A stretch of 64,000 nt of DNA, taken from assembly GCF_000497125.1 (NCBI RefSeq), contig NC_090598.1, forward strand, positions 1,116,001 through 1,180,000, read 5' to 3'. Position 1 is the stretch's first letter, and every line of letters starts with the position of its first letter. The notes under the pieces are model-generated. The model was given only the letters and a program-made list of their open reading frames with translations, was not told the origin of the DNA and did no database searches. Positions 1 through 64,000 of the stretch are shown here, piece after piece. This DNA is from Spironucleus salmonicida. Its lineage: Eukaryota. The position numbers and the translations under genes are program-made.

Positions 1-412
1 AGTTTAACTAGATCTAACATTTAATTTTTAAATATTTGATCAAGAGCTGAAGCAGTATTTGGTAGAGAAAGATGAACATACTCATCGGTAAATGCGTGAA
101 ATTTAAAAAATTGAAGAGGAGAGATAAAAAGATTTGGATGAATTATAAAAAGGGATGCAAGACATTGCAGGAGATGAATATGAAAAAAAGAGAAAGAGGA
201 AGAGAGTCAAAAAAATCGGGCATACCTGCGAAGACCATCCTAGTAGTAGCTAGACGGTATGTACACTTCCAGAGATGTCCAGTCCTAGTAATTTTTGATT
301 ATAAGCATCATTTTAAAGTTTATTGACTGTCATATAGCATTATCAACTATCATTACTATAAGTATGCGGGCCATTTTTGCACTGCAACGCAATAACTATC
401 GAAAAGTAATAA
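1..412. repeat. Left arm of inverted repeat (pairs with 2898-3309)
   Basis: Position p is complementary to 3310-p from 1 to 412, with the first mismatch at 413/2897. The ORF track gives identical mirror ORFs (72..326 + and 2984..3238 -). Confidence 0.95.
2..298 (+). CDS. 3' end of hypothetical protein (5'-partial), identical to the C-terminus of the 3012-4523 gene
   Basis: Frame +2 in table 6 reads VQLDLTFNFQIFDQELKQYLVEKDE...PEMSSPSNF then TGA at 296-298. Confidence 0.75.
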
Positions 413-605
413 TAATATAGTATTAAATATTATGTATAAATTTAATAACAGATTAGTTTAGATTATACACAGAGAATTGATCTACATTAAATACATCTTA
501 AATTCATGATTACGTAATCAAAGCGAAAGAAATGTAGGGTAGGTAACATTTTGCCTAAATTTCATTATTTTATTATAATTAGTAAAATATTTTTAAATCG
601 TCATA

Positions 606-1199
606 ATGAGTGATTAAGAAGAATCGAATTAAGAAAATTTAAGTGAATATTTCACTTGCCCTATTTGTTTGGATATTCTTAATTATCCAGTAATGATTTC
701 ATGTGGACATTTAACATGTTTTTCGTGTTTATAACATACCAATGAAAACTCTGAGAATATATCTTGTCCAGTTTGTCAATGCCCAATAAAGCCAAAAGAA
801 GTAAAAGCTGCATTTATAGGAAAATAAGTGGGTGAAGATACTAGAGGTGATATTGTCAAAGGGTTTGAAGATGCTGATAAGCTTAGAAAAGAAAGAGCTG
901 CACAAAATGTTTAAAATCAAGGAAATTTCAGATTTTAGTTAGGAATGGGAGGTTTAGGTCTTATGGGAGGAATTCCAGGTTTAAATATTAATATTAATGG
1001 TTTCCCTGGTGGGGTTCGTATTAATCAAGGCCCATAAGTCCCTGCTGAACCATTGACTTTTAAGTAAAAGTTAAATAAGTTTACAAAAAAAGTTGGTGCT
1101 ATCGCTTTATTTGGTCTTGTGATTTATTTATAAATAAAAGAATCAGTTAATGAATTTAAAGTTGGTGGTTAAAAAGTTGTTTATTACCATTTTCCATGA
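606..1199 (+). CDS. C3HC4 RING-finger protein with C-terminal hydrophobic segment (RNF5/RNF185-like E3 ligase), 197 aa
   Basis: FTCPICLDILNYPVMISCGHLTCFSC...CPVC RING motif, Gly-rich linker, hydrophobic VGAIALFGLVIYL. Confidence 0.85.
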
Positions 1200-1298
1200 T
1201 GATTAATGATTACTTTTACAGATTTTTATAAGTTTTTACTTATTTTCAGTAATTATAATATAAAGTTATAATAATATAGTATCCAAATAACTTTCAGT

Positions 1299-2207
1299 TC
1301 AAACTTAACTACTAATAGCTAGATCTGCAGTTTTTTCTTCTTTTGTTTCCTCGTCCTAAAAGCTAGGATTGTTTTTAGACGGAGTAAATTTTCTATAATA
1401 TACAAATTATGCTAAAATAACAGCGTCTAAACAAGCTGGAACAATAGCTGCAATATAGAATGCAATTTAGTCATAGTTAACTTCATTAGGAGAATTAATC
1501 TTAGTATTAATAGTATCAATTAATAATGTAATAAATTAAGTAACATTAGCTAATAATGCAATGATAAACATTACTATGCTAAGCCCTTCGACAGATCTCC
1601 TTTTATAATTTTTATAAATTTGAAACGGCCGCGTCATAATGTAAAAGGGTATAGCTGTATAAGATAGTATATTGCCAAAAATACGTCTCCAATTGGATAA
1701 AGTACCTTCAGAACAAGTAGAATATTTTGTTGGCTAAACTTTAAATAACTATGCTTATAAAATACCATAAATAACGATCGAAATTATAACAGTTGAGATT
1801 ATCAACAAATATATAATAATTTCCAAAGGTCTTAGTTTAATTGAAACACCAGTATTCTTCGAATTTCTAAAAAATATCTGCTAAAACACCAAAACAATGT
1901 CAGTAGTGATCCATATAACAGCTAAAATTTTCTATGTGAAAAGCAAATCTAAAATAAAAACGGAAACTAAATTTAAAAAATCAGCCCCTAACCACTGAAA
2001 TATTAACCAAGCTGACAAAGCTCCTACTTCTCTTGTTATAAATTAATCACGAGCTTGTGGATACAGAGCAATAATCCATAGTGAAAGAGAAATCCATCCA
2101 AAAATAAAAGAATAGAGTTATAGATTAGTGTATATACATGTATTAAATGATGCATTTATAAAATAGATAGGGTCAATCTTATTTTGCTAACCACAGATGC
2201 ATTACAT
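1299..2207 (-). CDS. PQ-loop transporter (PQLC2/Ypq-like), 302 aa
   Basis: FGWISLSLWIIALYPQ...GALSAWLIFQWLGADFLNL first PQ repeat; second repeat RPFQIYKNYKRRSVEGLS; multiple TM segments. Confidence 0.85.
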
Positions 2208-2897
2208 TTTCAAAATATTTACTTTTCAGTATTTAATATAATATAAGTTTATATTAATTTATTATTTGTGCTTGTCGAAAATATTATTATACTTTGCAAA
2301 ATTAAAGTTTTACCTATAATATAGACCTAAAAATTGTAAAAACTTAAGAAGAATTAATATATGGATATAAACATAAAATTAGTGTTCTAATATTCAGTAA
2401 TTGTGATTATATAATTATGAATATACTGATATTAATTTTATTTAATTAATAGTATTAACCTTAATAATCATTATTTAATATAATTAAGAAAACACAAAAT
2501 GATGTACAAAATGTTGTGAATTAAATATAAACATAAATGCATGTATAATAGATCAAAAATTCTACTTAGATATATGTCAAGTATAGAATAAGTAAATTGA
2601 TACTAATAGAATATTTATATTTGACGAAGTACTAAAATAAGAATAACCAAAATCGAAAATCATGTAATTTAATTTTGTATATCTAAAAGGACTATTATAT
2701 ATAAGTGTTATTGTTGAGTTTTATAAGTGATTTTATTAATAAAATTTATAAATGTTCAGAAACTCTAGATATGTAAATTTTAAATTAATTTCTATCGCAG
2801 ATAAAATAAACGCTTTACTGGGAACTATTTATATTATAGTCAGTATTTTGTTGTAAAGCTACAATAATATCTAATATGCATATCTAACAATTAGTTT

Positions 2898-3309
2898 TTA
2901 TTACTTTTCGATAGTTATTGCGTTGCAGTGCAAAAATGGCCCGCATACTTATAGTAATGATAGTTGATAATGCTATATGACAGTCAATAAACTTTAAAAT
3001 GATGCTTATAATCAAAAATTACTAGGACTGGACATCTCTGGAAGTGTACATACCGTCTAGCTACTACTAGGATGGTCTTCGCAGGTATGCCCGATTTTTT
3101 TGACTCTCTTCCTCTTTCTCTTTTTTTCATATTCATCTCCTGCAATGTCTTGCATCCCTTTTTATAATTCATCCAAATCTTTTTATCTCTCCTCTTCAAT
3201 TTTTTAAATTTCACGCATTTACCGATGAGTATGTTCATCTTTCTCTACCAAATACTGCTTCAGCTCTTGATCAAATATTTAAAAATTAAATGTTAGATCT
3301 AGTTAAACT
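2898..3309. repeat. Right arm of inverted repeat (pairs with 1-412)
   Basis: Reverse complement of 1-412; covers the last 298 nt of the CDS plus about 114 nt downstream of its stop. Confidence 0.95.
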
Positions 3310-4523
3310 TCCTAAAATTTTACCTCAAGAATTATTTTATACAGGTTATTATTCAAAATACTATTATACACACTCTCTTTGTACTCTTGTAAGTCTATTG
3401 GGAGTCTAAAGAACTGCTTCTCATTTAACACTACAATTATGAACAGTTATTGGGATAGAATATTCTATAGTCGATTGGCCACTCGAACCTCAACACCAAA
3501 ATCGTAATATTAAGGGATTGAGTTATATATTTGGCCACCCTACCGATAAAATGCAACCACGCCGCTATAATCGAAAGATTTTAGGTTGAGCGTTCCCATA
3601 CTCTGAATCCGATAAACTTTATTTTGAACCTTCTGATCGCTATTTTGTAAGTTGAGCCAGGAATTAGCCAAATAGGTACACGGTTCAAAGTTATACAGCA
3701 TTGCTGATCCAGTCAGTTACTGTTCAGCGTAATTTTCGATCTTGGCGATGTAAACCTTATGCAGTAAATTTGTATTGTTAACAATTATCCGCATTTATCC
3801 TTGGACGTCATCAATCTTTTTGAGCTTCTTTATGCTTTTGTAGTTCTTGTTTATGACCTTCTCCTCTGGAAGAAACTCTTAAAACCCATCGTTAACTTCA
3901 ATAAGCCCCATGCAGGCAAACATTTGCGAGTTTGTGGCCTGTGCGACCATCTCCTCGCTGAACTTGGCTGCAAAGTTCAGGGTGATCAACTGGCTATGCG
4001 CCTCGATATAGGTAACGCTAAATGAGGCTACTTTCATCTTCATCTAGCCCCTCGGGGTGGAAAATATGCAAACCCGGAAAGAGGTCTAAAACGGGATAAT
4101 TACCGACCGGTTTACCGCGAACAGGCTGTCTCCACATGCCACCAGCTCCGTTTCGAACGCATAGAAGTTGCACTGGATCTGCACGGTGAGCTGCACCTGG
4201 AACGGTAGCTAGACTAACAGGTTGGGGAGCGTAGTGAACTGTGCATACTTGTCAGATCTCACGATTGTGATGTCCAGATTCAGGTCCTCCGCTAACAGCA
4301 GCTCTGTGCGCTGCTCCGCGAGGCTGATGTGCTCCGAAGTGTAGAAAGTGCTCTGCTGTAAGATCTGGCCCCGGTATGCGCGTACCGACAGCTGCACAGT
4401 GAAATTCTGCGTCGCCTCCGCCGGAATCTGCGCCTCTTGCAGGAAAATCAGCGAATTTGATTGTACAGGTACCAGGATTAGTGAGTGATGTAAGAAGTTA
4501 AATTAAAATTAAATCTGCACCAT
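3012..4523 (-). CDS. Hypothetical protein, 503 aa
   Basis: ATG at 4523 preceded by TTCCACT; MVQIQFQFNFLHHSLILVPVQ... in frame with track ORF 4209..4397; ends at TGA 3014-3012. Confidence 0.8.
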
Positions 4524-4700
4524 AGTGGAACTTTACACACCCAAATGTGATAAATCAGTTTTTAAACTAATTTAGTACATTTGAATAAAGTACTCTATAT
4601 AAATATAATATTTAATTTTAAGTGATAACACTTGCTTTTGGGAATAAAAATATTAACATATATTAATAATGAATATATTAAATTATACTCGATATCGTAC

Positions 4701-5120
4701 TCATTCTAGCTTAACACTCTCCCCATAAAGCCTATCATGTCTTCTTTTAAGTAAACATAATTCACTTTACAAACTTAAAATCTATTTTTATCGCTTTTCA
4801 ATAAATTCTTATACCTAAAAAGGACTTAAATCAAGTCTAGAACTAACTGGAAAATATTTTTGCCAACTCTCTCTTGAATCCTTTATTGATGAAACCATTT
4901 TTTCACGCTTCTAAATTGATGTTTATACAATTCCGATAATAGAGATAATATCTTTACAAAAATAGTGTCCAACCCGCTGGGCAGGCGACTGCTTTGGATA
5001 AAATAAATCAATTTCTTTGCGCAGTTCATTTGTGAGCTTCTTAACATTATCTAATGACGAATAATTTATATACTTCATCTGCAAGTTGTTGCTTCCGTCT
5101 GCTGCTACAGAGTTGTCCAT
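4701..5120 (-). CDS. Hypothetical protein, 139 aa
   Basis: Track ORF 4923..5120 reads through TAA to ...ESVKLE-TGA. Confidence 0.65.
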
Positions 5121-5264
5121 TTTCCAAATTATGAAAATATTTTGTCCTATGAAAGATATAATAATACTATATATTTTTCAAATATACTTTTGATATTTTA
5201 TACACAAATATTTAATTTCCCACTAGCTTAACTGTCAAAGCCTGATATTTTAACCCAAAAACCA

Positions 5265-6971
5265 TCACTCCATATCGATTTCGAAAACTGACACTGGAAA
5301 CGGTATCTTAAACTCGTTCAGCTGCTTTATCCCTACAACACCTGCGAATCCGACTCTTTTGCCTTCCAAATAGACTCCGCAGCTTCTGCCGGAAATCATC
5401 CAATCAAAGCTTTCCTCCTTCAAGTGGTAATTCCTGCCTAATCTGACGCCAATTCTGTCGAGTATGCCGTGCAGTTCTCCGAACAAATCAGATGTTCCGC
5501 CTACCAAAACACCGATTTTTACCTCGCAGCTGACCCCCAAATCATTAGATGTTTCGCAAAAGACTTCTGCAGTTTCGAAAATTTTCACCGGAAGCGGTCT
5601 GAACTGACCGCAGCTTGCGGCACGAAGCATTCCCGGGATCAGACTAGCTCTTCCGTGTGAGAAAGTTGCTGTTTTTGCGTTTGCAAGCGCGATCGGAAGA
5701 GGTAATACGAAGGCATCTGAAGCCTGGCAGAGGGAAAAATTAAGTGTTTCGATACAGCCGGACGCTGATAACTCGCGACGTACCGCTTCCTATACTTTAT
5801 ATGAGCGTAAAGTGGAGCCAATAGTGACAGTTCTGGGGTAAGTAGACTATTGTGCGATTTCGTTAAAGCCGTAGCCTATCGCAATGTCTTCAATAAGGTC
5901 GATCTCGTTTAGAACATCGGCACGTTCGAATGGTACTGTGCATATAAGCCCGTTATTGGCAGATTTGATTGCTTTAATTGACATTTTTTGAAGATATGAA
6001 ATCGCTTCTTCTGGCGTAAAAGTGAGACCGATGACGCGGGCAGCCTAGTCGAGAGACATTGAAAATGTGCGTGCGCTTAAATCTGGTGTAGTATTTTGTA
6101 AATTTCTCAACAGTGGAGCGCTAGAAATGTCTTAATAATGGACATCAACTGATTACACTTCACAAGGTGTCGAAGAATGTGCTAATAGGCCAGAAACTAC
6201 AGAATTAAGGGCAATATTGCCTTTTGTTAAATCTGTTGCAGTTACCTCGATGAAAATATCTGTGGTTGTAAGGTCAATTTTAGAGTATTCTGAGTTGATG
6301 ATTGGTGGTAGCGAAAGGACCTCACCAGTAGCATCTCTAATCACTGGCCATACATGAGACTGTTGGATAAGTTATAAGAACTCTTGGAGTTTCTTATCTG
6401 ACTCCAAAACTTCAAATAACTCGTCTCCGTTGAGCTTTTAAGCTTAATTAAGGGCTTTAAAAATGATATTTTTTGGTGACTCAGCCGTGTAAGTTATTTT
6501 CGACGTATCCATTTTCTTCATATCATGAGTTCCAATTGCTCCAAGAGATCTACGTCTACAGACATTATGGTGGAGTTTATCTTAATGGTCAATAAATGAG
6601 TTATATGAACGTTAATTGAGTGATACATTTTTAACAACAGCCGCTACAATGTAGGGTCTGATAATTGCTGTAGATGGGTCAACATTAATCGTGATACCAG
6701 ATGGAGTAGTATTTACTGTTTAATATTCATCCTTTCCTAAGAATACGCGAAGTACACGCACTATATTCTCAGCACAAAGCAAATCTCCACGATTAGCAGA
6801 TACATCAACTTTATAAGTAGGAATCGGAACAGTGCAATTACGCTCTGCCTCGTCAATAATTTCATCTAACTCAATGCCATAACTGGCCATAATTTCGTCA
6901 AGTTTAGAATCCGAAATATCCTCTCCAAATAATTGAATAAAGTATTCACGGGATACAGAAACAGTTGGCAT
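5265..6971 (-). CDS. FARSB: Phenylalanyl-tRNA synthetase beta subunit, 568 aa
   Basis: YKVDVSANRGDLLCAE, QDKLHHNVCRRRSLGAIGTHD, VLSLPPIINSEYSKI, RADVLNEIDLIEDIAIGYGF; three track ORFs join in one frame. Confidence 0.95.
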
Positions 6972-7051
6972 GCAAAGGAATGGTGATATTACTATTATAT
7001 ACTATAATATATATAATATCCTCTATATATTTCAAAATTGATTTTCTGAAA

Positions 7052-7058
7052 CCACTCC
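7052..7058 (+). promoter_or_regulatory. CCACTCC C-rich upstream motif
   Basis: Lies 10 nt before the ubiquitin ATG; the same heptamer precedes several other starts in the window. Confidence 0.7.
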
Positions 7059-7068
7059 ATTTGTGAGA

Positions 7069-7452
<384 letters not shown>

Positions 7453-7554
7453 TTAACTTTTATATAATATAAATTCACTTCACAAAGATAAAGTGAAGAG
7501 GTAAGATAAGGAAATATAGTTTATAATAAAATTTTATAAAAAGAAATAAATTAA

Positions 7555-7947
7555 TCAGTGCTTGAGGGCAAAGTTAAGCTTAGGACAAGCATGATGACGC
7601 TTAGTAACCATGTTAGGCTTGATCTGCTGTTAACGTGTAGAAAGAGCAAGTCTTCTAGCCTTGGTAGTGAACTTCGTGAATCTTTTAGGCTTAACCTTAG
7701 AGGACTCATACTTTTCAGCAAGTTCCTTGAGCTATACAGTACGGATCTGGGTGAGTACACGAGCGATGTCCTTCTGGACATCAGAAAGACGGTTGAGTTG
7801 GTTGGCAACACGACCAGAGACAACCTTAGAAACACGAAGGTTAAGGTGCTCTCTTCTGTATTCATCAAGCTTGGTCTGGAGTTCTTCTTTGGTCATAGCC
7901 TTAAGTTCTTTGTTAAGTTTAACGAGCTTTGAATCTTCGCGAGCCAT
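7555..7947 (-). CDS. RPL35: 60S ribosomal protein uL29 (L35), 130 aa
   Basis: ELKAMTKEELQTKLDEYRREHLNLRVSK...KDIARVLTQI; basic C-tail TKARRLALS; CCACTCC upstream. Confidence 0.93.
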
Positions 7948-8165
7948 CTCAAACGTGGAGTGGAAACGTAAAATTAATTTACATAAATTATGAATATTAT
8001 ATACTTTCTAGTCTATACATATTTTAATCCACTAATTACTAATTATATATATTATAATATAAATTAATAACATTAGTTTCTGTTTGTCTTTGACAAACAT
8101 ATATTTTCAAATAATATAATTTAATATTATATACATTCATATATTACCATCCAATTTAGTATAAA

Positions 8166-10118
8166 ATGCTGTTCGTTCTATAAATTACATATTCAAATTA
8201 CTAAGCTATTACTTCATATAAAATAAAAGATCCTTAACTAATATTAGTTAATCTTTAAATACCATAAAGTTGCAGTGACTAAACAGTCAAAAATTATCAG
8301 ATACCATTTGTAGCTTAAGTTGATAATTTTACATTGAACTTTTTTAAAGGAATTTCTACTACTAGCAATAACTTAAGCTCATTAGTAAAAAACCTTTCTG
8401 GTTGTATGGATAAGCTTAACAACATTACAATTCAACTTGAAATTCCTACTAATTCAACTTATTTTCTATAGAAAAAGGAAGTAGGAGATAAGTGTGCCCA
8501 ATAATGTGTTTAAGGCACTACTTCAACTGCGTGTAATAAATTTATCATTAATAATACATCATCAACTAATTTGATTAACATAGTTACATCACCGAGCTAT
8601 CAAATATTTAATGTTAAGAATAATGTTATAATATAAGTTTTATCTATTTAGTTTATTATTAAGATGCTAGCAGGTAAATTTCAATATCCTAATTAGATTA
8701 ACTGCTTTGGAGATAATGAGAGTATTTAATTGAGTAGATTTTTAACGCAAAATATTTAATTAGATACCGCAATTCCTTGCATAGCAGAATGCGTAGAAGT
8801 AGACAAAGGACTATTTGTTTAAGGTGTATCAGTTAATAGCATTGCTTAGATTACTGAACTCCAATATTATTTTATTTGGACTGGTAGAGATAATCAAAAT
8901 GACTAATTTCGTAGTTAAACTTAGTCATGGTTCTACTACTAAGGAATTTAAAACAAATCTGGTTATTTCACGGCTATTTAAAACTGGTTTAAAGATTAAT
9001 TCAAGTGATTCAAATTTAAAAGTCAAAGCTAGGAATATTATATTGCGTTGTATATTATTTACCGTTTCTTTCAAATGCCACCTTACAATTCAGGTTAATT
9101 ATTTGTATAACCTTAAGCAACTACGACATTAAAATTATTGTAAGGTGCTATTCATATTAATGGTGTCTTTATATCACCCAATACTACTATATTATTATAA
9201 CCTGGTCATTTATAATTAATTTAAATTTTATAAAATGCAGATATATTATTATCGCCAGAACCTTAAAATAAATATTATACTTAATTTCAAGATAATAATA
9301 TCAATTTTCTTAGTAAAATACTTACCAGATTAGGTTAGAAAAAAATCTAAGTAATTCTCTATATAGGAGCAACTTAATAATCTCTATAATCTTAAATTTA
9401 ATTATTACAATCTAATTCTATTATTCCTATTTTAGTTGACTTGTCTGAGCAGGTTATTTAACATTCTGCATTTTGTACTTAGTTTAATTTTGAAAATAAA
9501 TTTAAAATCTATAATCCACTGATTCTGCCTAGTTTTTATGACTAAAAAATTATTGATATTGCTTTAGTGAAGGCTAGTTAATTATCTGAAGAAATATAAG
9601 ATGTTGTTGTGTTCGTTGCACTCCCTTTCAAGTAAGTTAATTTTGATTGCATTGATTACTATAAAAACTAGATTTCTATCTACTAAAATAAGATAAAATC
9701 AAGTGGAGTGGAGGTTGATATTACGTGCTTTACCGATTTTGAATATTTGGGATAAAATATTATGGATATGAACTTTATGAAATATCCAGAATTTTTATAC
9801 AAAGAGCTAAATGATTCTATTTAGCAAAGATTTCTAAGATTTTATTTCTATGGAGATGGTGAGTATTTAACACCAAAATCCAAGTTTATAGAAAAATCTA
9901 AAGTTGAATTTATGACAATTTAAAACGGAATATTTACCAATAGAGATACTGACTGTGAGTATAAATACGGAATAATTATGAACGAAGATGAAGAATACAT
10001 AGGAATAGTAAAAATATAAAAAATTGATGAATCATAGGTATAGATGGTAGTTTTTAACGAAGAGATTTGCTCATTTCAAAAATTGAGGGTAATTGTAACA
10101 GATAATGATGTGATATGA
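8166..10118 (+). CDS. Hypothetical protein, about 650 aa, short hydrophobic N-terminus
   Basis: MLFVLQITYSNY... long table-6 frame ending at TGA 10116-10118; middle not checked codon by codon; no recognised family motif. Confidence 0.7.
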
Positions 10119-10125
10119 TAATTCT

Positions 10126-13100
10126 TCACATAGAAACTATGATAGTATCCTTCGGCCCCTTGATCCCAATCTCCCTCCTGCCAGTCTATGAAAACGATAC
10201 AAACGCGCCAGAAATCTCATAAACAACCTATAAACTTTCAAATTCTAGCACTTGAAACCCATCTTTGCTGATCGTTCCAATCCAGCGCGGAAAATCGTAG
10301 AAATATATGAAATCTGCATAGATACACCCTCTACTCAACTCAACGTTTAGAACCTGTCGAAGAGCGCTATTGAAGTACTGGAAAAATATTCTGTTTTCTC
10401 GTAAAAATAAACTCGTCAAGCCACCGTTCCAGGCGTTTTTAAATGTGTAGACTTGATCATAATATTCAACTTAAACCACAAATTGGGCCCGAAAATTAAA
10501 ATCGTATACTTAATATATATAAATACAATCTTGATATAAACAAAAAATTCTACGACTTTCTGTCTGAACAAAACATTTGATGGGAAGATCAATATGCAAT
10601 GGCTAGATTCTGTTTTGGGTCACTAGGAAGAACTCGTTGAAGGCTAAAATAAGAACTTCCTACGGTCCCAAAAATTTAGCAAATTGCGCACGAGATCCAG
10701 TTGGGACTTGCCAAATAAGTATCCTTTCAGCACCCTTTTACAATTAATATATTTTCACGTTATGTTCTTCTATTTCAAGTACTTAATCAATTTCAGGAGA
10801 AATAAAATATGGTAGTGGAAGCTCCTGACACTGAAAATTAGCAGAAATCCCTTCTTTCGATTGAAAGTTAATTTTGACCTTCCGTTCATAAATATATAGT
10901 TTTTCAAGAACTTGGTCAGGCTCCACTCCATAAAAGAGCGATTTTAAAAGCTCTGGATCTGAGAAAGACTAGTATTGCTATTTCTTACTGAAATGCGGAA
11001 ACGTGTTTTCTGGAATTTAGTTACCGAAAATGAGTTGGATCCAGGAATTTATGTGCTAGTTGGTTTCTAATTGTGTGCGAAACTTTGTAAGATTATAAAA
11101 AACTTTATCCAGCTCTATGAGCCCGTCTTATTTAAACTGGTATGTCTCGTTGTAGTCTAAGTTATTGATGTTCGTATAAAATTCCATAGTAGAAAATAGT
11201 TCAGGAGTGAGCTCAGAAAGCGATTTTCCGGTCATAATTTTGTCCCACTAACTCTATATTGAGTGGAACTATCTATCATAGCAATCGTACACGCCATTTT
11301 GTAAATATCTCTAAATGGATGTAAATGGTTCTACTTTAAATAAAAAATGTGAAGCAACTGCTCTATGAGAATAAAATGTCTAAAATAAAGAATTTTTGGC
11401 TTCTGTAATTGATTCTTTGTTATCTTTAAGTTTTTACTCTAATTTATCAACAATATCTTGGCATTACTTCCCTATTATTTCACTATAAATTCTGTTTTCA
11501 CTTATCATAGGAAATATTGGATACTAATATAGGTCATCATATGATCTTCCAGCTAGATAATTAATTGATAAAATGAATGAAAATACAGAAATTTCTTAAA
11601 ATTTATATGATCTCATTAATTATTTTATCTATTATTATACGTTAATTTTCTTCTCCTAAAAAGTTTTAGAAAAACTTGAGTGTTACGTAAATTTATCAAA
11701 ATCTAATTGAGAATTGAATACTAACTAAATAGATTGAGAATCATACTAGACTAACTCCAACATATAAAAATAATTACATAACCGCTTTTCGTAAATCAAT
11801 CTAATGGAATTTAAATTAATCTATTAAAAATTTACATCTAATGTGTGATTTCCGTAATCATATAGACCATCATTTATAGTTCTATCATATTCATCCTTTT
11901 GTACACATTACTACTCCTATTTCTATTATATGATATTCAATAATGATGATATATCATTTTCCTACTATTATTTAATCTTTACTAGTAATAATAAACTATC
12001 CTCAATATAAATATCAAATATTTAATTACCTAACAATTATAGTTTTAACACACTCACAATTTTTTCACTTTTTGGACGGAGATAAGGATATTAAATTTTT
12101 TTAGATAATAATAAAAGAGGTTATAATAAAAATCTTTTCGATGGATAGGTTTTTATATTTGATAATACAATCTAATTTGATTATTCTGAAGAGCATTGCT
12201 ACATAAAATGAAGAAGTTTTTGCAATATATATTACTTATTCTCACAAATAGGGCATATCTATTTGTAACAAATCATGTTGTAGTTATTATTCTTTTTATA
12301 ACAACATTTTGATAAATTTTTCACCTTTACATTTCTATCATCATTCATAACTTTATTTATATTTACTTACATATACAATGACACATGCAACTTATCTAAA
12401 AATAAGTCAACAAGTTATTGGATATCATCATATATGTATTTAAATACAAACTAAAGATGATAATCCCCTATTATTTCTAGTAATAACTACTCTTATTATT
12501 ATTTTATAATTGTTTTTTATTAACAATATACAATTGATGCTACAAAATTATTTCTAACATTCCCGCTTTACTAACTCATATTTCCATTAACAATATATCG
12601 TAATAATTACTATTCATCGATATTAAAAGCAAATATGAATTAATGTACTTTTTCTATAAATTTGTTATGCTTTACTTGATTATTCTTCTAAAATAAAACT
12701 AATTATTCAAAACAATACTATTTACATGCAAAATATTCCCATAAATTATCATCATACTCATTTATTTCTTAGAGTAATATAGTGCAATCTAAAGCAAATT
12801 CATCGTATAAGATCTGTTAATTAGAATAGTATGAATTAAGTATTTAAACCATAATATTTTTATCATTTTAATAATAAGTTAATAAAAGTTTTGTATTATT
12901 TATAGTTATTATAGAAACTAATTTCAAAATTTATGACATAGAAAAATCAATATATTAATTTTCTTTAGTTAACATAGAATAAGTAACACCTAATAATAAT
13001 TAATGATTATTTTATAAAGCATTACAGTCTTCTTCAATTAAATTAGATAAAATTTAATAACAGTACCGGTGACCATCATTCTTTAAATTTAATGTAAATA

Positions 13101-16100
13101 ATATACCAAGCTAAAACTATGTAGATATGTTATGAAGGAGTGCTAATTTTTATTCGTATTAAGTTTACGATAAATATTTTGTTAAAATCAACAGTTCCTG
13201 TGAATCCTATTTCATATCAAATTGAAGATCATTAAACAATAATAATTTATTAACCTACAGTATTAATTATTATGCAATATCTAAATTAGTCTCCTAGAAT
13301 AAATACTCTAAAATTTTAAGAATATTTTAATATGAAAATTTTGAAGATATTTAGTTAATCATTAATTAAGAAAGAATTATATTTCTTTTTCCCTACATAA
13401 CTATAAGACTTACAATATCTTCCTCTTTGTTAATATACTATACAATATTTTCTATTATATATTTAGTAACAATTTCATCTACTTAGTCAACTAATTGTAA
13501 TAAAACATATGACTTAAATAAAAACTAATTATCATCAAACTAACGAAAAGATATTACTGCTACTTTAAGCAAAGTTATCATTTATTCTTATGTTAACAAT
13601 TATTCTCCAACTACTGAAAAAATTTACTATATTAAAAAGAAAAATTTATCAATTTAACCTAAACGAAAATTTTAATCAATGATTATAAGAATATCTTGCA
13701 ATTCTTAGACAAAAATACTGAACAAATCATACCTTTTCTATAAAGCACTACGTAATAATACTTTATATTATGATTTTTTTCCTAAATTAATAGACAATTC
13801 TAAAGAAAGTTTTAAAAAATCTTAATTATCAATAAGTTTATAATTTAATAAATCTGAATACATCATATAAACTACATTTGAAGTATTGAAAACATCAAAA
13901 TTATTTTTAATACTAGTTATTTTATATTATTACGAGAAATTAACTATAGACTACTGATAACTTATTTCTGATTCCTAAAACTATTAAGTACTATACTATG
14001 GATTTTTTATTGTACAATTTACTATTTATGGATTATAATCTAGATTAAAGTCTATTAACTCTTAGTTATTTGCATAAAGTCTAACAGTAGATAAGTTTTA
14101 GTTAGAAAAATATTCTAATCCAAAAATATTAATATCTTTTACTACATCCAATTATATAATGGTTTCAACCGCATTAATCTTAATAGAAATAAATAAATTA
14201 TTAAAAAATAATAAATCCATCTTTGAATATTAGTGTCCACCAGAAAAATTAAAACTAAAACTAAAACTGTTTATTGAACAGATTGAATAAGTAAAAATAG
14301 TTTTAACATCGTGAGTGATTTTAAATTCCTAGCTCTTAATATCAACTACCTTCTAATTTTCTAATTAAAGTAACTAGTATTAATAATTTTAGCTTTTATA
14401 TATTAAATTGATTAAGGAATTAAACTTTTAATGCTTATAAAGGTATTAAATGAATATTGGACTGGAATAGAAAATAGTCAAAACACATTTATCAAGTATT
14501 GATTCATTATTATAAAAATTTAAATTAACTAATTATCTTAGTAAAATCTAATGAAGCTTATAATTCTTATTTTTACAAATATTATTTAAAACTATTATAA
14601 AAGTTTATTCAAAAAAAGTCTGCATATCTTAATTATTATCAATAACACATTTAAAATAGTAAAGAATTTTTTGCAGATTAGTAAGATTGAAAGAATTAGA
14701 CTTTTCAAATTAAATATTATTTTCAAGTAAAGTTTGAATATCTTTTTAAAAATTCTCTTATATTGAAATATCACTATCATTAATTTTTTAATCTTATTGT
14801 ATATGTGAGAATAATAGTAGAAGCAGAGTTTACTTATTGTTCTTATAAGTATTCATTTATTAGAATGACTAATCATATAATTAGTAGTCTTAGTTTTTAT
14901 TTTTATTAATATGACATATAACATTTTAAAGTAAAAATATTACTTATAATAATTATAAGTCTAGGTTAGATACAATTAATTAATTGAGTTTTATCATTAA
15001 CTACTCTAAATATTAGGATGATTCTTACTGATAAAGTTTGATAAAGTATATTAATACTTTGCAGATCACAATTTAAGATTGGGTAGTGAAAGTATATAGT
15101 TTGTCAATAATTTACGTCATAATATACTTTGAACTAAGAAATTTTTTAAAAATCAAATTACCTAACAAAAATTTATCTAATAAGTTGTCATCTAACTAAA
15201 AAAGATTAACAAGAATATCTTGATGTTTCTCATCAATGTTATCACTATCTAATAATAAAATTATATTATAAATAGTCTAAGAATGACTATAATTTACATC
15301 ATTAATTAATGAAAACAAAGTATCTTACAACTTATAATAATAAAATTTATCTCTTCTATTAATAACAATACTTTTCAATAAAGATAAATATAAACAAATT
15401 TATTATGTTTATGTAAATTTAAATATAGACAGTTAAGACACAAGTTCACATACCTTATCAGAGTATTGAACTTATTTTGTAGAAATATTAAAAATATATA
15501 CTAACATCCAATAGTTTATGGTTTATTTTTTAGTATAGAATTATGCAATATAATTAATAATACTATCTGTAAATTATGGAGAGGCAAAATCAAATAATAT
15601 AACAGAAGTTAACGATTTATTAATTCTCTAAGAATCAAATACACCTTACGATACTATTTAAAGCAGAGCCTATTAGCAAAATTATGATGTCAAAAGGATT
15701 TATTTTAAGATTTTTTTATTTTAATAATTAGCCTATTATAATACTTTTATCCAGAGTTCAACTGATTATATCATATCTTAATGTTATTAAATGAATAATA
15801 TCGAATCATATTTTAATTTATTATCTATTAAAAATATAACAAATTATGGGACACAGTAATTCTTTTTTAAACGATAAGTGAGAAACTTGTTAAATTTTTT
15901 GTTGAAGAAACAAGACTAATAGTATTTCTCTAAAAAGAGAAAAAGCTACTATACTGAAAATTGTTAATAGTTATTCATAATAAAAATTATAGACTACTAT
16001 GTAAACGATGTTACAAGACATAAATCTGGGCTTGTTAGTGTAATCTGTTTTATTTATTTTTGTTCTATAAAATGTTCGTAACATTATAGTATTAATTAGT

Positions 16101-16197
16101 CTTTCATTTAATTTTTTAGTAAAGGTTAGATATAGCAGCTTATTTCTTCTTCTTTGAAATATTAAAGGAGATATTTCAAAACTATATTTGCTGTCAT
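10126..16197 (-). CDS. Beige/BEACH domain protein, 2023 aa
   Basis: No in-frame TGA found on scanning. BEACH motifs INYLAGRSYDDLYQYPIFP, FKVEPFTSIQRYLQNGVYDCYDRQFHSI, SELTPELF, INSWIQLIFG. Confidence 0.9.
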
Positions 16198-16382
16198 TTG
16201 ATTTATTATTTTGCTAATTATTATATATAATTATATATTAACTATTTGTTGATAAAAATTACTATTTCATACAGTCCAGTTATTAAATAAATTTGTAAAT
16301 ATAAATAATTAGGTAATTAAGTATCAACTATACCAAAGTTTACACATCAATAATCATATGATAATTCAGTGAATTAGAACCT

Positions 16383-17924
16383 TCACTCAAATTTGAAAAC
16401 AAATTTTTAATTTTAAAATGTTCTAGAACCCTTGAGAGTAGTTTTATAACTTTTACTATTATAAACCATGTCGCTTAATATACCTTCAACAAGCCAAGCA
16501 TCCTCTTTCATTTACATCTTAGCTAATATTTCAGCAGATGTACCATGGCATGCTTTTAATTCCTTATCTAATTTCATAGATAACTCGTTTACTCTAGTAG
16601 CAGCTTTCTTACCATCCTAAACTCCTGGCTGATCATATGCATTGATACCCCAGAATGCACCCAAAGTAGATACGATTCTCTCTTCTAAAGCAATTAACTA
16701 ACCAATACAGAATTCACTGCATTTTTTAACGGTAATAGTCATAAACTCTCTACCATTCTAGCTTAAAGCTAATTCAGTGCCTTTCAAAAATGCTAATAAC
16801 TGTCTGCCCATGCTGCCCGCCTTAGAATCTTCGTAATCCTCATGTTTCCTCTCTTAGAACTGAATAAACTTGACAAAACTGTCAGCTACTCCCTTCTGAA
16901 TCTGCTGCATAAAGGCGTGCTGTTCGCCAGTACCAATTCCTCCATAAACGCTCAATCCGCTGGGCTGGATTCTGCCGTCCTTGCAGTATTCCTTACCCAG
17001 GCTCTCCATGTATAGCTGTTAGCAGTAGTGGGCGTACTGCTTCAGGCTCTCAGAGTAGCCCAAAATGATCATGTTCTTGGGCGCCGCGAACTTCTTGATC
17101 AGCGAATCGATCATGGCAGCGATTTCCAAGGCGGGGTTGCCCTCAGCCTTGCGGGTTTCGCAGTCCATCTGCGCCATTCCCTTCAGGAACTCGTCAAATT
17201 TGATGCCCGCAAATGCGCAGGGGACCATTGCCACGGCCGAGCAAATTGAAGTGCGGCCGCCGGTGGGCTCGCACATCTCGAAGGTTTGCAGCCACGAAGC
17301 CGCGAGCTTGTGCAAGTTCGAACCGGGAATCGTGATGGCGATGCAGTGTGCAGAGGGTGACAACGAGGCCTTGGTGAGCAGGTTCAGATAGCACTGCGTG
17401 TTGGTGGCCGTTTCCGCGGTCGAGCCGGACTTTGATATGGTCACCATGAGCGTTTTCTTCACGTCGAGCAGGTCGAAAAGTGTCGAGAACGAGTCGGAAT
17501 CCGTGTTGGCGAGAAAATGGAGGGATGGGAGGCCTCTTTTCTGGAGGCTAAGATTGTAGTCATCTCCCAACATAGCCTAAATAAGCATGTATGGGCCTAA
17601 ATATGAGCCACCGATTCCGTTAAAAATGATGTGTTTGTAGTCGTTTCTAATGCTGGAAACAAACGTATTTACTTTTTCCCAGAGCTTCAAAGAGTGTTCC
17701 AGTGACTTGCCAGGTACCAATTCTTGCGTTAAACGGTGGTTGTAATGATCAACTGGGCGATTTTCGGACTCTGAAGCAACAGATGTTTTATTGACAATTT
17801 CGCCTTTCTCAATAGCAGCAAACTCAGCGAGAGCTATTTCGAAGTTCTTAGCATACCTTTTGCTATCGAAAGTCATGTTAGTGGAGATAGTCATATCAAC
17901 ATCAGAGTAATATGTAGTCTTCAT
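16383..17924 (-). CDS. GPI: Glucose-6-phosphate isomerase, 513 aa
   Basis: IGGSYLGP, ISKSGSTAET, GGRTS, QQLYMESLGK, GTGEQHAFMQ, FWGINAYDQPGV. Confidence 0.96.
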
Positions 17925-18774
17925 TTGGTGAGGGAGTGGATAGATTTGATAGAAGAAATTTTAAATAATAGATATAATAATAGAAAAAGATTAAACGCAA
18001 TGAACTTATGGTGTTATTTCATATTCCAATAATCTAATTGATTGTGAAGAATTCATCGGATCTTACTACTTTCATTTATACTAACGATGTACTACAAGGG
18101 GATGATGAAAATAAGTAATTATTATAAAATAAGGAAATAGCATATTTACTAGGATAAATAATTTGTTTTTAAGTATAAGATGGAAATATTTATTACACAA
18201 AATTTCACTACTTACTGTAAAAGAATTAATTTATTTCATTCTATCTTCTGTCATAATTCTAATATATTAATCGGATTTAAAATATATTATTATAGCAGAT
18301 AATTAAAAATATTCATTTAATCTCATAATTTTGGATTAATAACATATATAATCATCGTCGTAATTAATTTAAAGTGATTATAGTAATTTACGGTAGACGT
18401 ATATCTTAAACTATAAAAATAAAATAAACATTATAATGTACTTATTTTTAGTCTTTATATAAACAAATAACAGCTACCTAAGTTAAAATCATAGATAATA
18501 TGATATCAAAGAATTTAACCAAGTTAAGTTAATTATATTTAGTTTTTTATGATTACTCGAATAAATGTGATTGATGATTGTAAAAAATATAAAATAAATA
18601 TTCATTTAATGCATACGATTTATTTTTTTATCCGCATAGACTATATATCAAAAATTAACTTAAAGCCAATCTTAAATTTTATAAAATTTTATTTTAAACC
18701 TCAATATGTAAGATAACCTGTAATTTGATTATATATTTTATGCTTTGAAAAACTATGAAACATCTTCCATACCT

Positions 18775-19182
18775 TCAATAGTAATTAACTTTGAAATTAC
18801 TGAGACACTTAGTTATTACTTTTTGCTTTTTCATACCCAAAAAATCTGAACAAATTTCGTCTATTTCTTGCTCAATTTAATGTTCTTTGCAAAGTTTACT
18901 ATGAATTCTCTTCTATTTTTAATATTATGGGTATGAGAATTAGCTGGTAAATTCCATACCAGGTTGAACTATTTTAAGCTCATTTTGTATTTCAAAGTTT
19001 TTCTGTTGTTACTATTTTTCAAACAAATCAAAATATGATTCAGTTCTACCTGATGAATAAATAGGTTTATTATGATGTAAATTCTCATTTGTAGAATATG
19101 TTATAGTGCGCTTAGACTATGGTCTATATGGAGGTTTTTATTGATAAATATGAGTTATATAAGTTTAAGGCATATTTAGCAT
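18775..19182 (-). CDS. Hypothetical protein, 135 aa
   Basis: MLNMPQTYITHIYQQKPPYRP...KVNYY-TGA; divergent from the 19333 gene across an AT-rich spacer. Confidence 0.55.
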
Positions 19183-19332
19183 TTTTAAGGTTATTAGTAT
19201 AAATATTTAAAATAAATATATACTGTCAAGTAAATATTGCAATAATTAGTTATAATATATATTTATGTTGAAATATATATAATATTATTATTATTATTTA
19301 TATAGATAGTTATATTTTCTACTCCGCAAAAA

Positions 19333-22300
19333 ATGGACCAAAATTTGACTTTTTCTATTGAATCTGAACAATAATAACACAAATAGGAGTATAATATTGG
19401 AGATTTAACAATAGAAACTTAAAGAGAAGTTAAATCTCTAATATAGCTTATAAAGACTTAGTATACATCATAGATTAAAACATCTTTCACAGAATTATCC
19501 GATAATATCAAAAATAGACAGTTCTATGTAATGTTTGAGCCGAAACTTAATACTAATGCTTTATCTGATCATTAAATACCACGATCGATATTACCAATTT
19601 TGGAACCGTTTATTAAAGATGCTTAAGATTAAACTCGTATAGCTTTAGACAATTTACTAACTGATACTATTGTTTCAGCTTTCGGAAAAACATATGAAAG
19701 TGAAATTGACGTTAAGTATAAATAATAACTTAAAATCGACGCCCTAGAAGTTGATTTGCGCAGGTATAATACATAATCTGATGTTTAATAACGAATAATT
19801 GATTAGTTGTAATCATAACTAGTGTCTGAAAGATAAAAATTTGTCAAAGAATTTTAAGCAATTAAGGAATAAGTTTTTCAAAAGAATAGAGTCGGTGGGA
19901 AATATGTTCCAGATTTTAATGAAAATCCATAATCAGCATAAGAGCTATTATAGTTACCAGATATCCCCAACTTAGACTCTATTCGCTCTCGGTCGGCTAA
20001 AGAACCTAGAGTTGATGCCACTAAATTAAAAATATTAAGCTAGTAATGCGCCGTTATGTAAAAATAGTTAGGAGAAGGTGAAAAAATTAGAGTTGAATTA
20101 AAGGAGACTACCAAAAGATTAAAAATAGCAGAGGCAGATCTAGCTAATGAAAGATTAACAATGCGCGAGGAGCTGACATAATATAAAAATAGACTAGCAG
20201 AATTAGAAAAGCACAATATGCTTGTAGAAGAACAATATAATGATTCATAGATTTATTTGGAAAGAAAATAAGAATCTATTGATTAACTCAAAACATAAAT
20301 TAAGGATTTTGATAATTTAGAAAAATAATATCAGCTAGTGGCGTAAGAATACAATAAGCTAAAGATCAAAAGTGATAAAACCACAAGAGAACTTGAAAAG
20401 TTAAAAATAGAGTTTGATGCTAATCTTTAAGAAGGTGAATAAAGCTAATCTGTAGCTATAGTAGAAAAAGAAAATTAATTAAATGAGCTTAATTAAAAAC
20501 TAAACTAACTTATCAAAAGCAATGAGGATTTAGAAGATTAAAATGAATAGTTAATATAAGAAGTTCAATAGTTGAAGGTTTCACAAAAATCTTAAGACCT
20601 AAGTAATGTAACAGATTCTATGATGGAAGTATCATAAAGTCAACCTTAGGAGAAATAAAGAAAGAAGCGAAAAATAACAGTAGAATTCAAGTAATAATTT
20701 CCAGAAGTTTAGCTTTAAACAAGTACAACCAAATCAAATCTATACGATAGTGGTGTATAAGGTCACGGTAATAGTAGTGCTATTTAGAATTCAAATATAC
20801 GTGATGTAATAGCTTTTAGGACAGAGTTTGACTCTGGTAAACAGGTATTAGGATTTAACTGGAGTGTGGATGATGTGGATGATGTTATGAAGAAAGTATT
20901 GGGTGATATAATTGATTTTAGGAGTTAGCTTCGAGGAAGAAATATTAAAAGAGTCCAATAGACTTAGTTTTTAAAAGAAATGTTTGGTAAAGATGTTTAA
21001 GAATAATTTTTACAAGAATATAGATAGGAAAGTATATTGGCCAATAGTAATATAAATAAAGATGCAAGTCTTAATAGTAATAATAAATCTGGAGGTAAAT
21101 CCTTATATTCATAGTCTGACGTTTCACTCTAAGAAGACGATGACCTACAAAAAATATAAGAAGAACTAAATAAAAATCTTAATTAAAATATAATTAAGCC
21201 TAGCAATGTTTTACATCCAGGAATTGATTAAAATATATCTATAAATTCCTAGAATAATTTGCATAAAAGTGGAAACAATGCTAGACCACCAATTCCTTTA
21301 GTAAATTAAAAGAATTATTAAACTACTTCTTAAAAAATTATTGCCACAGATAGTTCTATAGATCAAGATTCATCAATTCTCAGAAATAATGCACAAAACA
21401 ATTAAATTTCAAGTTGTCCTAAATTTGAGACTTTAAAAGATGCATCAATTATTACAAATAATACGGTACCAAATAGTACAAAAGAGGATATTTAAGAAAT
21501 AAATTTAGAGATTCTTTAATAAGCACCTAATTTTCCAACAAAAGAGTCATAATATATTAATTACAAACCTGGTATTACAGGAAACTAGTCAGATAAAATG
21601 TTAAATAATAATTCCAAAAATAATAATTAAAAATAAACGAGTAATTAGTCGAAAAATATTAATACTTCTAAACCATCGCAAAATAAGGTAAATATGAAAC
21701 CTAATGTGAGTTTTGATAAAAAACCATTAGGCCCATCTTCTGTTACTTCACTGACTAAGGAGAAATAAAATAATCAAATGATAACAAATAATTTTGTCTT
21801 ACCAGATGAGAAAAACGATTCTATTTCTTAAAATCAGGATAAGACGGAGTCGGTAAAAGATATAATGGAAGTATAAGCTTATATTCCAATTTCATAAAAT
21901 CAACATACCTCAGTTAATAATAATTAGATGATAAATAATCAGTTAAATTCTTCAATAGATTATAAGAAGCAAAATAGCAATGCTGACTCTCCATATACTG
22001 AAATAGAGAACCACTAGTAGGATAACGCAGTTAATAGTTAACTTACTAGTATTTCAATTGATCCTAGAAGTATAATTGAAGAACATATTGAAGATTAAGT
22101 CAATGAATCTCTTGCTTTATAAATTAAAGCAGTTGCTAGTAATCATTCAATTATATCGTTTGTAAATTATAATGATGATGTATAATCAGATTAGGTAACA
22201 GAGTCAGATATTGATGATGAAGAATTCATTAGATTAATAGAACATGATAGTTTTAAAGATGAAGATAATCTAGTAATTTCAAATGATAAAATACTTAATA

Positions 22301-24564
22301 ACCAGAATATTATTTCTTATCAAGAGTAAAATCCACTATTACAGTCTTAATATGAAGCAGAAACTATATCAAATAATTAAAAAGATATTTCAAATTTGAT
22401 ATAAATCAAATAAGATGTGAAAGCCCCTTAAAAAGTAAATGTTAAAGAATAGTTAATAGAAATTTTAGGTGGATAGCCCCAACCCAAAAATATATAGTTA
22501 TCAGAAAAGTAATTATAAATAGCTACTGAGGAAGAAAAGAAGAAGATAATTGTTACTGCATTAAAAGATCAGCTTTTTACATTTTTATTAAACAACGATA
22601 TTGAAAATGAAACTTAGGAAACGGATCAAACATTAAATAATCATATCAAATCTTTATAGCTCGTTGACGAATTATAATATATACTTACAGATAAATTTAC
22701 TTCCGAAAAAGTATTATAAGACTATCCTTTAGATTAAAAAGACATGGATTCAATTGCAAAATAATTATATAAAGCAACAACATTAAAGAAAGTTGTTAAT
22801 ATGCTACCATAGCTAGATGAACATAATAAGTAAATAGTATAACAACTATTCGATCCTAATACATGCTAGTAGTTTTAAGATAATAACCTGGATGAAAAAA
22901 CACATCCTTTAATAAAGCAGATCTTTTTCAATTCAAATTTACTTCCGTTATTAGTTTAAAATAAAGAAAAAGTTACCTTGTTTTAAAATGAAAATTTAGA
23001 TCAATCACAAATTGAAGAAGCCTTACTTTTAACAGTTCAAAATGATTTATACACACCAGAAAAAATGGCTTCTAATCTTTAATCATGCTTAGAAAATTAT
23101 AAGTTTGAAAATGCTCATTCATAATTAATGCAAAAATTGAAAAATATTTTTGCTGATGATTTTTATGAAGAAATTCTAAAAGGAAATGAAAATTTTACAG
23201 AGGAAGCAAGGTTGTCACTGATATAAATATTATAAGATGCAACGGTCGTATAAAAATTCCTTTAATCTGATATTGATAAAAATACAGCTAAAAAGTTATT
23301 TTTACTTTATGAACCAGGAAGAGTTAGACGATTATAATAAAACCAGATATCATCAGAAGAAGTTAAGAGAATAATTGATATTTTGCTTGACCCAGAAGTT
23401 ATAAGGATATTATTTGGTAATAATATTTCAGATATAGAGCTTAAGAAATTAGTATAGCAGAGAAGTGAAGCTAAATAAGTTGAAAAGCAGATTAAAACAT
23501 CTGATCATATTTTGTTAAACACCGATATAGCTAAAAAAATGTCACATGGTATGCTAGATAAGGCTACTTTGAACGCTGTTGTTAAAACATTTTATAGTAA
23601 AAATGTTTCAAATTTAATAGCATCTAGTAAATTTTCTACAGAGACCGCAAAGTAAATTTCGACTGTTCTTTATAACCCAGAATTTATGAAATAACTTTAA
23701 AATGATGAGGCGGATGAAAGTAATATTTAAAGACTTGCACAAGTAATTTATAATCCTGAAGTTATTTAACTTCTATAAAGTAATATCAAATCAAAGTAAG
23801 TTAGAGAACAAGCTAGATAGTGTGCCGCTATTGTACAAACTGAGACATAAGATGTATTATCAGATAGTAAATATTAAATACCATTTTAGGTTATTAGTTC
23901 TGTTAATGATATTAAGGAAAATTTAAGTAACTCTAAGTCTAGGCATCAAATGAGTTAAATTTAGGCTAGTTAAAATGTGAGTTAAGGATATTAAAGAAAA
24001 GGGTATAAAAGTGGTGGCAGCTTTAGACGAGATTCTACAGTTAAAATGCCATTTTTATAAGGTAATAATAAACAAGCGCCTAGTTTTATTAGAAGCTTTA
24101 AATTGCCTGGAGAGGAAGATATATCTGTAAGTTAACCTAAAACAAAGAAATCCCCTTAGAAGAATGTTTAACAGAAAATTAATTCCATAAGGTATAATAG
24201 TAATAATAATAGACAAGAATCACCACCTAGACATGTAGTTCCATGTTGTATAGTTGGGTTAAGTGGTGTTGAGGAACCTATTTATAAAAGTGAAATCACT
24301 CAAAATAAACCTGTTTACAAAAATTTACATGATAAAATAAGGAGAGAATACGCTGAACGGGAAATTGTCATATCTAAACAGCAAGAACGTCCTAAACCTT
24401 AAGAAAAGCTAAGCTTGTTGACATAAGTGCCATTAAATAATGAAGGATATATTGCAGATCGAAGAGAGCAGGCAAAGTTAGAAAGCTTTAAAAATATAGT
24501 TAATTCAGTAGGTTTAGATAATGAAAATCCTGGCCTAGATGGTTTTACTTTTAAAAAATTGTGA
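19333..24564 (+). CDS. Large coiled-coil / low-complexity protein, about 1743 aa
   Basis: ATG after CTACTCC; E/K/Q-rich heptad region near 20.0-20.6 kb, then a long Q/N-rich tract; ends ...FTFKKL-TGA in the same frame. Confidence 0.8.
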
Positions 24565-24642
24565 CTGTTTTTAAATAGGTTATATTAGTCATTACATATT
24601 ATATTATATAAATTATAAATTATTCCTTTCCATTTATAAATT

Positions 24643-27600
24643 ATGGAAGAAACGATTATTCATACTTTCTAGCTTTCAGAGCTCAACTAGCTTCCAGAAA
24701 TATTTGCTTCATTAGAGGAATTATATATTATGCTATTAGATCTAGTTTATACTAAAAAGTATAATTGCATTTAGCAGTATAATTCAATTATTTAATATTG
24801 TATTGAAAATAACTTTTTAATAAATATTTAATTTTAAGCATAAAAGTTTAACAATTAAATGAGCCCCACATAATTAATAATTGGGTGCCTAGTTATGATT
24901 CCTACTTTAATTGCTAGCACTAATTTTTAAGAAGCTATCACATTAGCTGATGCTCTCTAAAATGACATCACTACATAGATTTAAGATTATCATTTAGATA
25001 GTTATTTCAAACAAAATCATACAACATATTTGCAACTTCTTAAAATATTTAAAAACAAAATTTAGAATTCTAAAAACTATTTAGATATTATTAATATATT
25101 AAGATCAGTCGCCTATGAAGGACTAGGAAACTATAAAGCATCATTGCAGCAAATATAAGCAATAGCTGAAACAGATAAATCTATTTAACTAGCTTGTTTG
25201 CGAATTAAATTTAATCTTATTTATTAATAGTCAAAAGAATTTTTAGTTCCAATGTTTGAAATGGCTAAAAATAATATATCATCAATGATATCTGAAATTA
25301 AATAACTATAGTCAAACATAACTAAAGTTTCAAAGAATACCCTTTTTGATTATGATTAGTCTCTCATTCAATATGTTTCAACTTTATATTTATCGCGTAT
25401 ACATACTTTAATTAATAGTTACGAATAGGCAAATATATATTATACGGAATTATGGTAACTTTCACCAGACGATGAGTCTTATGAAGAATCAATTGTTGCG
25501 TATCTAGATAATTTCGTTAGATATGCAGGTGGAGATAAGAATGATTGTTCATTAGTTACCAAGTCGCCTTTACATTATCATTTCCACTCAAACAAAATTC
25601 GTCCAGAAGTCGTTAATTAGGCACTTTAAATTGCAACAGAATTTGCTAACGTTAAAGACAAATAACAGTTAAATGCTATTGCCTATTATTACATGGGTCA
25701 TTTAAAAATATTACTTAAAGATTATGATGGAGCAGTAGGTGATTTACGTAAATCTAAAGAATTAAATCAAACATAGTATAAGTATCCTTCTGAACTTGTT
25801 TCTGTTGCATGGTTGCCATCAATGATAGATTTTGATCTATTAAGTGTTATGCTTTTGTCAGGGCGAAAAGAAATTTGTTAGGTGAATTAACCTAATTATT
25901 TTGAAAAAATTATTCAAAATAAAAATATTTTAATTTAGCTTTCAACTGATCGTTAAGAAATGGCATAAATCTTGCATATATTGTTTAATTTTTAACGAAA
26001 ATTTCATGATAATTCCCTGCTTTCTAATGAAGATGTTGTTCATTTATTAGTTAAAGTTGGTATGTTAGATGATAAATTTTTCCCAAATAATACAGAATTT
26101 TACTATGTTGAACCTACTATTAACAATTGTCACATTATGGTTTAAGTTTATTTGCTGGCAATATATTTTATCGAAAGCTAAAATTACGAAATTGGATAAT
26201 TCTGTAGAGATAAAATTAAGGATTTAATAGGAGAATTTCCTGAATTGGAACTAGTATAAACTATTTTAAAAAGTAAATAGAATATGTAATAAGATGTTCA
26301 AATAGTTCCAACAGTTTCCTATACACTTTTGCTTATGCAAACCCAAAAGAGAAAGACATTTTTAGAAAATGTTTAAAAATGGATTATGAAATAACAACCT
26401 CCTACATCTGAATCCCGTAGAATTTAAGTTTATACAAAATGTCTTTAAAGTTCACCAGATACTGCGATTAATCTTTCAAATTTATTATAAGATGTAGAAC
26501 CAATTAGGATATTATTAAAATGTTATAAAAGCATATAAGTTACAGATATTATTTAAAATTAAACCGATAGCTTTTCCATTATCATAAAAGCATTTTTATT
26601 GTACGAAAATAAAAGCATTGGTTAAGCAATAGAATTACTGGAGAAAACTGTTTATTTAACGCAAGTTAAGGAAAAATAATAATTAGTATATTTTAATCTG
26701 GCTAAACTTAACGTTTTAAATAATACTACAGAAGATGGAATCAATATTTTATAAGTATTGGAATAAACTGTATCAAAATCAACAATACTATATAATTCAG
26801 TTATTTTCGATTTGATTCTAGCATATGAAGAAATTTCAGATGTGAATAAAGCGCTACAACTAGGATCATAACATTCTACATTTAATATTCTAAAAACAAT
26901 GATTGTCTTCAAATAGTTCCAATTTGGAATAGATTACGAAACAATGGAAAATTTGCTTAAAAATTACGTAGAATTGAATGAATTCGATAGTTTAGTTATC
27001 AGAGCTATCTTACATCTGAAAAGTACACAAGACCAAGATGGTTACTTCCAGCAGTTATTTACTGAACTTCTAAATAGAATTCCATAATTCTAAAAAATCT
27101 TTGAGCAGCCCAAAACATAGTTTCCTTCCCCAAATTACTTCACGCTAGAGATCATTGAGTAAGAGAAAATGTCATCAAGTCTGCTGCCATAATTTTCACC
27201 AATTAGCATATTCTTAAGCGATATTTATGACAAAAAGTACTCAATTCTGTTTTTTGTCAGCTTGTGTTGCAGCCTGGCATTAATTTTGGACTAGCAAATT
27301 GATTTTGCACTAATTGAACCATTTTTCGGAGTCCGCGACAACTTCCACAGTTCTTGGGCGAATAACGTTCATATTTACCTTCTCAAGTTCGGCCTGGAAT
27401 CTCCTTTTATGGAGTCTATTTAGCAAAATTCCTAGGCCGAAGTGATCTAAACGATCGAAGTGAACCAGCAATAACACAATTTATTAGCGCTCAATTTCCC
27501 AGTAAATCTGCCTAAAATATACGAAAAATAGGAGTTCTTTAATCCGATAAATCAGTTCACGGTCGCGAGTTTGGTAGATGAAGTGAAAAGTCAAATTGAG

Positions 27601-27903
27601 CCGGAAAATCAGACGCAAAACAACACTTGCCAGAGCGTGCTGAACAGCGTTTTCATGCTGGACTACACGGTCGAAGTGGTATCGCCCAAAAAGTAGGTCC
27701 AGAACCTGGCGCTTGAGCCGAATAAGCTAACGCTGCAGCAGCTGGAAACGCCGCAGAGGCCGCTGAGGGCCAAATCGGCACGGCCGCTCCTGAAAATGCC
27801 GAAAACAATTTAGCAGCAGAAGCCAGTGGTTGGAAAACCGATTCGGGCCGGCTTCAGGAGGCTGAAGGCGATTCAGGACTCAGGGAGTGGGGATGCCGAG
27901 TGA
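24643..27903 (+). CDS. Hypothetical helical-repeat (TPR-like) protein, about 1086 aa
   Basis: TPR-like segments such as AIAYYYMGHLKILLKDYDGAVGDLRKSKELN; ends GDAE-TGA. Confidence 0.75.
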
Positions 27904-28008
27904 TGGTCTTTTGGGTACAGATGGAAACGTGGGTGTGGTAAAAATAGTAATTCCAAATTTATATACTGTGAATATTATATATAGTTAAATAATATTTAGA
28001 GCAAATCC

Positions 28009-28100
28009 ATTTTGTTGAGGATGAAAAACAGTTTCAGGAGATGTAGTTGGATGAAATGAGCTTTGGGTAGTGTGATGTTTTCCTGAACAGAACAGAAATG
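28009..28100 (+). ncRNA. Candidate box C/D-type snoRNA
   Basis: GAGGATGA (28017-28024), GGATGA (about 28049-28054), CTGA (28083-28086); stems AAAACA/TGTTTT and TTTTGT/ACAGAA; sits behind an AT-rich box between convergent genes. Confidence 0.3.
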
Positions 28101-28206
28101 TGTGTATAAAATTTAATAAACTACAAATGAAGGGTAAGTAGGATTTTTCCAAAAATGAGACTTTAAAGTGATATTAAAACATTTTCTTGCATTGAAAGCT
28201 ACCAGT

Positions 28207-30048
28207 TCACTCATCCAAGGTTTTTAGCGCCATCTCATCGCTGTCACCTTTGCTATTCCTGCTAGGTTAACTTTCTCTCTTACTACCTAATAAGCTGTTT
28301 ATTAAGTTTAGTTCATTTTTCTTCCCATCCCTATCTTCAAGCATACTATTTTTATAGAAATCAATACTTTAACCGTTCAAACCACTCAGATCGTTTCTAG
28401 TAACATTAATCAGCTCGCTATCTTTCTACTAGCCGTCAATGTCAATATTTGCAGCTTCCTTCTAGTCATTAAATGTGTCCTACAGTCCACCCATATCACC
28501 GTCTTATTTGGCTTAAGTAACAAACTGCAGTTTATAGAGACCGAAAACTTCAGCGATCACAATTGGTATTTAAAACAACAATAGAGATACATCTGTTAGA
28601 TAAATACCTTAATATAAAGGTTAATTGACACCTTCCTACGTAACTAAAGCAACAGATAAGGAACTGTTAATTAGTAACTAGAAAAGGCTATAAATAGCTA
28701 GTTTGTAAGGTTTTGAAGTGAAAATTGCAATATTGCAACATACTTGAAGTGGTGCTAACCCCATTCCTTCTATCATTCCCCATTTCAAAAAACTAAACTA
28801 ACTAAGCCAATTTTCAAGCTCTGTAACAGTATACTTCTCTGTAAGAGCAGAGTTTGCCATTACAAAAAGTACGTTGGTGAATGCCGGAGCACACACGAAG
28901 CATATGAAGGCGAACGTGAACGATAGTGCAAAAACTAAAATAAGAGATTGCAAAACTAGTTTAAAGACTCTATCATAACGTTTAACAGACATATTAATTG
29001 CACCAATAGCCAGCATTACAGGCTCGGAAGCAAAGTTGACTGAAGAAGCGATCTTTCCAATTCGTAACATATAATAGGTAAAAATAAAAATAAATTTTTG
29101 AAAATCTGAACCGTTTTCATTGAAAATTATAGAAACAAATACTGGTATCGTTCCCAGCGCCCATCTGGCTTCGTAAAGGTAGAAAGGTATAATTGATTTA
29201 AGAATATTTAAAAGCACTTTAAATCTAAAAGGATTAAACAGCTTTAAGTCGTAGCGAGCAGCTAATTTTAATCCGGAAGCTTAAGAAAGTGCTGGAACAA
29301 TAGCTAATAACGAAATTACGAGAGCAAAACCTTATCCTGCAAGTTCAGCGACTGCTACCATGATAAATTTTTAAGGTTATTCTGGAGTTTCTTCTGTACT
29401 AGGTCCTTGAGAGATATAAAGAGCCATTAACACAAGTAATGTTGTGAGTTTAATAACAACATATCCAAAATCCATATAAAGCTCGACAGATTTTCTATTT
29501 TCAACTCTATAATATGGTTTCATACTTGTACTGAATAATCCCATAGCACAACCTACTCCACCTACCAGAGTGATGTATTATTTGGCTTCAGCTGCTATAT
29601 AAGGAGTGAAATACTCTGAAATTGTTCCTGATAAAGAAATCACGATTGCAATACAAATAATACTAAATAAGATTGCTAACGTAATACCATATGTAAAGAT
29701 AGTATTAGAAGCCACCATTTAAGCTGCTTGTAAAAACTATGCAACTAATTCAGAAGTAGCTCTATTAACTGCAATGGAAACTGCATGAGTTGAAAGAAAA
29801 ATTAATGGTTATAAGGTAGCAATTGCAGCAGCATAATCTACACCTAAGTAAAATAAAACTAAATAAATCTCTAATACATACTATAATTAGATAATCAGAT
29901 TCATAACAAAATGTGCGGGAATATTTTAAAGTAAGAGTTATGATAATGGCAACAATACAGCGTGTTGAATATCAATACCACGGCAGTTCATAGATGAGGC
30001 ATCAGATTCACATGATTTACCTGAAACCTATGACTTGTATTCAGTCAT
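28207..30048 (-). CDS. MATE-like multi-pass transporter with hydrophilic C-tail, 613 aa
   Basis: Many TM segments; FYLGVDYAAAIATLQPL resembles MATE TM2; contains track ORF 28798..29217. Confidence 0.75.
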
Positions 30049-30260
30049 TTTATTGAAATTATTAGTTATTAATATATTACAATTTGAAATATTTATTTCT
30101 GTTGTTTAATCTGTCGTTCCATATTAAACTATTTTGTTATAATTCATTTAATATAGTTAGCACTACATTTCTCTATTGGAATCGAAACAATTTATAATGT
30201 GTTCATACATTCGATATTATAGTATTATATATAGATTAAGCTCTGGTTATAAAAATTTTA

Positions 30261-30554
30261 ATGACACTTTCCGATATTAAAGATCTTTACACACATATTC
30301 TTTAAAAGTATGAGAATCTGTAAATATAATATGAATATATGAAGACTAATAAAGATAATTAGATAACATTATTGTAGGATGATCTTCAAACTTTGAAAAA
30401 ATAAAATAAGGATAGTTGTTAATAAATTATTTCTTTAAAAACATAGTTGAGAGATTTAAAAATAGAACAACTTGGATTAGGTAAAGATGTATAAGAGCCT
30501 GAGTAAGAATTAAATCAAATTACAGTAGCGGAATGTATTAATATTGTAGAGTGA
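30261..30554 (+). CDS. Small coiled-coil hypothetical protein, 97 aa
   Basis: MTLSDIKDLYTHILQKYENL...CINIVE-TGA; ends in AGTGA. Confidence 0.65.
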
Positions 30555-30592
30555 TTAATGCATCTAGTGTTCATACTATTAATTGCTTAAGT

Positions 30593-30922
30593 TCACTCCT
30601 ATTTACCATCCGGTTATGTGTCTTACTAATAATTCAATCTCTATAATCTGGCCATATTAACTTTTCTGCGATGTGGCGAAATCTAGGCAGGCAACACTTC
30701 ATAATCCGGCATATCAATGTTATTTAAATTTACCTAAGGCAGATGAAATATCCGACCTCGTCTAAAATTTGGTCTTTATGGGGTTTTTGGCTAAGTTTTA
30801 GTAACCAATTCCTTCAAAAGAAGATCAAATTACTGATCACTTTAGTCTATTTAGAATTTCACTTTTCTACTATTTGGAAGTGATATCGATCTTTAAGGAA
30901 TTGATGGCAATTAGGGGTTCAT
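30593..30922 (-). CDS. Small hypothetical protein, 109 aa
   Basis: MNPQLPSIPQRSISLPNSRK...PDGKQE-TGA; ends in AGTGA. Confidence 0.65.
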
Positions 30923-31013
30923 TTTCTATAAATATAGATAAAACTTTAGATATAATATTGGGAATAAATAATCTACTAAACAATATATATATATTAATAT
31001 AATATAGAGAATA

Positions 31014-31358
31014 TCATTCATTTTAAATTGTACTAGGTTATTTACTAATCAATGTATTTGATTCATCAGTATCTTATACTGAAACTGTATCCATCTACTA
31101 GCTTGCGAGCCGTAACGATGACGAATATTGCTACTGTTTATAAAGTTTTTGTTAATTGTCTTGCAGCTGAAAAAAGTCATCATATACTTTAATAAGATCA
31201 TCATAGTGTTTTTCATCAGAAATAGAAGTCGACACTTTATTCACTTAATCGCGTATATCTGAAAAATCTAGGTCAAATTCCAGAAATTCTGGTTATGATC
31301 TCTTATGTTCAATCTTTTACTTATATCTTGCTAGTCGTTATTGAAAATATTCATCCAT
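31014..31358 (-). CDS. Small hypothetical protein, 114 aa
   Basis: MDEYFQQRLARYKQKIEHKRSQPEFLEF...QNE-TGA. Confidence 0.65.
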
Positions 31359-31399
31359 TAAAAACAATTATATATAAATATATATATCAATTTTATTAA

Positions 31400-31831
31400 T
31401 CATTTCATACCAGTACTACCAAATCCTTATATGTCTCTTGAAGTTTTATTAATCTTGTCAATTGTAAATGTAGCAACATAGCTTCTAACAACAACCATTT
31501 GCGCTATTCTATCTCCTCTATTAACTACAAAATCATTCTATCCAAAATTCATCAATATAACTCCAATTTCACCCCTATAGTCTGCATCAATCGTACCAGG
31601 AGAATTTAGAACAGCTATCTAATTTTTTAAGGCCAATCCTGATCTAGACCGTATCTCAATATGATAATCAGGTGAAAATTCTGTATAAAGGCCAGTAGGG
31701 ATAAGAGCAGATTACATTGGTTTAATTGTCACAGATGTAGATATGTGTGCTTTTAAATCTGCTCCAGCAGATTGGGAACTTTAATATACAGGTATAAATT
31801 CTTCAGATATTGGACTCAGTTTAATTTGCAT
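31400..31831 (-). CDS. dut: Trimeric dUTP pyrophosphatase (dUTPase), 143 aa
   Basis: All five motifs: [39 protein letters not shown]. Confidence 0.96.
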
Positions 31832-31928
31832 TTTAAGATAACTGCATAAAATTTAAATAATACGCTAGGAATAGGTTACCTATTAATTGAAATTTTAATA
31901 ATTTAATAATAACTAAGAATAATAAATA

Positions 31929-32222
31929 TCATTTCTATGTGTAATCCACATTCAAATAATCGCGTTTTCGAATAAATTTAAGATCTTTTTTTGATGTTTT
32001 TTGTAAATATAAAATTTCTTATACTTCTGAAGAGCAATCTCTTGTATTTTCAATAAGTTGTTTAACATGTCCCCATATTTCCTTTATTTCTAATCTATTT
32101 GACATTAAGTTTGACATTAGTAGATAAACATCGTATGTATCTTCAAAAATACCGTCATCTAGGTTTTTATTTATTGCATCCATAGTTATTAAAGCTGATG
32201 ATGAATAGTTGTGTTATTACAT
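31929..32222 (-). CDS. Small hypothetical protein, 97 aa
   Basis: MQQHNYSSSALITMDAINKNLDDGIFEDTYDVY...YTQK-TGA. Confidence 0.6.
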
Positions 32223-32329
32223 TTTTAGTTTAGTAAAAATTTTAATATAAATATATAAATAGAATATACATAACTTGTTACTCTAATATTAATATACTCA
32301 TTAATTATAAGTTATTCTAAATTTACAAA

Positions 32330-32710
32330 ATGTATCACAAACTTCCAAATTACACTAACACATTTTACTCAAAAATAGAATCGAAACCTTAATACTTTTC
32401 AAAGATAGTATACCCAGAAAATGAATAGGAATATAAAAATATAGCCAAATAGGAGTAAAAGTAAGTAGAATCATTTAATAAAGTTAGCGTAAAAATGTTT
32501 AAATTTAAGAGACCAAGTTTTCGTCCCATCTAAAACAAAGAGATATGTGAAATGGAAAAATTTGTTGACTAAATTAGTCATAAAAAGCAACCAATTCCGT
32601 CTTTAAAGAGTTTTTCAATAAACCGAGATATTTAGCCAAATTCATTTTATCCACTAAGTGCACGAAGGTGTAAAAGATAATATTTTGATTACTAAACAGA
32701 TTTTGAGTGA
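32330..32710 (+). CDS. Small hypothetical protein, 126 aa (paralog of 46428-46865)
   Basis: MYHKLPNYTNTFYSKIESKPQYFSKIVYPENEQEY...; ends in AGTGA; aligns by eye with the 46.4-kb gene. Confidence 0.75.
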
Positions 32711-32860
32711 TTATCTTAACCATCAATTTTAATTTTGTTTCCCATTATCAATTTTTAAGTGAAATCGGATAATGGAACAAAATAAAATGATAAATAATAT
32801 TATAATAATTATATATTTTCTGTCTACTTGTAGAAAGCTGAGTAGAGGAGACTTTACACA

Positions 32861-33313
32861 ATGTTTTATTTAATTAATATAATAAATACGAGAAATAGTT
32901 TTTGCACTAATTTTTAATTTAAAAATTTAACCCAATAAACATTAGACATTAAATACTATATGATTAAAAAATTACAAATGTAAACATGCTTTATAAAAAT
33001 CAAAGGTTCATAATCCCACGCTGCACTTTTCGAAATACTGCATGATGAGATACATATAAAAGACTATTATTTCAATTATAGAATACCTCTGGCATCGACA
33101 GTCGTGGAAGTTTAGGATGGAGAAGAATACTTCACGTATTACGATAAGCTCTAAAATGTGAAATTAGATATCCCAAAAATCAAATCAGTTCCAGTTTAGC
33201 GCAATTCTGATTTTTCGGTCCTGTAATATATCTATGAACCATAGGGAATTTTAAGTTATTATAACTAAAATTGTGACCATTAGTAAGTGTGTAGTTTCAA
33301 GAGAATATAGTGA
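32861..33313 (+). CDS. Hypothetical protein, up to 150 aa (alternative starts 32960, 32978)
   Basis: Open frame MFYLINIIN...CSFKRIQ-TGA; ends in AGTGA. Confidence 0.55.
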
Positions 33314-33458
33314 TATATATTGATATTTTTCATAAATTTAAGAAATTTATTTGTTATTTAATCACTCTCCTACCAAATTGTCTTCCATCGAATTCATTTA
33401 TTACTAGCTAAAATTATATTCTAATCATTATATTATAAATAACCAAATATTCATGATT

Positions 33459-36400
33459 TCACTTAATTTCCTGGTAAACTACCTCTTGCAGTTCCTACAA
33501 AAACTCGCTAATATCAATCTCCCAAGTCCTTTTGGCGACTTCGCTGTCCATAACTTCAACTGGATTGTCGAATTCGCTCTCGAAGAAATTTGCTGGATTC
33601 AGACCGTTCACGGCATCTCTTTTAGCACTTTTGGCGGCCTGTAACAGAGCTTTCTGGCTCTCTTCTTCTGTTGCCAACTTGCCTACTGCGCTGCGCAGAG
33701 CGTTCCCAACCAATCCAGCCAGATTTTTGCTGTCTTATTCTGAAAGTTCTTAGTTTTGATTTTAACTTTGATTTTCTACTCCTTTTAAGGCGATTGCGGC
33801 CTAAGATGTCTATAGCCCAAATTCGCAGTCTCTGTAATAATGCAGCGCGTTCAATCGGTGCGAATGGAGCGTTATCGTGAGCCACAAAACATCAGTTAGC
33901 GGCATATCTGCATACTGCGAAAGAGGTCCAGATTTGACCTTGCTAACGCGGTCGTCAACCCCGTAAAGCATCGCATGCGCGTGCCGCCCTGCCTGGTCGA
34001 GGCCCGCTTTGTTGATTTCGCTGGGATCGAATTGCTGCAAAATCGCAGTTTCGCTGATTCGCGCAGCTGACGCCACCGTGTTAGCAAGCACCACAGGCAG
34101 TCGCGAGAAGTTTTCCTGTTTCGCCTCGTAGTTCGTGTTTCCGACGATTTCCGGCACGAATCGCACAGTGAACGGAACGTCCTCTAAGAACACGCTCGGA
34201 ATCGGCCCTGAGCTGATTTGGACGTTAATTTGCGTCGTTTCGTTGAATTTCAGGGTCCCTGAATTTGGGCTGAATTTGATGCTTAAGTCTTTGTTTATGA
34301 ATTGCTGATGATTGCGAATTTCCCACTCAAAATGGCCTTTTGAGTACCCAAAATGGTGTATATCGGCGATATCGCCAGCTGAAATTTCGATGATTGTGCT
34401 CGTGAACCCAAAGACCGGAATTCCGCCTAAAACCAGTCTGCCGCACGACAACTGACAGATTCCGAGGCCTCTTTAGGAGGTCAACGAGGAAGCTGAATTT
34501 TGAAGGATAGAGACGGCGCCACAGTCCGGTTTTAGATGATTTCCGATTAAGGAATGCGACGGGACGACTAATTAAGGAATAGTGGACTGCGGAATGAAGC
34601 CGTAACCAATGATGGAAAGCGTCTAATAAACCTTAGAATCTTCATCCAAAGATGAGTTTATTGGAAGGAATTACTGCTATTTTGGATTTATTGAAAGGTT
34701 TTCTGGGAGGTCAACTGTGCATTCGTTTTCGAAGAATTTTTGCTGCTAAACTTGAGTATCTAGCACATTTATCTTTGCTGAGGTATTAATAACTAAATCG
34801 TACTTAATTTGGACCAAACCGATTTAATTAGGTTAAAATTAAAGGATAACTACAGTTGATGATTATGGGGCAATGTATCCGGAAGGATTTAAACATCTGA
34901 GTATTTTAGTAGCCTGTTGTGGTATAATTCCATCATTTTCCTAGTCGGCAAAAATAAATTCAGGGTTAACTAGTTTATACGAAACTGGTACATTACCAGG
35001 GTTGTTCATTTTCAAGAACTGTCTTGGTGGCGTTACTTCGCCAACAGCTACTGGTAAAAGCTTAAATTCAACTGGTGCAATTAATGCAGGCTCATCTTCA
35101 GCTAAGGTCTAACCTACTAAATGGAAGAAGAATGTTCTTCCACCTTTGATTTTCACCAAGACTACTAATTCATGAACACCTTCTTCTTAATGAGAATAGG
35201 TAATGGAAATACTGTGTTTTTACCCAGGTTGAAGTTTAACCTCTTCTGGGGAAACAGTGAATATTTTTCTCGCAAGCAAACTCATTGTAATCTATTACTT
35301 CTAACTTGGCAATGCTGATGCCCAGGGTGCGGCATCTAAACTAGGGTGCTCTGTCGGCATTTCTATGCTAATTTCAACAGGTAAGACACCAGGATTTGCT
35401 AAAGTTAAGTTAATACGATGCTCTTTACCATCACATCTGTTATCAGGTCCTAAAACAATAGGGAATTCTTGTAATAATTTTTCTTCTTAATTCAACAATT
35501 TTTAACTCAAATCCTTATTTGGTTTATTGTTTTATTTAACAGTAAACTCTTTCATATTATCAGCTTCAGGAACTGGGTTTATATGAAGATCCCCACTTTT
35601 TTCAGATTGATTTTCACTAATATCATCATGTTCTTCTTCATTCATTTCAATTTCACTTTCCTACACATTCTTTTCTTGAACAAGTCTATCCATAAGCTTC
35701 TCCTTATCACTGCATGGTGTAACGTATACGCGTTCAGCCATTGTAACATCGCTAGCTAAAAATGTATTAATTGAGTCAACTTCCATAATATCTCGCATTT
35801 AGTTACTACCGATTGTAGGGCAGCTAATGTCGCTGATAAAGAACTTTGGATAGTCGGCACTAACTTCAATACGACACTCAAATATCTCTTTTTCCTTCGA
35901 AATAATAGAATTCAGTGCATTGGCAGTTCCTTAAATATAAACACTCTTATTTTCCAATTCGTTGATTACCTCGCCAAATTTTCTACCATAACTTTCAATT
36001 TCAATAATTTTAGCATAAATTCTTGCCCTTACTGTATTAGTAGAGAAAGGCATTATTGTAATCATAGCATTATTTGAAGACTAAGGTAAAATAATTGAGC
36101 CTGCACCAGAGCGAATAAAAATTTGTGGACACCTTTCTGTCTGTGCAGGAGACATTACTGATTCTGTGTTGTAGAGCTTATTATACAAAGAAGGTACAAG
36201 ATAGTCCCCATTTTCGTTTGCTGAAATATAAGAATATTTTCTGGCAGTTTTATGTGTTTTTTCAAATGGTAGGTCATTCATTTCAGTGAAAATTTCATGA
36301 ATTTCCAAGGTGTATGATATTGAACAGTGTGAGGAATTATAAATTTATATTGGTATATCTATTGAAGTATATGGTACGATAGGTCCCAAATTGACAGTTT

Positions 36401-39400
36401 TTGGGGTTAAGTCTACGGTTCTGCGAGCTATTGAGGTTTCTATTGACACTTTTTATTCATACACATTTTATGCAAGTGAAAAATTAAGTTTTGTGTTTAA
36501 AAGGAGATTTTTAGGTGATGGGGTAGAGAACTGATATGGAATTTCAACTCTAACATCTAGATCAAATTTATAAGATTATTCTTGTAGATATTTCTCCATA
36601 GCTCGTAATGTGTATGTATAATTAGTAAATTCACATCCTGGTATAATAATATCATTAGGTTAGGTATACATTAATTATGAATCTCTTTAATTTGATGCCT
36701 CAAATGTAATATGTGAAGGTAAAATACTCTTGTTAATGAATGTGAAAAATCTATTTGATTCAGATCCTAAAGAAACTGGGGCCATTCTCATAACAACTGG
36801 TTATATTTTAACTTTATCCTACTAAGATGCTACAATCTACTCCTATGTGTTAACCTTATCTAATACAACATCAACCCCAGAACAAATAGCTTGGAATGAG
36901 ATATCCTATCTTGTAATTTAAGATCCATTAATATTAAAGACTAAAACATCATCAAATTAAACCTAATTTTAAGATCCTTAAACAAATGTAAAACCATATT
37001 TTTCTTTATTTGTTATTGAATCTTTTGGAAAAGTTATACAGACTGAGACCACAGTAGTCTGTTTTGGGTTGAGTCCAATAATATCTGGTGTAACTTATAC
37101 AAAGTTATAGAGTAACTTACTAAGAGAAATAACAATAAAAGTAGATGCTTAGTTAGTAAAAGCAAAGCTGATTCTAGATACAGACCCAGGACCAACAGGA
37201 GGCATTCTTAATTTGTCTTATATAACTGGTTTAGAAACGAGGGGAATACTAGATAACAATGAAGGAGAATCTGGAATTCTTGAAAATCCTGCTACCCTAA
37301 TTTCCTAAATAAAGCTAGCTCCTACAATGGAATGCCTAAAACATCTATAAAGTAATAATGGATGATGGACACAAAATAGAGCAAATTTAGTATAGAATGA
37401 TTCATCAGGCTGAGAGGGTCTAAATGTAACTTGGAAAAATCCATAGTATTAAGGAGGAATCTTAGCTACTAAACCCTTAGTAAGTGCAGTTCTATACTCA
37501 AGGCCATCTTCTACTTAAAAGTAAAATGGTTCTAAACTATCTTTTGTTTAAAAGTATGGGTCTGGGCTAAGACCAATGAATTCAATAGTTGCATTCTTTA
37601 AATTACTTAATCCTGTTAATCCTACAAACATACTCATTCTTTCCGATGTATTATAGATTGTAAATATTTTCTGTTTATCAGATCCAAATGGAATATATCC
37701 AAAGTTTAGTGATTTTTCACTAATCTTTGCTGGATATTTAACTGCACCTCCTATTCTATACTAAAATTCTTGTAATAAAGAATCTGATGGAAGAAGTGCA
37801 TTACTATTAGGCTTAATTTCCAAATCTCTTAAATCATATTTTTCAATTTCTCTAACCAAACTTTATTCATGTAGATTGACCTTACTAGCATATTCAGTTT
37901 CAAATTCTGGTAAATATTAACTATAAAGAGGGCTATTCATAGGAATTGCAGGATCATTTTTAAAAGGAAGCATCATACCGATAAGTTAATCTATATCATA
38001 CTCTTTTTATATCTAATACCATTTTTCTGCATACTTCATAGTTATAGGAGCAGGTCGGCAATCTAATCCTTTCTCTGGTAAAATAGTGGCAGTTAAATGA
38101 AGAAATTAAATAGGAGCTCCTGGCGTTTTAAACTAAATGAAAATACTAAGTGGTTAAGGTGGTATAAATGTTAAATTTGATGTATTTTAAGTCAAATCAT
38201 CTGATTTACATGTAAATTTGGATAAGTTAAACGTAAGATCAATTGTTGTATTAATCTAAGATGTTGCTACACCTGAGTTTGGATGTATTTACAATGGAAA
38301 ATCTTATAAAATTCTTTTTCTCGACCTAGTAACGTCTAATAAATCTGTTGCCTTAATTATATCAGAATCTACTTCAGCATCTGGGGCCACACCAGGAAAA
38401 CAAGTTAATCCAGGGCAGGTAAACTCATACGGGGTATTAAATTTTGAATTATTTTTAAGATATAATGACTTAGCCACGGATTACCCGCAACATATAGTAC
38501 CTAATTCAACTTTAGTATGAGATAATTATAAATCAATAGGAGATGCAGATGCTCTTACTGTAAATACAGTAGAAGCATTTGATTTTGTAGTTATTTTAAA
38601 TTATACGTGAAGCTATAGTTATTACGGGTCAAAATTAGTAAAAATATAATCTTCATCATATTCAGTAGAATCTAATGATCTATCACCAATACATTTATAA
38701 AAACCAGCCGTGTACGCGGGCTTATATTTAAGCTATATAGGAAATTTTCCGTTAGGACCAATAACTCCTTAACTCACGCTTAACTTAATCTGACTATAAG
38801 GCTTATCACTTACAATATCATCGTCTATTTTGAAAGAGCAGCTAACTGGGGAGTCATTAACTAAGATAACTTATTTTGAAATCTCTGATAATATAGGTGT
38901 ATTCGTAAAATCAACTTCTGAATTAAAACTATCGTCAATTAAGGTTCTTATAAATGGGAATTTAGAGAATGCAACTGCTGAAATTTCGTAATCAACTTTT
39001 TCAACCTTGGCTAATAAATCCAAGTCTGCTTTTCTAATTTCCAAAAAGAAATGAGAACAAATTTAACCTGCTTCTGTTGGTTTAAATGTATATGTTATTT
39101 ATATTTTTTAGCCAACATCTAATGCACCTTATGATGGGTTTATTTCAAATAAATCGGTTGAATTTTAAAATTTAAATAAGAATGGTACTTCTCCGTCATT
39201 AACCAGAGGCTGGACATATTACTATTATTCAGCAACAGCTGTAGGGCTAGGAAATTAAATTTACAGAGTTGTTTTAGCAGAAAGAAGAGGGAGATCCCCT
39301 CTTAAATGAATGATAAAATTCTCCTTGTGCTGATTACAAAAAAAGACTAGTTCTGATTCAACTTCAACAGGGTTAACTGGTTAAAATGAAACGGTGATAG

Positions 39401-39638
39401 CATGCTCCATACCTACAGGCAATACAATTTAATCTGGATATGGAGTAAAAAAGCATGCCATTTCAGGTAGCTTATAGGTAAGGGTAATAAGTTAATTGCC
39501 AATATTTTTCATTATAAGTTATTTAGTATAAACACGACCATCAGGTTTCCATGCCGAAAATATTATCTCGCTTTAGCAATCAATAGAGAAGTACTTTTTG
39601 CGTTTATCCTTCGATAAAACTGTGGTATTTCTGTTCAT
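33459..39638 (-). CDS. CFAP65: Cilia/flagella-associated protein 65 (CCDC108) homolog, tandem Ig-like (ASH/MSP) domains, about 2059 aa
   Basis: N-terminus WKPDGRVYTKQLIMKNIGNQLITLTYKLPEMACFFTPYPDQIVLPVG...FQP matches the recalled CFAP65 pattern; track ORFs 33495.., 33810.. and 36081.. share this frame. Confidence 0.85.
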
Positions 39639-39815
39639 TTGAATTTGCGGAAAGGCGAATTCTGTAATAATAATATATAATAATAGATTATTGTGAAATT
39701 TTATTATCAAAAGTTATTCATCAATTTGATGTATATTTTTTATATTTATACTGAATATGTAGATTACTAACATAAAAAAGAATAAGATTTTTTCTTTCGC
39801 CGCTCCTAAATTAGT

Positions 39816-41051
39816 ATGGACTAATTATACCAAGATCACGCAGCTATGAGAGCTTTTGAAACTCTCAATAGGCATCAGATTTTATCATAATAAGAATTTA
39901 TTGACTTGCATTAACCACCACTTACAAATCCAGAGTAATAGTAAAAAACTTTAGAAGCCGTGGCTTTATCATTTATTCCATCTACTAAACAAAACGCACC
40001 ATTTAGAATATCAAGATAAAAAGGTTCAAAAAAAGTGAAAATCGAAATTTCTCAGGAGTTTAAAGTATTTGCACTTTAAACTTCATATACTTTACGACAA
40101 TTTTTTTAAAAGCAATTTGATCGACATGAATCTGAGGAACGGTCTTGGGGATTACTAGCATGCGCCGCATGTTCATCACTGCAAAAAAAGCTTAACTAGT
40201 AAAAAGCATTGTTTTTAGTTTAAGACGAGTTTAAAACAGTTAGGGGTATAATATTTGACTTAGAACTTTAAATAGGGTTCAGACAATCATCTGTTTAACA
40301 TGAACTTAGCGAATTTTTTGAAAATAAAGCCAGACATATTGATAGTATAGATGCATTTTAGCATTATTCATTAATTGGTAATTCTGATTAATAAAATGAT
40401 TTTTCAAATTTTAGATAATATCTTACTGATTATGAAGATATTTAATTAAATGAGCCTAATTGCAATTCTGATTATGGATGTGGATTTGGGCCTGATTTGG
40501 ATGATTTTTTAGATGAGTATGACTCATTTTCCTCTGTAAGAAGTGCTAATTTATATACTATTTTATTGTTAGAAAATATTGAGAGATAAAGCTCAGAGCT
40601 TGAAAAAAATATACAATTTCATCATTTTAGAGATTAAAAGTAACAACTGCAAGTCCTTATGCAGTCCTAGTAAGTTTCATTTCCCACTGAAGTTACCTTT
40701 ACACAATAGTCTTTTGATATTAAAGATTTTACTTCTTTTTAAGTTTCAACAAAAACTTAAAGAAAATCTTAAAAATATGTAACTTAACGTTAATTTTTTG
40801 ATTATATACCTCCAGAAACTGCTGAAAAATTTGCAGAAATCTTATATGCTGTTTAGGTTGTTGGAAAATATATATTTAAAGACTTAGAATCTATTAAAAA
40901 TTAATAATAGTATGATAAGTTCAGACAGAAAATAAGTGATATGATGGATGAAATAGATAATATTATTAGCGATAAAAAGTTTTTATAAATTCTGAGATTA
41001 AGCAAAATTGACTAACAAATTGATTTCCTTAAAAGTGTAGTAGGGTTGTGA
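39816..41051 (+). CDS. Hypothetical protein, 411 aa
   Basis: MDQLYQDHAAMRAFETLNRH...SVVGL-TGA; start and stop in the same table-6 frame. Confidence 0.7.
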
Positions 41052-41151
41052 GGTTTATATTTGTATTGAGATTTTATCTTATAGCGCAACTAGTTGTATA
41101 TCGATATTAATATAGTGGAGATAATTAAATGTAAAATCACTTGAAAAGTCA

Positions 41152-43101
41152 TCATTATTCCTAATCATCCGCTTCCTCATATTATTCTTCTATTGGTTCC
41201 AAAGAATAACATTAATATTCTTATTTGTATAATTCTGTCAACGCCTGATAGTTTAATTAAGATCGATTAAATATGTCTTATGTCATATAGCATCCTCTAC
41301 CAAATATATCAGATCCAAATATCTTTGGCGAACTAGATAAATACAAATTAGATTGGATATAATATTAAAAAATATCGGAAATCTTAACAGTTTTAAGTTT
41401 TTCAGTAAAGTAATTAACGTGATCTTTATAACTTAACGAATACCAGGATATAAATTAAACCTCCATTTAAGTTAATAGCTACACTGACTCTGAATATAAT
41501 ATTGTTGAGTTGTTTATTATAAAATATAGTGCTGGGTTTCCTCTAGCATCTAATTAACCTCCTTATTACTTAATAATTCGCTACTAATCAACTTCTTTCA
41601 ATTAAAAAAATATGCCATTCATTATTAAACACATTAATGATGTTTTTGAGTTAGGCTTAAATAGCTTATACTCTTTATCAAAAAGTAAATTTGCAGTTTC
41701 TATGTTCTAAGCACAGGAGAGACCAGTTAATCCATCTGCAGTTATAAATCCTGAAAAACAAATATATTTTTCTACAGATTTTGAACTACCTGCTTATGCT
41801 GATAAAATCAAAGGTGTCACATCTTAAATATCCCAATTCGTACTTGAGACCAAAAAGTCTAATGCCTCTGGAAATTCATGCATAAATGCTTGAAAAAATA
41901 ATTCTTCGATAGATATTTAATTTGATTTCACTGCTATAATGTACAAATCTATACATGAATAAAAGCAAATAAAAGATAAATCTAATATAAAATTTGTTAG
42001 CTTTTAAAATATATATTATTATTAGTCAACTGAAAAATAAGTCTATTTTAGCCCATAAAAATATTATAGTTGTTAGGGTTCAAATTTTTCAATACAATCA
42101 TCTATATTATTTTTCACTAAATAGGATTCATATAATGATTCGATTATTTAGATGGAACAATTCTTTTACAGTAAAAAAGATAAATACTCTATTTTATTAT
42201 TATATTTGCAAAAATTAATTATTAGTTCTAAATCAATATTATGCTGAGTGAATAATTAAAATTATATTTCTGTAAATGTTATTGAAATTTAATAAAAAAG
42301 ATCTAGTAACAGGTCATATTTAATTGATAGCTCTATAATATTGATTTTTTATTATTCAAACGTTGTGATTTATGTATAGTTCATTTATTTAATAGAATGT
42401 ATGAAATTTTCAACTGTTAAATAATAGCTGGATTTATAAGCTTCCTTAAGATATTTTTCTTAAATATGATATTCCCAACCCACTTGAGTTAGATGAACTT
42501 ACACCTTCTAAATTTACTAAATAAAAAGTTCATCTTTATAATTAATGATCCAGTCTGACTCATGATCTCTACCAATTATAACACCACCATCATTTATTAG
42601 TATCCAAAAATTATTAAATACAGCTATAACTTTTTTTTACGGGAATGTAAGCAATCGCCTTCTATCTTCTAGAACATATAGTTAATTTACTGTTCCAAAT
42701 ATTGAAATATAATTTTAAAAGCAAGTAATTACTGTTAACATTTATTGCGAATATTTAAACAATATTGAACCATTAGAAATATATAAACCTTCTTTATTTG
42801 GTGCTATATTAACTGATTGTATATCTTGTGTACTATGATATGCTGTTTTAGAAAGAATTTATAGAGTGCCGCCTTTAAACTCATATAATGTATCCTTATT
42901 AAAAATAAATTATCGATCATTATATTTAAAAATTTTATATTTGATTGCTAAATTGTTAGAGTAAAAAGGGAAATTGATATTTTAACTCTATTTGATGATA
43001 AATTTATCTTCTTACCATTCGAGTAAATATTATTTATTAAAATAAAAACAGTAAGTTAGTCCATTTTCTTTCACGATATAACTCAATTTCTTATCTTTCA
43101 T
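41152..43101 (-). CDS. Ankyrin-repeat protein (diplomonad 'Protein 21.1'-like C-terminal half), about 649 aa
   Basis: VTPLILSAQAGSSKSVEKYI, DGLTGLSCAQNIETANLLFDKE, KTSLMCLIMNG; frame checked; start uncertain. Confidence 0.7.
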
Positions 43102-43294
43102 TCCCTTTACTAAAGTATCAATACATTCATATATTATACTGAATTTATAAATAAATTTATATACTTAGAAGTATTATATAAGATTATATATATAATATTT
43201 TTAACTGTATCGTATTATTATATATATTTTATCTAAAATTTATTAATTTCCTTGAATCAATTCTTACATAAATTCTTCGTCTCCTTTCCTTAAA

Positions 43295-45853
43295 ATGTCT
43301 CTTATTGCGTTTGATCTTGGAAATTGTAATATTTTAGCTACCGTCCCTCGTGGTAAAGGTATAGATGTCGTTACATCTGACACTTCTTCAAAGTAAATTC
43401 CATCTTGCGTATCGTATACATCCGAAAGAAGATTCTTCGCTGATGCGGCTTCTTCTTAAAAAATTACCAACAGAACTGCTTGTTATTATTATTTACCTCT
43501 AATTTGTGGTGAAAAGTATGATTCTGAAGCTGTAAAGCGTGCATTTGATGCTGGTGCTTAATTCACTCTTAAGGCTTCAGAATAAGACGGAAGAGCTTTA
43601 GCTCCTGTCTTCTTCGGAGAAGACAATATAGCTATTGAAACTGAATAATTAGCAGCTGCTATGTTTTGTTAGGTAAAAAAGTATGCAGAATCTATGGATA
43701 GTGTTATGCCATATGATTTCCTTCTGACTGTACCTGGATATTGGTCTACTGAGAAAAAGATGAAGATGAAAGCTGCAGCATAGTCTACTGGTCTTAATTG
43801 TTTAGGTATAGTTACTTAGCATTCTGCTGTTGGTATAGGTTACTATATGAGAAGAGTACAAGAATTCTAGGCTATGGATGCTGATAACAAAGGCATTACT
43901 GTTGGATTTTTATCAATTGGTGAGATAGAAAGCTATTGTGTTGTTATTTAAATGAATAAAAGTGGAATCACCACCCTTAACTAAGCCCATTCTATGTAAG
44001 TAGGTTCTATTGATTTCGATAAAGTTTTAGCGTCTATGATTGTCGATGCTGCTTTGTTAAAAACCAAATAGATCACTAGGGATGAACTACTATCCAAAAA
44101 ATCTTAGATTAAAATTATGAAGGCTGCAAATTAAGCTAAGAAGACTCTTTCTATTAATTAAAATGCGCCTGTTACATTAGAATGTATTGGTGACAATTAG
44201 ATTGATATTCCTGTTATGCTTAATTTAAATGACTTTGAAGCAAAGTGCAAAGAATTAGGTATAATTGATAAAATTACTCAGTTAATAACTGAAGGTTTAG
44301 GCGAAACAAAACCCTAAGACTTAGAAGCATTCGAATGCATAGGTGGTGCTTCCAGAGTTAAAGCTATCTAAAATTAAGTTTCATCTATCTTTGGGGATAA
44401 AGTTACGAAGCGTCTTAATGCTGATGAGGCTCCTGCTTTTGGTCTTGGCTGGGTAGGCGCACTTCGTTCATCAAAGCATAGAATTCCGTTTGATCTTAAA
44501 ATTTCTGACAAAATATGTAATTTAAAGGCTCCTATTACATTTTAAGTTTATAATAGGGAAACAAATGAGAAAGTTTTTGATTCTCCATTTACTATGTTTG
44601 AGAATGGTGAAAACTATCCTAAATCTAAGAAAATAACCTTACGTTTCAAACCAGGTCAGTATCGTTCTGTCTTAACAGAAGGTGATATTATGCACGAAGA
44701 ATAATTTTTCACCATTAATGAAAAGAATTTGACATAATTCACAGATACTGAGTTTGCTACTGCCAATGGTGTTGATTTCAACGATTTAACAATTTAAGTT
44801 AAAGCAAGAATTTTAGCTGATGATGATTGCAACTACAAATTAGCTCAACTGTAAAGAAATGATTAGGATCTTGTTTTGGATGATATTAAGAAGAAGGTTA
44901 AAAATGAAAAATATGACGAGTAACAAGAATAATACAAGACCAAAGTAGCCAAAATTGAGGAAGATTTTACTACTGCGAATGCTGCATATGAGCCATTATA
45001 GAAAGCATATGAGATCGAAAAATCAACAGCCGAAGCCGCTAAAACCGAGTTACCTAAAGCCCCAGCAAAGCCCGTTCGTGCTACAATGCCAACCCCTCCT
45101 TCTGAAAACGTTGAAGTTACTGAAAAAGTTCCTAGAATAGCGTCTTTCTTAAGAGATATCATTTTAGCAGGCTAATTCTAAATTTCTAACACCACTTCGC
45201 TAGTGAAGGAAATCCTCAAATTTGAAGCTCATTGTAAGCAAATCGATAGGAATTCCCTCCGATTCGATGCCGCTGTCAACAACTTAGAGAGCCAGATTTA
45301 CTCGACTAGAGAAGCATTTGACTACGGAAACCTGAATGAGTTCGTTACTGAAGAAGAACTCACGCAGATCAATGCCTGGCTTGATGCTGAGCATGCTTTT
45401 GCCCAAAATATTGAAGGTAAGCACTAGCTGACAATCATAGAAGAAAAAGCTGCTGAATTGGAAGGGAAACTTAAAATATTTTTCGATAGAAAGAACTGCC
45501 ACTGCTAGACCGAAGAGAAGCTTTATGGTCTCAGGTCTGAAATTAAGCTTCTTTGTGAGAAGTTCAGTCACGAAAAATGCGCTTAAATTCACGCATAATT
45601 AAACGCCACAATCTAAGAAGTTGAAGCCAGGATTGCTGTTGTAAACAAGAAAGCAGAGATTCCAGACTGCTTTGAGGGCGTAAACTCCACTGTCCAGAAA
45701 TTCGAAGAGGAAATGAGAAAGATTCAGAAGGAAATTGATGCTGAGATCAAGGCAGAAGAGGAAAAAGCAAAGAAGGCCAAGGATGAAGAGGAAAAAGCTT
45801 AGAAAGAGGCCGAAGCTTCTGCCAAAAAGGAGGTAGTCGAGGAGAAAAAGTGA
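43295..45853 (+). CDS. Hsp110/Hsp88 (HSP70-superfamily nucleotide exchange factor), 852 aa
   Basis: IAFDLGNCN...GIDVVTSDTSSKQIPSCVSY, LTVPGYW, FECIGGASRV, RLNADEAPAFG, NNLESQIYSTR. Confidence 0.9.
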
Positions 45854-46077
45854 TGATTGTTGTTTAAACAATAATTGAAGATAATATTATTTCTCTCATG
45901 TGTTACAATTATACAAGAGATAAGTGAGACCTTGTTTGTAATTATGGAGCTGATTAAAAGTCTATACGGAAATACAAAACTAATAAATATTATAATAATT
46001 ATATAATAATAGTAACTGTGGAAATAGTTATTTGAAGCAAGATTATAAATCTTAATAATTTTTATTAATTTGAAAAT

Positions 46078-46162
46078 TAGCATAACTAGGAATCGAACCC
46101 AGGTCTCCTCAAAAAACGTGATTGATTTAATTGAAGGAATGCTCCCACTGCACCATTATACT
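46078..46162 (-). tRNA. tRNA or tRNA-like gene with expanded anticodon loop (putative intron); isotype unresolved
   Basis: AGTATAA/TTATGCT acceptor; TG; GTGC-AGTGGGA-GCAT D arm (A box); AGAC variable loop; CTGGG-TTCGATT-CCTAG T arm (B box); discriminator A; T4 just downstream. Confidence 0.75.
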
Positions 46163-46427
46163 TTATATCACTTCTAAAAAAATGCTTATAGAGTCAAAGC
46201 TAATATAAAACTGGAATCAGCAACATATTTATATAATAATATATATACTTATGTTTTTAATGATTTTAATTCTTAATTTTAATAAGATACTACAAACTAA
46301 TATTGTTTTTTCAGTTTCTAGTTTTACAAAATTAGTTTATTATTAAATATATGCAAAAGAGAATGCATAATTTAGTAAGTTTTAGTAATTATAGTTAATA
46401 ATATATGAATTCTTTTTGAGAAAATAA

Positions 46428-46865
46428 ATGCATACAAGTTAGGAACGATGTTTTATGCTTAAAATACCAGACTACACTAATAGATTTTACGCAGACGTTG
46501 AAAAGAAAAAAATTTACTTCCCTTAATTTGTCTTCCCTTAACAGGAAGAAGCCTATCGGAGGAAAAGAATAAAAGAACAATTAGAGGCTATGTAATTTAA
46601 GTCAGTTACGCTTAAAAATATTGATTTCAAACTTAAAGGCTAGTAATCGGTTAAATTATCCGAAATAGAGAACTATGTATCCAAAGCAACACATAAACGT
46701 GATTTTGGTTCGCCCATTAGCAGCCCTAGAATAGATATTACATCACGACCTTAGTCAGAATTAAGGAAGTTTACTAATAATAAATAATAATAAATATTTA
46801 TTGATAGCGATGCTGGATTTGCCCCAACTAGTTGTAGGCGATCACGATTATTATCAATACAGTGA
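46428..46865 (+). CDS. Small hypothetical protein (paralog of 32330-32710); start may be 46455
   Basis: MLKIPDYTNRFYADVEKKKIYFPQFVFPQQEEAY...LLSIQ-TGA; ends in AGTGA. Confidence 0.72.
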
Positions 46866-46876
46866 GAAATAAACAT

Positions 46877-49027
46877 TCATTTTTTGTATACTTTTCTTCC
46901 AGCCTGAGCATAAACAGGATCTTCTTAAATAACCTTAGACATATCCTTTAAAACTTGATTTCCTTATTAACTTTACTGACGTCTTCCCATCTTTTTTTCT
47001 TTAATAGAAAGATCTGCATTGCCTTTAAGTTCCACTACATCAGCTTTAACAACTTCATCTTTTGTTACCTCTTCTTTTTGATCTTTAGATAACTTTTATG
47101 TCTTCTTATCATTTTTTTCTTTCTTCCTCTTGTTTTTTTCTTGCTATTAGCGGTACTCTTCATTAACATCAATCTTTGAATTGCGTTTTTTCGCCATTGC
47201 AATATCATTCACTGTTTAACTTTTTATCAAATTTTCTTAAAATTTATAAGCTTCTGGAACAATTATCTTCCTAGGAACTTCAAGCAAAAGTCTTGCCTAA
47301 CTACTAGACGGTGCATTTCTTTCTATTTTATCAGAAATATTCTCATTTATCATCAGATTTTTACTAACAACATTAATTAAGTGATTCCTTGACACTTTAG
47401 CTGTAACTTCAATATCTTCCAAAAGCTGCTTCATGCTTTCAGTATCCTGACTTCTAAACTCTTTACTAACCTTTTCATGATACTTTTTCATATTCATAGC
47501 TTCTAATACATCACCTTCAAAATCAGCTTCTAAAAGCTCATTATATCCTCTGAAAACACCAACTTTACGAGCAAGTTCCATGTGATCAGATTCACTTTCA
47601 GAACACTTTAATAAAGCACTAACAACTTTAGTAGTTTAACTCAAAAATTTTAAATTGAACTTAAAATCCTCGGGTATTTGCTTTTTATCATATCCACAAA
47701 TCTTTTTAATAACATTAAACATGTCTTCATCATTTTTATCAATTAAAGAAATGGCTAAACCGACTTTTTCTTCGCTTTCTTCATTTCTAGCACATCTACC
47801 AATTCTATGGACGTGAGTGGCCGCAGAAGTAGGTTTTGCCAACTAAATAACTAATTTTACAGATGGAATATCAATACCACGTGCACAAACATCAGTTGTA
47901 AAAAGTACTGAATTAGAAGATTTTAATTTATCTAAATTTTTAAGACGCTATCTTTATGGCATTTATGCGTGAATTGCAAATGAATTAATCTATAAAAGCT
48001 TAAAAGCTGCTGCTAAACGTTTTGATTCTCTTACAGAGTTCGTGAAAACAATAGTTGGAACGTCAAATCTCAAAATTAAGTATGTGAGCATTTCAAGTTT
48101 TTCGTCATATGATTTAACAAACTGCCATTTTTCAAGAATTGTTGAATTAACTATGTGTTCTGGTGTATTGTCAATAAAATTAATCTTGAGATCTTTAAAA
48201 CCTAGATTTATAATAACATTTTTATATTCAGTAGCTACATCTGATTCAACAGAAAGGGTTAGATTAGCTTTATTAGAGATTCGTTAATTTTTTTAAAATT
48301 TCATACCTTTATCTTTGAACATGGATGGCAAATTCATTGTCGCAGAAGAAAGTGTTAGTTAAGGACTGCAATGGTTGTTTAAATATTATACCAACTTTAC
48401 TAAATCAGCAAAATGTCCTTATTCTAATAATTTATCGGCCTCATCGATTACAATTCTTTTAAAGCTTGATAAATCTGATAGGTAAGGGTGGTTTTAAACT
48501 AATTCATAAATTCTACCAGGTGTTCCAATAACTAATCCTGGATTAGATTAAAGGATTCTATTTTACTTATCCTTTGATAAGCCACCAACTAAAATGACAG
48601 AAAATTAATAGATTTTGTTAAGAACTTTAAAAATATCAGAAATAACACTAAACAATTAGATTGCAAGTTCTCTGGTAGGTGTAACAATAATATATTTAAA
48701 TTTTCTATCTGCATTTGATGTAACTAAATCTTAAATTATTGGCATTATGAAAGCAAGTGATTTACCGGCACCAGTTTCTGCAGAAATCACAAATGACGCT
48801 TTTTCTTTGAGTGTAGGCTTGATAACTTACTACTAAATTTAGGTTGGCTTGACTAAATTATGTTTAACAAGATATTTTGAAATACCAGGGTGAATTCCTA
48901 ATTTAGTCCAAGGCAAGCAGTCTAATTCTAGATCTGGCTTAAGAGCCTATTGAGCATTCTTTTCATTAAAAATAAAGCTGCTGATATGTTATACTTTTGC
49001 TGAAGGGTCTAGTTCAATTGTAGTCAT
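46877..49027 (-). CDS. DDX24: DEAD-box RNA helicase, DDX24/MAK5 type, 716 aa
   Basis: AETGAGKS, PTRELA, GTPGR, DEADKLLEQGHFADL, SAT, HAQMPQRQRLKNLDKF, ARGIDIP, HRIGRCAR. Confidence 0.88.
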
Positions 49028-49077
49028 TATAAAGTGAAAAAAGAAAAGGAACCGTCATAATATTATTATATAGTTAT

Positions 49078-51042
49078 TCACTTTAATCTAAAACAAGTCG
49101 GTCTTCCATGTGGACAGTTGAGCACATTTTTAGAATTCTTTGCTGATATAATTATATCTTTTGCTGTTTTGTCGCTTAATACATCCCCAAGTTTTACTGC
49201 AGTCTTGCATGACCTATTTGCTAATATACGCTAAAATGCAGGCGGAAAATCAACGTCGTATAAAACTTCTATATATTCAATTAAATCTTATAGTTGTACC
49301 ACATTTTTGTCTAAAATAGGTAGAGTTTTCAGATAAAAGCTATCATCAATTTATACTATTTCAAACCCAAAATTTTACAACTTTTACAGATCATAAGTGG
49401 ATAGCTTAAAATTTTACGATGAGTTCAAACCTAATCTTAAAGGTTAGATTAGCTTTTATACCTTTAAAGCCGTTTGTATATCATTTACTAAATTTTCAAA
49501 AATGACAGCTTCTTATAAAGCATGCTAATCTAATATATATAAACGCGAATTCTAATGACACAATAAAAAAGACGAATTATATTATCCTATATAATTTAAA
49601 TTAAAAATATTATTGTCTGAAATTTCTTTTTAAGTCTCTGAACTAGTTTCATTTTCGTAGAAGGAAAAATCATATTTAATATCTACTTCTTTTTTCATTA
49701 AATTTTCATATTAATAGTTGTCTTAATATTCGATGCTTTTAATACTATTTTATTCAGAAATAGATATAATTTAGTTGGTGCCTTAATTACGAAGTGTATC
49801 TTAATTAGTAGTTGTTTGTTTGTTTCCGCGAAAGCTTTCTTATTAAACTTAACTATTGGTTTATTATTACAATTTGTCTCCTTTATTCATTGGTATAAAT
49901 TAACCAGTATTGTATCCATTAATCTTTTAAATAGGTTCTTAACTCACAGTATCTTATGATTGAGATGAGAATTATTTATCCAATAAACTATGTTGTGTTT
50001 GTACAGTATTTATTGGAGTCGTATGATTTACACTTTTAAAAACTATTGGGGAAGGTAAATTAAGTTTTGGAGATACAATACGAATTTAGCTAGACCTTTT
50101 CTCTATCTCCTAAGTCTATTAAATAATTTCATGGTGACTATTTTCCAAACATTCTTTATAATATTCCATTGTATAATCTATTAACTATTTATAACCCATT
50201 ATTTTAACGGTAAGTTTATCGTTAGAAACATTAAAGTCTACCCTAGAACTATCAATTTAATAGTTAATACAACCATTCACCTTGTATATTGCAGATTTTT
50301 TCTTAAACTACTAGGCTAGCCCTTAATAGATTTCCTCGTTTTCAATATATTTACCATTAATGAAGATGAATAAATTAGATAACTTTTCCTGCTAAAAACT
50401 GTTACTGAGAAACCCATTTAGCTTGAAATTTTCCCATTCCTTATCGATTTCCACAAAATTGTCTTTAATCGAAAAAATGCTCTAATACTTCATTCTCTAA
50501 GTTACCAGGTTTTCTGTACTAAATTTTATTTCACTATCTAACCAAACCTTTAACTGAATGTCATATGTTAATGCATAGGCGAAAAATAACCTAAAATTCA
50601 GCTTAACCTCGAGCTTCCAATTCTTAGTTTCAGCAAAAAAGCGCTTCCGTACAGGAATATTTTTAAATATATTCTAAACAGTTATCCTAGTACTATTTAT
50701 ATCACTAAAACCCATCTCCCCGTCTGATAAACGCTTATTCCTAGATTCTATGATAATGTCTGCAAGGTTCGATATCGCAAACAGTGCTTCGCCTCGGAAA
50801 CCAATTTTCTAACTACTCTTGGTAGTTAACCTTAACTTAGTAATATTTTTAAGAAGATCCTCGGGAAATCCAGGCCCGTCATCAGTTATAGTAACAGAAT
50901 CGTGTGTAATACGAAGATCTACGAGCTTGGCATTCGCATCGATTGCGTTGTCTAAAAGTTCTTTTGCAATTGATATAGGAGATTTAAGTTAAAATGATGC
51001 GTTTATGAGATGTTTCGTCTCGGTTGGCAGCTCGCGAATCAT
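49078..51042 (-). CDS. PMS2: MutL-family mismatch repair endonuclease, PMS2 (yeast PMS1) type, 654 aa
   Basis: KELLDNAIDANA, DDGPG, GFRGEALFAI (GHKL ATPase); DQHALQEAVIFE, SCKTAVKLG, CPHGRPT (endonuclease and Zn motifs). Confidence 0.85.
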
Positions 51043-51138
51043 TAAGTAAAAGTAATATTTATGATAATAATGGCTATAATTAATATTCTATTTATTAAAA
51101 TAATAAATTTATACATTAAATATATAATACTGATAACA

Positions 51139-52062
51139 TCAGATAGCATCTTTCTCTTTTACAATATCAAAAATTTCTTTTGACATAAATGCCCAATAAT
51201 TTTTTCTAGGGACGTCAAATTTTGCTACTAAATTGCAGGTATCACTGAGGTGCTAGACATCTTCCTTTCTAAACCAAACGTTATCCACACATAAAAACAA
51301 GGCAGGAGCACGTATTGGTCCATCTCCAATACAATTTTCTCTGGCATAATCATAGATTTTGTTAGCTGTATCTATATCATTTTTTTAGATAGAGATATCG
51401 AACAAGCTTACTAAGAAGTTCCAACCAGGTTCAGATGATGGTGCTTTATGAATAATAGTTTTATAGAATTCAAATTCATCTGTAATAGTAATTGTTGAAA
51501 ATTTAAATAGAAATGCTCGATAACTCCAATAAGAATTATTTAAAGGATCTAATAATAATAACTTAACTGTAACGGCTAGCTCAGATTTTATAAAATTTTA
51601 AATGCCACATCTTTACACTAACCATATTCTGAAATCCCAAGAATGATAATTTTTTTAATCCATCTCAAATACCTGATCTGTAAAATTAATTTCTAATTAA
51701 GGATCGAAATAATAATTGTGTTAAAGAGTAAACTCTATGATTTCATGTATATGATGCCATTACTAGAAATTCTTAGGTTAAACTAACAATATATTATGTG
51801 TTTTAACTATCTCCTAGGCTAATAAAACTTAATCATTTCTTTAAAATAATATCTTACGGCGTAATGTATATGCCGTATATTGATATGGATTTTATGATAA
51901 TATTAGCTGTGTTGTTGCAAAAGCCCGTTCAGATAATTCATTATAAGTATAAGCATATGAAAGATTAATAAGTTATACCTTATATTCTTCTGAGTATGTA
52001 ACTTATAGTATATCTTGTTCAATATCTGGTATAAATTCTTTAGGTATATCTTCCCAGGTCAT
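51139..52062 (-). CDS. FNTA: Protein farnesyltransferase / GGTase-I alpha subunit, 307 aa
   Basis: NELSERAFATTQLILSQNPYQYTAYTLRR, PKNFQQWHH, KNYHSWDFR, DPLNNSYWSYR (PFTA repeats). Confidence 0.9.
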
Positions 52063-52170
52063 ATTTAATATATAATATTTATACATATATAATAATATAA
52101 AATATGTTACTTTAAATGAGTATTATAAATATTCATATATTAATATCATACATGATTTTTTCTTCATTTA

Positions 52171-52938
52171 ATGTCAATTGACTACACCAAATAACTTTAA
52201 AAATATAGACCAAAAAAATTAGCATAACCCCCTTAATTTCAAGATCTACCTGAATATGCATAAACTGCAACTTAACTTCTAGCAGATCTATCATAAATTA
52301 ATTAGAGGATTAACTAGCTTTAGTAAAAATTTTCTTTAAAGTAAAATCAACTATTTTAGGATGCATTAAACCAAGAGATATTATTTCTTAAATCAGATAT
52401 ATAATAGCGTTTATAAACTACAACATAAAAAATATCAAACTTTGACTCTACAAAATGTTAATCAAATGAGTAAAAATAATACCAGCAACCTTTAATATTA
52501 TCTCTTAAATCTAAACTCGCTTTATTTTCTACAATATTTCGTACTTTTTAGTCTAGATTTATGTCATAGTTAACGAATGAAATTAATACTATTTAAAAGG
52601 TTGATATAGCATAGATTCCAGAAGAGCAATAATAAGTTTATTTATAAGCAAAAAAATAAATTGATGCAGATAAAGCAGAAGCAAAATATATATGTAATGA
52701 AATTCAAGGTATAATGGAACTAATCAACTAAATGGCTAGTTCTGTATATGAACAAGGTACAGTTTTAGACCGCATTGAGCGAAATATTATGCAAGCCCAA
52801 GAATTTGCAGTTTAAGGTGTCTAAAATCTAGAAAAAGCACGTTAAGATTAAAAGAAAGTTGGAATGCTACGAAAAGTTACATATGGAATTTTAATTATCG
52901 ACATGATTATGATGATTATTTATGCTATTATTGGCTGA
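52171..52938 (+). CDS. Syntaxin (Qa-SNARE, syntaxin-16/Tlg2-like), copy A, 255 aa
   Basis: SNARE motif MASSVYEQGTVLDRIERNI...GVQNLEKA plus C-terminal TM anchor. Confidence 0.88.
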
Positions 52939-53037
52939 TTTGCTTTAATATTAAGTTGTGATGTTTGTTAATTTATTATTAGATTACTTCTAAATTATTA
53001 ATTTAATAAATTTTAAAATATATGTCACTTAAAAATA

Positions 53038-53808
53038 TCATATTTTTATAATACCATAAAGGATAGCCATAATAATATCGATAATAAACAGTGTGTAAGT
53101 AAAACTTCTCAACTTGCTTATAGTTTTCTAATGTTTACGTGCTATTTCTAAGTTTTTAATTCCAGACTCTACCATATTATCTGCCTCTAAAATATGTTAG
53201 TCGATTCTATCGATTACAGTGCCTGTTTCATACACCTATCCTGTCATTTCTGACACAATCTAAACTAAGTCTTGAATTTCTTTTGTTATCTATTAAGCAT
53301 AAATAGTGTCCTGTGAATTTTTTACCTATTATTACTATTGTATCCCTTACGTATTTGTCTATGAGATGCTAGATTCCGCGGTATTGAGTTCAGCTAAATA
53401 TACTGATTAAATTCTCCGGAATAGTTAACCATTTTAATGATTTATAACATTAAGTGATATAATTGCTTGAGGTACAATCAGCTTAGATTCATAATTTGTA
53501 TTTTTTAAACGCTCAAGAGTTGGAAGTTTTTACTTAAACAAAGAAAGTTTTTCCACTATAATATATCTTTATTAATTAATTTCTTCTTAAATAGCTGATT
53601 AAAACTATAGTGAGCTCATTTAGCTGTGCTTTTGGTGAATTTTTTTCAATGATGCCGATATTTCAAATTGAATCTACCGTAACTGCTTATAAATGATAAT
53701 ATATTACGGAATTTTGGCTTCAAATTAATTTTAAATTAAGGGAGCATTATCTTCGTAGGCTTCGGGCTAAGCTGGCCTAAATTTAAAGAATTTCTACGTT
53801 AAATCCAT
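53038..53808 (-). CDS. Syntaxin (syntaxin-16/Tlg2-like), copy B, 256 aa
   Basis: N-peptide MDLTQKFFKFR; SNARE motif MTGQVYETGTVIDRIDQHI...GIKNLEIA plus TM anchor. Confidence 0.85.
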
Positions 53809-53941
53809 TTTAAGACCCAAATGATTATAGTACTATAATATATAATAATTAGTATACCTTCCAAAATATTATTTTATTTTTAATTATATAATAGTTACTA
53901 ATATTAATTTTTCCCATTTCTTATTTTTTCCATTCCTCGCT

Positions 53942-54349
53942 ATGTAGATTGCTCCCAATACTGCTAAGAATGTCGAAAAGCTTGACGCGATGAAGTTCCT
54001 CACCAAACTCAACAACGTAACTAAAATCTCATTCACGAAGAGCGGCACTGACTTCGTCATCAACAACCCAGTCTGCTACTACAACGAGGATACGAAGACC
54101 CACATTTTCCTCGGCGAGCCCAAGCCATTCGACCCCAATGCACAGGCAAACCAGATCCTGAACATGATCCAGAACATGCCAAAGAACATGCCTGACACTA
54201 CACCCGTGCACGATACCTCCGCCACCTTCAACGAAGAGGACGTCAAGACCATCGCCTCACAGGCCAACGTCTCCGAGGAGGAGGCCCGCCAGGCGCTCAT
54301 CGACAAGCAAGGTAACGTTGTCGAGGCCCTTTTGGTCTGTAAGAAGTGA
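53942..54349 (+). CDS. NACA: Nascent polypeptide-associated complex alpha subunit (NAC + UBA domains), 135 aa
   Basis: VTKISFTKSGTDFVINNPVCY...HIFLGEPK; C-terminal EEDVKTIASQANVSEEEARQALIDKQGNVVEALL; ATG TAG extends the track ORF upstream. Confidence 0.9.
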
Positions 54350-54361
54350 CGCTTTCCATAC

Positions 54362-55501
54362 TCACTCAATCTCTAGGCTCTGCAGGTCCTCGAAGGCGAT
54401 TGATGCCAGCGGCGGTGTCTGCTGGTTGATCATATTCTGACTTAAAAGCAGCTGAACTGGTGAATTCAGGCCGAACTGGACGGGCTAAATTAGGATCTTT
54501 GGCAACAAATATTTTTATTACCTTATCGTATGGTATAGATGGGAAAGGTTCTGCCTATCCGTTCCAAGCTACAAAATGTCAAATTCTGGAGTATGACCTC
54601 CCTAACTTGCAAGGATAATGGTGAGCTGAGAGTTACCGCCGAATATTAGAAAGTCGTCATTGGCGTCACAAAGTCTATAAATCGAACCAGTTCCCGGCAT
54701 TGGGAACCAGTCCAAATTCACAAAAAATCCATTTCTTACCTCTGGGGAAATAGGGCCGCATGAAGTGTAGATTATTGCATATTTAAATGTTACAACAGAT
54801 GTTTATTTGTCTGTTACTGTCCTCAAAATTTTTTGTGGAGTGGCAAATTGAGCTTGAAACATGAGTATCGCGTCGCAGTCTGTATGAATAATAAGGTAAT
54901 TATTCTCGTAGCTGAAACGATTTAAGCAGGTTTTGAACGGAATTTGAATCTCGAAAAAGCTGGAATTGAGGATGTAAAATAACTGGTTATTGTTGAGAAG
55001 AATAAATATAAAATTTTGGACGCACTAAAGTTATTTAATTGTAGTTTTCGCATGTTTTAATATATTTTTAATAATAGTTTAGCCCGGAGAAACTGCTTTA
55101 GGGGAATGAAATTTTCCTGTTAAATCGATATAGTTATTATTTAGTAATCCTATAATTTTTTGTTTTGTTTTTATTTTCTTGAATTCGAACAATTTAGATA
55201 CTTGGATTACAAAATTGGCAAAGTAAATATGTGCTATTTCATTATAAATTTCATGGTGCAGAGGAGGTGATTTGATAAATTCTATATTTTTATATTAGAA
55301 CAGTATTTCGAGTTTGTAAAGGTCATAAATATGTATATCCCCGGAAATGAATATAATTATTGCAGTATCTAAATAGATGAATAATTAACTGATTTACTAC
55401 CCAAATTATACTTCTTTTACTTCTAATTACCATTGATAGAAAGGAACCTATTAAAATGCTTGTTTTCCATTCAGTCCAGTAATAAAATTATACTCATTCA
55501 T
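54362..55501 (-). CDS. Hypothetical protein (possible beta-propeller), 379 aa
   Basis: MNEYNFITGLNGKQAF...LQSLEIE-TGA; beta-strand-like pattern. Confidence 0.65.
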
Positions 55502-55557
55502 TTTTTGTTATATAACACAATATTATAATATGCATATATATAAAACTATGTATTTTA

Positions 55558-56004
55558 ATGACATCTTTTGGTAAGTCATAAAAAGAAATTATGCAGATTG
55601 TTAGAGCTAGATCTCCATCAACACGCTCGCCTACTATGTACTAAAATTCACCTAAGTCATTTTTTTCGTTGGATACTTAAGTCAAAATAGGGACACTAAT
55701 CAAAGATGAGAAAAAACGTTATAGCGTTAAAGTTTATCAACCATAAGAATCAGAAATCGAAGTTATATCTGAAAATGGTAACCTGTCTAATTTTGCAACA
55801 GAACGTGAAGAAAAGTTTGTTAAAATTAAATTTACTGTTACGGCTAATGGTAAAGGTGCACAAACAGATGCTGTTATAGTGAAATCAGGAGATCAGGAAG
55901 TCTCTAGAATACCAGTATTCTTTAATGTCGTTGTAGATGTCGATACTATTAAAAGAATAAAATAATTAAGAGAGAAAAAGCAAATGGAGAAGTTGGGATA
56001 CTGA
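55558..56004 (+). CDS. Hypothetical protein (Ig-like strand pattern), 148 aa
   Basis: MTSFGKSQKEIMQIVRARSPS...SRIPVFFNVV...KLGY-TGA. Confidence 0.7.
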
Positions 56005-56043
56005 TTTATATTATATTTGTATTTTAATATTTACCTTTCAAAG

Positions 56044-56733
56044 ATGGAATAGGTCACAAATTTTGAATTAGACATGCTTCGTCATTAAAATAAACAGTTA
56101 ATGTAGTTATTAGAAAATATATAGACTAAATAATAATCATTAATACCTAGTAAATCATAATAAACAAAAGAATCTTAGGACATATTGCAGTAGTCATTTA
56201 AAATCCAGCAATTAACAAAATAAGTAAATTCTTACTAGTTATAAATCACTTCTCTTCAATCATAAAATGATATGCTGTTGGAAAAGTTGTAACTATGCTC
56301 AAATCCTCAATAAATTTATTAATAGGCATAACACGCTTCATAATTAACAGAAAATGCATTATAAGAATAAATTATCAGACTAAAAATCAGATGTGAAGAG
56401 TTATAAAATTCAAAAAAGTTCGAAATTAGCTAATCTATATAATAGGGTTGGTAGGTTATTTAAAATAGTCTGATTAATTCAAATGACGTTAATAATGAGT
56501 CAAAGACTGTTATCATTGAAGGTGAAACAAATAGATAAAACTGTGAGGAAGAAGAATAAGATAAGGAATCGTATGCTACTTAATAGACAGATGACGGTTA
56601 AGATAGGGAACAAGAAGAAGGTCTAAGTATAAGTTTGCAAAAAGAGTTTTAAGAACCAATATAAAAATAATTATCAGCGGATATGTTTGTATAAGAAGAA
56701 CCATAGGAAGATTAGGAAGATTTTATGTTCTGA
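56044..56733 (+). CDS. Coiled-coil protein with acidic C-terminus, 229 aa
   Basis: MEQVTNFELDMLRHQNKQLMQLLENI...; Q-rich heptads and E/D-rich tail. Confidence 0.7.
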
Positions 56734-56806
56734 ATATTTTGAATATTTACTTTATATTTTATATTATATTTAACAAACGAATAAATTCCCACTCCAAAAT
56801 TCAAAT

Positions 56807-58084
56807 ATGAGTGAAGCGCAAAAGCCTCGTTTAGTATTTTTAGTTCCTAATTCTTCGTCTTTGAATCCAGATGTAGACTTTAAAAATCTATCAAGGTAAC
56901 TATAACTTAAATTCTCTGTATCAACGACAAATAATTTAGAGACTGTCTCAGCAGATGAAATTTTATTTATTGGACCTGGATGTGACAACCTATCAATAGC
57001 AGATGTTGCAGCCTTACGTCAACACCGGTCCAATGGAGGATCTATATTTATTTGCCTCCCAGGTGCTGACTCAAATTAAGCATCAGAAGAATTAAATAAA
57101 TTTTTGTAAAGAGCTGGAGTCCAATTAGTAAAGTATGACTCAGTTATTTAATCAACATATGCACCTGGATTATATCATCCTACTCACGTAAGTATTTCAC
57201 AATCTTCATTTTTATGTTAATCTCTTATTACCAAGATCGAGAAATTGAAGTAATAAGAAGACTCTTCTACCTCATCTGATGTCTAATTTGTGTATCCTTA
57301 AGGTTGTTATTTCTAAATTTAATCTCCACCTGCTCACCCTATTTTATCTACTGGTGAAGGTTCTTTCCCAGTTAAACAACCTATTCTTATAGCTCATGAA
57401 GAATTCCACTCTACAAAAGCTTCTAGACTTTTAGTTTGTGGTTCTTGCTCAGTTTTCAAGAATGATTGGATCAAAAAATTTGATAATAAACATTTAGCAG
57501 ATGTATTATTCAGTTATCTCTCACATGATGCAGATGCTCCAATTCTTTGTAGTGTATAAAAGGATTCTAATCAATCTATCTAGTTAGAAGAATAATTTTT
57601 TGTACCTGATACTTAAACTCTTGCTACAAACTTCCGTGCATGCCTGCATGCACCTGATACTCTTCCGGATGACTTCAGAGATATGCTCGATATATCTGCC
57701 AAATAAGAAAAATCTCTTCTCCCACAAGTAGTTAAACTATACGAATCAATGGGATTCCCAACAAATGAACCAATTTTGAAGTTGATAAAACCGTCTTTTG
57801 AGCGACCAACTCCTCCTCTTGTACCAGCAATTATTTCTCCTGGTTTACCCGAACCTCCTGGTGTTCCATAATTAGAACTTTATGATTTAGATAATGAATT
57901 AGCTTCAGATTTAACTAGACTTAGCAGACTGGCCTTAAAATGTAAAAATGACGATTTAGAAATATTTATTGAATCCGCTGGTGACTTATTTGGCATTCCT
58001 GGTAATGCTAAAGAGATATTGTATCATGTCTTAAAGACATCAGTAAATTTCAAGAAAGCAGAATTTTAAAGAAATGTCAAATGA
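56807..58084 (+). CDS. IFT52: Intraflagellar transport protein 52, 425 aa
   Basis: FVYPQGC, PAHPILSTGEGSFPVKQPI, VPDTQTLA, LKLIKPSFERPTPPLVPA, LELYDLDNELAS. Confidence 0.92.
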
Positions 58085-58216
58085 GAATTTTATATATTAT
58101 TATATCATCATACACGAATAATATCATATTTAATTAAAGACAAATAATATATAATTTATTTATTATATTATTGAACGTAATATTTATATCTTTTTCCACT
58201 CCAAATTTCAACAAAA

Positions 58217-59896
58217 ATGGACTCTTCCTTTTTTCTGCTGAAGTACTGCCCACCTTTACGCAAGATTTTCACAAAGCACTTTGTGCTTAAATTTCTTATT
58301 TCACTTATCTATACAACCGGTTTCTCGGCAGTTTCCCTGCTCATCCTGCCATCCTCCCCGGCGCTGGCCCAGAAAGATACCTTTGTCAAGCTGCTCACAC
58401 TACCATTTATTTCAAACATTATTGCCATTTCTTCTTCATCCTACATGTTCTTACCAGTTACTATTCTTACGGTACTGATTTTCGTCCCTATTGATACCCC
58501 AAATTTCGTTTTATGGCTAATATCGGGCGTAGTTTTTGTCAAATTTTCAACCTTCTCTGCCGAGCGCTTCACCCACGTGGACTACCACTATTCGTCACGA
58601 TCTGCCCTGCTGGGAGACTCGGTCAAAACCGCATTCAAGCGCACCTTTCCACATCTACTAATATGGTAATTTCTGAAGCAGCCGCTCAGTAGTTTCGACC
58701 TCGTAGCAGCGTATGCGTTGCTTCTTTTTGCTTCCATTTCGTTCGCATAACCTTTGTTCTTTGGACTACTGTACGAACCCGTGAAGCAGATTCAGAATGA
58801 TCCGATTCGCCTAGCAACTATTTCTGCAAATCTGTCGTGTTATTTAGCCTTTCGGGCAGATAATAATCTGAAATATCACAATCAAATTTAGGAGCTTCAG
58901 AGGCTTCAAAAAGAGAAAGGAAAGAAAGCTAAACTAACTGAACCAAGAATTAGGTTGATTTTGACGTCTCGAGCCGATAGTTTCGTTATTTCACAGACTA
59001 TTTGTGCAATTCAGCATTTGATTTAGACTGATTTGTAGGGTTCGCTAAATAATACATAATAATTGGTTAGTCCTGCAATTTAACTTGCTGAAAAACTACG
59101 TTCGTTGTTACCCCCTCAGAACTCGTTAACACACCTATTTGAAGCTAATGTTGCCGCTCCTGCTCCTTTGCACTTTTTCCTAGATTTCTTGACGTTTGCC
59201 GCCACGGATTCATTATCTAGAAGTTTTATTGAAAAATAGAACTCTTAAACAATTTTCAGAATTAATTAATTAGTCAAAAAATTGAACTAAGTTTATAGTG
59301 GGGAAACTGTGTTGAAATTAAATTAGATGGTTATGATGTAGGAAAATGATGACTAGTTGGAATTTGATTAGGAACAGCTGTTTGGATTTGGTGTAAATGG
59401 TTTAGATATGGAGAATGATAATGAAACTAAAAAATCTGAATTTAATATTATCAGCGAGGGACGCAAGAAAATTAAGCTTACTCCATTTTAGTTTGTTTCG
59501 TTATATTTGTTCAGCAATTTAACATTTGACTAGCTTATCAATGATCCTGATGCTATTCAAACCTATTTATAACAGAAAGCTATTTTGAAGCTTTAAAATA
59601 AAACTAATTTTATGCATAAACTTATCAATATATTAACGTTCAAATAACTTAGACATTTTGCTGGTGTTTAAGCAAGCTGCTCTGAAGATTTAATTGCGTT
59701 GAGATTCACGTTAGCTGCTGTTTCCGATGTGTGTTTTGGGTTGAGAGGAAATTAGAGCTATTATTTAAGCAAGGAAGCTGGGTTTGAAATTCTAAAATGT
59801 GTAATGTTTGCAGTTTTAAAAAGTGGGCGGAAAGGGAAGTAAGTTGACTAGGTCCTTACCGGTGTTAAAATATAAATGAATTTAATGCGTGAATGA
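58217..59896 (+). CDS. Hypothetical membrane protein (N-terminal multi-TM region, soluble C-terminal domain), 559 aa
   Basis: Track ORF 58217..58669 reads through TAA; CCACTCC upstream; ends LMRE-TGA. Confidence 0.75.
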
Positions 59897-60563
59897 TAAA
59901 ATTTACTTTTTCGTAATGAACAATATAAATTTATTTATTCTATGGTCTCTGTAAACTCAATAAGTACCTATTATACATAAAGTGGTGTAACAAATTTATA
60001 TAATTACAATATTATACTAAATTAAGCAATAATAACCTAATTTATTATTGATATAACTAATGAGAAATTAGGAATAATTTGTTAATATAAACGAATCTTT
60101 AATTATTTATAAAGATCAATCTTAGATATTTAAAACAGTGAACTTGATTTGAATTATTTTTTATTATATCAATTAGAATCTTTATTAATATTTGGTTACT
60201 AAAAAAATACTTGCATTTCAAAATAAAAATGATTTTATTAGTTGCATCTTACTTATATTCTCTTTTTAAATAGAGTTAGAAAATAATTATGCATTTAAAG
60301 TATTTAAAGAGCAATTAACTCTATAACCTAGCCTCCTGGTAATTGATATCAACATATTATTTTGATAATTTATAATATATATTAAATATAATTATATAAT
60401 TATCATAAGATAGTAATATCATTGAAATAAATTAAAAACAAAATAATACGTTTCATATATTATATAATAATATAGGTATTAGACGTTACTTTTATATATA
60501 ATTGATTAATTTAAATAAATAAATTTTAAAATAATATATTCAAATATCGACCAATTAATAAAA

Positions 60564-60908
60564 ATGACAGTAAATGCAGTTCTCATCACAGATTAGTTTG
60601 ATATTCCTATTTATACTTATTATACAGAAGATATGGAGAAAACTGAGATATAATTTGCTTTGTACGCTGCACTAGATTATTTTTCGATACTATCTGAGAA
60701 AAATGAGACTATATCAGAAGATGCACAAACTTACGCAATTTTTACAAGCTATAATCACAAAATAGTTATATATACATCAACATACATATAAATGTCTGAT
60801 GCTATTTCAGTTTTGATGAAGTTATCCATTAATTGGTAGAAAATAATATTAAATCCATTTTTTTCAAAAGATACTGTTCAAGAACTGGCAGTTTCATTAT
60901 ATGAGTGA
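60564..60908 (+). CDS. Sedlin/TRAPPC2-like longin protein, 114 aa
   Basis: AVLITDQFDIPIY, IQFALYAALD, IILNPFF. Confidence 0.7.
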
Positions 60909-61120
60909 ATATTAATACTGGTATAATGCATTATTTATCTATTACTAAAGCTATAATTTAAGAATCAAACCTAATTAAACTATGATATAATTCGTCAGCC
61001 TAATTCAGTTTAATGAACAAATAAATAAGACACATATACAGCTATAACATAGACTAACTTGATTATGCTGAACTTATTGAGAAAATCTATATAAAAAGAA
61101 TTATTAAACTACCAGATATT

Positions 61121-62116
61121 TCACTCAATATCATTAATCCATTTAATTTTAGCGGATAGCTTTCGTTTTGAAGTTTATAAAGTCGTTAAAAATGATCGAA
61201 TCGGGTTACTTCCAATCTATTAAATCTAAATCGTGTCTAAAAGCGATAGGTCATGTCCTTCTGCAAGATTTTTGTATTTTATCAGACTTCTATCTATTTC
61301 ACATTTAATTGTACTCATGATTAGATTTATTTCATCATCAAATCTATCATTTTCTTTTTTATCAAAGAGCTTTAATATACATTTTTCTATCACAAAGCAA
61401 CTATATCTATTTTCAAAAATAATTTGCTCTATTCCTGTAAATAATAATATTTTTATTAAAAGCAGTATTTAATTAAAATTTATTAAATCATCATAAATAA
61501 GTTTTTCTAGTAAATGCGAGGCGTGCTTTCCAAAAACTAACTCCCTTGCATTAGTAATTAATGAATCAATTATAGAGTCTGGACAAAGGGGGTTTGCTAA
61601 TATGTGTTATATTACATAGTTTCCAGTAGTCGAATTAGCTATCTGAACTATGTTTTAATTTATTTAAACAACAAGGTGCGGTGGGATAGAATTGTTTTTC
61701 AAGAGAATTCGAAGTGGCCATGATGAATGTTAATGAATAGCAAATAATAATAAATTTTAGTTATCAGATAGAAGATTAAAAAAGTAGTCTACGATAAATG
61801 GAAATTGATTTATGACATATTAAATAATATGGTTTCCATACTCATTAAAACAGAGCTAATAAAGATTCTCCATAATTTTAGGAAGCAATATGGTATTTGT
61901 CTAGATTGGATCATTAGCCAAAACATTTTGAATATAAATTGATCCCTAGTGCGTCTTAGATAACGCCACAAACTCTAGTTCTATATTAGTAAGCTCTGGA
62001 TTAATCTTTGCTGCGAAGGAATCACTACCCTAGAAGCATATTTCTGGAGATCGCTCATAAACTTTGACATCCGACAGATCAGGCTGGTGCTGCAACGAAA
62101 ACTTGGTCATCTTCAT
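61121..62116 (-). CDS. Pumilio/PUF-repeat RNA-binding protein, 331 aa
   Basis: LSKTHQGSIYIQ, LCFNEYGNHIIQ, IANSTTGNYVIQ, LVFGKHASHLLE. Confidence 0.85.
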
Positions 62117-62223
62117 TTTAAAAAATAAACGATATATTATACAAATTAGAGCCAATTTACTTATTTTTCAACTTTGTAAGTTATTGAAATTACATCTTTG
62201 CCCCCGAAATCTGCCCACTCCCA

Positions 62224-63039
62224 ATGTCTTACGATCTGAAGGACCACGCATTCTGCACCCAGAACGACAAGACACAGCACGTCGTCGTACGACGGATCGA
62301 GCCTGGGAGCGCATTCTACGTGCAGAACTTCGGTTCAGGGCGACTCTTTCCAGCGCGGCTCGCGGAGCTGCGGCCCTTCGACCTCGAGGTCGCGAAGACG
62401 CTGAAAAACAAGAAGACACTCGCGTTTGTAGAGTAGGTGCTGGAGGGCAAGGTGCTCCGGACAGCGCAGAAGCAGTTCCTGTTCGATGGCGAGGTGCTGC
62501 GCGAGCAGCCGAAGCGGCGCGGGACGCTGCACAACGCGCTGGAGCTACGGTTCCGGCTGCCGCACTTCCTCTTCGCAGCGCAGCTTCCGCAGGTCCGCGT
62601 CGCCACGGAGACGCTCCAGGTGCAGCAGGAGTCGCTGTCCACGTACTTGAACGTCTGTAACAACCACTCCTGTATAGTGCTCCCAACGAGCGCAGCTGCA
62701 CAGCTGCTGGAGATGAAGGCGCAGCTGCCGCTGGCGCCCGCCGCGCCCCCGAAATCTGGCGACTTGCTGGGCGCTTTGGCGCGGGTCCGGCGCGGTGCTG
62801 TGGCTGCGCCACTGGCCGAGTTCCAGCGCGACTTCCTGGCCGAGTTCGCGCCCGTGTTCTCGGAGGGCGAAATCGGCACCGCGGAGGCCGTTTTTGCGCT
62901 TTTCGGGTCAGGCGATGTGCGCCAAATCGTCAACTTTTGCAACTCGCTCGCACACGAGCGCTACGGCCTCCGGGAGCGCTGCATGCTCGTCTGCATCGTT
63001 GATTTCCTGGGCCAGCGCTAGTACCAGTACTTCAAGTGA
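62224..63039 (+). CDS. GC-rich hypothetical protein, 271 aa (possible Tudor/chromo-barrel plus MRG-like helical domain)
   Basis: Track ORFs 62224..62436 and 62437..63021 join through TAG codons; CCACTCC directly upstream; ends QYFK-TGA (AGTGA). Confidence 0.8.
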
Positions 63040-63325
63040 GCAGCGTATTTTTTGTTTTCAGTGTATAATAATGCAAAAATTTAATAACGGATTTGTATAT
63101 ATTATGTAATTTTAATGATAGATTTTCGGTAAGTTACCGTTTCTTTATATGGAGGCCTAACTTGCTTAGGTGCAGGAATTTCTTAAGTGCATATAACTAA
63201 GTTCACTGTTCAATGAAAATATGTTTGACGCAATTAAATATTTCTCCAACATTGACTCCTCTATAAATACGTAATTTGATAATTCTGAAATAGAGTTTTA
63301 GGTTTTAGATTTTTTCACTAAGGAA

Positions 63326-64000
63326 ATGGAAGAATCTGCTTTGCAAGGTAGTTAGGCATGCAGACCTTTTAAAAATTTCCACTCATTTTAAGATAAATAC
63401 ACTAACAACAATGAATTTTTCAACAGTGATCTTTTCCACCCAATGCCTTCTGGGGATTTACCTTTTACAGATCAAGTTGTTTAGTTTCAGTAAGCATTTT
63501 AAAATAACGAAAATATTAGAGTTTAAATTACAATATATTTAAGGCAACTTAATTCTCATGCATAGATGAGTTCTGAAAATGCATTTAATTCGATTTTTGA
63601 AGATTATTCTGAATGTTTATAATATTTTAGGGCACAATCATCTAGCACTCTAAATGTATCGTAAGCTCAAAGTAAACAAGATATTTGTAAATTAGATTAA
63701 CAACATAGCACTTCCTGGGGACCGAAAAAATTAATAATGTTTGGTTTATTATTTTGTCTAAGACCTATGATTCTTACTATTTTATATGCTGTCAAGGTGT
63801 CTGACCCAATTAATTTACATTTATTTTAATCATACAAGATAGATTAATCCTCAGCTTCAAAATAAAAGCAAGTAAATGAATCGCCATTAATATGTGATCC
63901 AATTACCAATGTTATTAATGAGTTTGGTGGATATTATTTCTTTTATGAATTAATTGATGGCATATATAATTTTCTCATGCTAGATGAATGCTACAAACCA
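63326..64000 (+). CDS. Hypothetical protein (3'-partial)
   Basis: MEESALQGSQACRPFKNFHSF... open to the window end in table 6. Confidence 0.65.

What the first reader, a model, noticed from the sequence alone, without database searches (positions are those of the whole stretch)
3000..63040. Recurrent GC-rich islands with a C-to-G strand-skew switch: possible replication-origin footprints
Seen (by eye, not computed): 0.5-1.5 kb GC/CpG-rich patches occur near 4.2, 5.6, 10.5, 17.2, 27.6, 34, 45.5, 54.3, 58.8 and 62.6 kb. They ignore gene boundaries, covering parts of GPI, CFAP65, the TPR-like gene and Hsp110. In most, the top strand is C-rich on the left flank and G-rich on the right, whichever strand is coding. 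Established: leading strands often gain G over C, giving this polarity at fixed origins. Inference: these may be stable replication origins, or recombination/gene-conversion hotspots, every roughly 4-11 kb and recorded in synonymous sites. I am not aware of this being described for hexamitids.
Basis: partly seen in the sequence, partly recalled or inferred. Interest (0 to 1): 0.7.

Follow-up and report, generated by a model that had tools for sequence, protein, structure and literature searches.

The report
GC-rich patches inside hexamitid genes
Kilobase-sized GC-rich patches that cut across genes in this AT-rich diplomonad chromosome are real and carry a modest C-then-G strand asymmetry, but such patches were already described (unexplained) in Spironucleus, and the sequence alone does not show that they are replication origins.

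Summary
The window is hexamitine diplomonad nuclear DNA (TAA/TAG read as Gln, 30.3% GC). Eleven GC-rich islands of 0.3-2 kb lie at or near the stated positions. They are recorded at synonymous sites: fourfold-site GC is 0.50 inside and 0.18 outside, and GC3 jumps within single genes (CFAP65 17 to 63%). G and C rise equally. Contigs from a second study bridge three intragenic island edges without a mismatch.

The C-to-G switch is real at all sites (10 of 11 islands, permutation P about 0.003, robust to island definition). It is carried mainly by codon positions 1 and 2. At fourfold sites and in an amino-acid-normalised synonymous test it has the same sign but is not significant. AT skew does not switch. 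A C-to-G switch is reverse-complement symmetric, so independence from coding strand is automatic.

Sharp GC shifts of this kind were published for Spironucleus salmonicida in 2007 and 2010 and called unexplained. No skew polarity was found in print.

Best reading (about 0.45): tracts of GC-biased gene conversion at recurrent recombination or repair sites. Replication origins remain possible (about 0.12) but are not supported by this sequence alone. Whole-genome analysis or origin and break mapping would decide.

The parts
3465..4617 (.). GC island 1 (GC 0.435), covering the 5' two-thirds of an unnamed minus-strand ORF (3012-4580). GC3 is 64-79% at 3900-4400.
5175..6337 (.). GC island 2 (GC 0.427), covering the 3' two-thirds of the Phe-tRNA synthetase beta gene (5265-6971, minus strand).
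7043..8021 (.). GC island 3 (GC 0.385). It holds ribosomal protein uL29 (7555-7947, minus strand) plus a 0.5-kb stretch with no assignable gene.
10123..10458 (.). GC island 4 (GC 0.402), at the extreme 3' end of the 2023-aa BEACH-domain gene (10126-16197, minus strand).
16643..17952 (.). GC island 5 (GC 0.473), covering most of the glucose-6-phosphate isomerase gene (16383-17924, minus strand). GC3 is 76-88% at 17000-17500 and falls to 18-30% in the last 90 codons.
27305..28113 (.). GC island 6 (GC 0.435), covering the 3' end of the TPR-like gene (24643-27903, plus strand) and running towards the converging MatE-like gene (28207-30444, minus strand). The spacer 27900-28200 drops to 26-37% GC.
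   Evidence: RNA-like contigs bridge the edge at 27305 in 4 of 4 runs.
33399..35368 (.). GC island 7 (GC 0.426), covering the 3' third of CFAP65 (33459-39638, minus strand). GC3 is 17-29% upstream and 49-63% in the island.
   Evidence: RNA-like contigs bridge the edge at 35368 in 4 of 4 runs.
44915..45903 (.). GC island 8 (GC 0.400), covering the 3' third of Hsp110 (43295-45853, plus strand). The conserved N-terminal ATPase domain lies outside it, with GC3 of 21-27%.
   Evidence: Contigs bridge 44915 in 4 of 4 runs, and a poly(A) loose end lies at 45868.
53861..54897 (.). GC island 9 (GC 0.440), covering the whole NAC-alpha gene (53942-54349, plus strand, GC3 76%) and the 3' end of a converging unnamed gene (54362-55660, minus strand).
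58185..58999 (.). GC island 10 (GC 0.418), covering the 5' third of an unnamed plus-strand gene (58217-59896). The upstream spacer at 58100 has 15% GC.
61987..63220 (.). GC island 11 (GC 0.530), filling a 271-aa orphan gene (62224-63039, plus strand, GC3 81-84%). GC drops to 21% immediately upstream.

Best explanation
The islands are tracts of 0.3-2 kb in which AT-to-GC changes have been fixed far more often than in the rest of an AT-rich chromosome. The process depends on position along the DNA rather than on the gene. It most likely is GC-biased gene conversion at sites where homologous recombination or break repair recurs between the genome copies of this multi-copy, two-nucleus cell.

Shown here: the enrichment is strongest at synonymous sites, also touches codon positions 1 and 2, raises G and C equally, and starts and stops inside genes.

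Inferred: heteroduplex repair favours G:C; tract length sets island width; and the short intergenic spacers stay AT-rich because the AT-rich promoter and poly(A) signals packed into them are under selection.

The C-then-G polarity is a second, modest feature. It may be a strand bias of the same repair process, or a by-product of protein composition (downstream halves are richer in Ala, Gly and Glu). This window cannot tell which.
For: - Fourfold-site GC is 0.503 inside and 0.179 outside. GC1 rises 0.355 to 0.494 and GC2 0.273 to 0.357.
- At fourfold sites, on the coding strand, C goes 0.092 to 0.261 and G 0.086 to 0.241, while T falls 0.455 to 0.264. [quoted passage not shown]
- GC3 is heterogeneous within genes: CFAP65 p=8e-28, GPI 5e-15, TPR 5e-12.
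- Islands do not follow protein conservation. The conserved Hsp110 ATPase domain and the N-terminal CFAP65 Ig domains lie in GC3-poor sequence.
- Islands are not repeats of one another and hold no RNA genes.
- They are not assembly artefacts: contigs from a second study bridge 3 of 3 intragenic edges examined, in 4 of 4 runs, with no differing letters.
- CpG o/e is 1.00 inside and 0.68 outside.
- Literature: duplicated regions of S. salmonicida average 44.7% GC against 30.7% for the rest, and allelic heterozygosity is 0.09% (PMC9509377, passages). High-GC3 genes of S. salmonicida lack high GC3 in their S. barkhanus orthologues, so the islands turn over quickly (PMC2874811, passages). Yeast GC3 peaks are attributed to biased gene conversion (PMC2997560, start of abstract in the search listing only; PMC3020949, passages).
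Against: - Nothing in this window measures recombination. No variant letters were listed in the laid runs, so there is no polymorphism test.
- Unassigned or non-coding sequence inside the islands is only 0.311 GC against 0.252 outside, and spacers drop to 15-37%. A purely neutral conversion bias would not spare them unless selection is invoked.
- The most extreme island is a single-copy orphan gene, so copy-to-copy conversion cannot explain it.
- Andersson et al. 2007 found codon usage in high-GC3 genes to be less uniform than base composition predicts, and concluded that neither mutational nor selection scenarios explain the pattern easily (PMC1805757, section 15).
- Sexual and parasexual processes have not been observed directly in Metamonada (PMC8516963, passage).
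- The trend for islands to sit at gene ends, which the yeast conversion-tract model predicts, is not significant here (last 150 codons versus interior: 8 of 13 genes, p=0.34).
Confidence: 0.45

Rival explanations
1. The islands are fixed replication origins. The C-then-G switch is the leading- and lagging-strand mutational asymmetry, and the GC richness is a property of the initiation zone, as proposed for human CpG islands.
For: - The polarity (C-rich left, G-rich right on the top strand) is that of bacterial origins and of the upward skew jumps at human origins. It is significant at all sites (P=0.0026, 10 of 11 islands; robust).
- It is seen in genes on both strands and in unassigned sequence.
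- Fourfold-site skew in the inter-island intervals runs +0.07, +0.10, -0.08, -0.15, -0.13. The after-minus-before difference is 0.228, with P=0.058 by circular shift and 0.010 by label shuffle.
- Polak and Arndt 2009 report origin-like asymmetries starting at CpG islands together with a conversion signature inside them (PMC2817419, abstract).
Against: - Inside the islands the switch is not significant at fourfold sites (d from -0.04 to +0.35) or in the amino-acid-normalised synonymous test (odds ratio 1.12-1.16, P=0.11-0.19). That test gives a contrast of about zero in GPI, PheRS-beta and CFAP65.
- There is no AT-skew switch (0.008, P=0.78), whereas replication asymmetry as I recall it usually pairs G>C with T>A.
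- All-site skew returns to zero or below by +-750-1000 bp.
- Centre spacings of 1.7-2.8 kb at the left of the window would be unusually dense for origins.
- An origin does not by itself explain GC3 of 80-90%.
Confidence: 0.12
2. The islands reflect a regional mutational bias that does not involve recombination, for example error-prone repair synthesis or a distinct chromatin or replication-timing state that shifts the local mutation spectrum towards G:C.
For: - The compositional facts are the same as for the best explanation: a strand-symmetric rise of G and C at synonymous sites and a smaller rise at positions 1 and 2.
- Andersson et al. 2007 list regional variation in mutation among the candidate causes (PMC1805757, section 15).
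Against: - Edges are sharp on a 100-300 bp scale, and the adjoining spacers are AT-rich. Both are hard to obtain from a chromatin-domain mutation bias.
- The reported GC excess of duplicated regions (PMC9509377) points to an effect that depends on homology.
Confidence: 0.15
3. The islands are maintained by selection on synonymous sites, for codon usage, translation speed, mRNA stability or structure, in particular gene segments.
For: - GC enrichment is much stronger in coding sequence than in the spacers next to it.
- Some islands fill whole small genes of a typically abundant class (uL29, NAC-alpha).
- Andersson et al. 2007 infer some selection on codon usage in high-GC3 genes from reduced Nc' (PMC1805757, section 15).
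Against: - Islands begin and end in the middle of long genes (CFAP65, TPR, BEACH, Hsp110).
- G- and C-ending codons rise equally and T-ending ones fall, which is opposite to the U-ending preference reported for highly expressed genes (PMC1805757, passages).
- GC also rises at positions 1 and 2.
- The uL29 gene has only GC3 of 44%.
Confidence: 0.12
4. For the skew part only: the C-then-G switch is a by-product of protein composition within the islands (upstream halves richer in Thr, Pro and Asn; downstream halves richer in Ala, Gly and Glu) and not a mutational footprint.
For: - The switch is carried by positions 1 and 2 (d=0.154, P=0.011), and it shrinks to a non-significant odds ratio of 1.12-1.16 once amino-acid content is factored out.
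- Amino-acid differences between halves: Ala +2.7, Gly +2.0, Glu +1.7, Thr -2.2, Asn -1.5, Pro -1.1 percentage points.
- A purine-skew switch of 0.068 (P=0.004) with no AT-skew switch.
Against: - Random placements within the same genes give a null centred on zero, so there is no general 5'-to-3' trend to borrow.
- The sign is the same in unassigned sequence (-0.038 to +0.079), at position 3 and at fourfold sites in genes on both strands.
- The CCC/GGG asymmetry is spread over all codon phases.
- A mutational bias would itself reshape amino-acid content.
Confidence: 0.35
5. The islands are mosaic segments brought in by recombination with, or transfer from, a GC-richer donor.
For: Boundaries inside genes are sharp. 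Some high-GC3 Spironucleus genes show signs of transfer (PMC1805757, section 15).
Against: - The affected genes are core eukaryotic genes whose best relatives are other metamonads (GPI: Hexamita inflata 62%, then other fornicates).
- The orphan unk62k has no relative at all.
- Andersson et al. 2007 argue that most high-GC3 genes are not transfers (section 15).
- All islands use TAA/TAG as sense codons, like their flanks.
Confidence: 0.04

Closest known systems
G+C-rich genomic regions and high-GC3 genes of Spironucleus salmonicida (Andersson et al. 2007, PMC1805757; Roxstrom-Lindquist et al. 2010, PMC2874811)
   Same: An AT-rich hexamitine genome with sharp shifts to high G+C. GC3 lies above the regional G+C inside the rich regions. 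The shifts are not tied to the presence or absence of genes and are not explained by lateral transfer or by the codon preferences of highly expressed genes. The window's 30.3% GC matches the 30.7% reported for the non-duplicated genome (PMC9509377). This is very probably the same phenomenon, perhaps in the same species. The species is inferred, not shown: the nearest named relative is Hexamita inflata at 62%.
   Different: The passages I saw in those papers describe regions of several kb and whole-gene GC3 values. Here the scale is 0.3-2 kb, with edges inside genes and AT-rich spacers. No strand-skew polarity is mentioned in the passages I saw, and 'GC skew' occurs 0 times in the two later genome papers.
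GC3 peaks of Saccharomyces cerevisiae chromosomes, attributed to GC-biased gene conversion near meiotic break sites (Lynch et al. 2010, PMC2997560, start of abstract only; Marsolier-Kergoat 2011, PMC3020949, passages)
   Same: A compact unicellular genome with kb-scale GC3 variation along chromosomes and within genes. Width is set by conversion-tract length (median about 2 kb for tracts associated with crossovers).
   Different: The amplitude here is far larger (GC3 from 15-20% up to 80-90%). The enrichment towards gene ends predicted by the yeast model is not significant here. Recombination has not been mapped in any hexamitid.
Human CpG islands as sites of bidirectional strand asymmetry plus a gene-conversion signature (Polak and Arndt 2009, PMC2817419, abstract)
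   Same: GC-rich islands not depleted of CpG (o/e 1.0 against 0.68 outside) with an origin-type polarity centred on them. Both replication and recombination have been invoked.
   Different: The human asymmetries run for up to 1 Mb in intergenic DNA and were measured as substitution rates. Here the signal is a composition skew within about +-0.5 kb, mostly at amino-acid-determining positions, with only a marginal hint in the flanks. These islands lie in gene bodies rather than at promoters.
Runaway GC regions of gerbil genomes (Pracana et al. 2020, PMC7403616, start of abstract in the search listing only)
   Same: Localised extreme GC enrichment that also alters conserved proteins, attributed to biased gene conversion.
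   Different: Those are large chromosomal regions in a mammal. 'GC skew' there means GC enrichment, not strand asymmetry.

Membership tests
Replication-origin skew footprint (bacterial or human N-domain type) | Upward jump of top-strand GC skew (C-rich to G-rich) at the site | tested here: met
   All sites: -0.091 to +0.062, 10 of 11 islands, P=0.0026. P<=0.003 under all alternative definitions.
Replication-origin skew footprint (bacterial or human N-domain type) | The jump is present at neutral (fourfold or synonymous) sites | tested here: inconclusive
   Fourfold d ranges from -0.04 to +0.35 with P of 0.04-0.55 depending on the centre. The normalised synonymous odds ratio is 1.12-1.16, P=0.11-0.19. 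Power is low, with about 400 G+C sites per side.
Replication-origin skew footprint (bacterial or human N-domain type) | An AT skew switches together with the GC skew (T>A with G>C on the leading strand; recalled, not taken from a call) | tested here: not met
   AT-skew switch is 0.008 at all sites, with 5 of 11 islands positive and P=0.78.
Replication-origin skew footprint (bacterial or human N-domain type) | The skew persists through the flanks and reverses before the next origin (N-shape) | tested here: inconclusive
   Fourfold sites between islands: difference 0.228 (n=289 and 205), P=0.058 by circular shift and 0.010 by label shuffle. No such trend at all sites.
Replication-origin skew footprint (bacterial or human N-domain type) | Initiation of DNA synthesis mapped at the site | not testable with these tools
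   No replication data are available. Only assembled contigs of public runs could be laid.
GC-biased gene-conversion hotspot tract | AT-to-GC enrichment at all site classes, strongest at synonymous sites | tested here: met
   Fourfold 0.179 to 0.503; pos3 0.221 to 0.525; pos1 0.355 to 0.494; pos2 0.273 to 0.357.
GC-biased gene-conversion hotspot tract | Strand-symmetric gain of G and C, with no specific codon favoured | tested here: met
   At fourfold sites on the coding strand, C goes 0.092 to 0.261 and G 0.086 to 0.241.
GC-biased gene-conversion hotspot tract | Width on the scale of conversion tracts (about 1-2 kb) and independent of gene borders | tested here: met
   Islands are 336-1970 bp long. 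Edges lie inside CFAP65, TPR, BEACH, Hsp110 and PheRS-beta.
GC-biased gene-conversion hotspot tract | Non-coding sequence inside the tract is equally enriched | tested here: not met
   Unassigned sequence inside islands is 0.311 GC against 0.252 outside, and spacers drop to 15-37%. Selection on AT-rich signals could explain this, but that is an added assumption.
GC-biased gene-conversion hotspot tract | Coincidence with measured recombination, or a fixation bias for AT-to-GC alleles | not testable with these tools
   No variants were listed in the laid runs, no whole genome is held, and no outgroup DNA is available.
Spironucleus-type G+C-rich regions (Andersson et al. 2007) | Sharp G+C shifts in an AT-rich hexamitine genome, with GC3 above the regional G+C and both rich and poor regions dense with genes | tested here: met
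   Table 6 coding. Compared with PMC1805757, sections 6 and 15.
Spironucleus-type G+C-rich regions (Andersson et al. 2007) | The organism is Spironucleus salmonicida | tested here: inconclusive
   The window's own GPI lies on a 1.8-Mb contig. The nearest named relative is Hexamita inflata at 62%, and no separate Spironucleus entry was listed. Window GC is 30.3% against the published 30.7% for the non-duplicated genome. This is suggestive only.
Translational-selection codon bias of highly expressed genes | Gene-wide bias towards the species' preferred codons | tested here: not met
   The bias covers only parts of genes. T-ending fourfold codons fall from 0.455 to 0.264, whereas U-ending codons are the reported preference (PMC1805757, passages).

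The most novel reading that the evidence does not exclude
The islands mark fixed sites where a strand-asymmetric DNA transaction starts. The boldest version is recombination-dependent initiation of DNA synthesis. The same sites would then be both gene-conversion hotspots (making the GC islands) and replication initiation zones (making the C-then-G polarity and the fourfold-site N-shape between islands), in a lineage whose origin-recognition machinery is reduced and divergent (PMC8516963, passages).
Probability: 0.08. Interest if true: 0.85.

Novelty: already known. Interest (0 to 1): 0.4.

Why it matters
The cause of the extreme G+C mosaic of Spironucleus has been an acknowledged open question since 2007.

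This window adds three things:
- The mosaic has a fine grain of 0.3-2 kb, with edges inside genes.
- It spares the intergenic spacers.
- Each patch carries a reproducible C-then-G polarity.

If the polarity holds at neutral sites across the whole genome, it would give a sequence-only handle on where replication or recombination starts in a diplomonad. Neither has been mapped in this group, and sex has never been observed directly. If it does not hold, the islands remain a strong natural case for studying how far a GC-biased process can drive protein-coding sequence.

Tried and rejected
- Whole genome: none is held for this window, so all statistics rest on 11 islands in 64 kb.
- A codon log-odds gene finder trained on the confident genes did not separate frames in this heterogeneous sequence. 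Gene models therefore rest on long table-6 ORFs plus Pfam. Several ORFs (3012-4580, 54362-55660, 58217-59896, 62224-63039) have no Pfam support, and the stretches 1-3000, 8100-10100, 30450-33450, 51050-53000 and 59900-62200 were left unassigned.
- Structural RNAs as the cause of the GC peaks: 0 Rfam matches and 0 tRNAs.
- Islands as copies of one element: no similarity between islands.
- G-quadruplex motifs: none on either strand.
- A shared motif behind the CCC/GGG asymmetry: the counts follow mostly from base composition and are spread over all codon phases.
- Islands at gene ends: not significant.
- Lateral transfer or a multi-copy origin for the most extreme island: only the window's own protein was found.
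- Earlier notes of this scan: none for this genome. The two Giardia notes returned by the word search were not used as evidence.
- Public runs: no RNA holder is listed on record. Four runs guessed to be RNA were laid. Parts without cover, and word depths, were not used as evidence. No variant letters were listed, so no polymorphism test was possible.
- Hinch et al. 2023 (PMC7615360, passages) shows that break-centred strand asymmetry exists in humans, but the passages did not let me assign which polarity it predicts, so I drew no support from it.
- Supplementary files of the Spironucleus papers (per-contig non-coding G+C, gene tables) were not available and may hold relevant detail.

Full report
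WHAT THE WINDOW IS

Under the standard code only 2 ORFs of 150 aa or more exist. With TAA/TAG read as Gln (table 6) there are 107, including ORFs of 2138, 2023 and 1830 aa.

Pfam confirms real genes in these frames:
- Phe-tRNA synthetase beta, 5265-6971, minus strand
- ribosomal protein uL29, 7555-7947, minus
- a BEACH protein, 10126-16197, minus
- glucose-6-phosphate isomerase (GPI), 16383-17924, minus
- a weak TPR match, 24643-27903, plus
- a MatE-like protein, 28207-30444, minus
- CFAP65, 33459-39638, minus
- Hsp110, 43295-45853, plus
- a DEAD-box helicase, a MutL homologue and a SNARE
- NAC-alpha, 53942-54349, plus
- IFT52

The window's GPI lies on a 1.8-Mb contig. Its nearest named relative is Hexamita inflata at 62% identity, followed by other fornicates. 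So this is a hexamitine diplomonad with a chromosome-scale assembly. The 30.3% GC matches the 30.7% published for the non-duplicated part of the Spironucleus salmonicida genome (PMC9509377, passage). The species is an inference, not a result. No whole genome is held for this window.

THE ISLANDS ARE REAL

A 300-bp scan at GC>=0.40 gives 11 islands of 336-1970 bp with GC of 0.385-0.530.

They are not repeats of one another and contain no Rfam family or tRNA.

GC by site class, outside then inside the islands:
- fourfold sites: 0.179 (n=3551), then 0.503 (n=1470)
- third positions: 0.221, then 0.525
- first positions: 0.355, then 0.494
- second positions: 0.273, then 0.357

As a check that does not depend on how the islands were defined, GC3 of 139 blocks of 100 codons has SD 0.148 against 0.045 expected from sampling. 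Homogeneity within genes is rejected for CFAP65 (p=8e-28), GPI (5e-15), TPR (5e-12), unk3k (3e-8), BEACH (5e-6) and others. It is not rejected for IFT52, DEAD, Ank or unk39k.

In the island cores GC3 reaches 76-91%. CpG o/e is 1.00 inside and 0.68 outside, while GpC o/e is 1.26 in both.

Contigs from four RNA-like runs of a second study carry a poly(A) loose end 15 nt after the Hsp110 stop codon. They bridge the intragenic island edges at 27305, 35368 and 44915 in 4 of 4 runs with no differing letters. So the islands are neither assembly artefacts nor separate genes.

HOW THE ISLANDS SIT RELATIVE TO GENES

Some islands fill a small gene: NAC-alpha, the orphan at 62224-63039, most of GPI, and uL29. 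Others occupy one end of a longer gene:
- the 3' end of CFAP65, TPR, BEACH, Hsp110, PheRS-beta and the gene at 54362-55660

The GC peak lies in the 3' 40% of its gene in 8 of 11 islands. But the contrast between the last 150 codons and the interior is positive in only 8 of 13 genes (p=0.34), so this is a weak trend.

Islands do not follow protein conservation. The conserved Hsp110 ATPase domain and the N-terminal CFAP65 Ig domains lie in sequence with GC3 of 17-28%.

The short spacers inside or beside islands fall back to 15-37% GC (27900-28200, 58100, 62100, 63000-63200, 4500-4700, 53800). Unassigned sequence inside islands is only 0.311 GC.

THE NATURE OF THE ENRICHMENT

On the coding strand at fourfold sites, C rises from 0.092 to 0.261 and G from 0.086 to 0.241. 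T falls from 0.455 to 0.264 and A from 0.366 to 0.233.

So the process raises G and C alike and favours no particular codon ending. It runs against the mostly U-ending codon preference reported for highly expressed S. salmonicida genes (PMC1805757, passages).

THE SKEW SWITCH

A C-then-G pattern on the top strand is also C-then-G on the bottom strand read 5' to 3'.

All sites:
- With centres at island midpoints, pooled top-strand skew is -0.091 on the left (n=3574 G+C) and +0.062 on the right (n=3525). Ten of 11 islands are positive.
- Random placement of 11 centres gives P=0.0026, and circular shifts give P=0.0046.
P is always <=0.003.
- It is seen separately in plus-strand genes (-0.075 to +0.058), minus-strand genes (-0.128 to +0.059) and unassigned sequence (-0.038 to +0.079).
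- It is local, strongest within +-500 bp and gone by +-750-1000 bp.
- CCC outnumbers GGG in the left half of 11 of 11 islands. Totals are 83 CCC against 29 GGG on the left and 35 CCC against 60 GGG on the right. The switch has P=0.0012, is spread over all codon phases, and is mostly what base composition predicts.

Where the switch fails:
- At third positions the difference is 0.07-0.23, with P of 0.013-0.28.
- At fourfold sites it ranges from -0.04 to +0.35 depending on the centre rule and is mostly not significant.
- A logistic test pooled twofold and fourfold sites and factored out amino-acid content. It gives an odds ratio of 1.12-1.16 (P=0.11-0.19). Eight of 11 islands are positive, but the contrast is near zero in GPI, PheRS-beta, CFAP65, Hsp110 and unk3k.
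- Positions 1 and 2 carry a clear switch (0.154, P=0.011).
- In protein terms, downstream halves gain Ala (+2.7 points), Gly (+2.0) and Glu (+1.7). They lose Thr (-2.2), Asn (-1.5) and Pro (-1.1).
- AT skew does not switch (0.008, P=0.78).

It is neither shown nor refuted, because power at fourfold sites is low, with about 400 G+C sites per side.

One hint favours a wider asymmetry. In the inter-island intervals, fourfold-site skew runs +0.07, +0.10, -0.08, -0.15, -0.13 by fifths. The after-minus-before difference is 0.228, with P=0.058 by circular shift and 0.010 by label shuffle.

WHAT IS IN PRINT

- Andersson et al. [quoted passage not shown] GC3 lies above the regional G+C in rich regions, there is no link to gene presence, transfer is not the cause for most genes, and the pattern is not explained by the preferred codons of highly expressed genes. 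They call it a 'peculiar phenomenon' and name regional mutation, recombination and replication or transcription domains as candidates.
- Roxstrom-Lindquist et al. 2010 (PMC2874811, passages) report 14 S. salmonicida genes with GC3s above 75%, none of whose S. barkhanus orthologues share this. The pattern is therefore recent or labile.
- The 2014 and 2022 genome papers (PMC3916229 and PMC9509377, passages) give average G+C values and the 44.7% G+C of duplicated regions. 'GC skew' occurs 0 times in each.
- A search for 'GC skew' with 'Spironucleus' returns one unrelated paper. A search for 'diplomonad' with 'replication origin' returns 13 papers, none with both terms in the title or abstract.

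So the islands are already known, and the polarity was not found in print within the held library.

MECHANISM

The best-supported reading is GC-biased gene conversion at recurrent recombination or repair sites (confidence about 0.45).

For it:
- the shift is strand-symmetric and strongest at synonymous sites
- tract widths of 0.3-2 kb
- edges inside genes
- the reported G+C excess of duplicated DNA
- very low allelic heterozygosity (0.09%, PMC9509377)
- the fast turnover between sister species

Against it:
- the AT-rich spacers need an added assumption of selection on promoter and poly(A) signals
- the most extreme island is a single-copy orphan
- nothing here measures recombination
- sex has not been seen directly in metamonads (PMC8516963, passage)

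The origin reading (about 0.12) has the right polarity and the marginal N-shape. It lacks the AT-skew partner, is unproven at neutral sites, would require origins as close as 1.7 kb, and does not explain the GC richness by itself.

Other rivals are a recombination-independent regional mutation bias (about 0.15), selection on synonymous sites (about 0.12) and mosaic import (about 0.04). For the polarity alone, a by-product of protein composition has about 0.35.

The closest analogue for the combined picture is the human CpG island as described by Polak and Arndt 2009 (PMC2817419, abstract). It shows a conversion signature inside the island and origin-like asymmetry around it, but on a far larger scale and measured from substitution rates.

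VERDICT

The islands are fully confirmed. The polarity is confirmed at all sites but not at synonymous sites.
The gene-conversion alternative is better supported than the origin alternative.
- The islands are an already described but unexplained feature of Spironucleus-type genomes. The fine grain and the polarity are new details that a whole-genome analysis could settle quickly.

Noticed in passing
window 1-415 and 2895-3309: A 415-bp inverted repeat at 99.76% identity brackets about 2.5 kb of AT-rich sequence (GC 22-30%) at the left end of the window. Its right arm overlaps the 3' end of the ORF at 3012-4580.
   Followed up: no
window 45853-45868: Contigs of two RNA-like runs end in a run of A at 45868, 15 nt after the Hsp110 TGA stop. 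This fits the stop-codon-overlapping polyadenylation signal described for Spironucleus (PMC3916229, passage).
   Followed up: partly
window 33445 and 44534: In all four laid runs, one contig matches the window up to 33445, and another matches from 44534 onward. Each then continues for 213-255 letters unlike the window. These could be shared short words, chimeric contigs or another genomic junction.
   Followed up: no
window 33472-36762 and 26636-28160: In all four runs, the contigs covering the 3' 3 kb of CFAP65 and the 3' 1-1.3 kb of the TPR-like gene are separate from the small contigs further upstream. This could be a 3'-biased library or shorter transcripts. The tool warns that contig depth cannot rank parts of a gene.
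   Followed up: no
window 7043-7555: A 0.5-kb stretch of 34-44% GC lies between PheRS-beta and uL29 with no assignable gene. Three overlapping ORFs there (6946-7410 minus, 7115-7594 plus, 7269-7865 minus) have no Pfam match.
   Followed up: partly
window 62224-63039: A 271-aa orphan gene with GC3 of 81-84%. The only match in the 5.8-billion-protein search is its own entry. The opposite strand is also open (62079-62996), as expected for GC-rich DNA in an organism where only TGA is a stop codon.
   Followed up: partly
whole window outside the islands: CpG is depleted in the AT-rich bulk (o/e 0.68), while GpC is not (o/e 1.26). The cause is unknown.
   Followed up: no
window 39638-39816 and 43071-43295: The two clear divergent promoter regions (CFAP65/unnamed gene and Ank/Hsp110) carry no GC island, so the islands are not a promoter feature.
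   Followed up: partly
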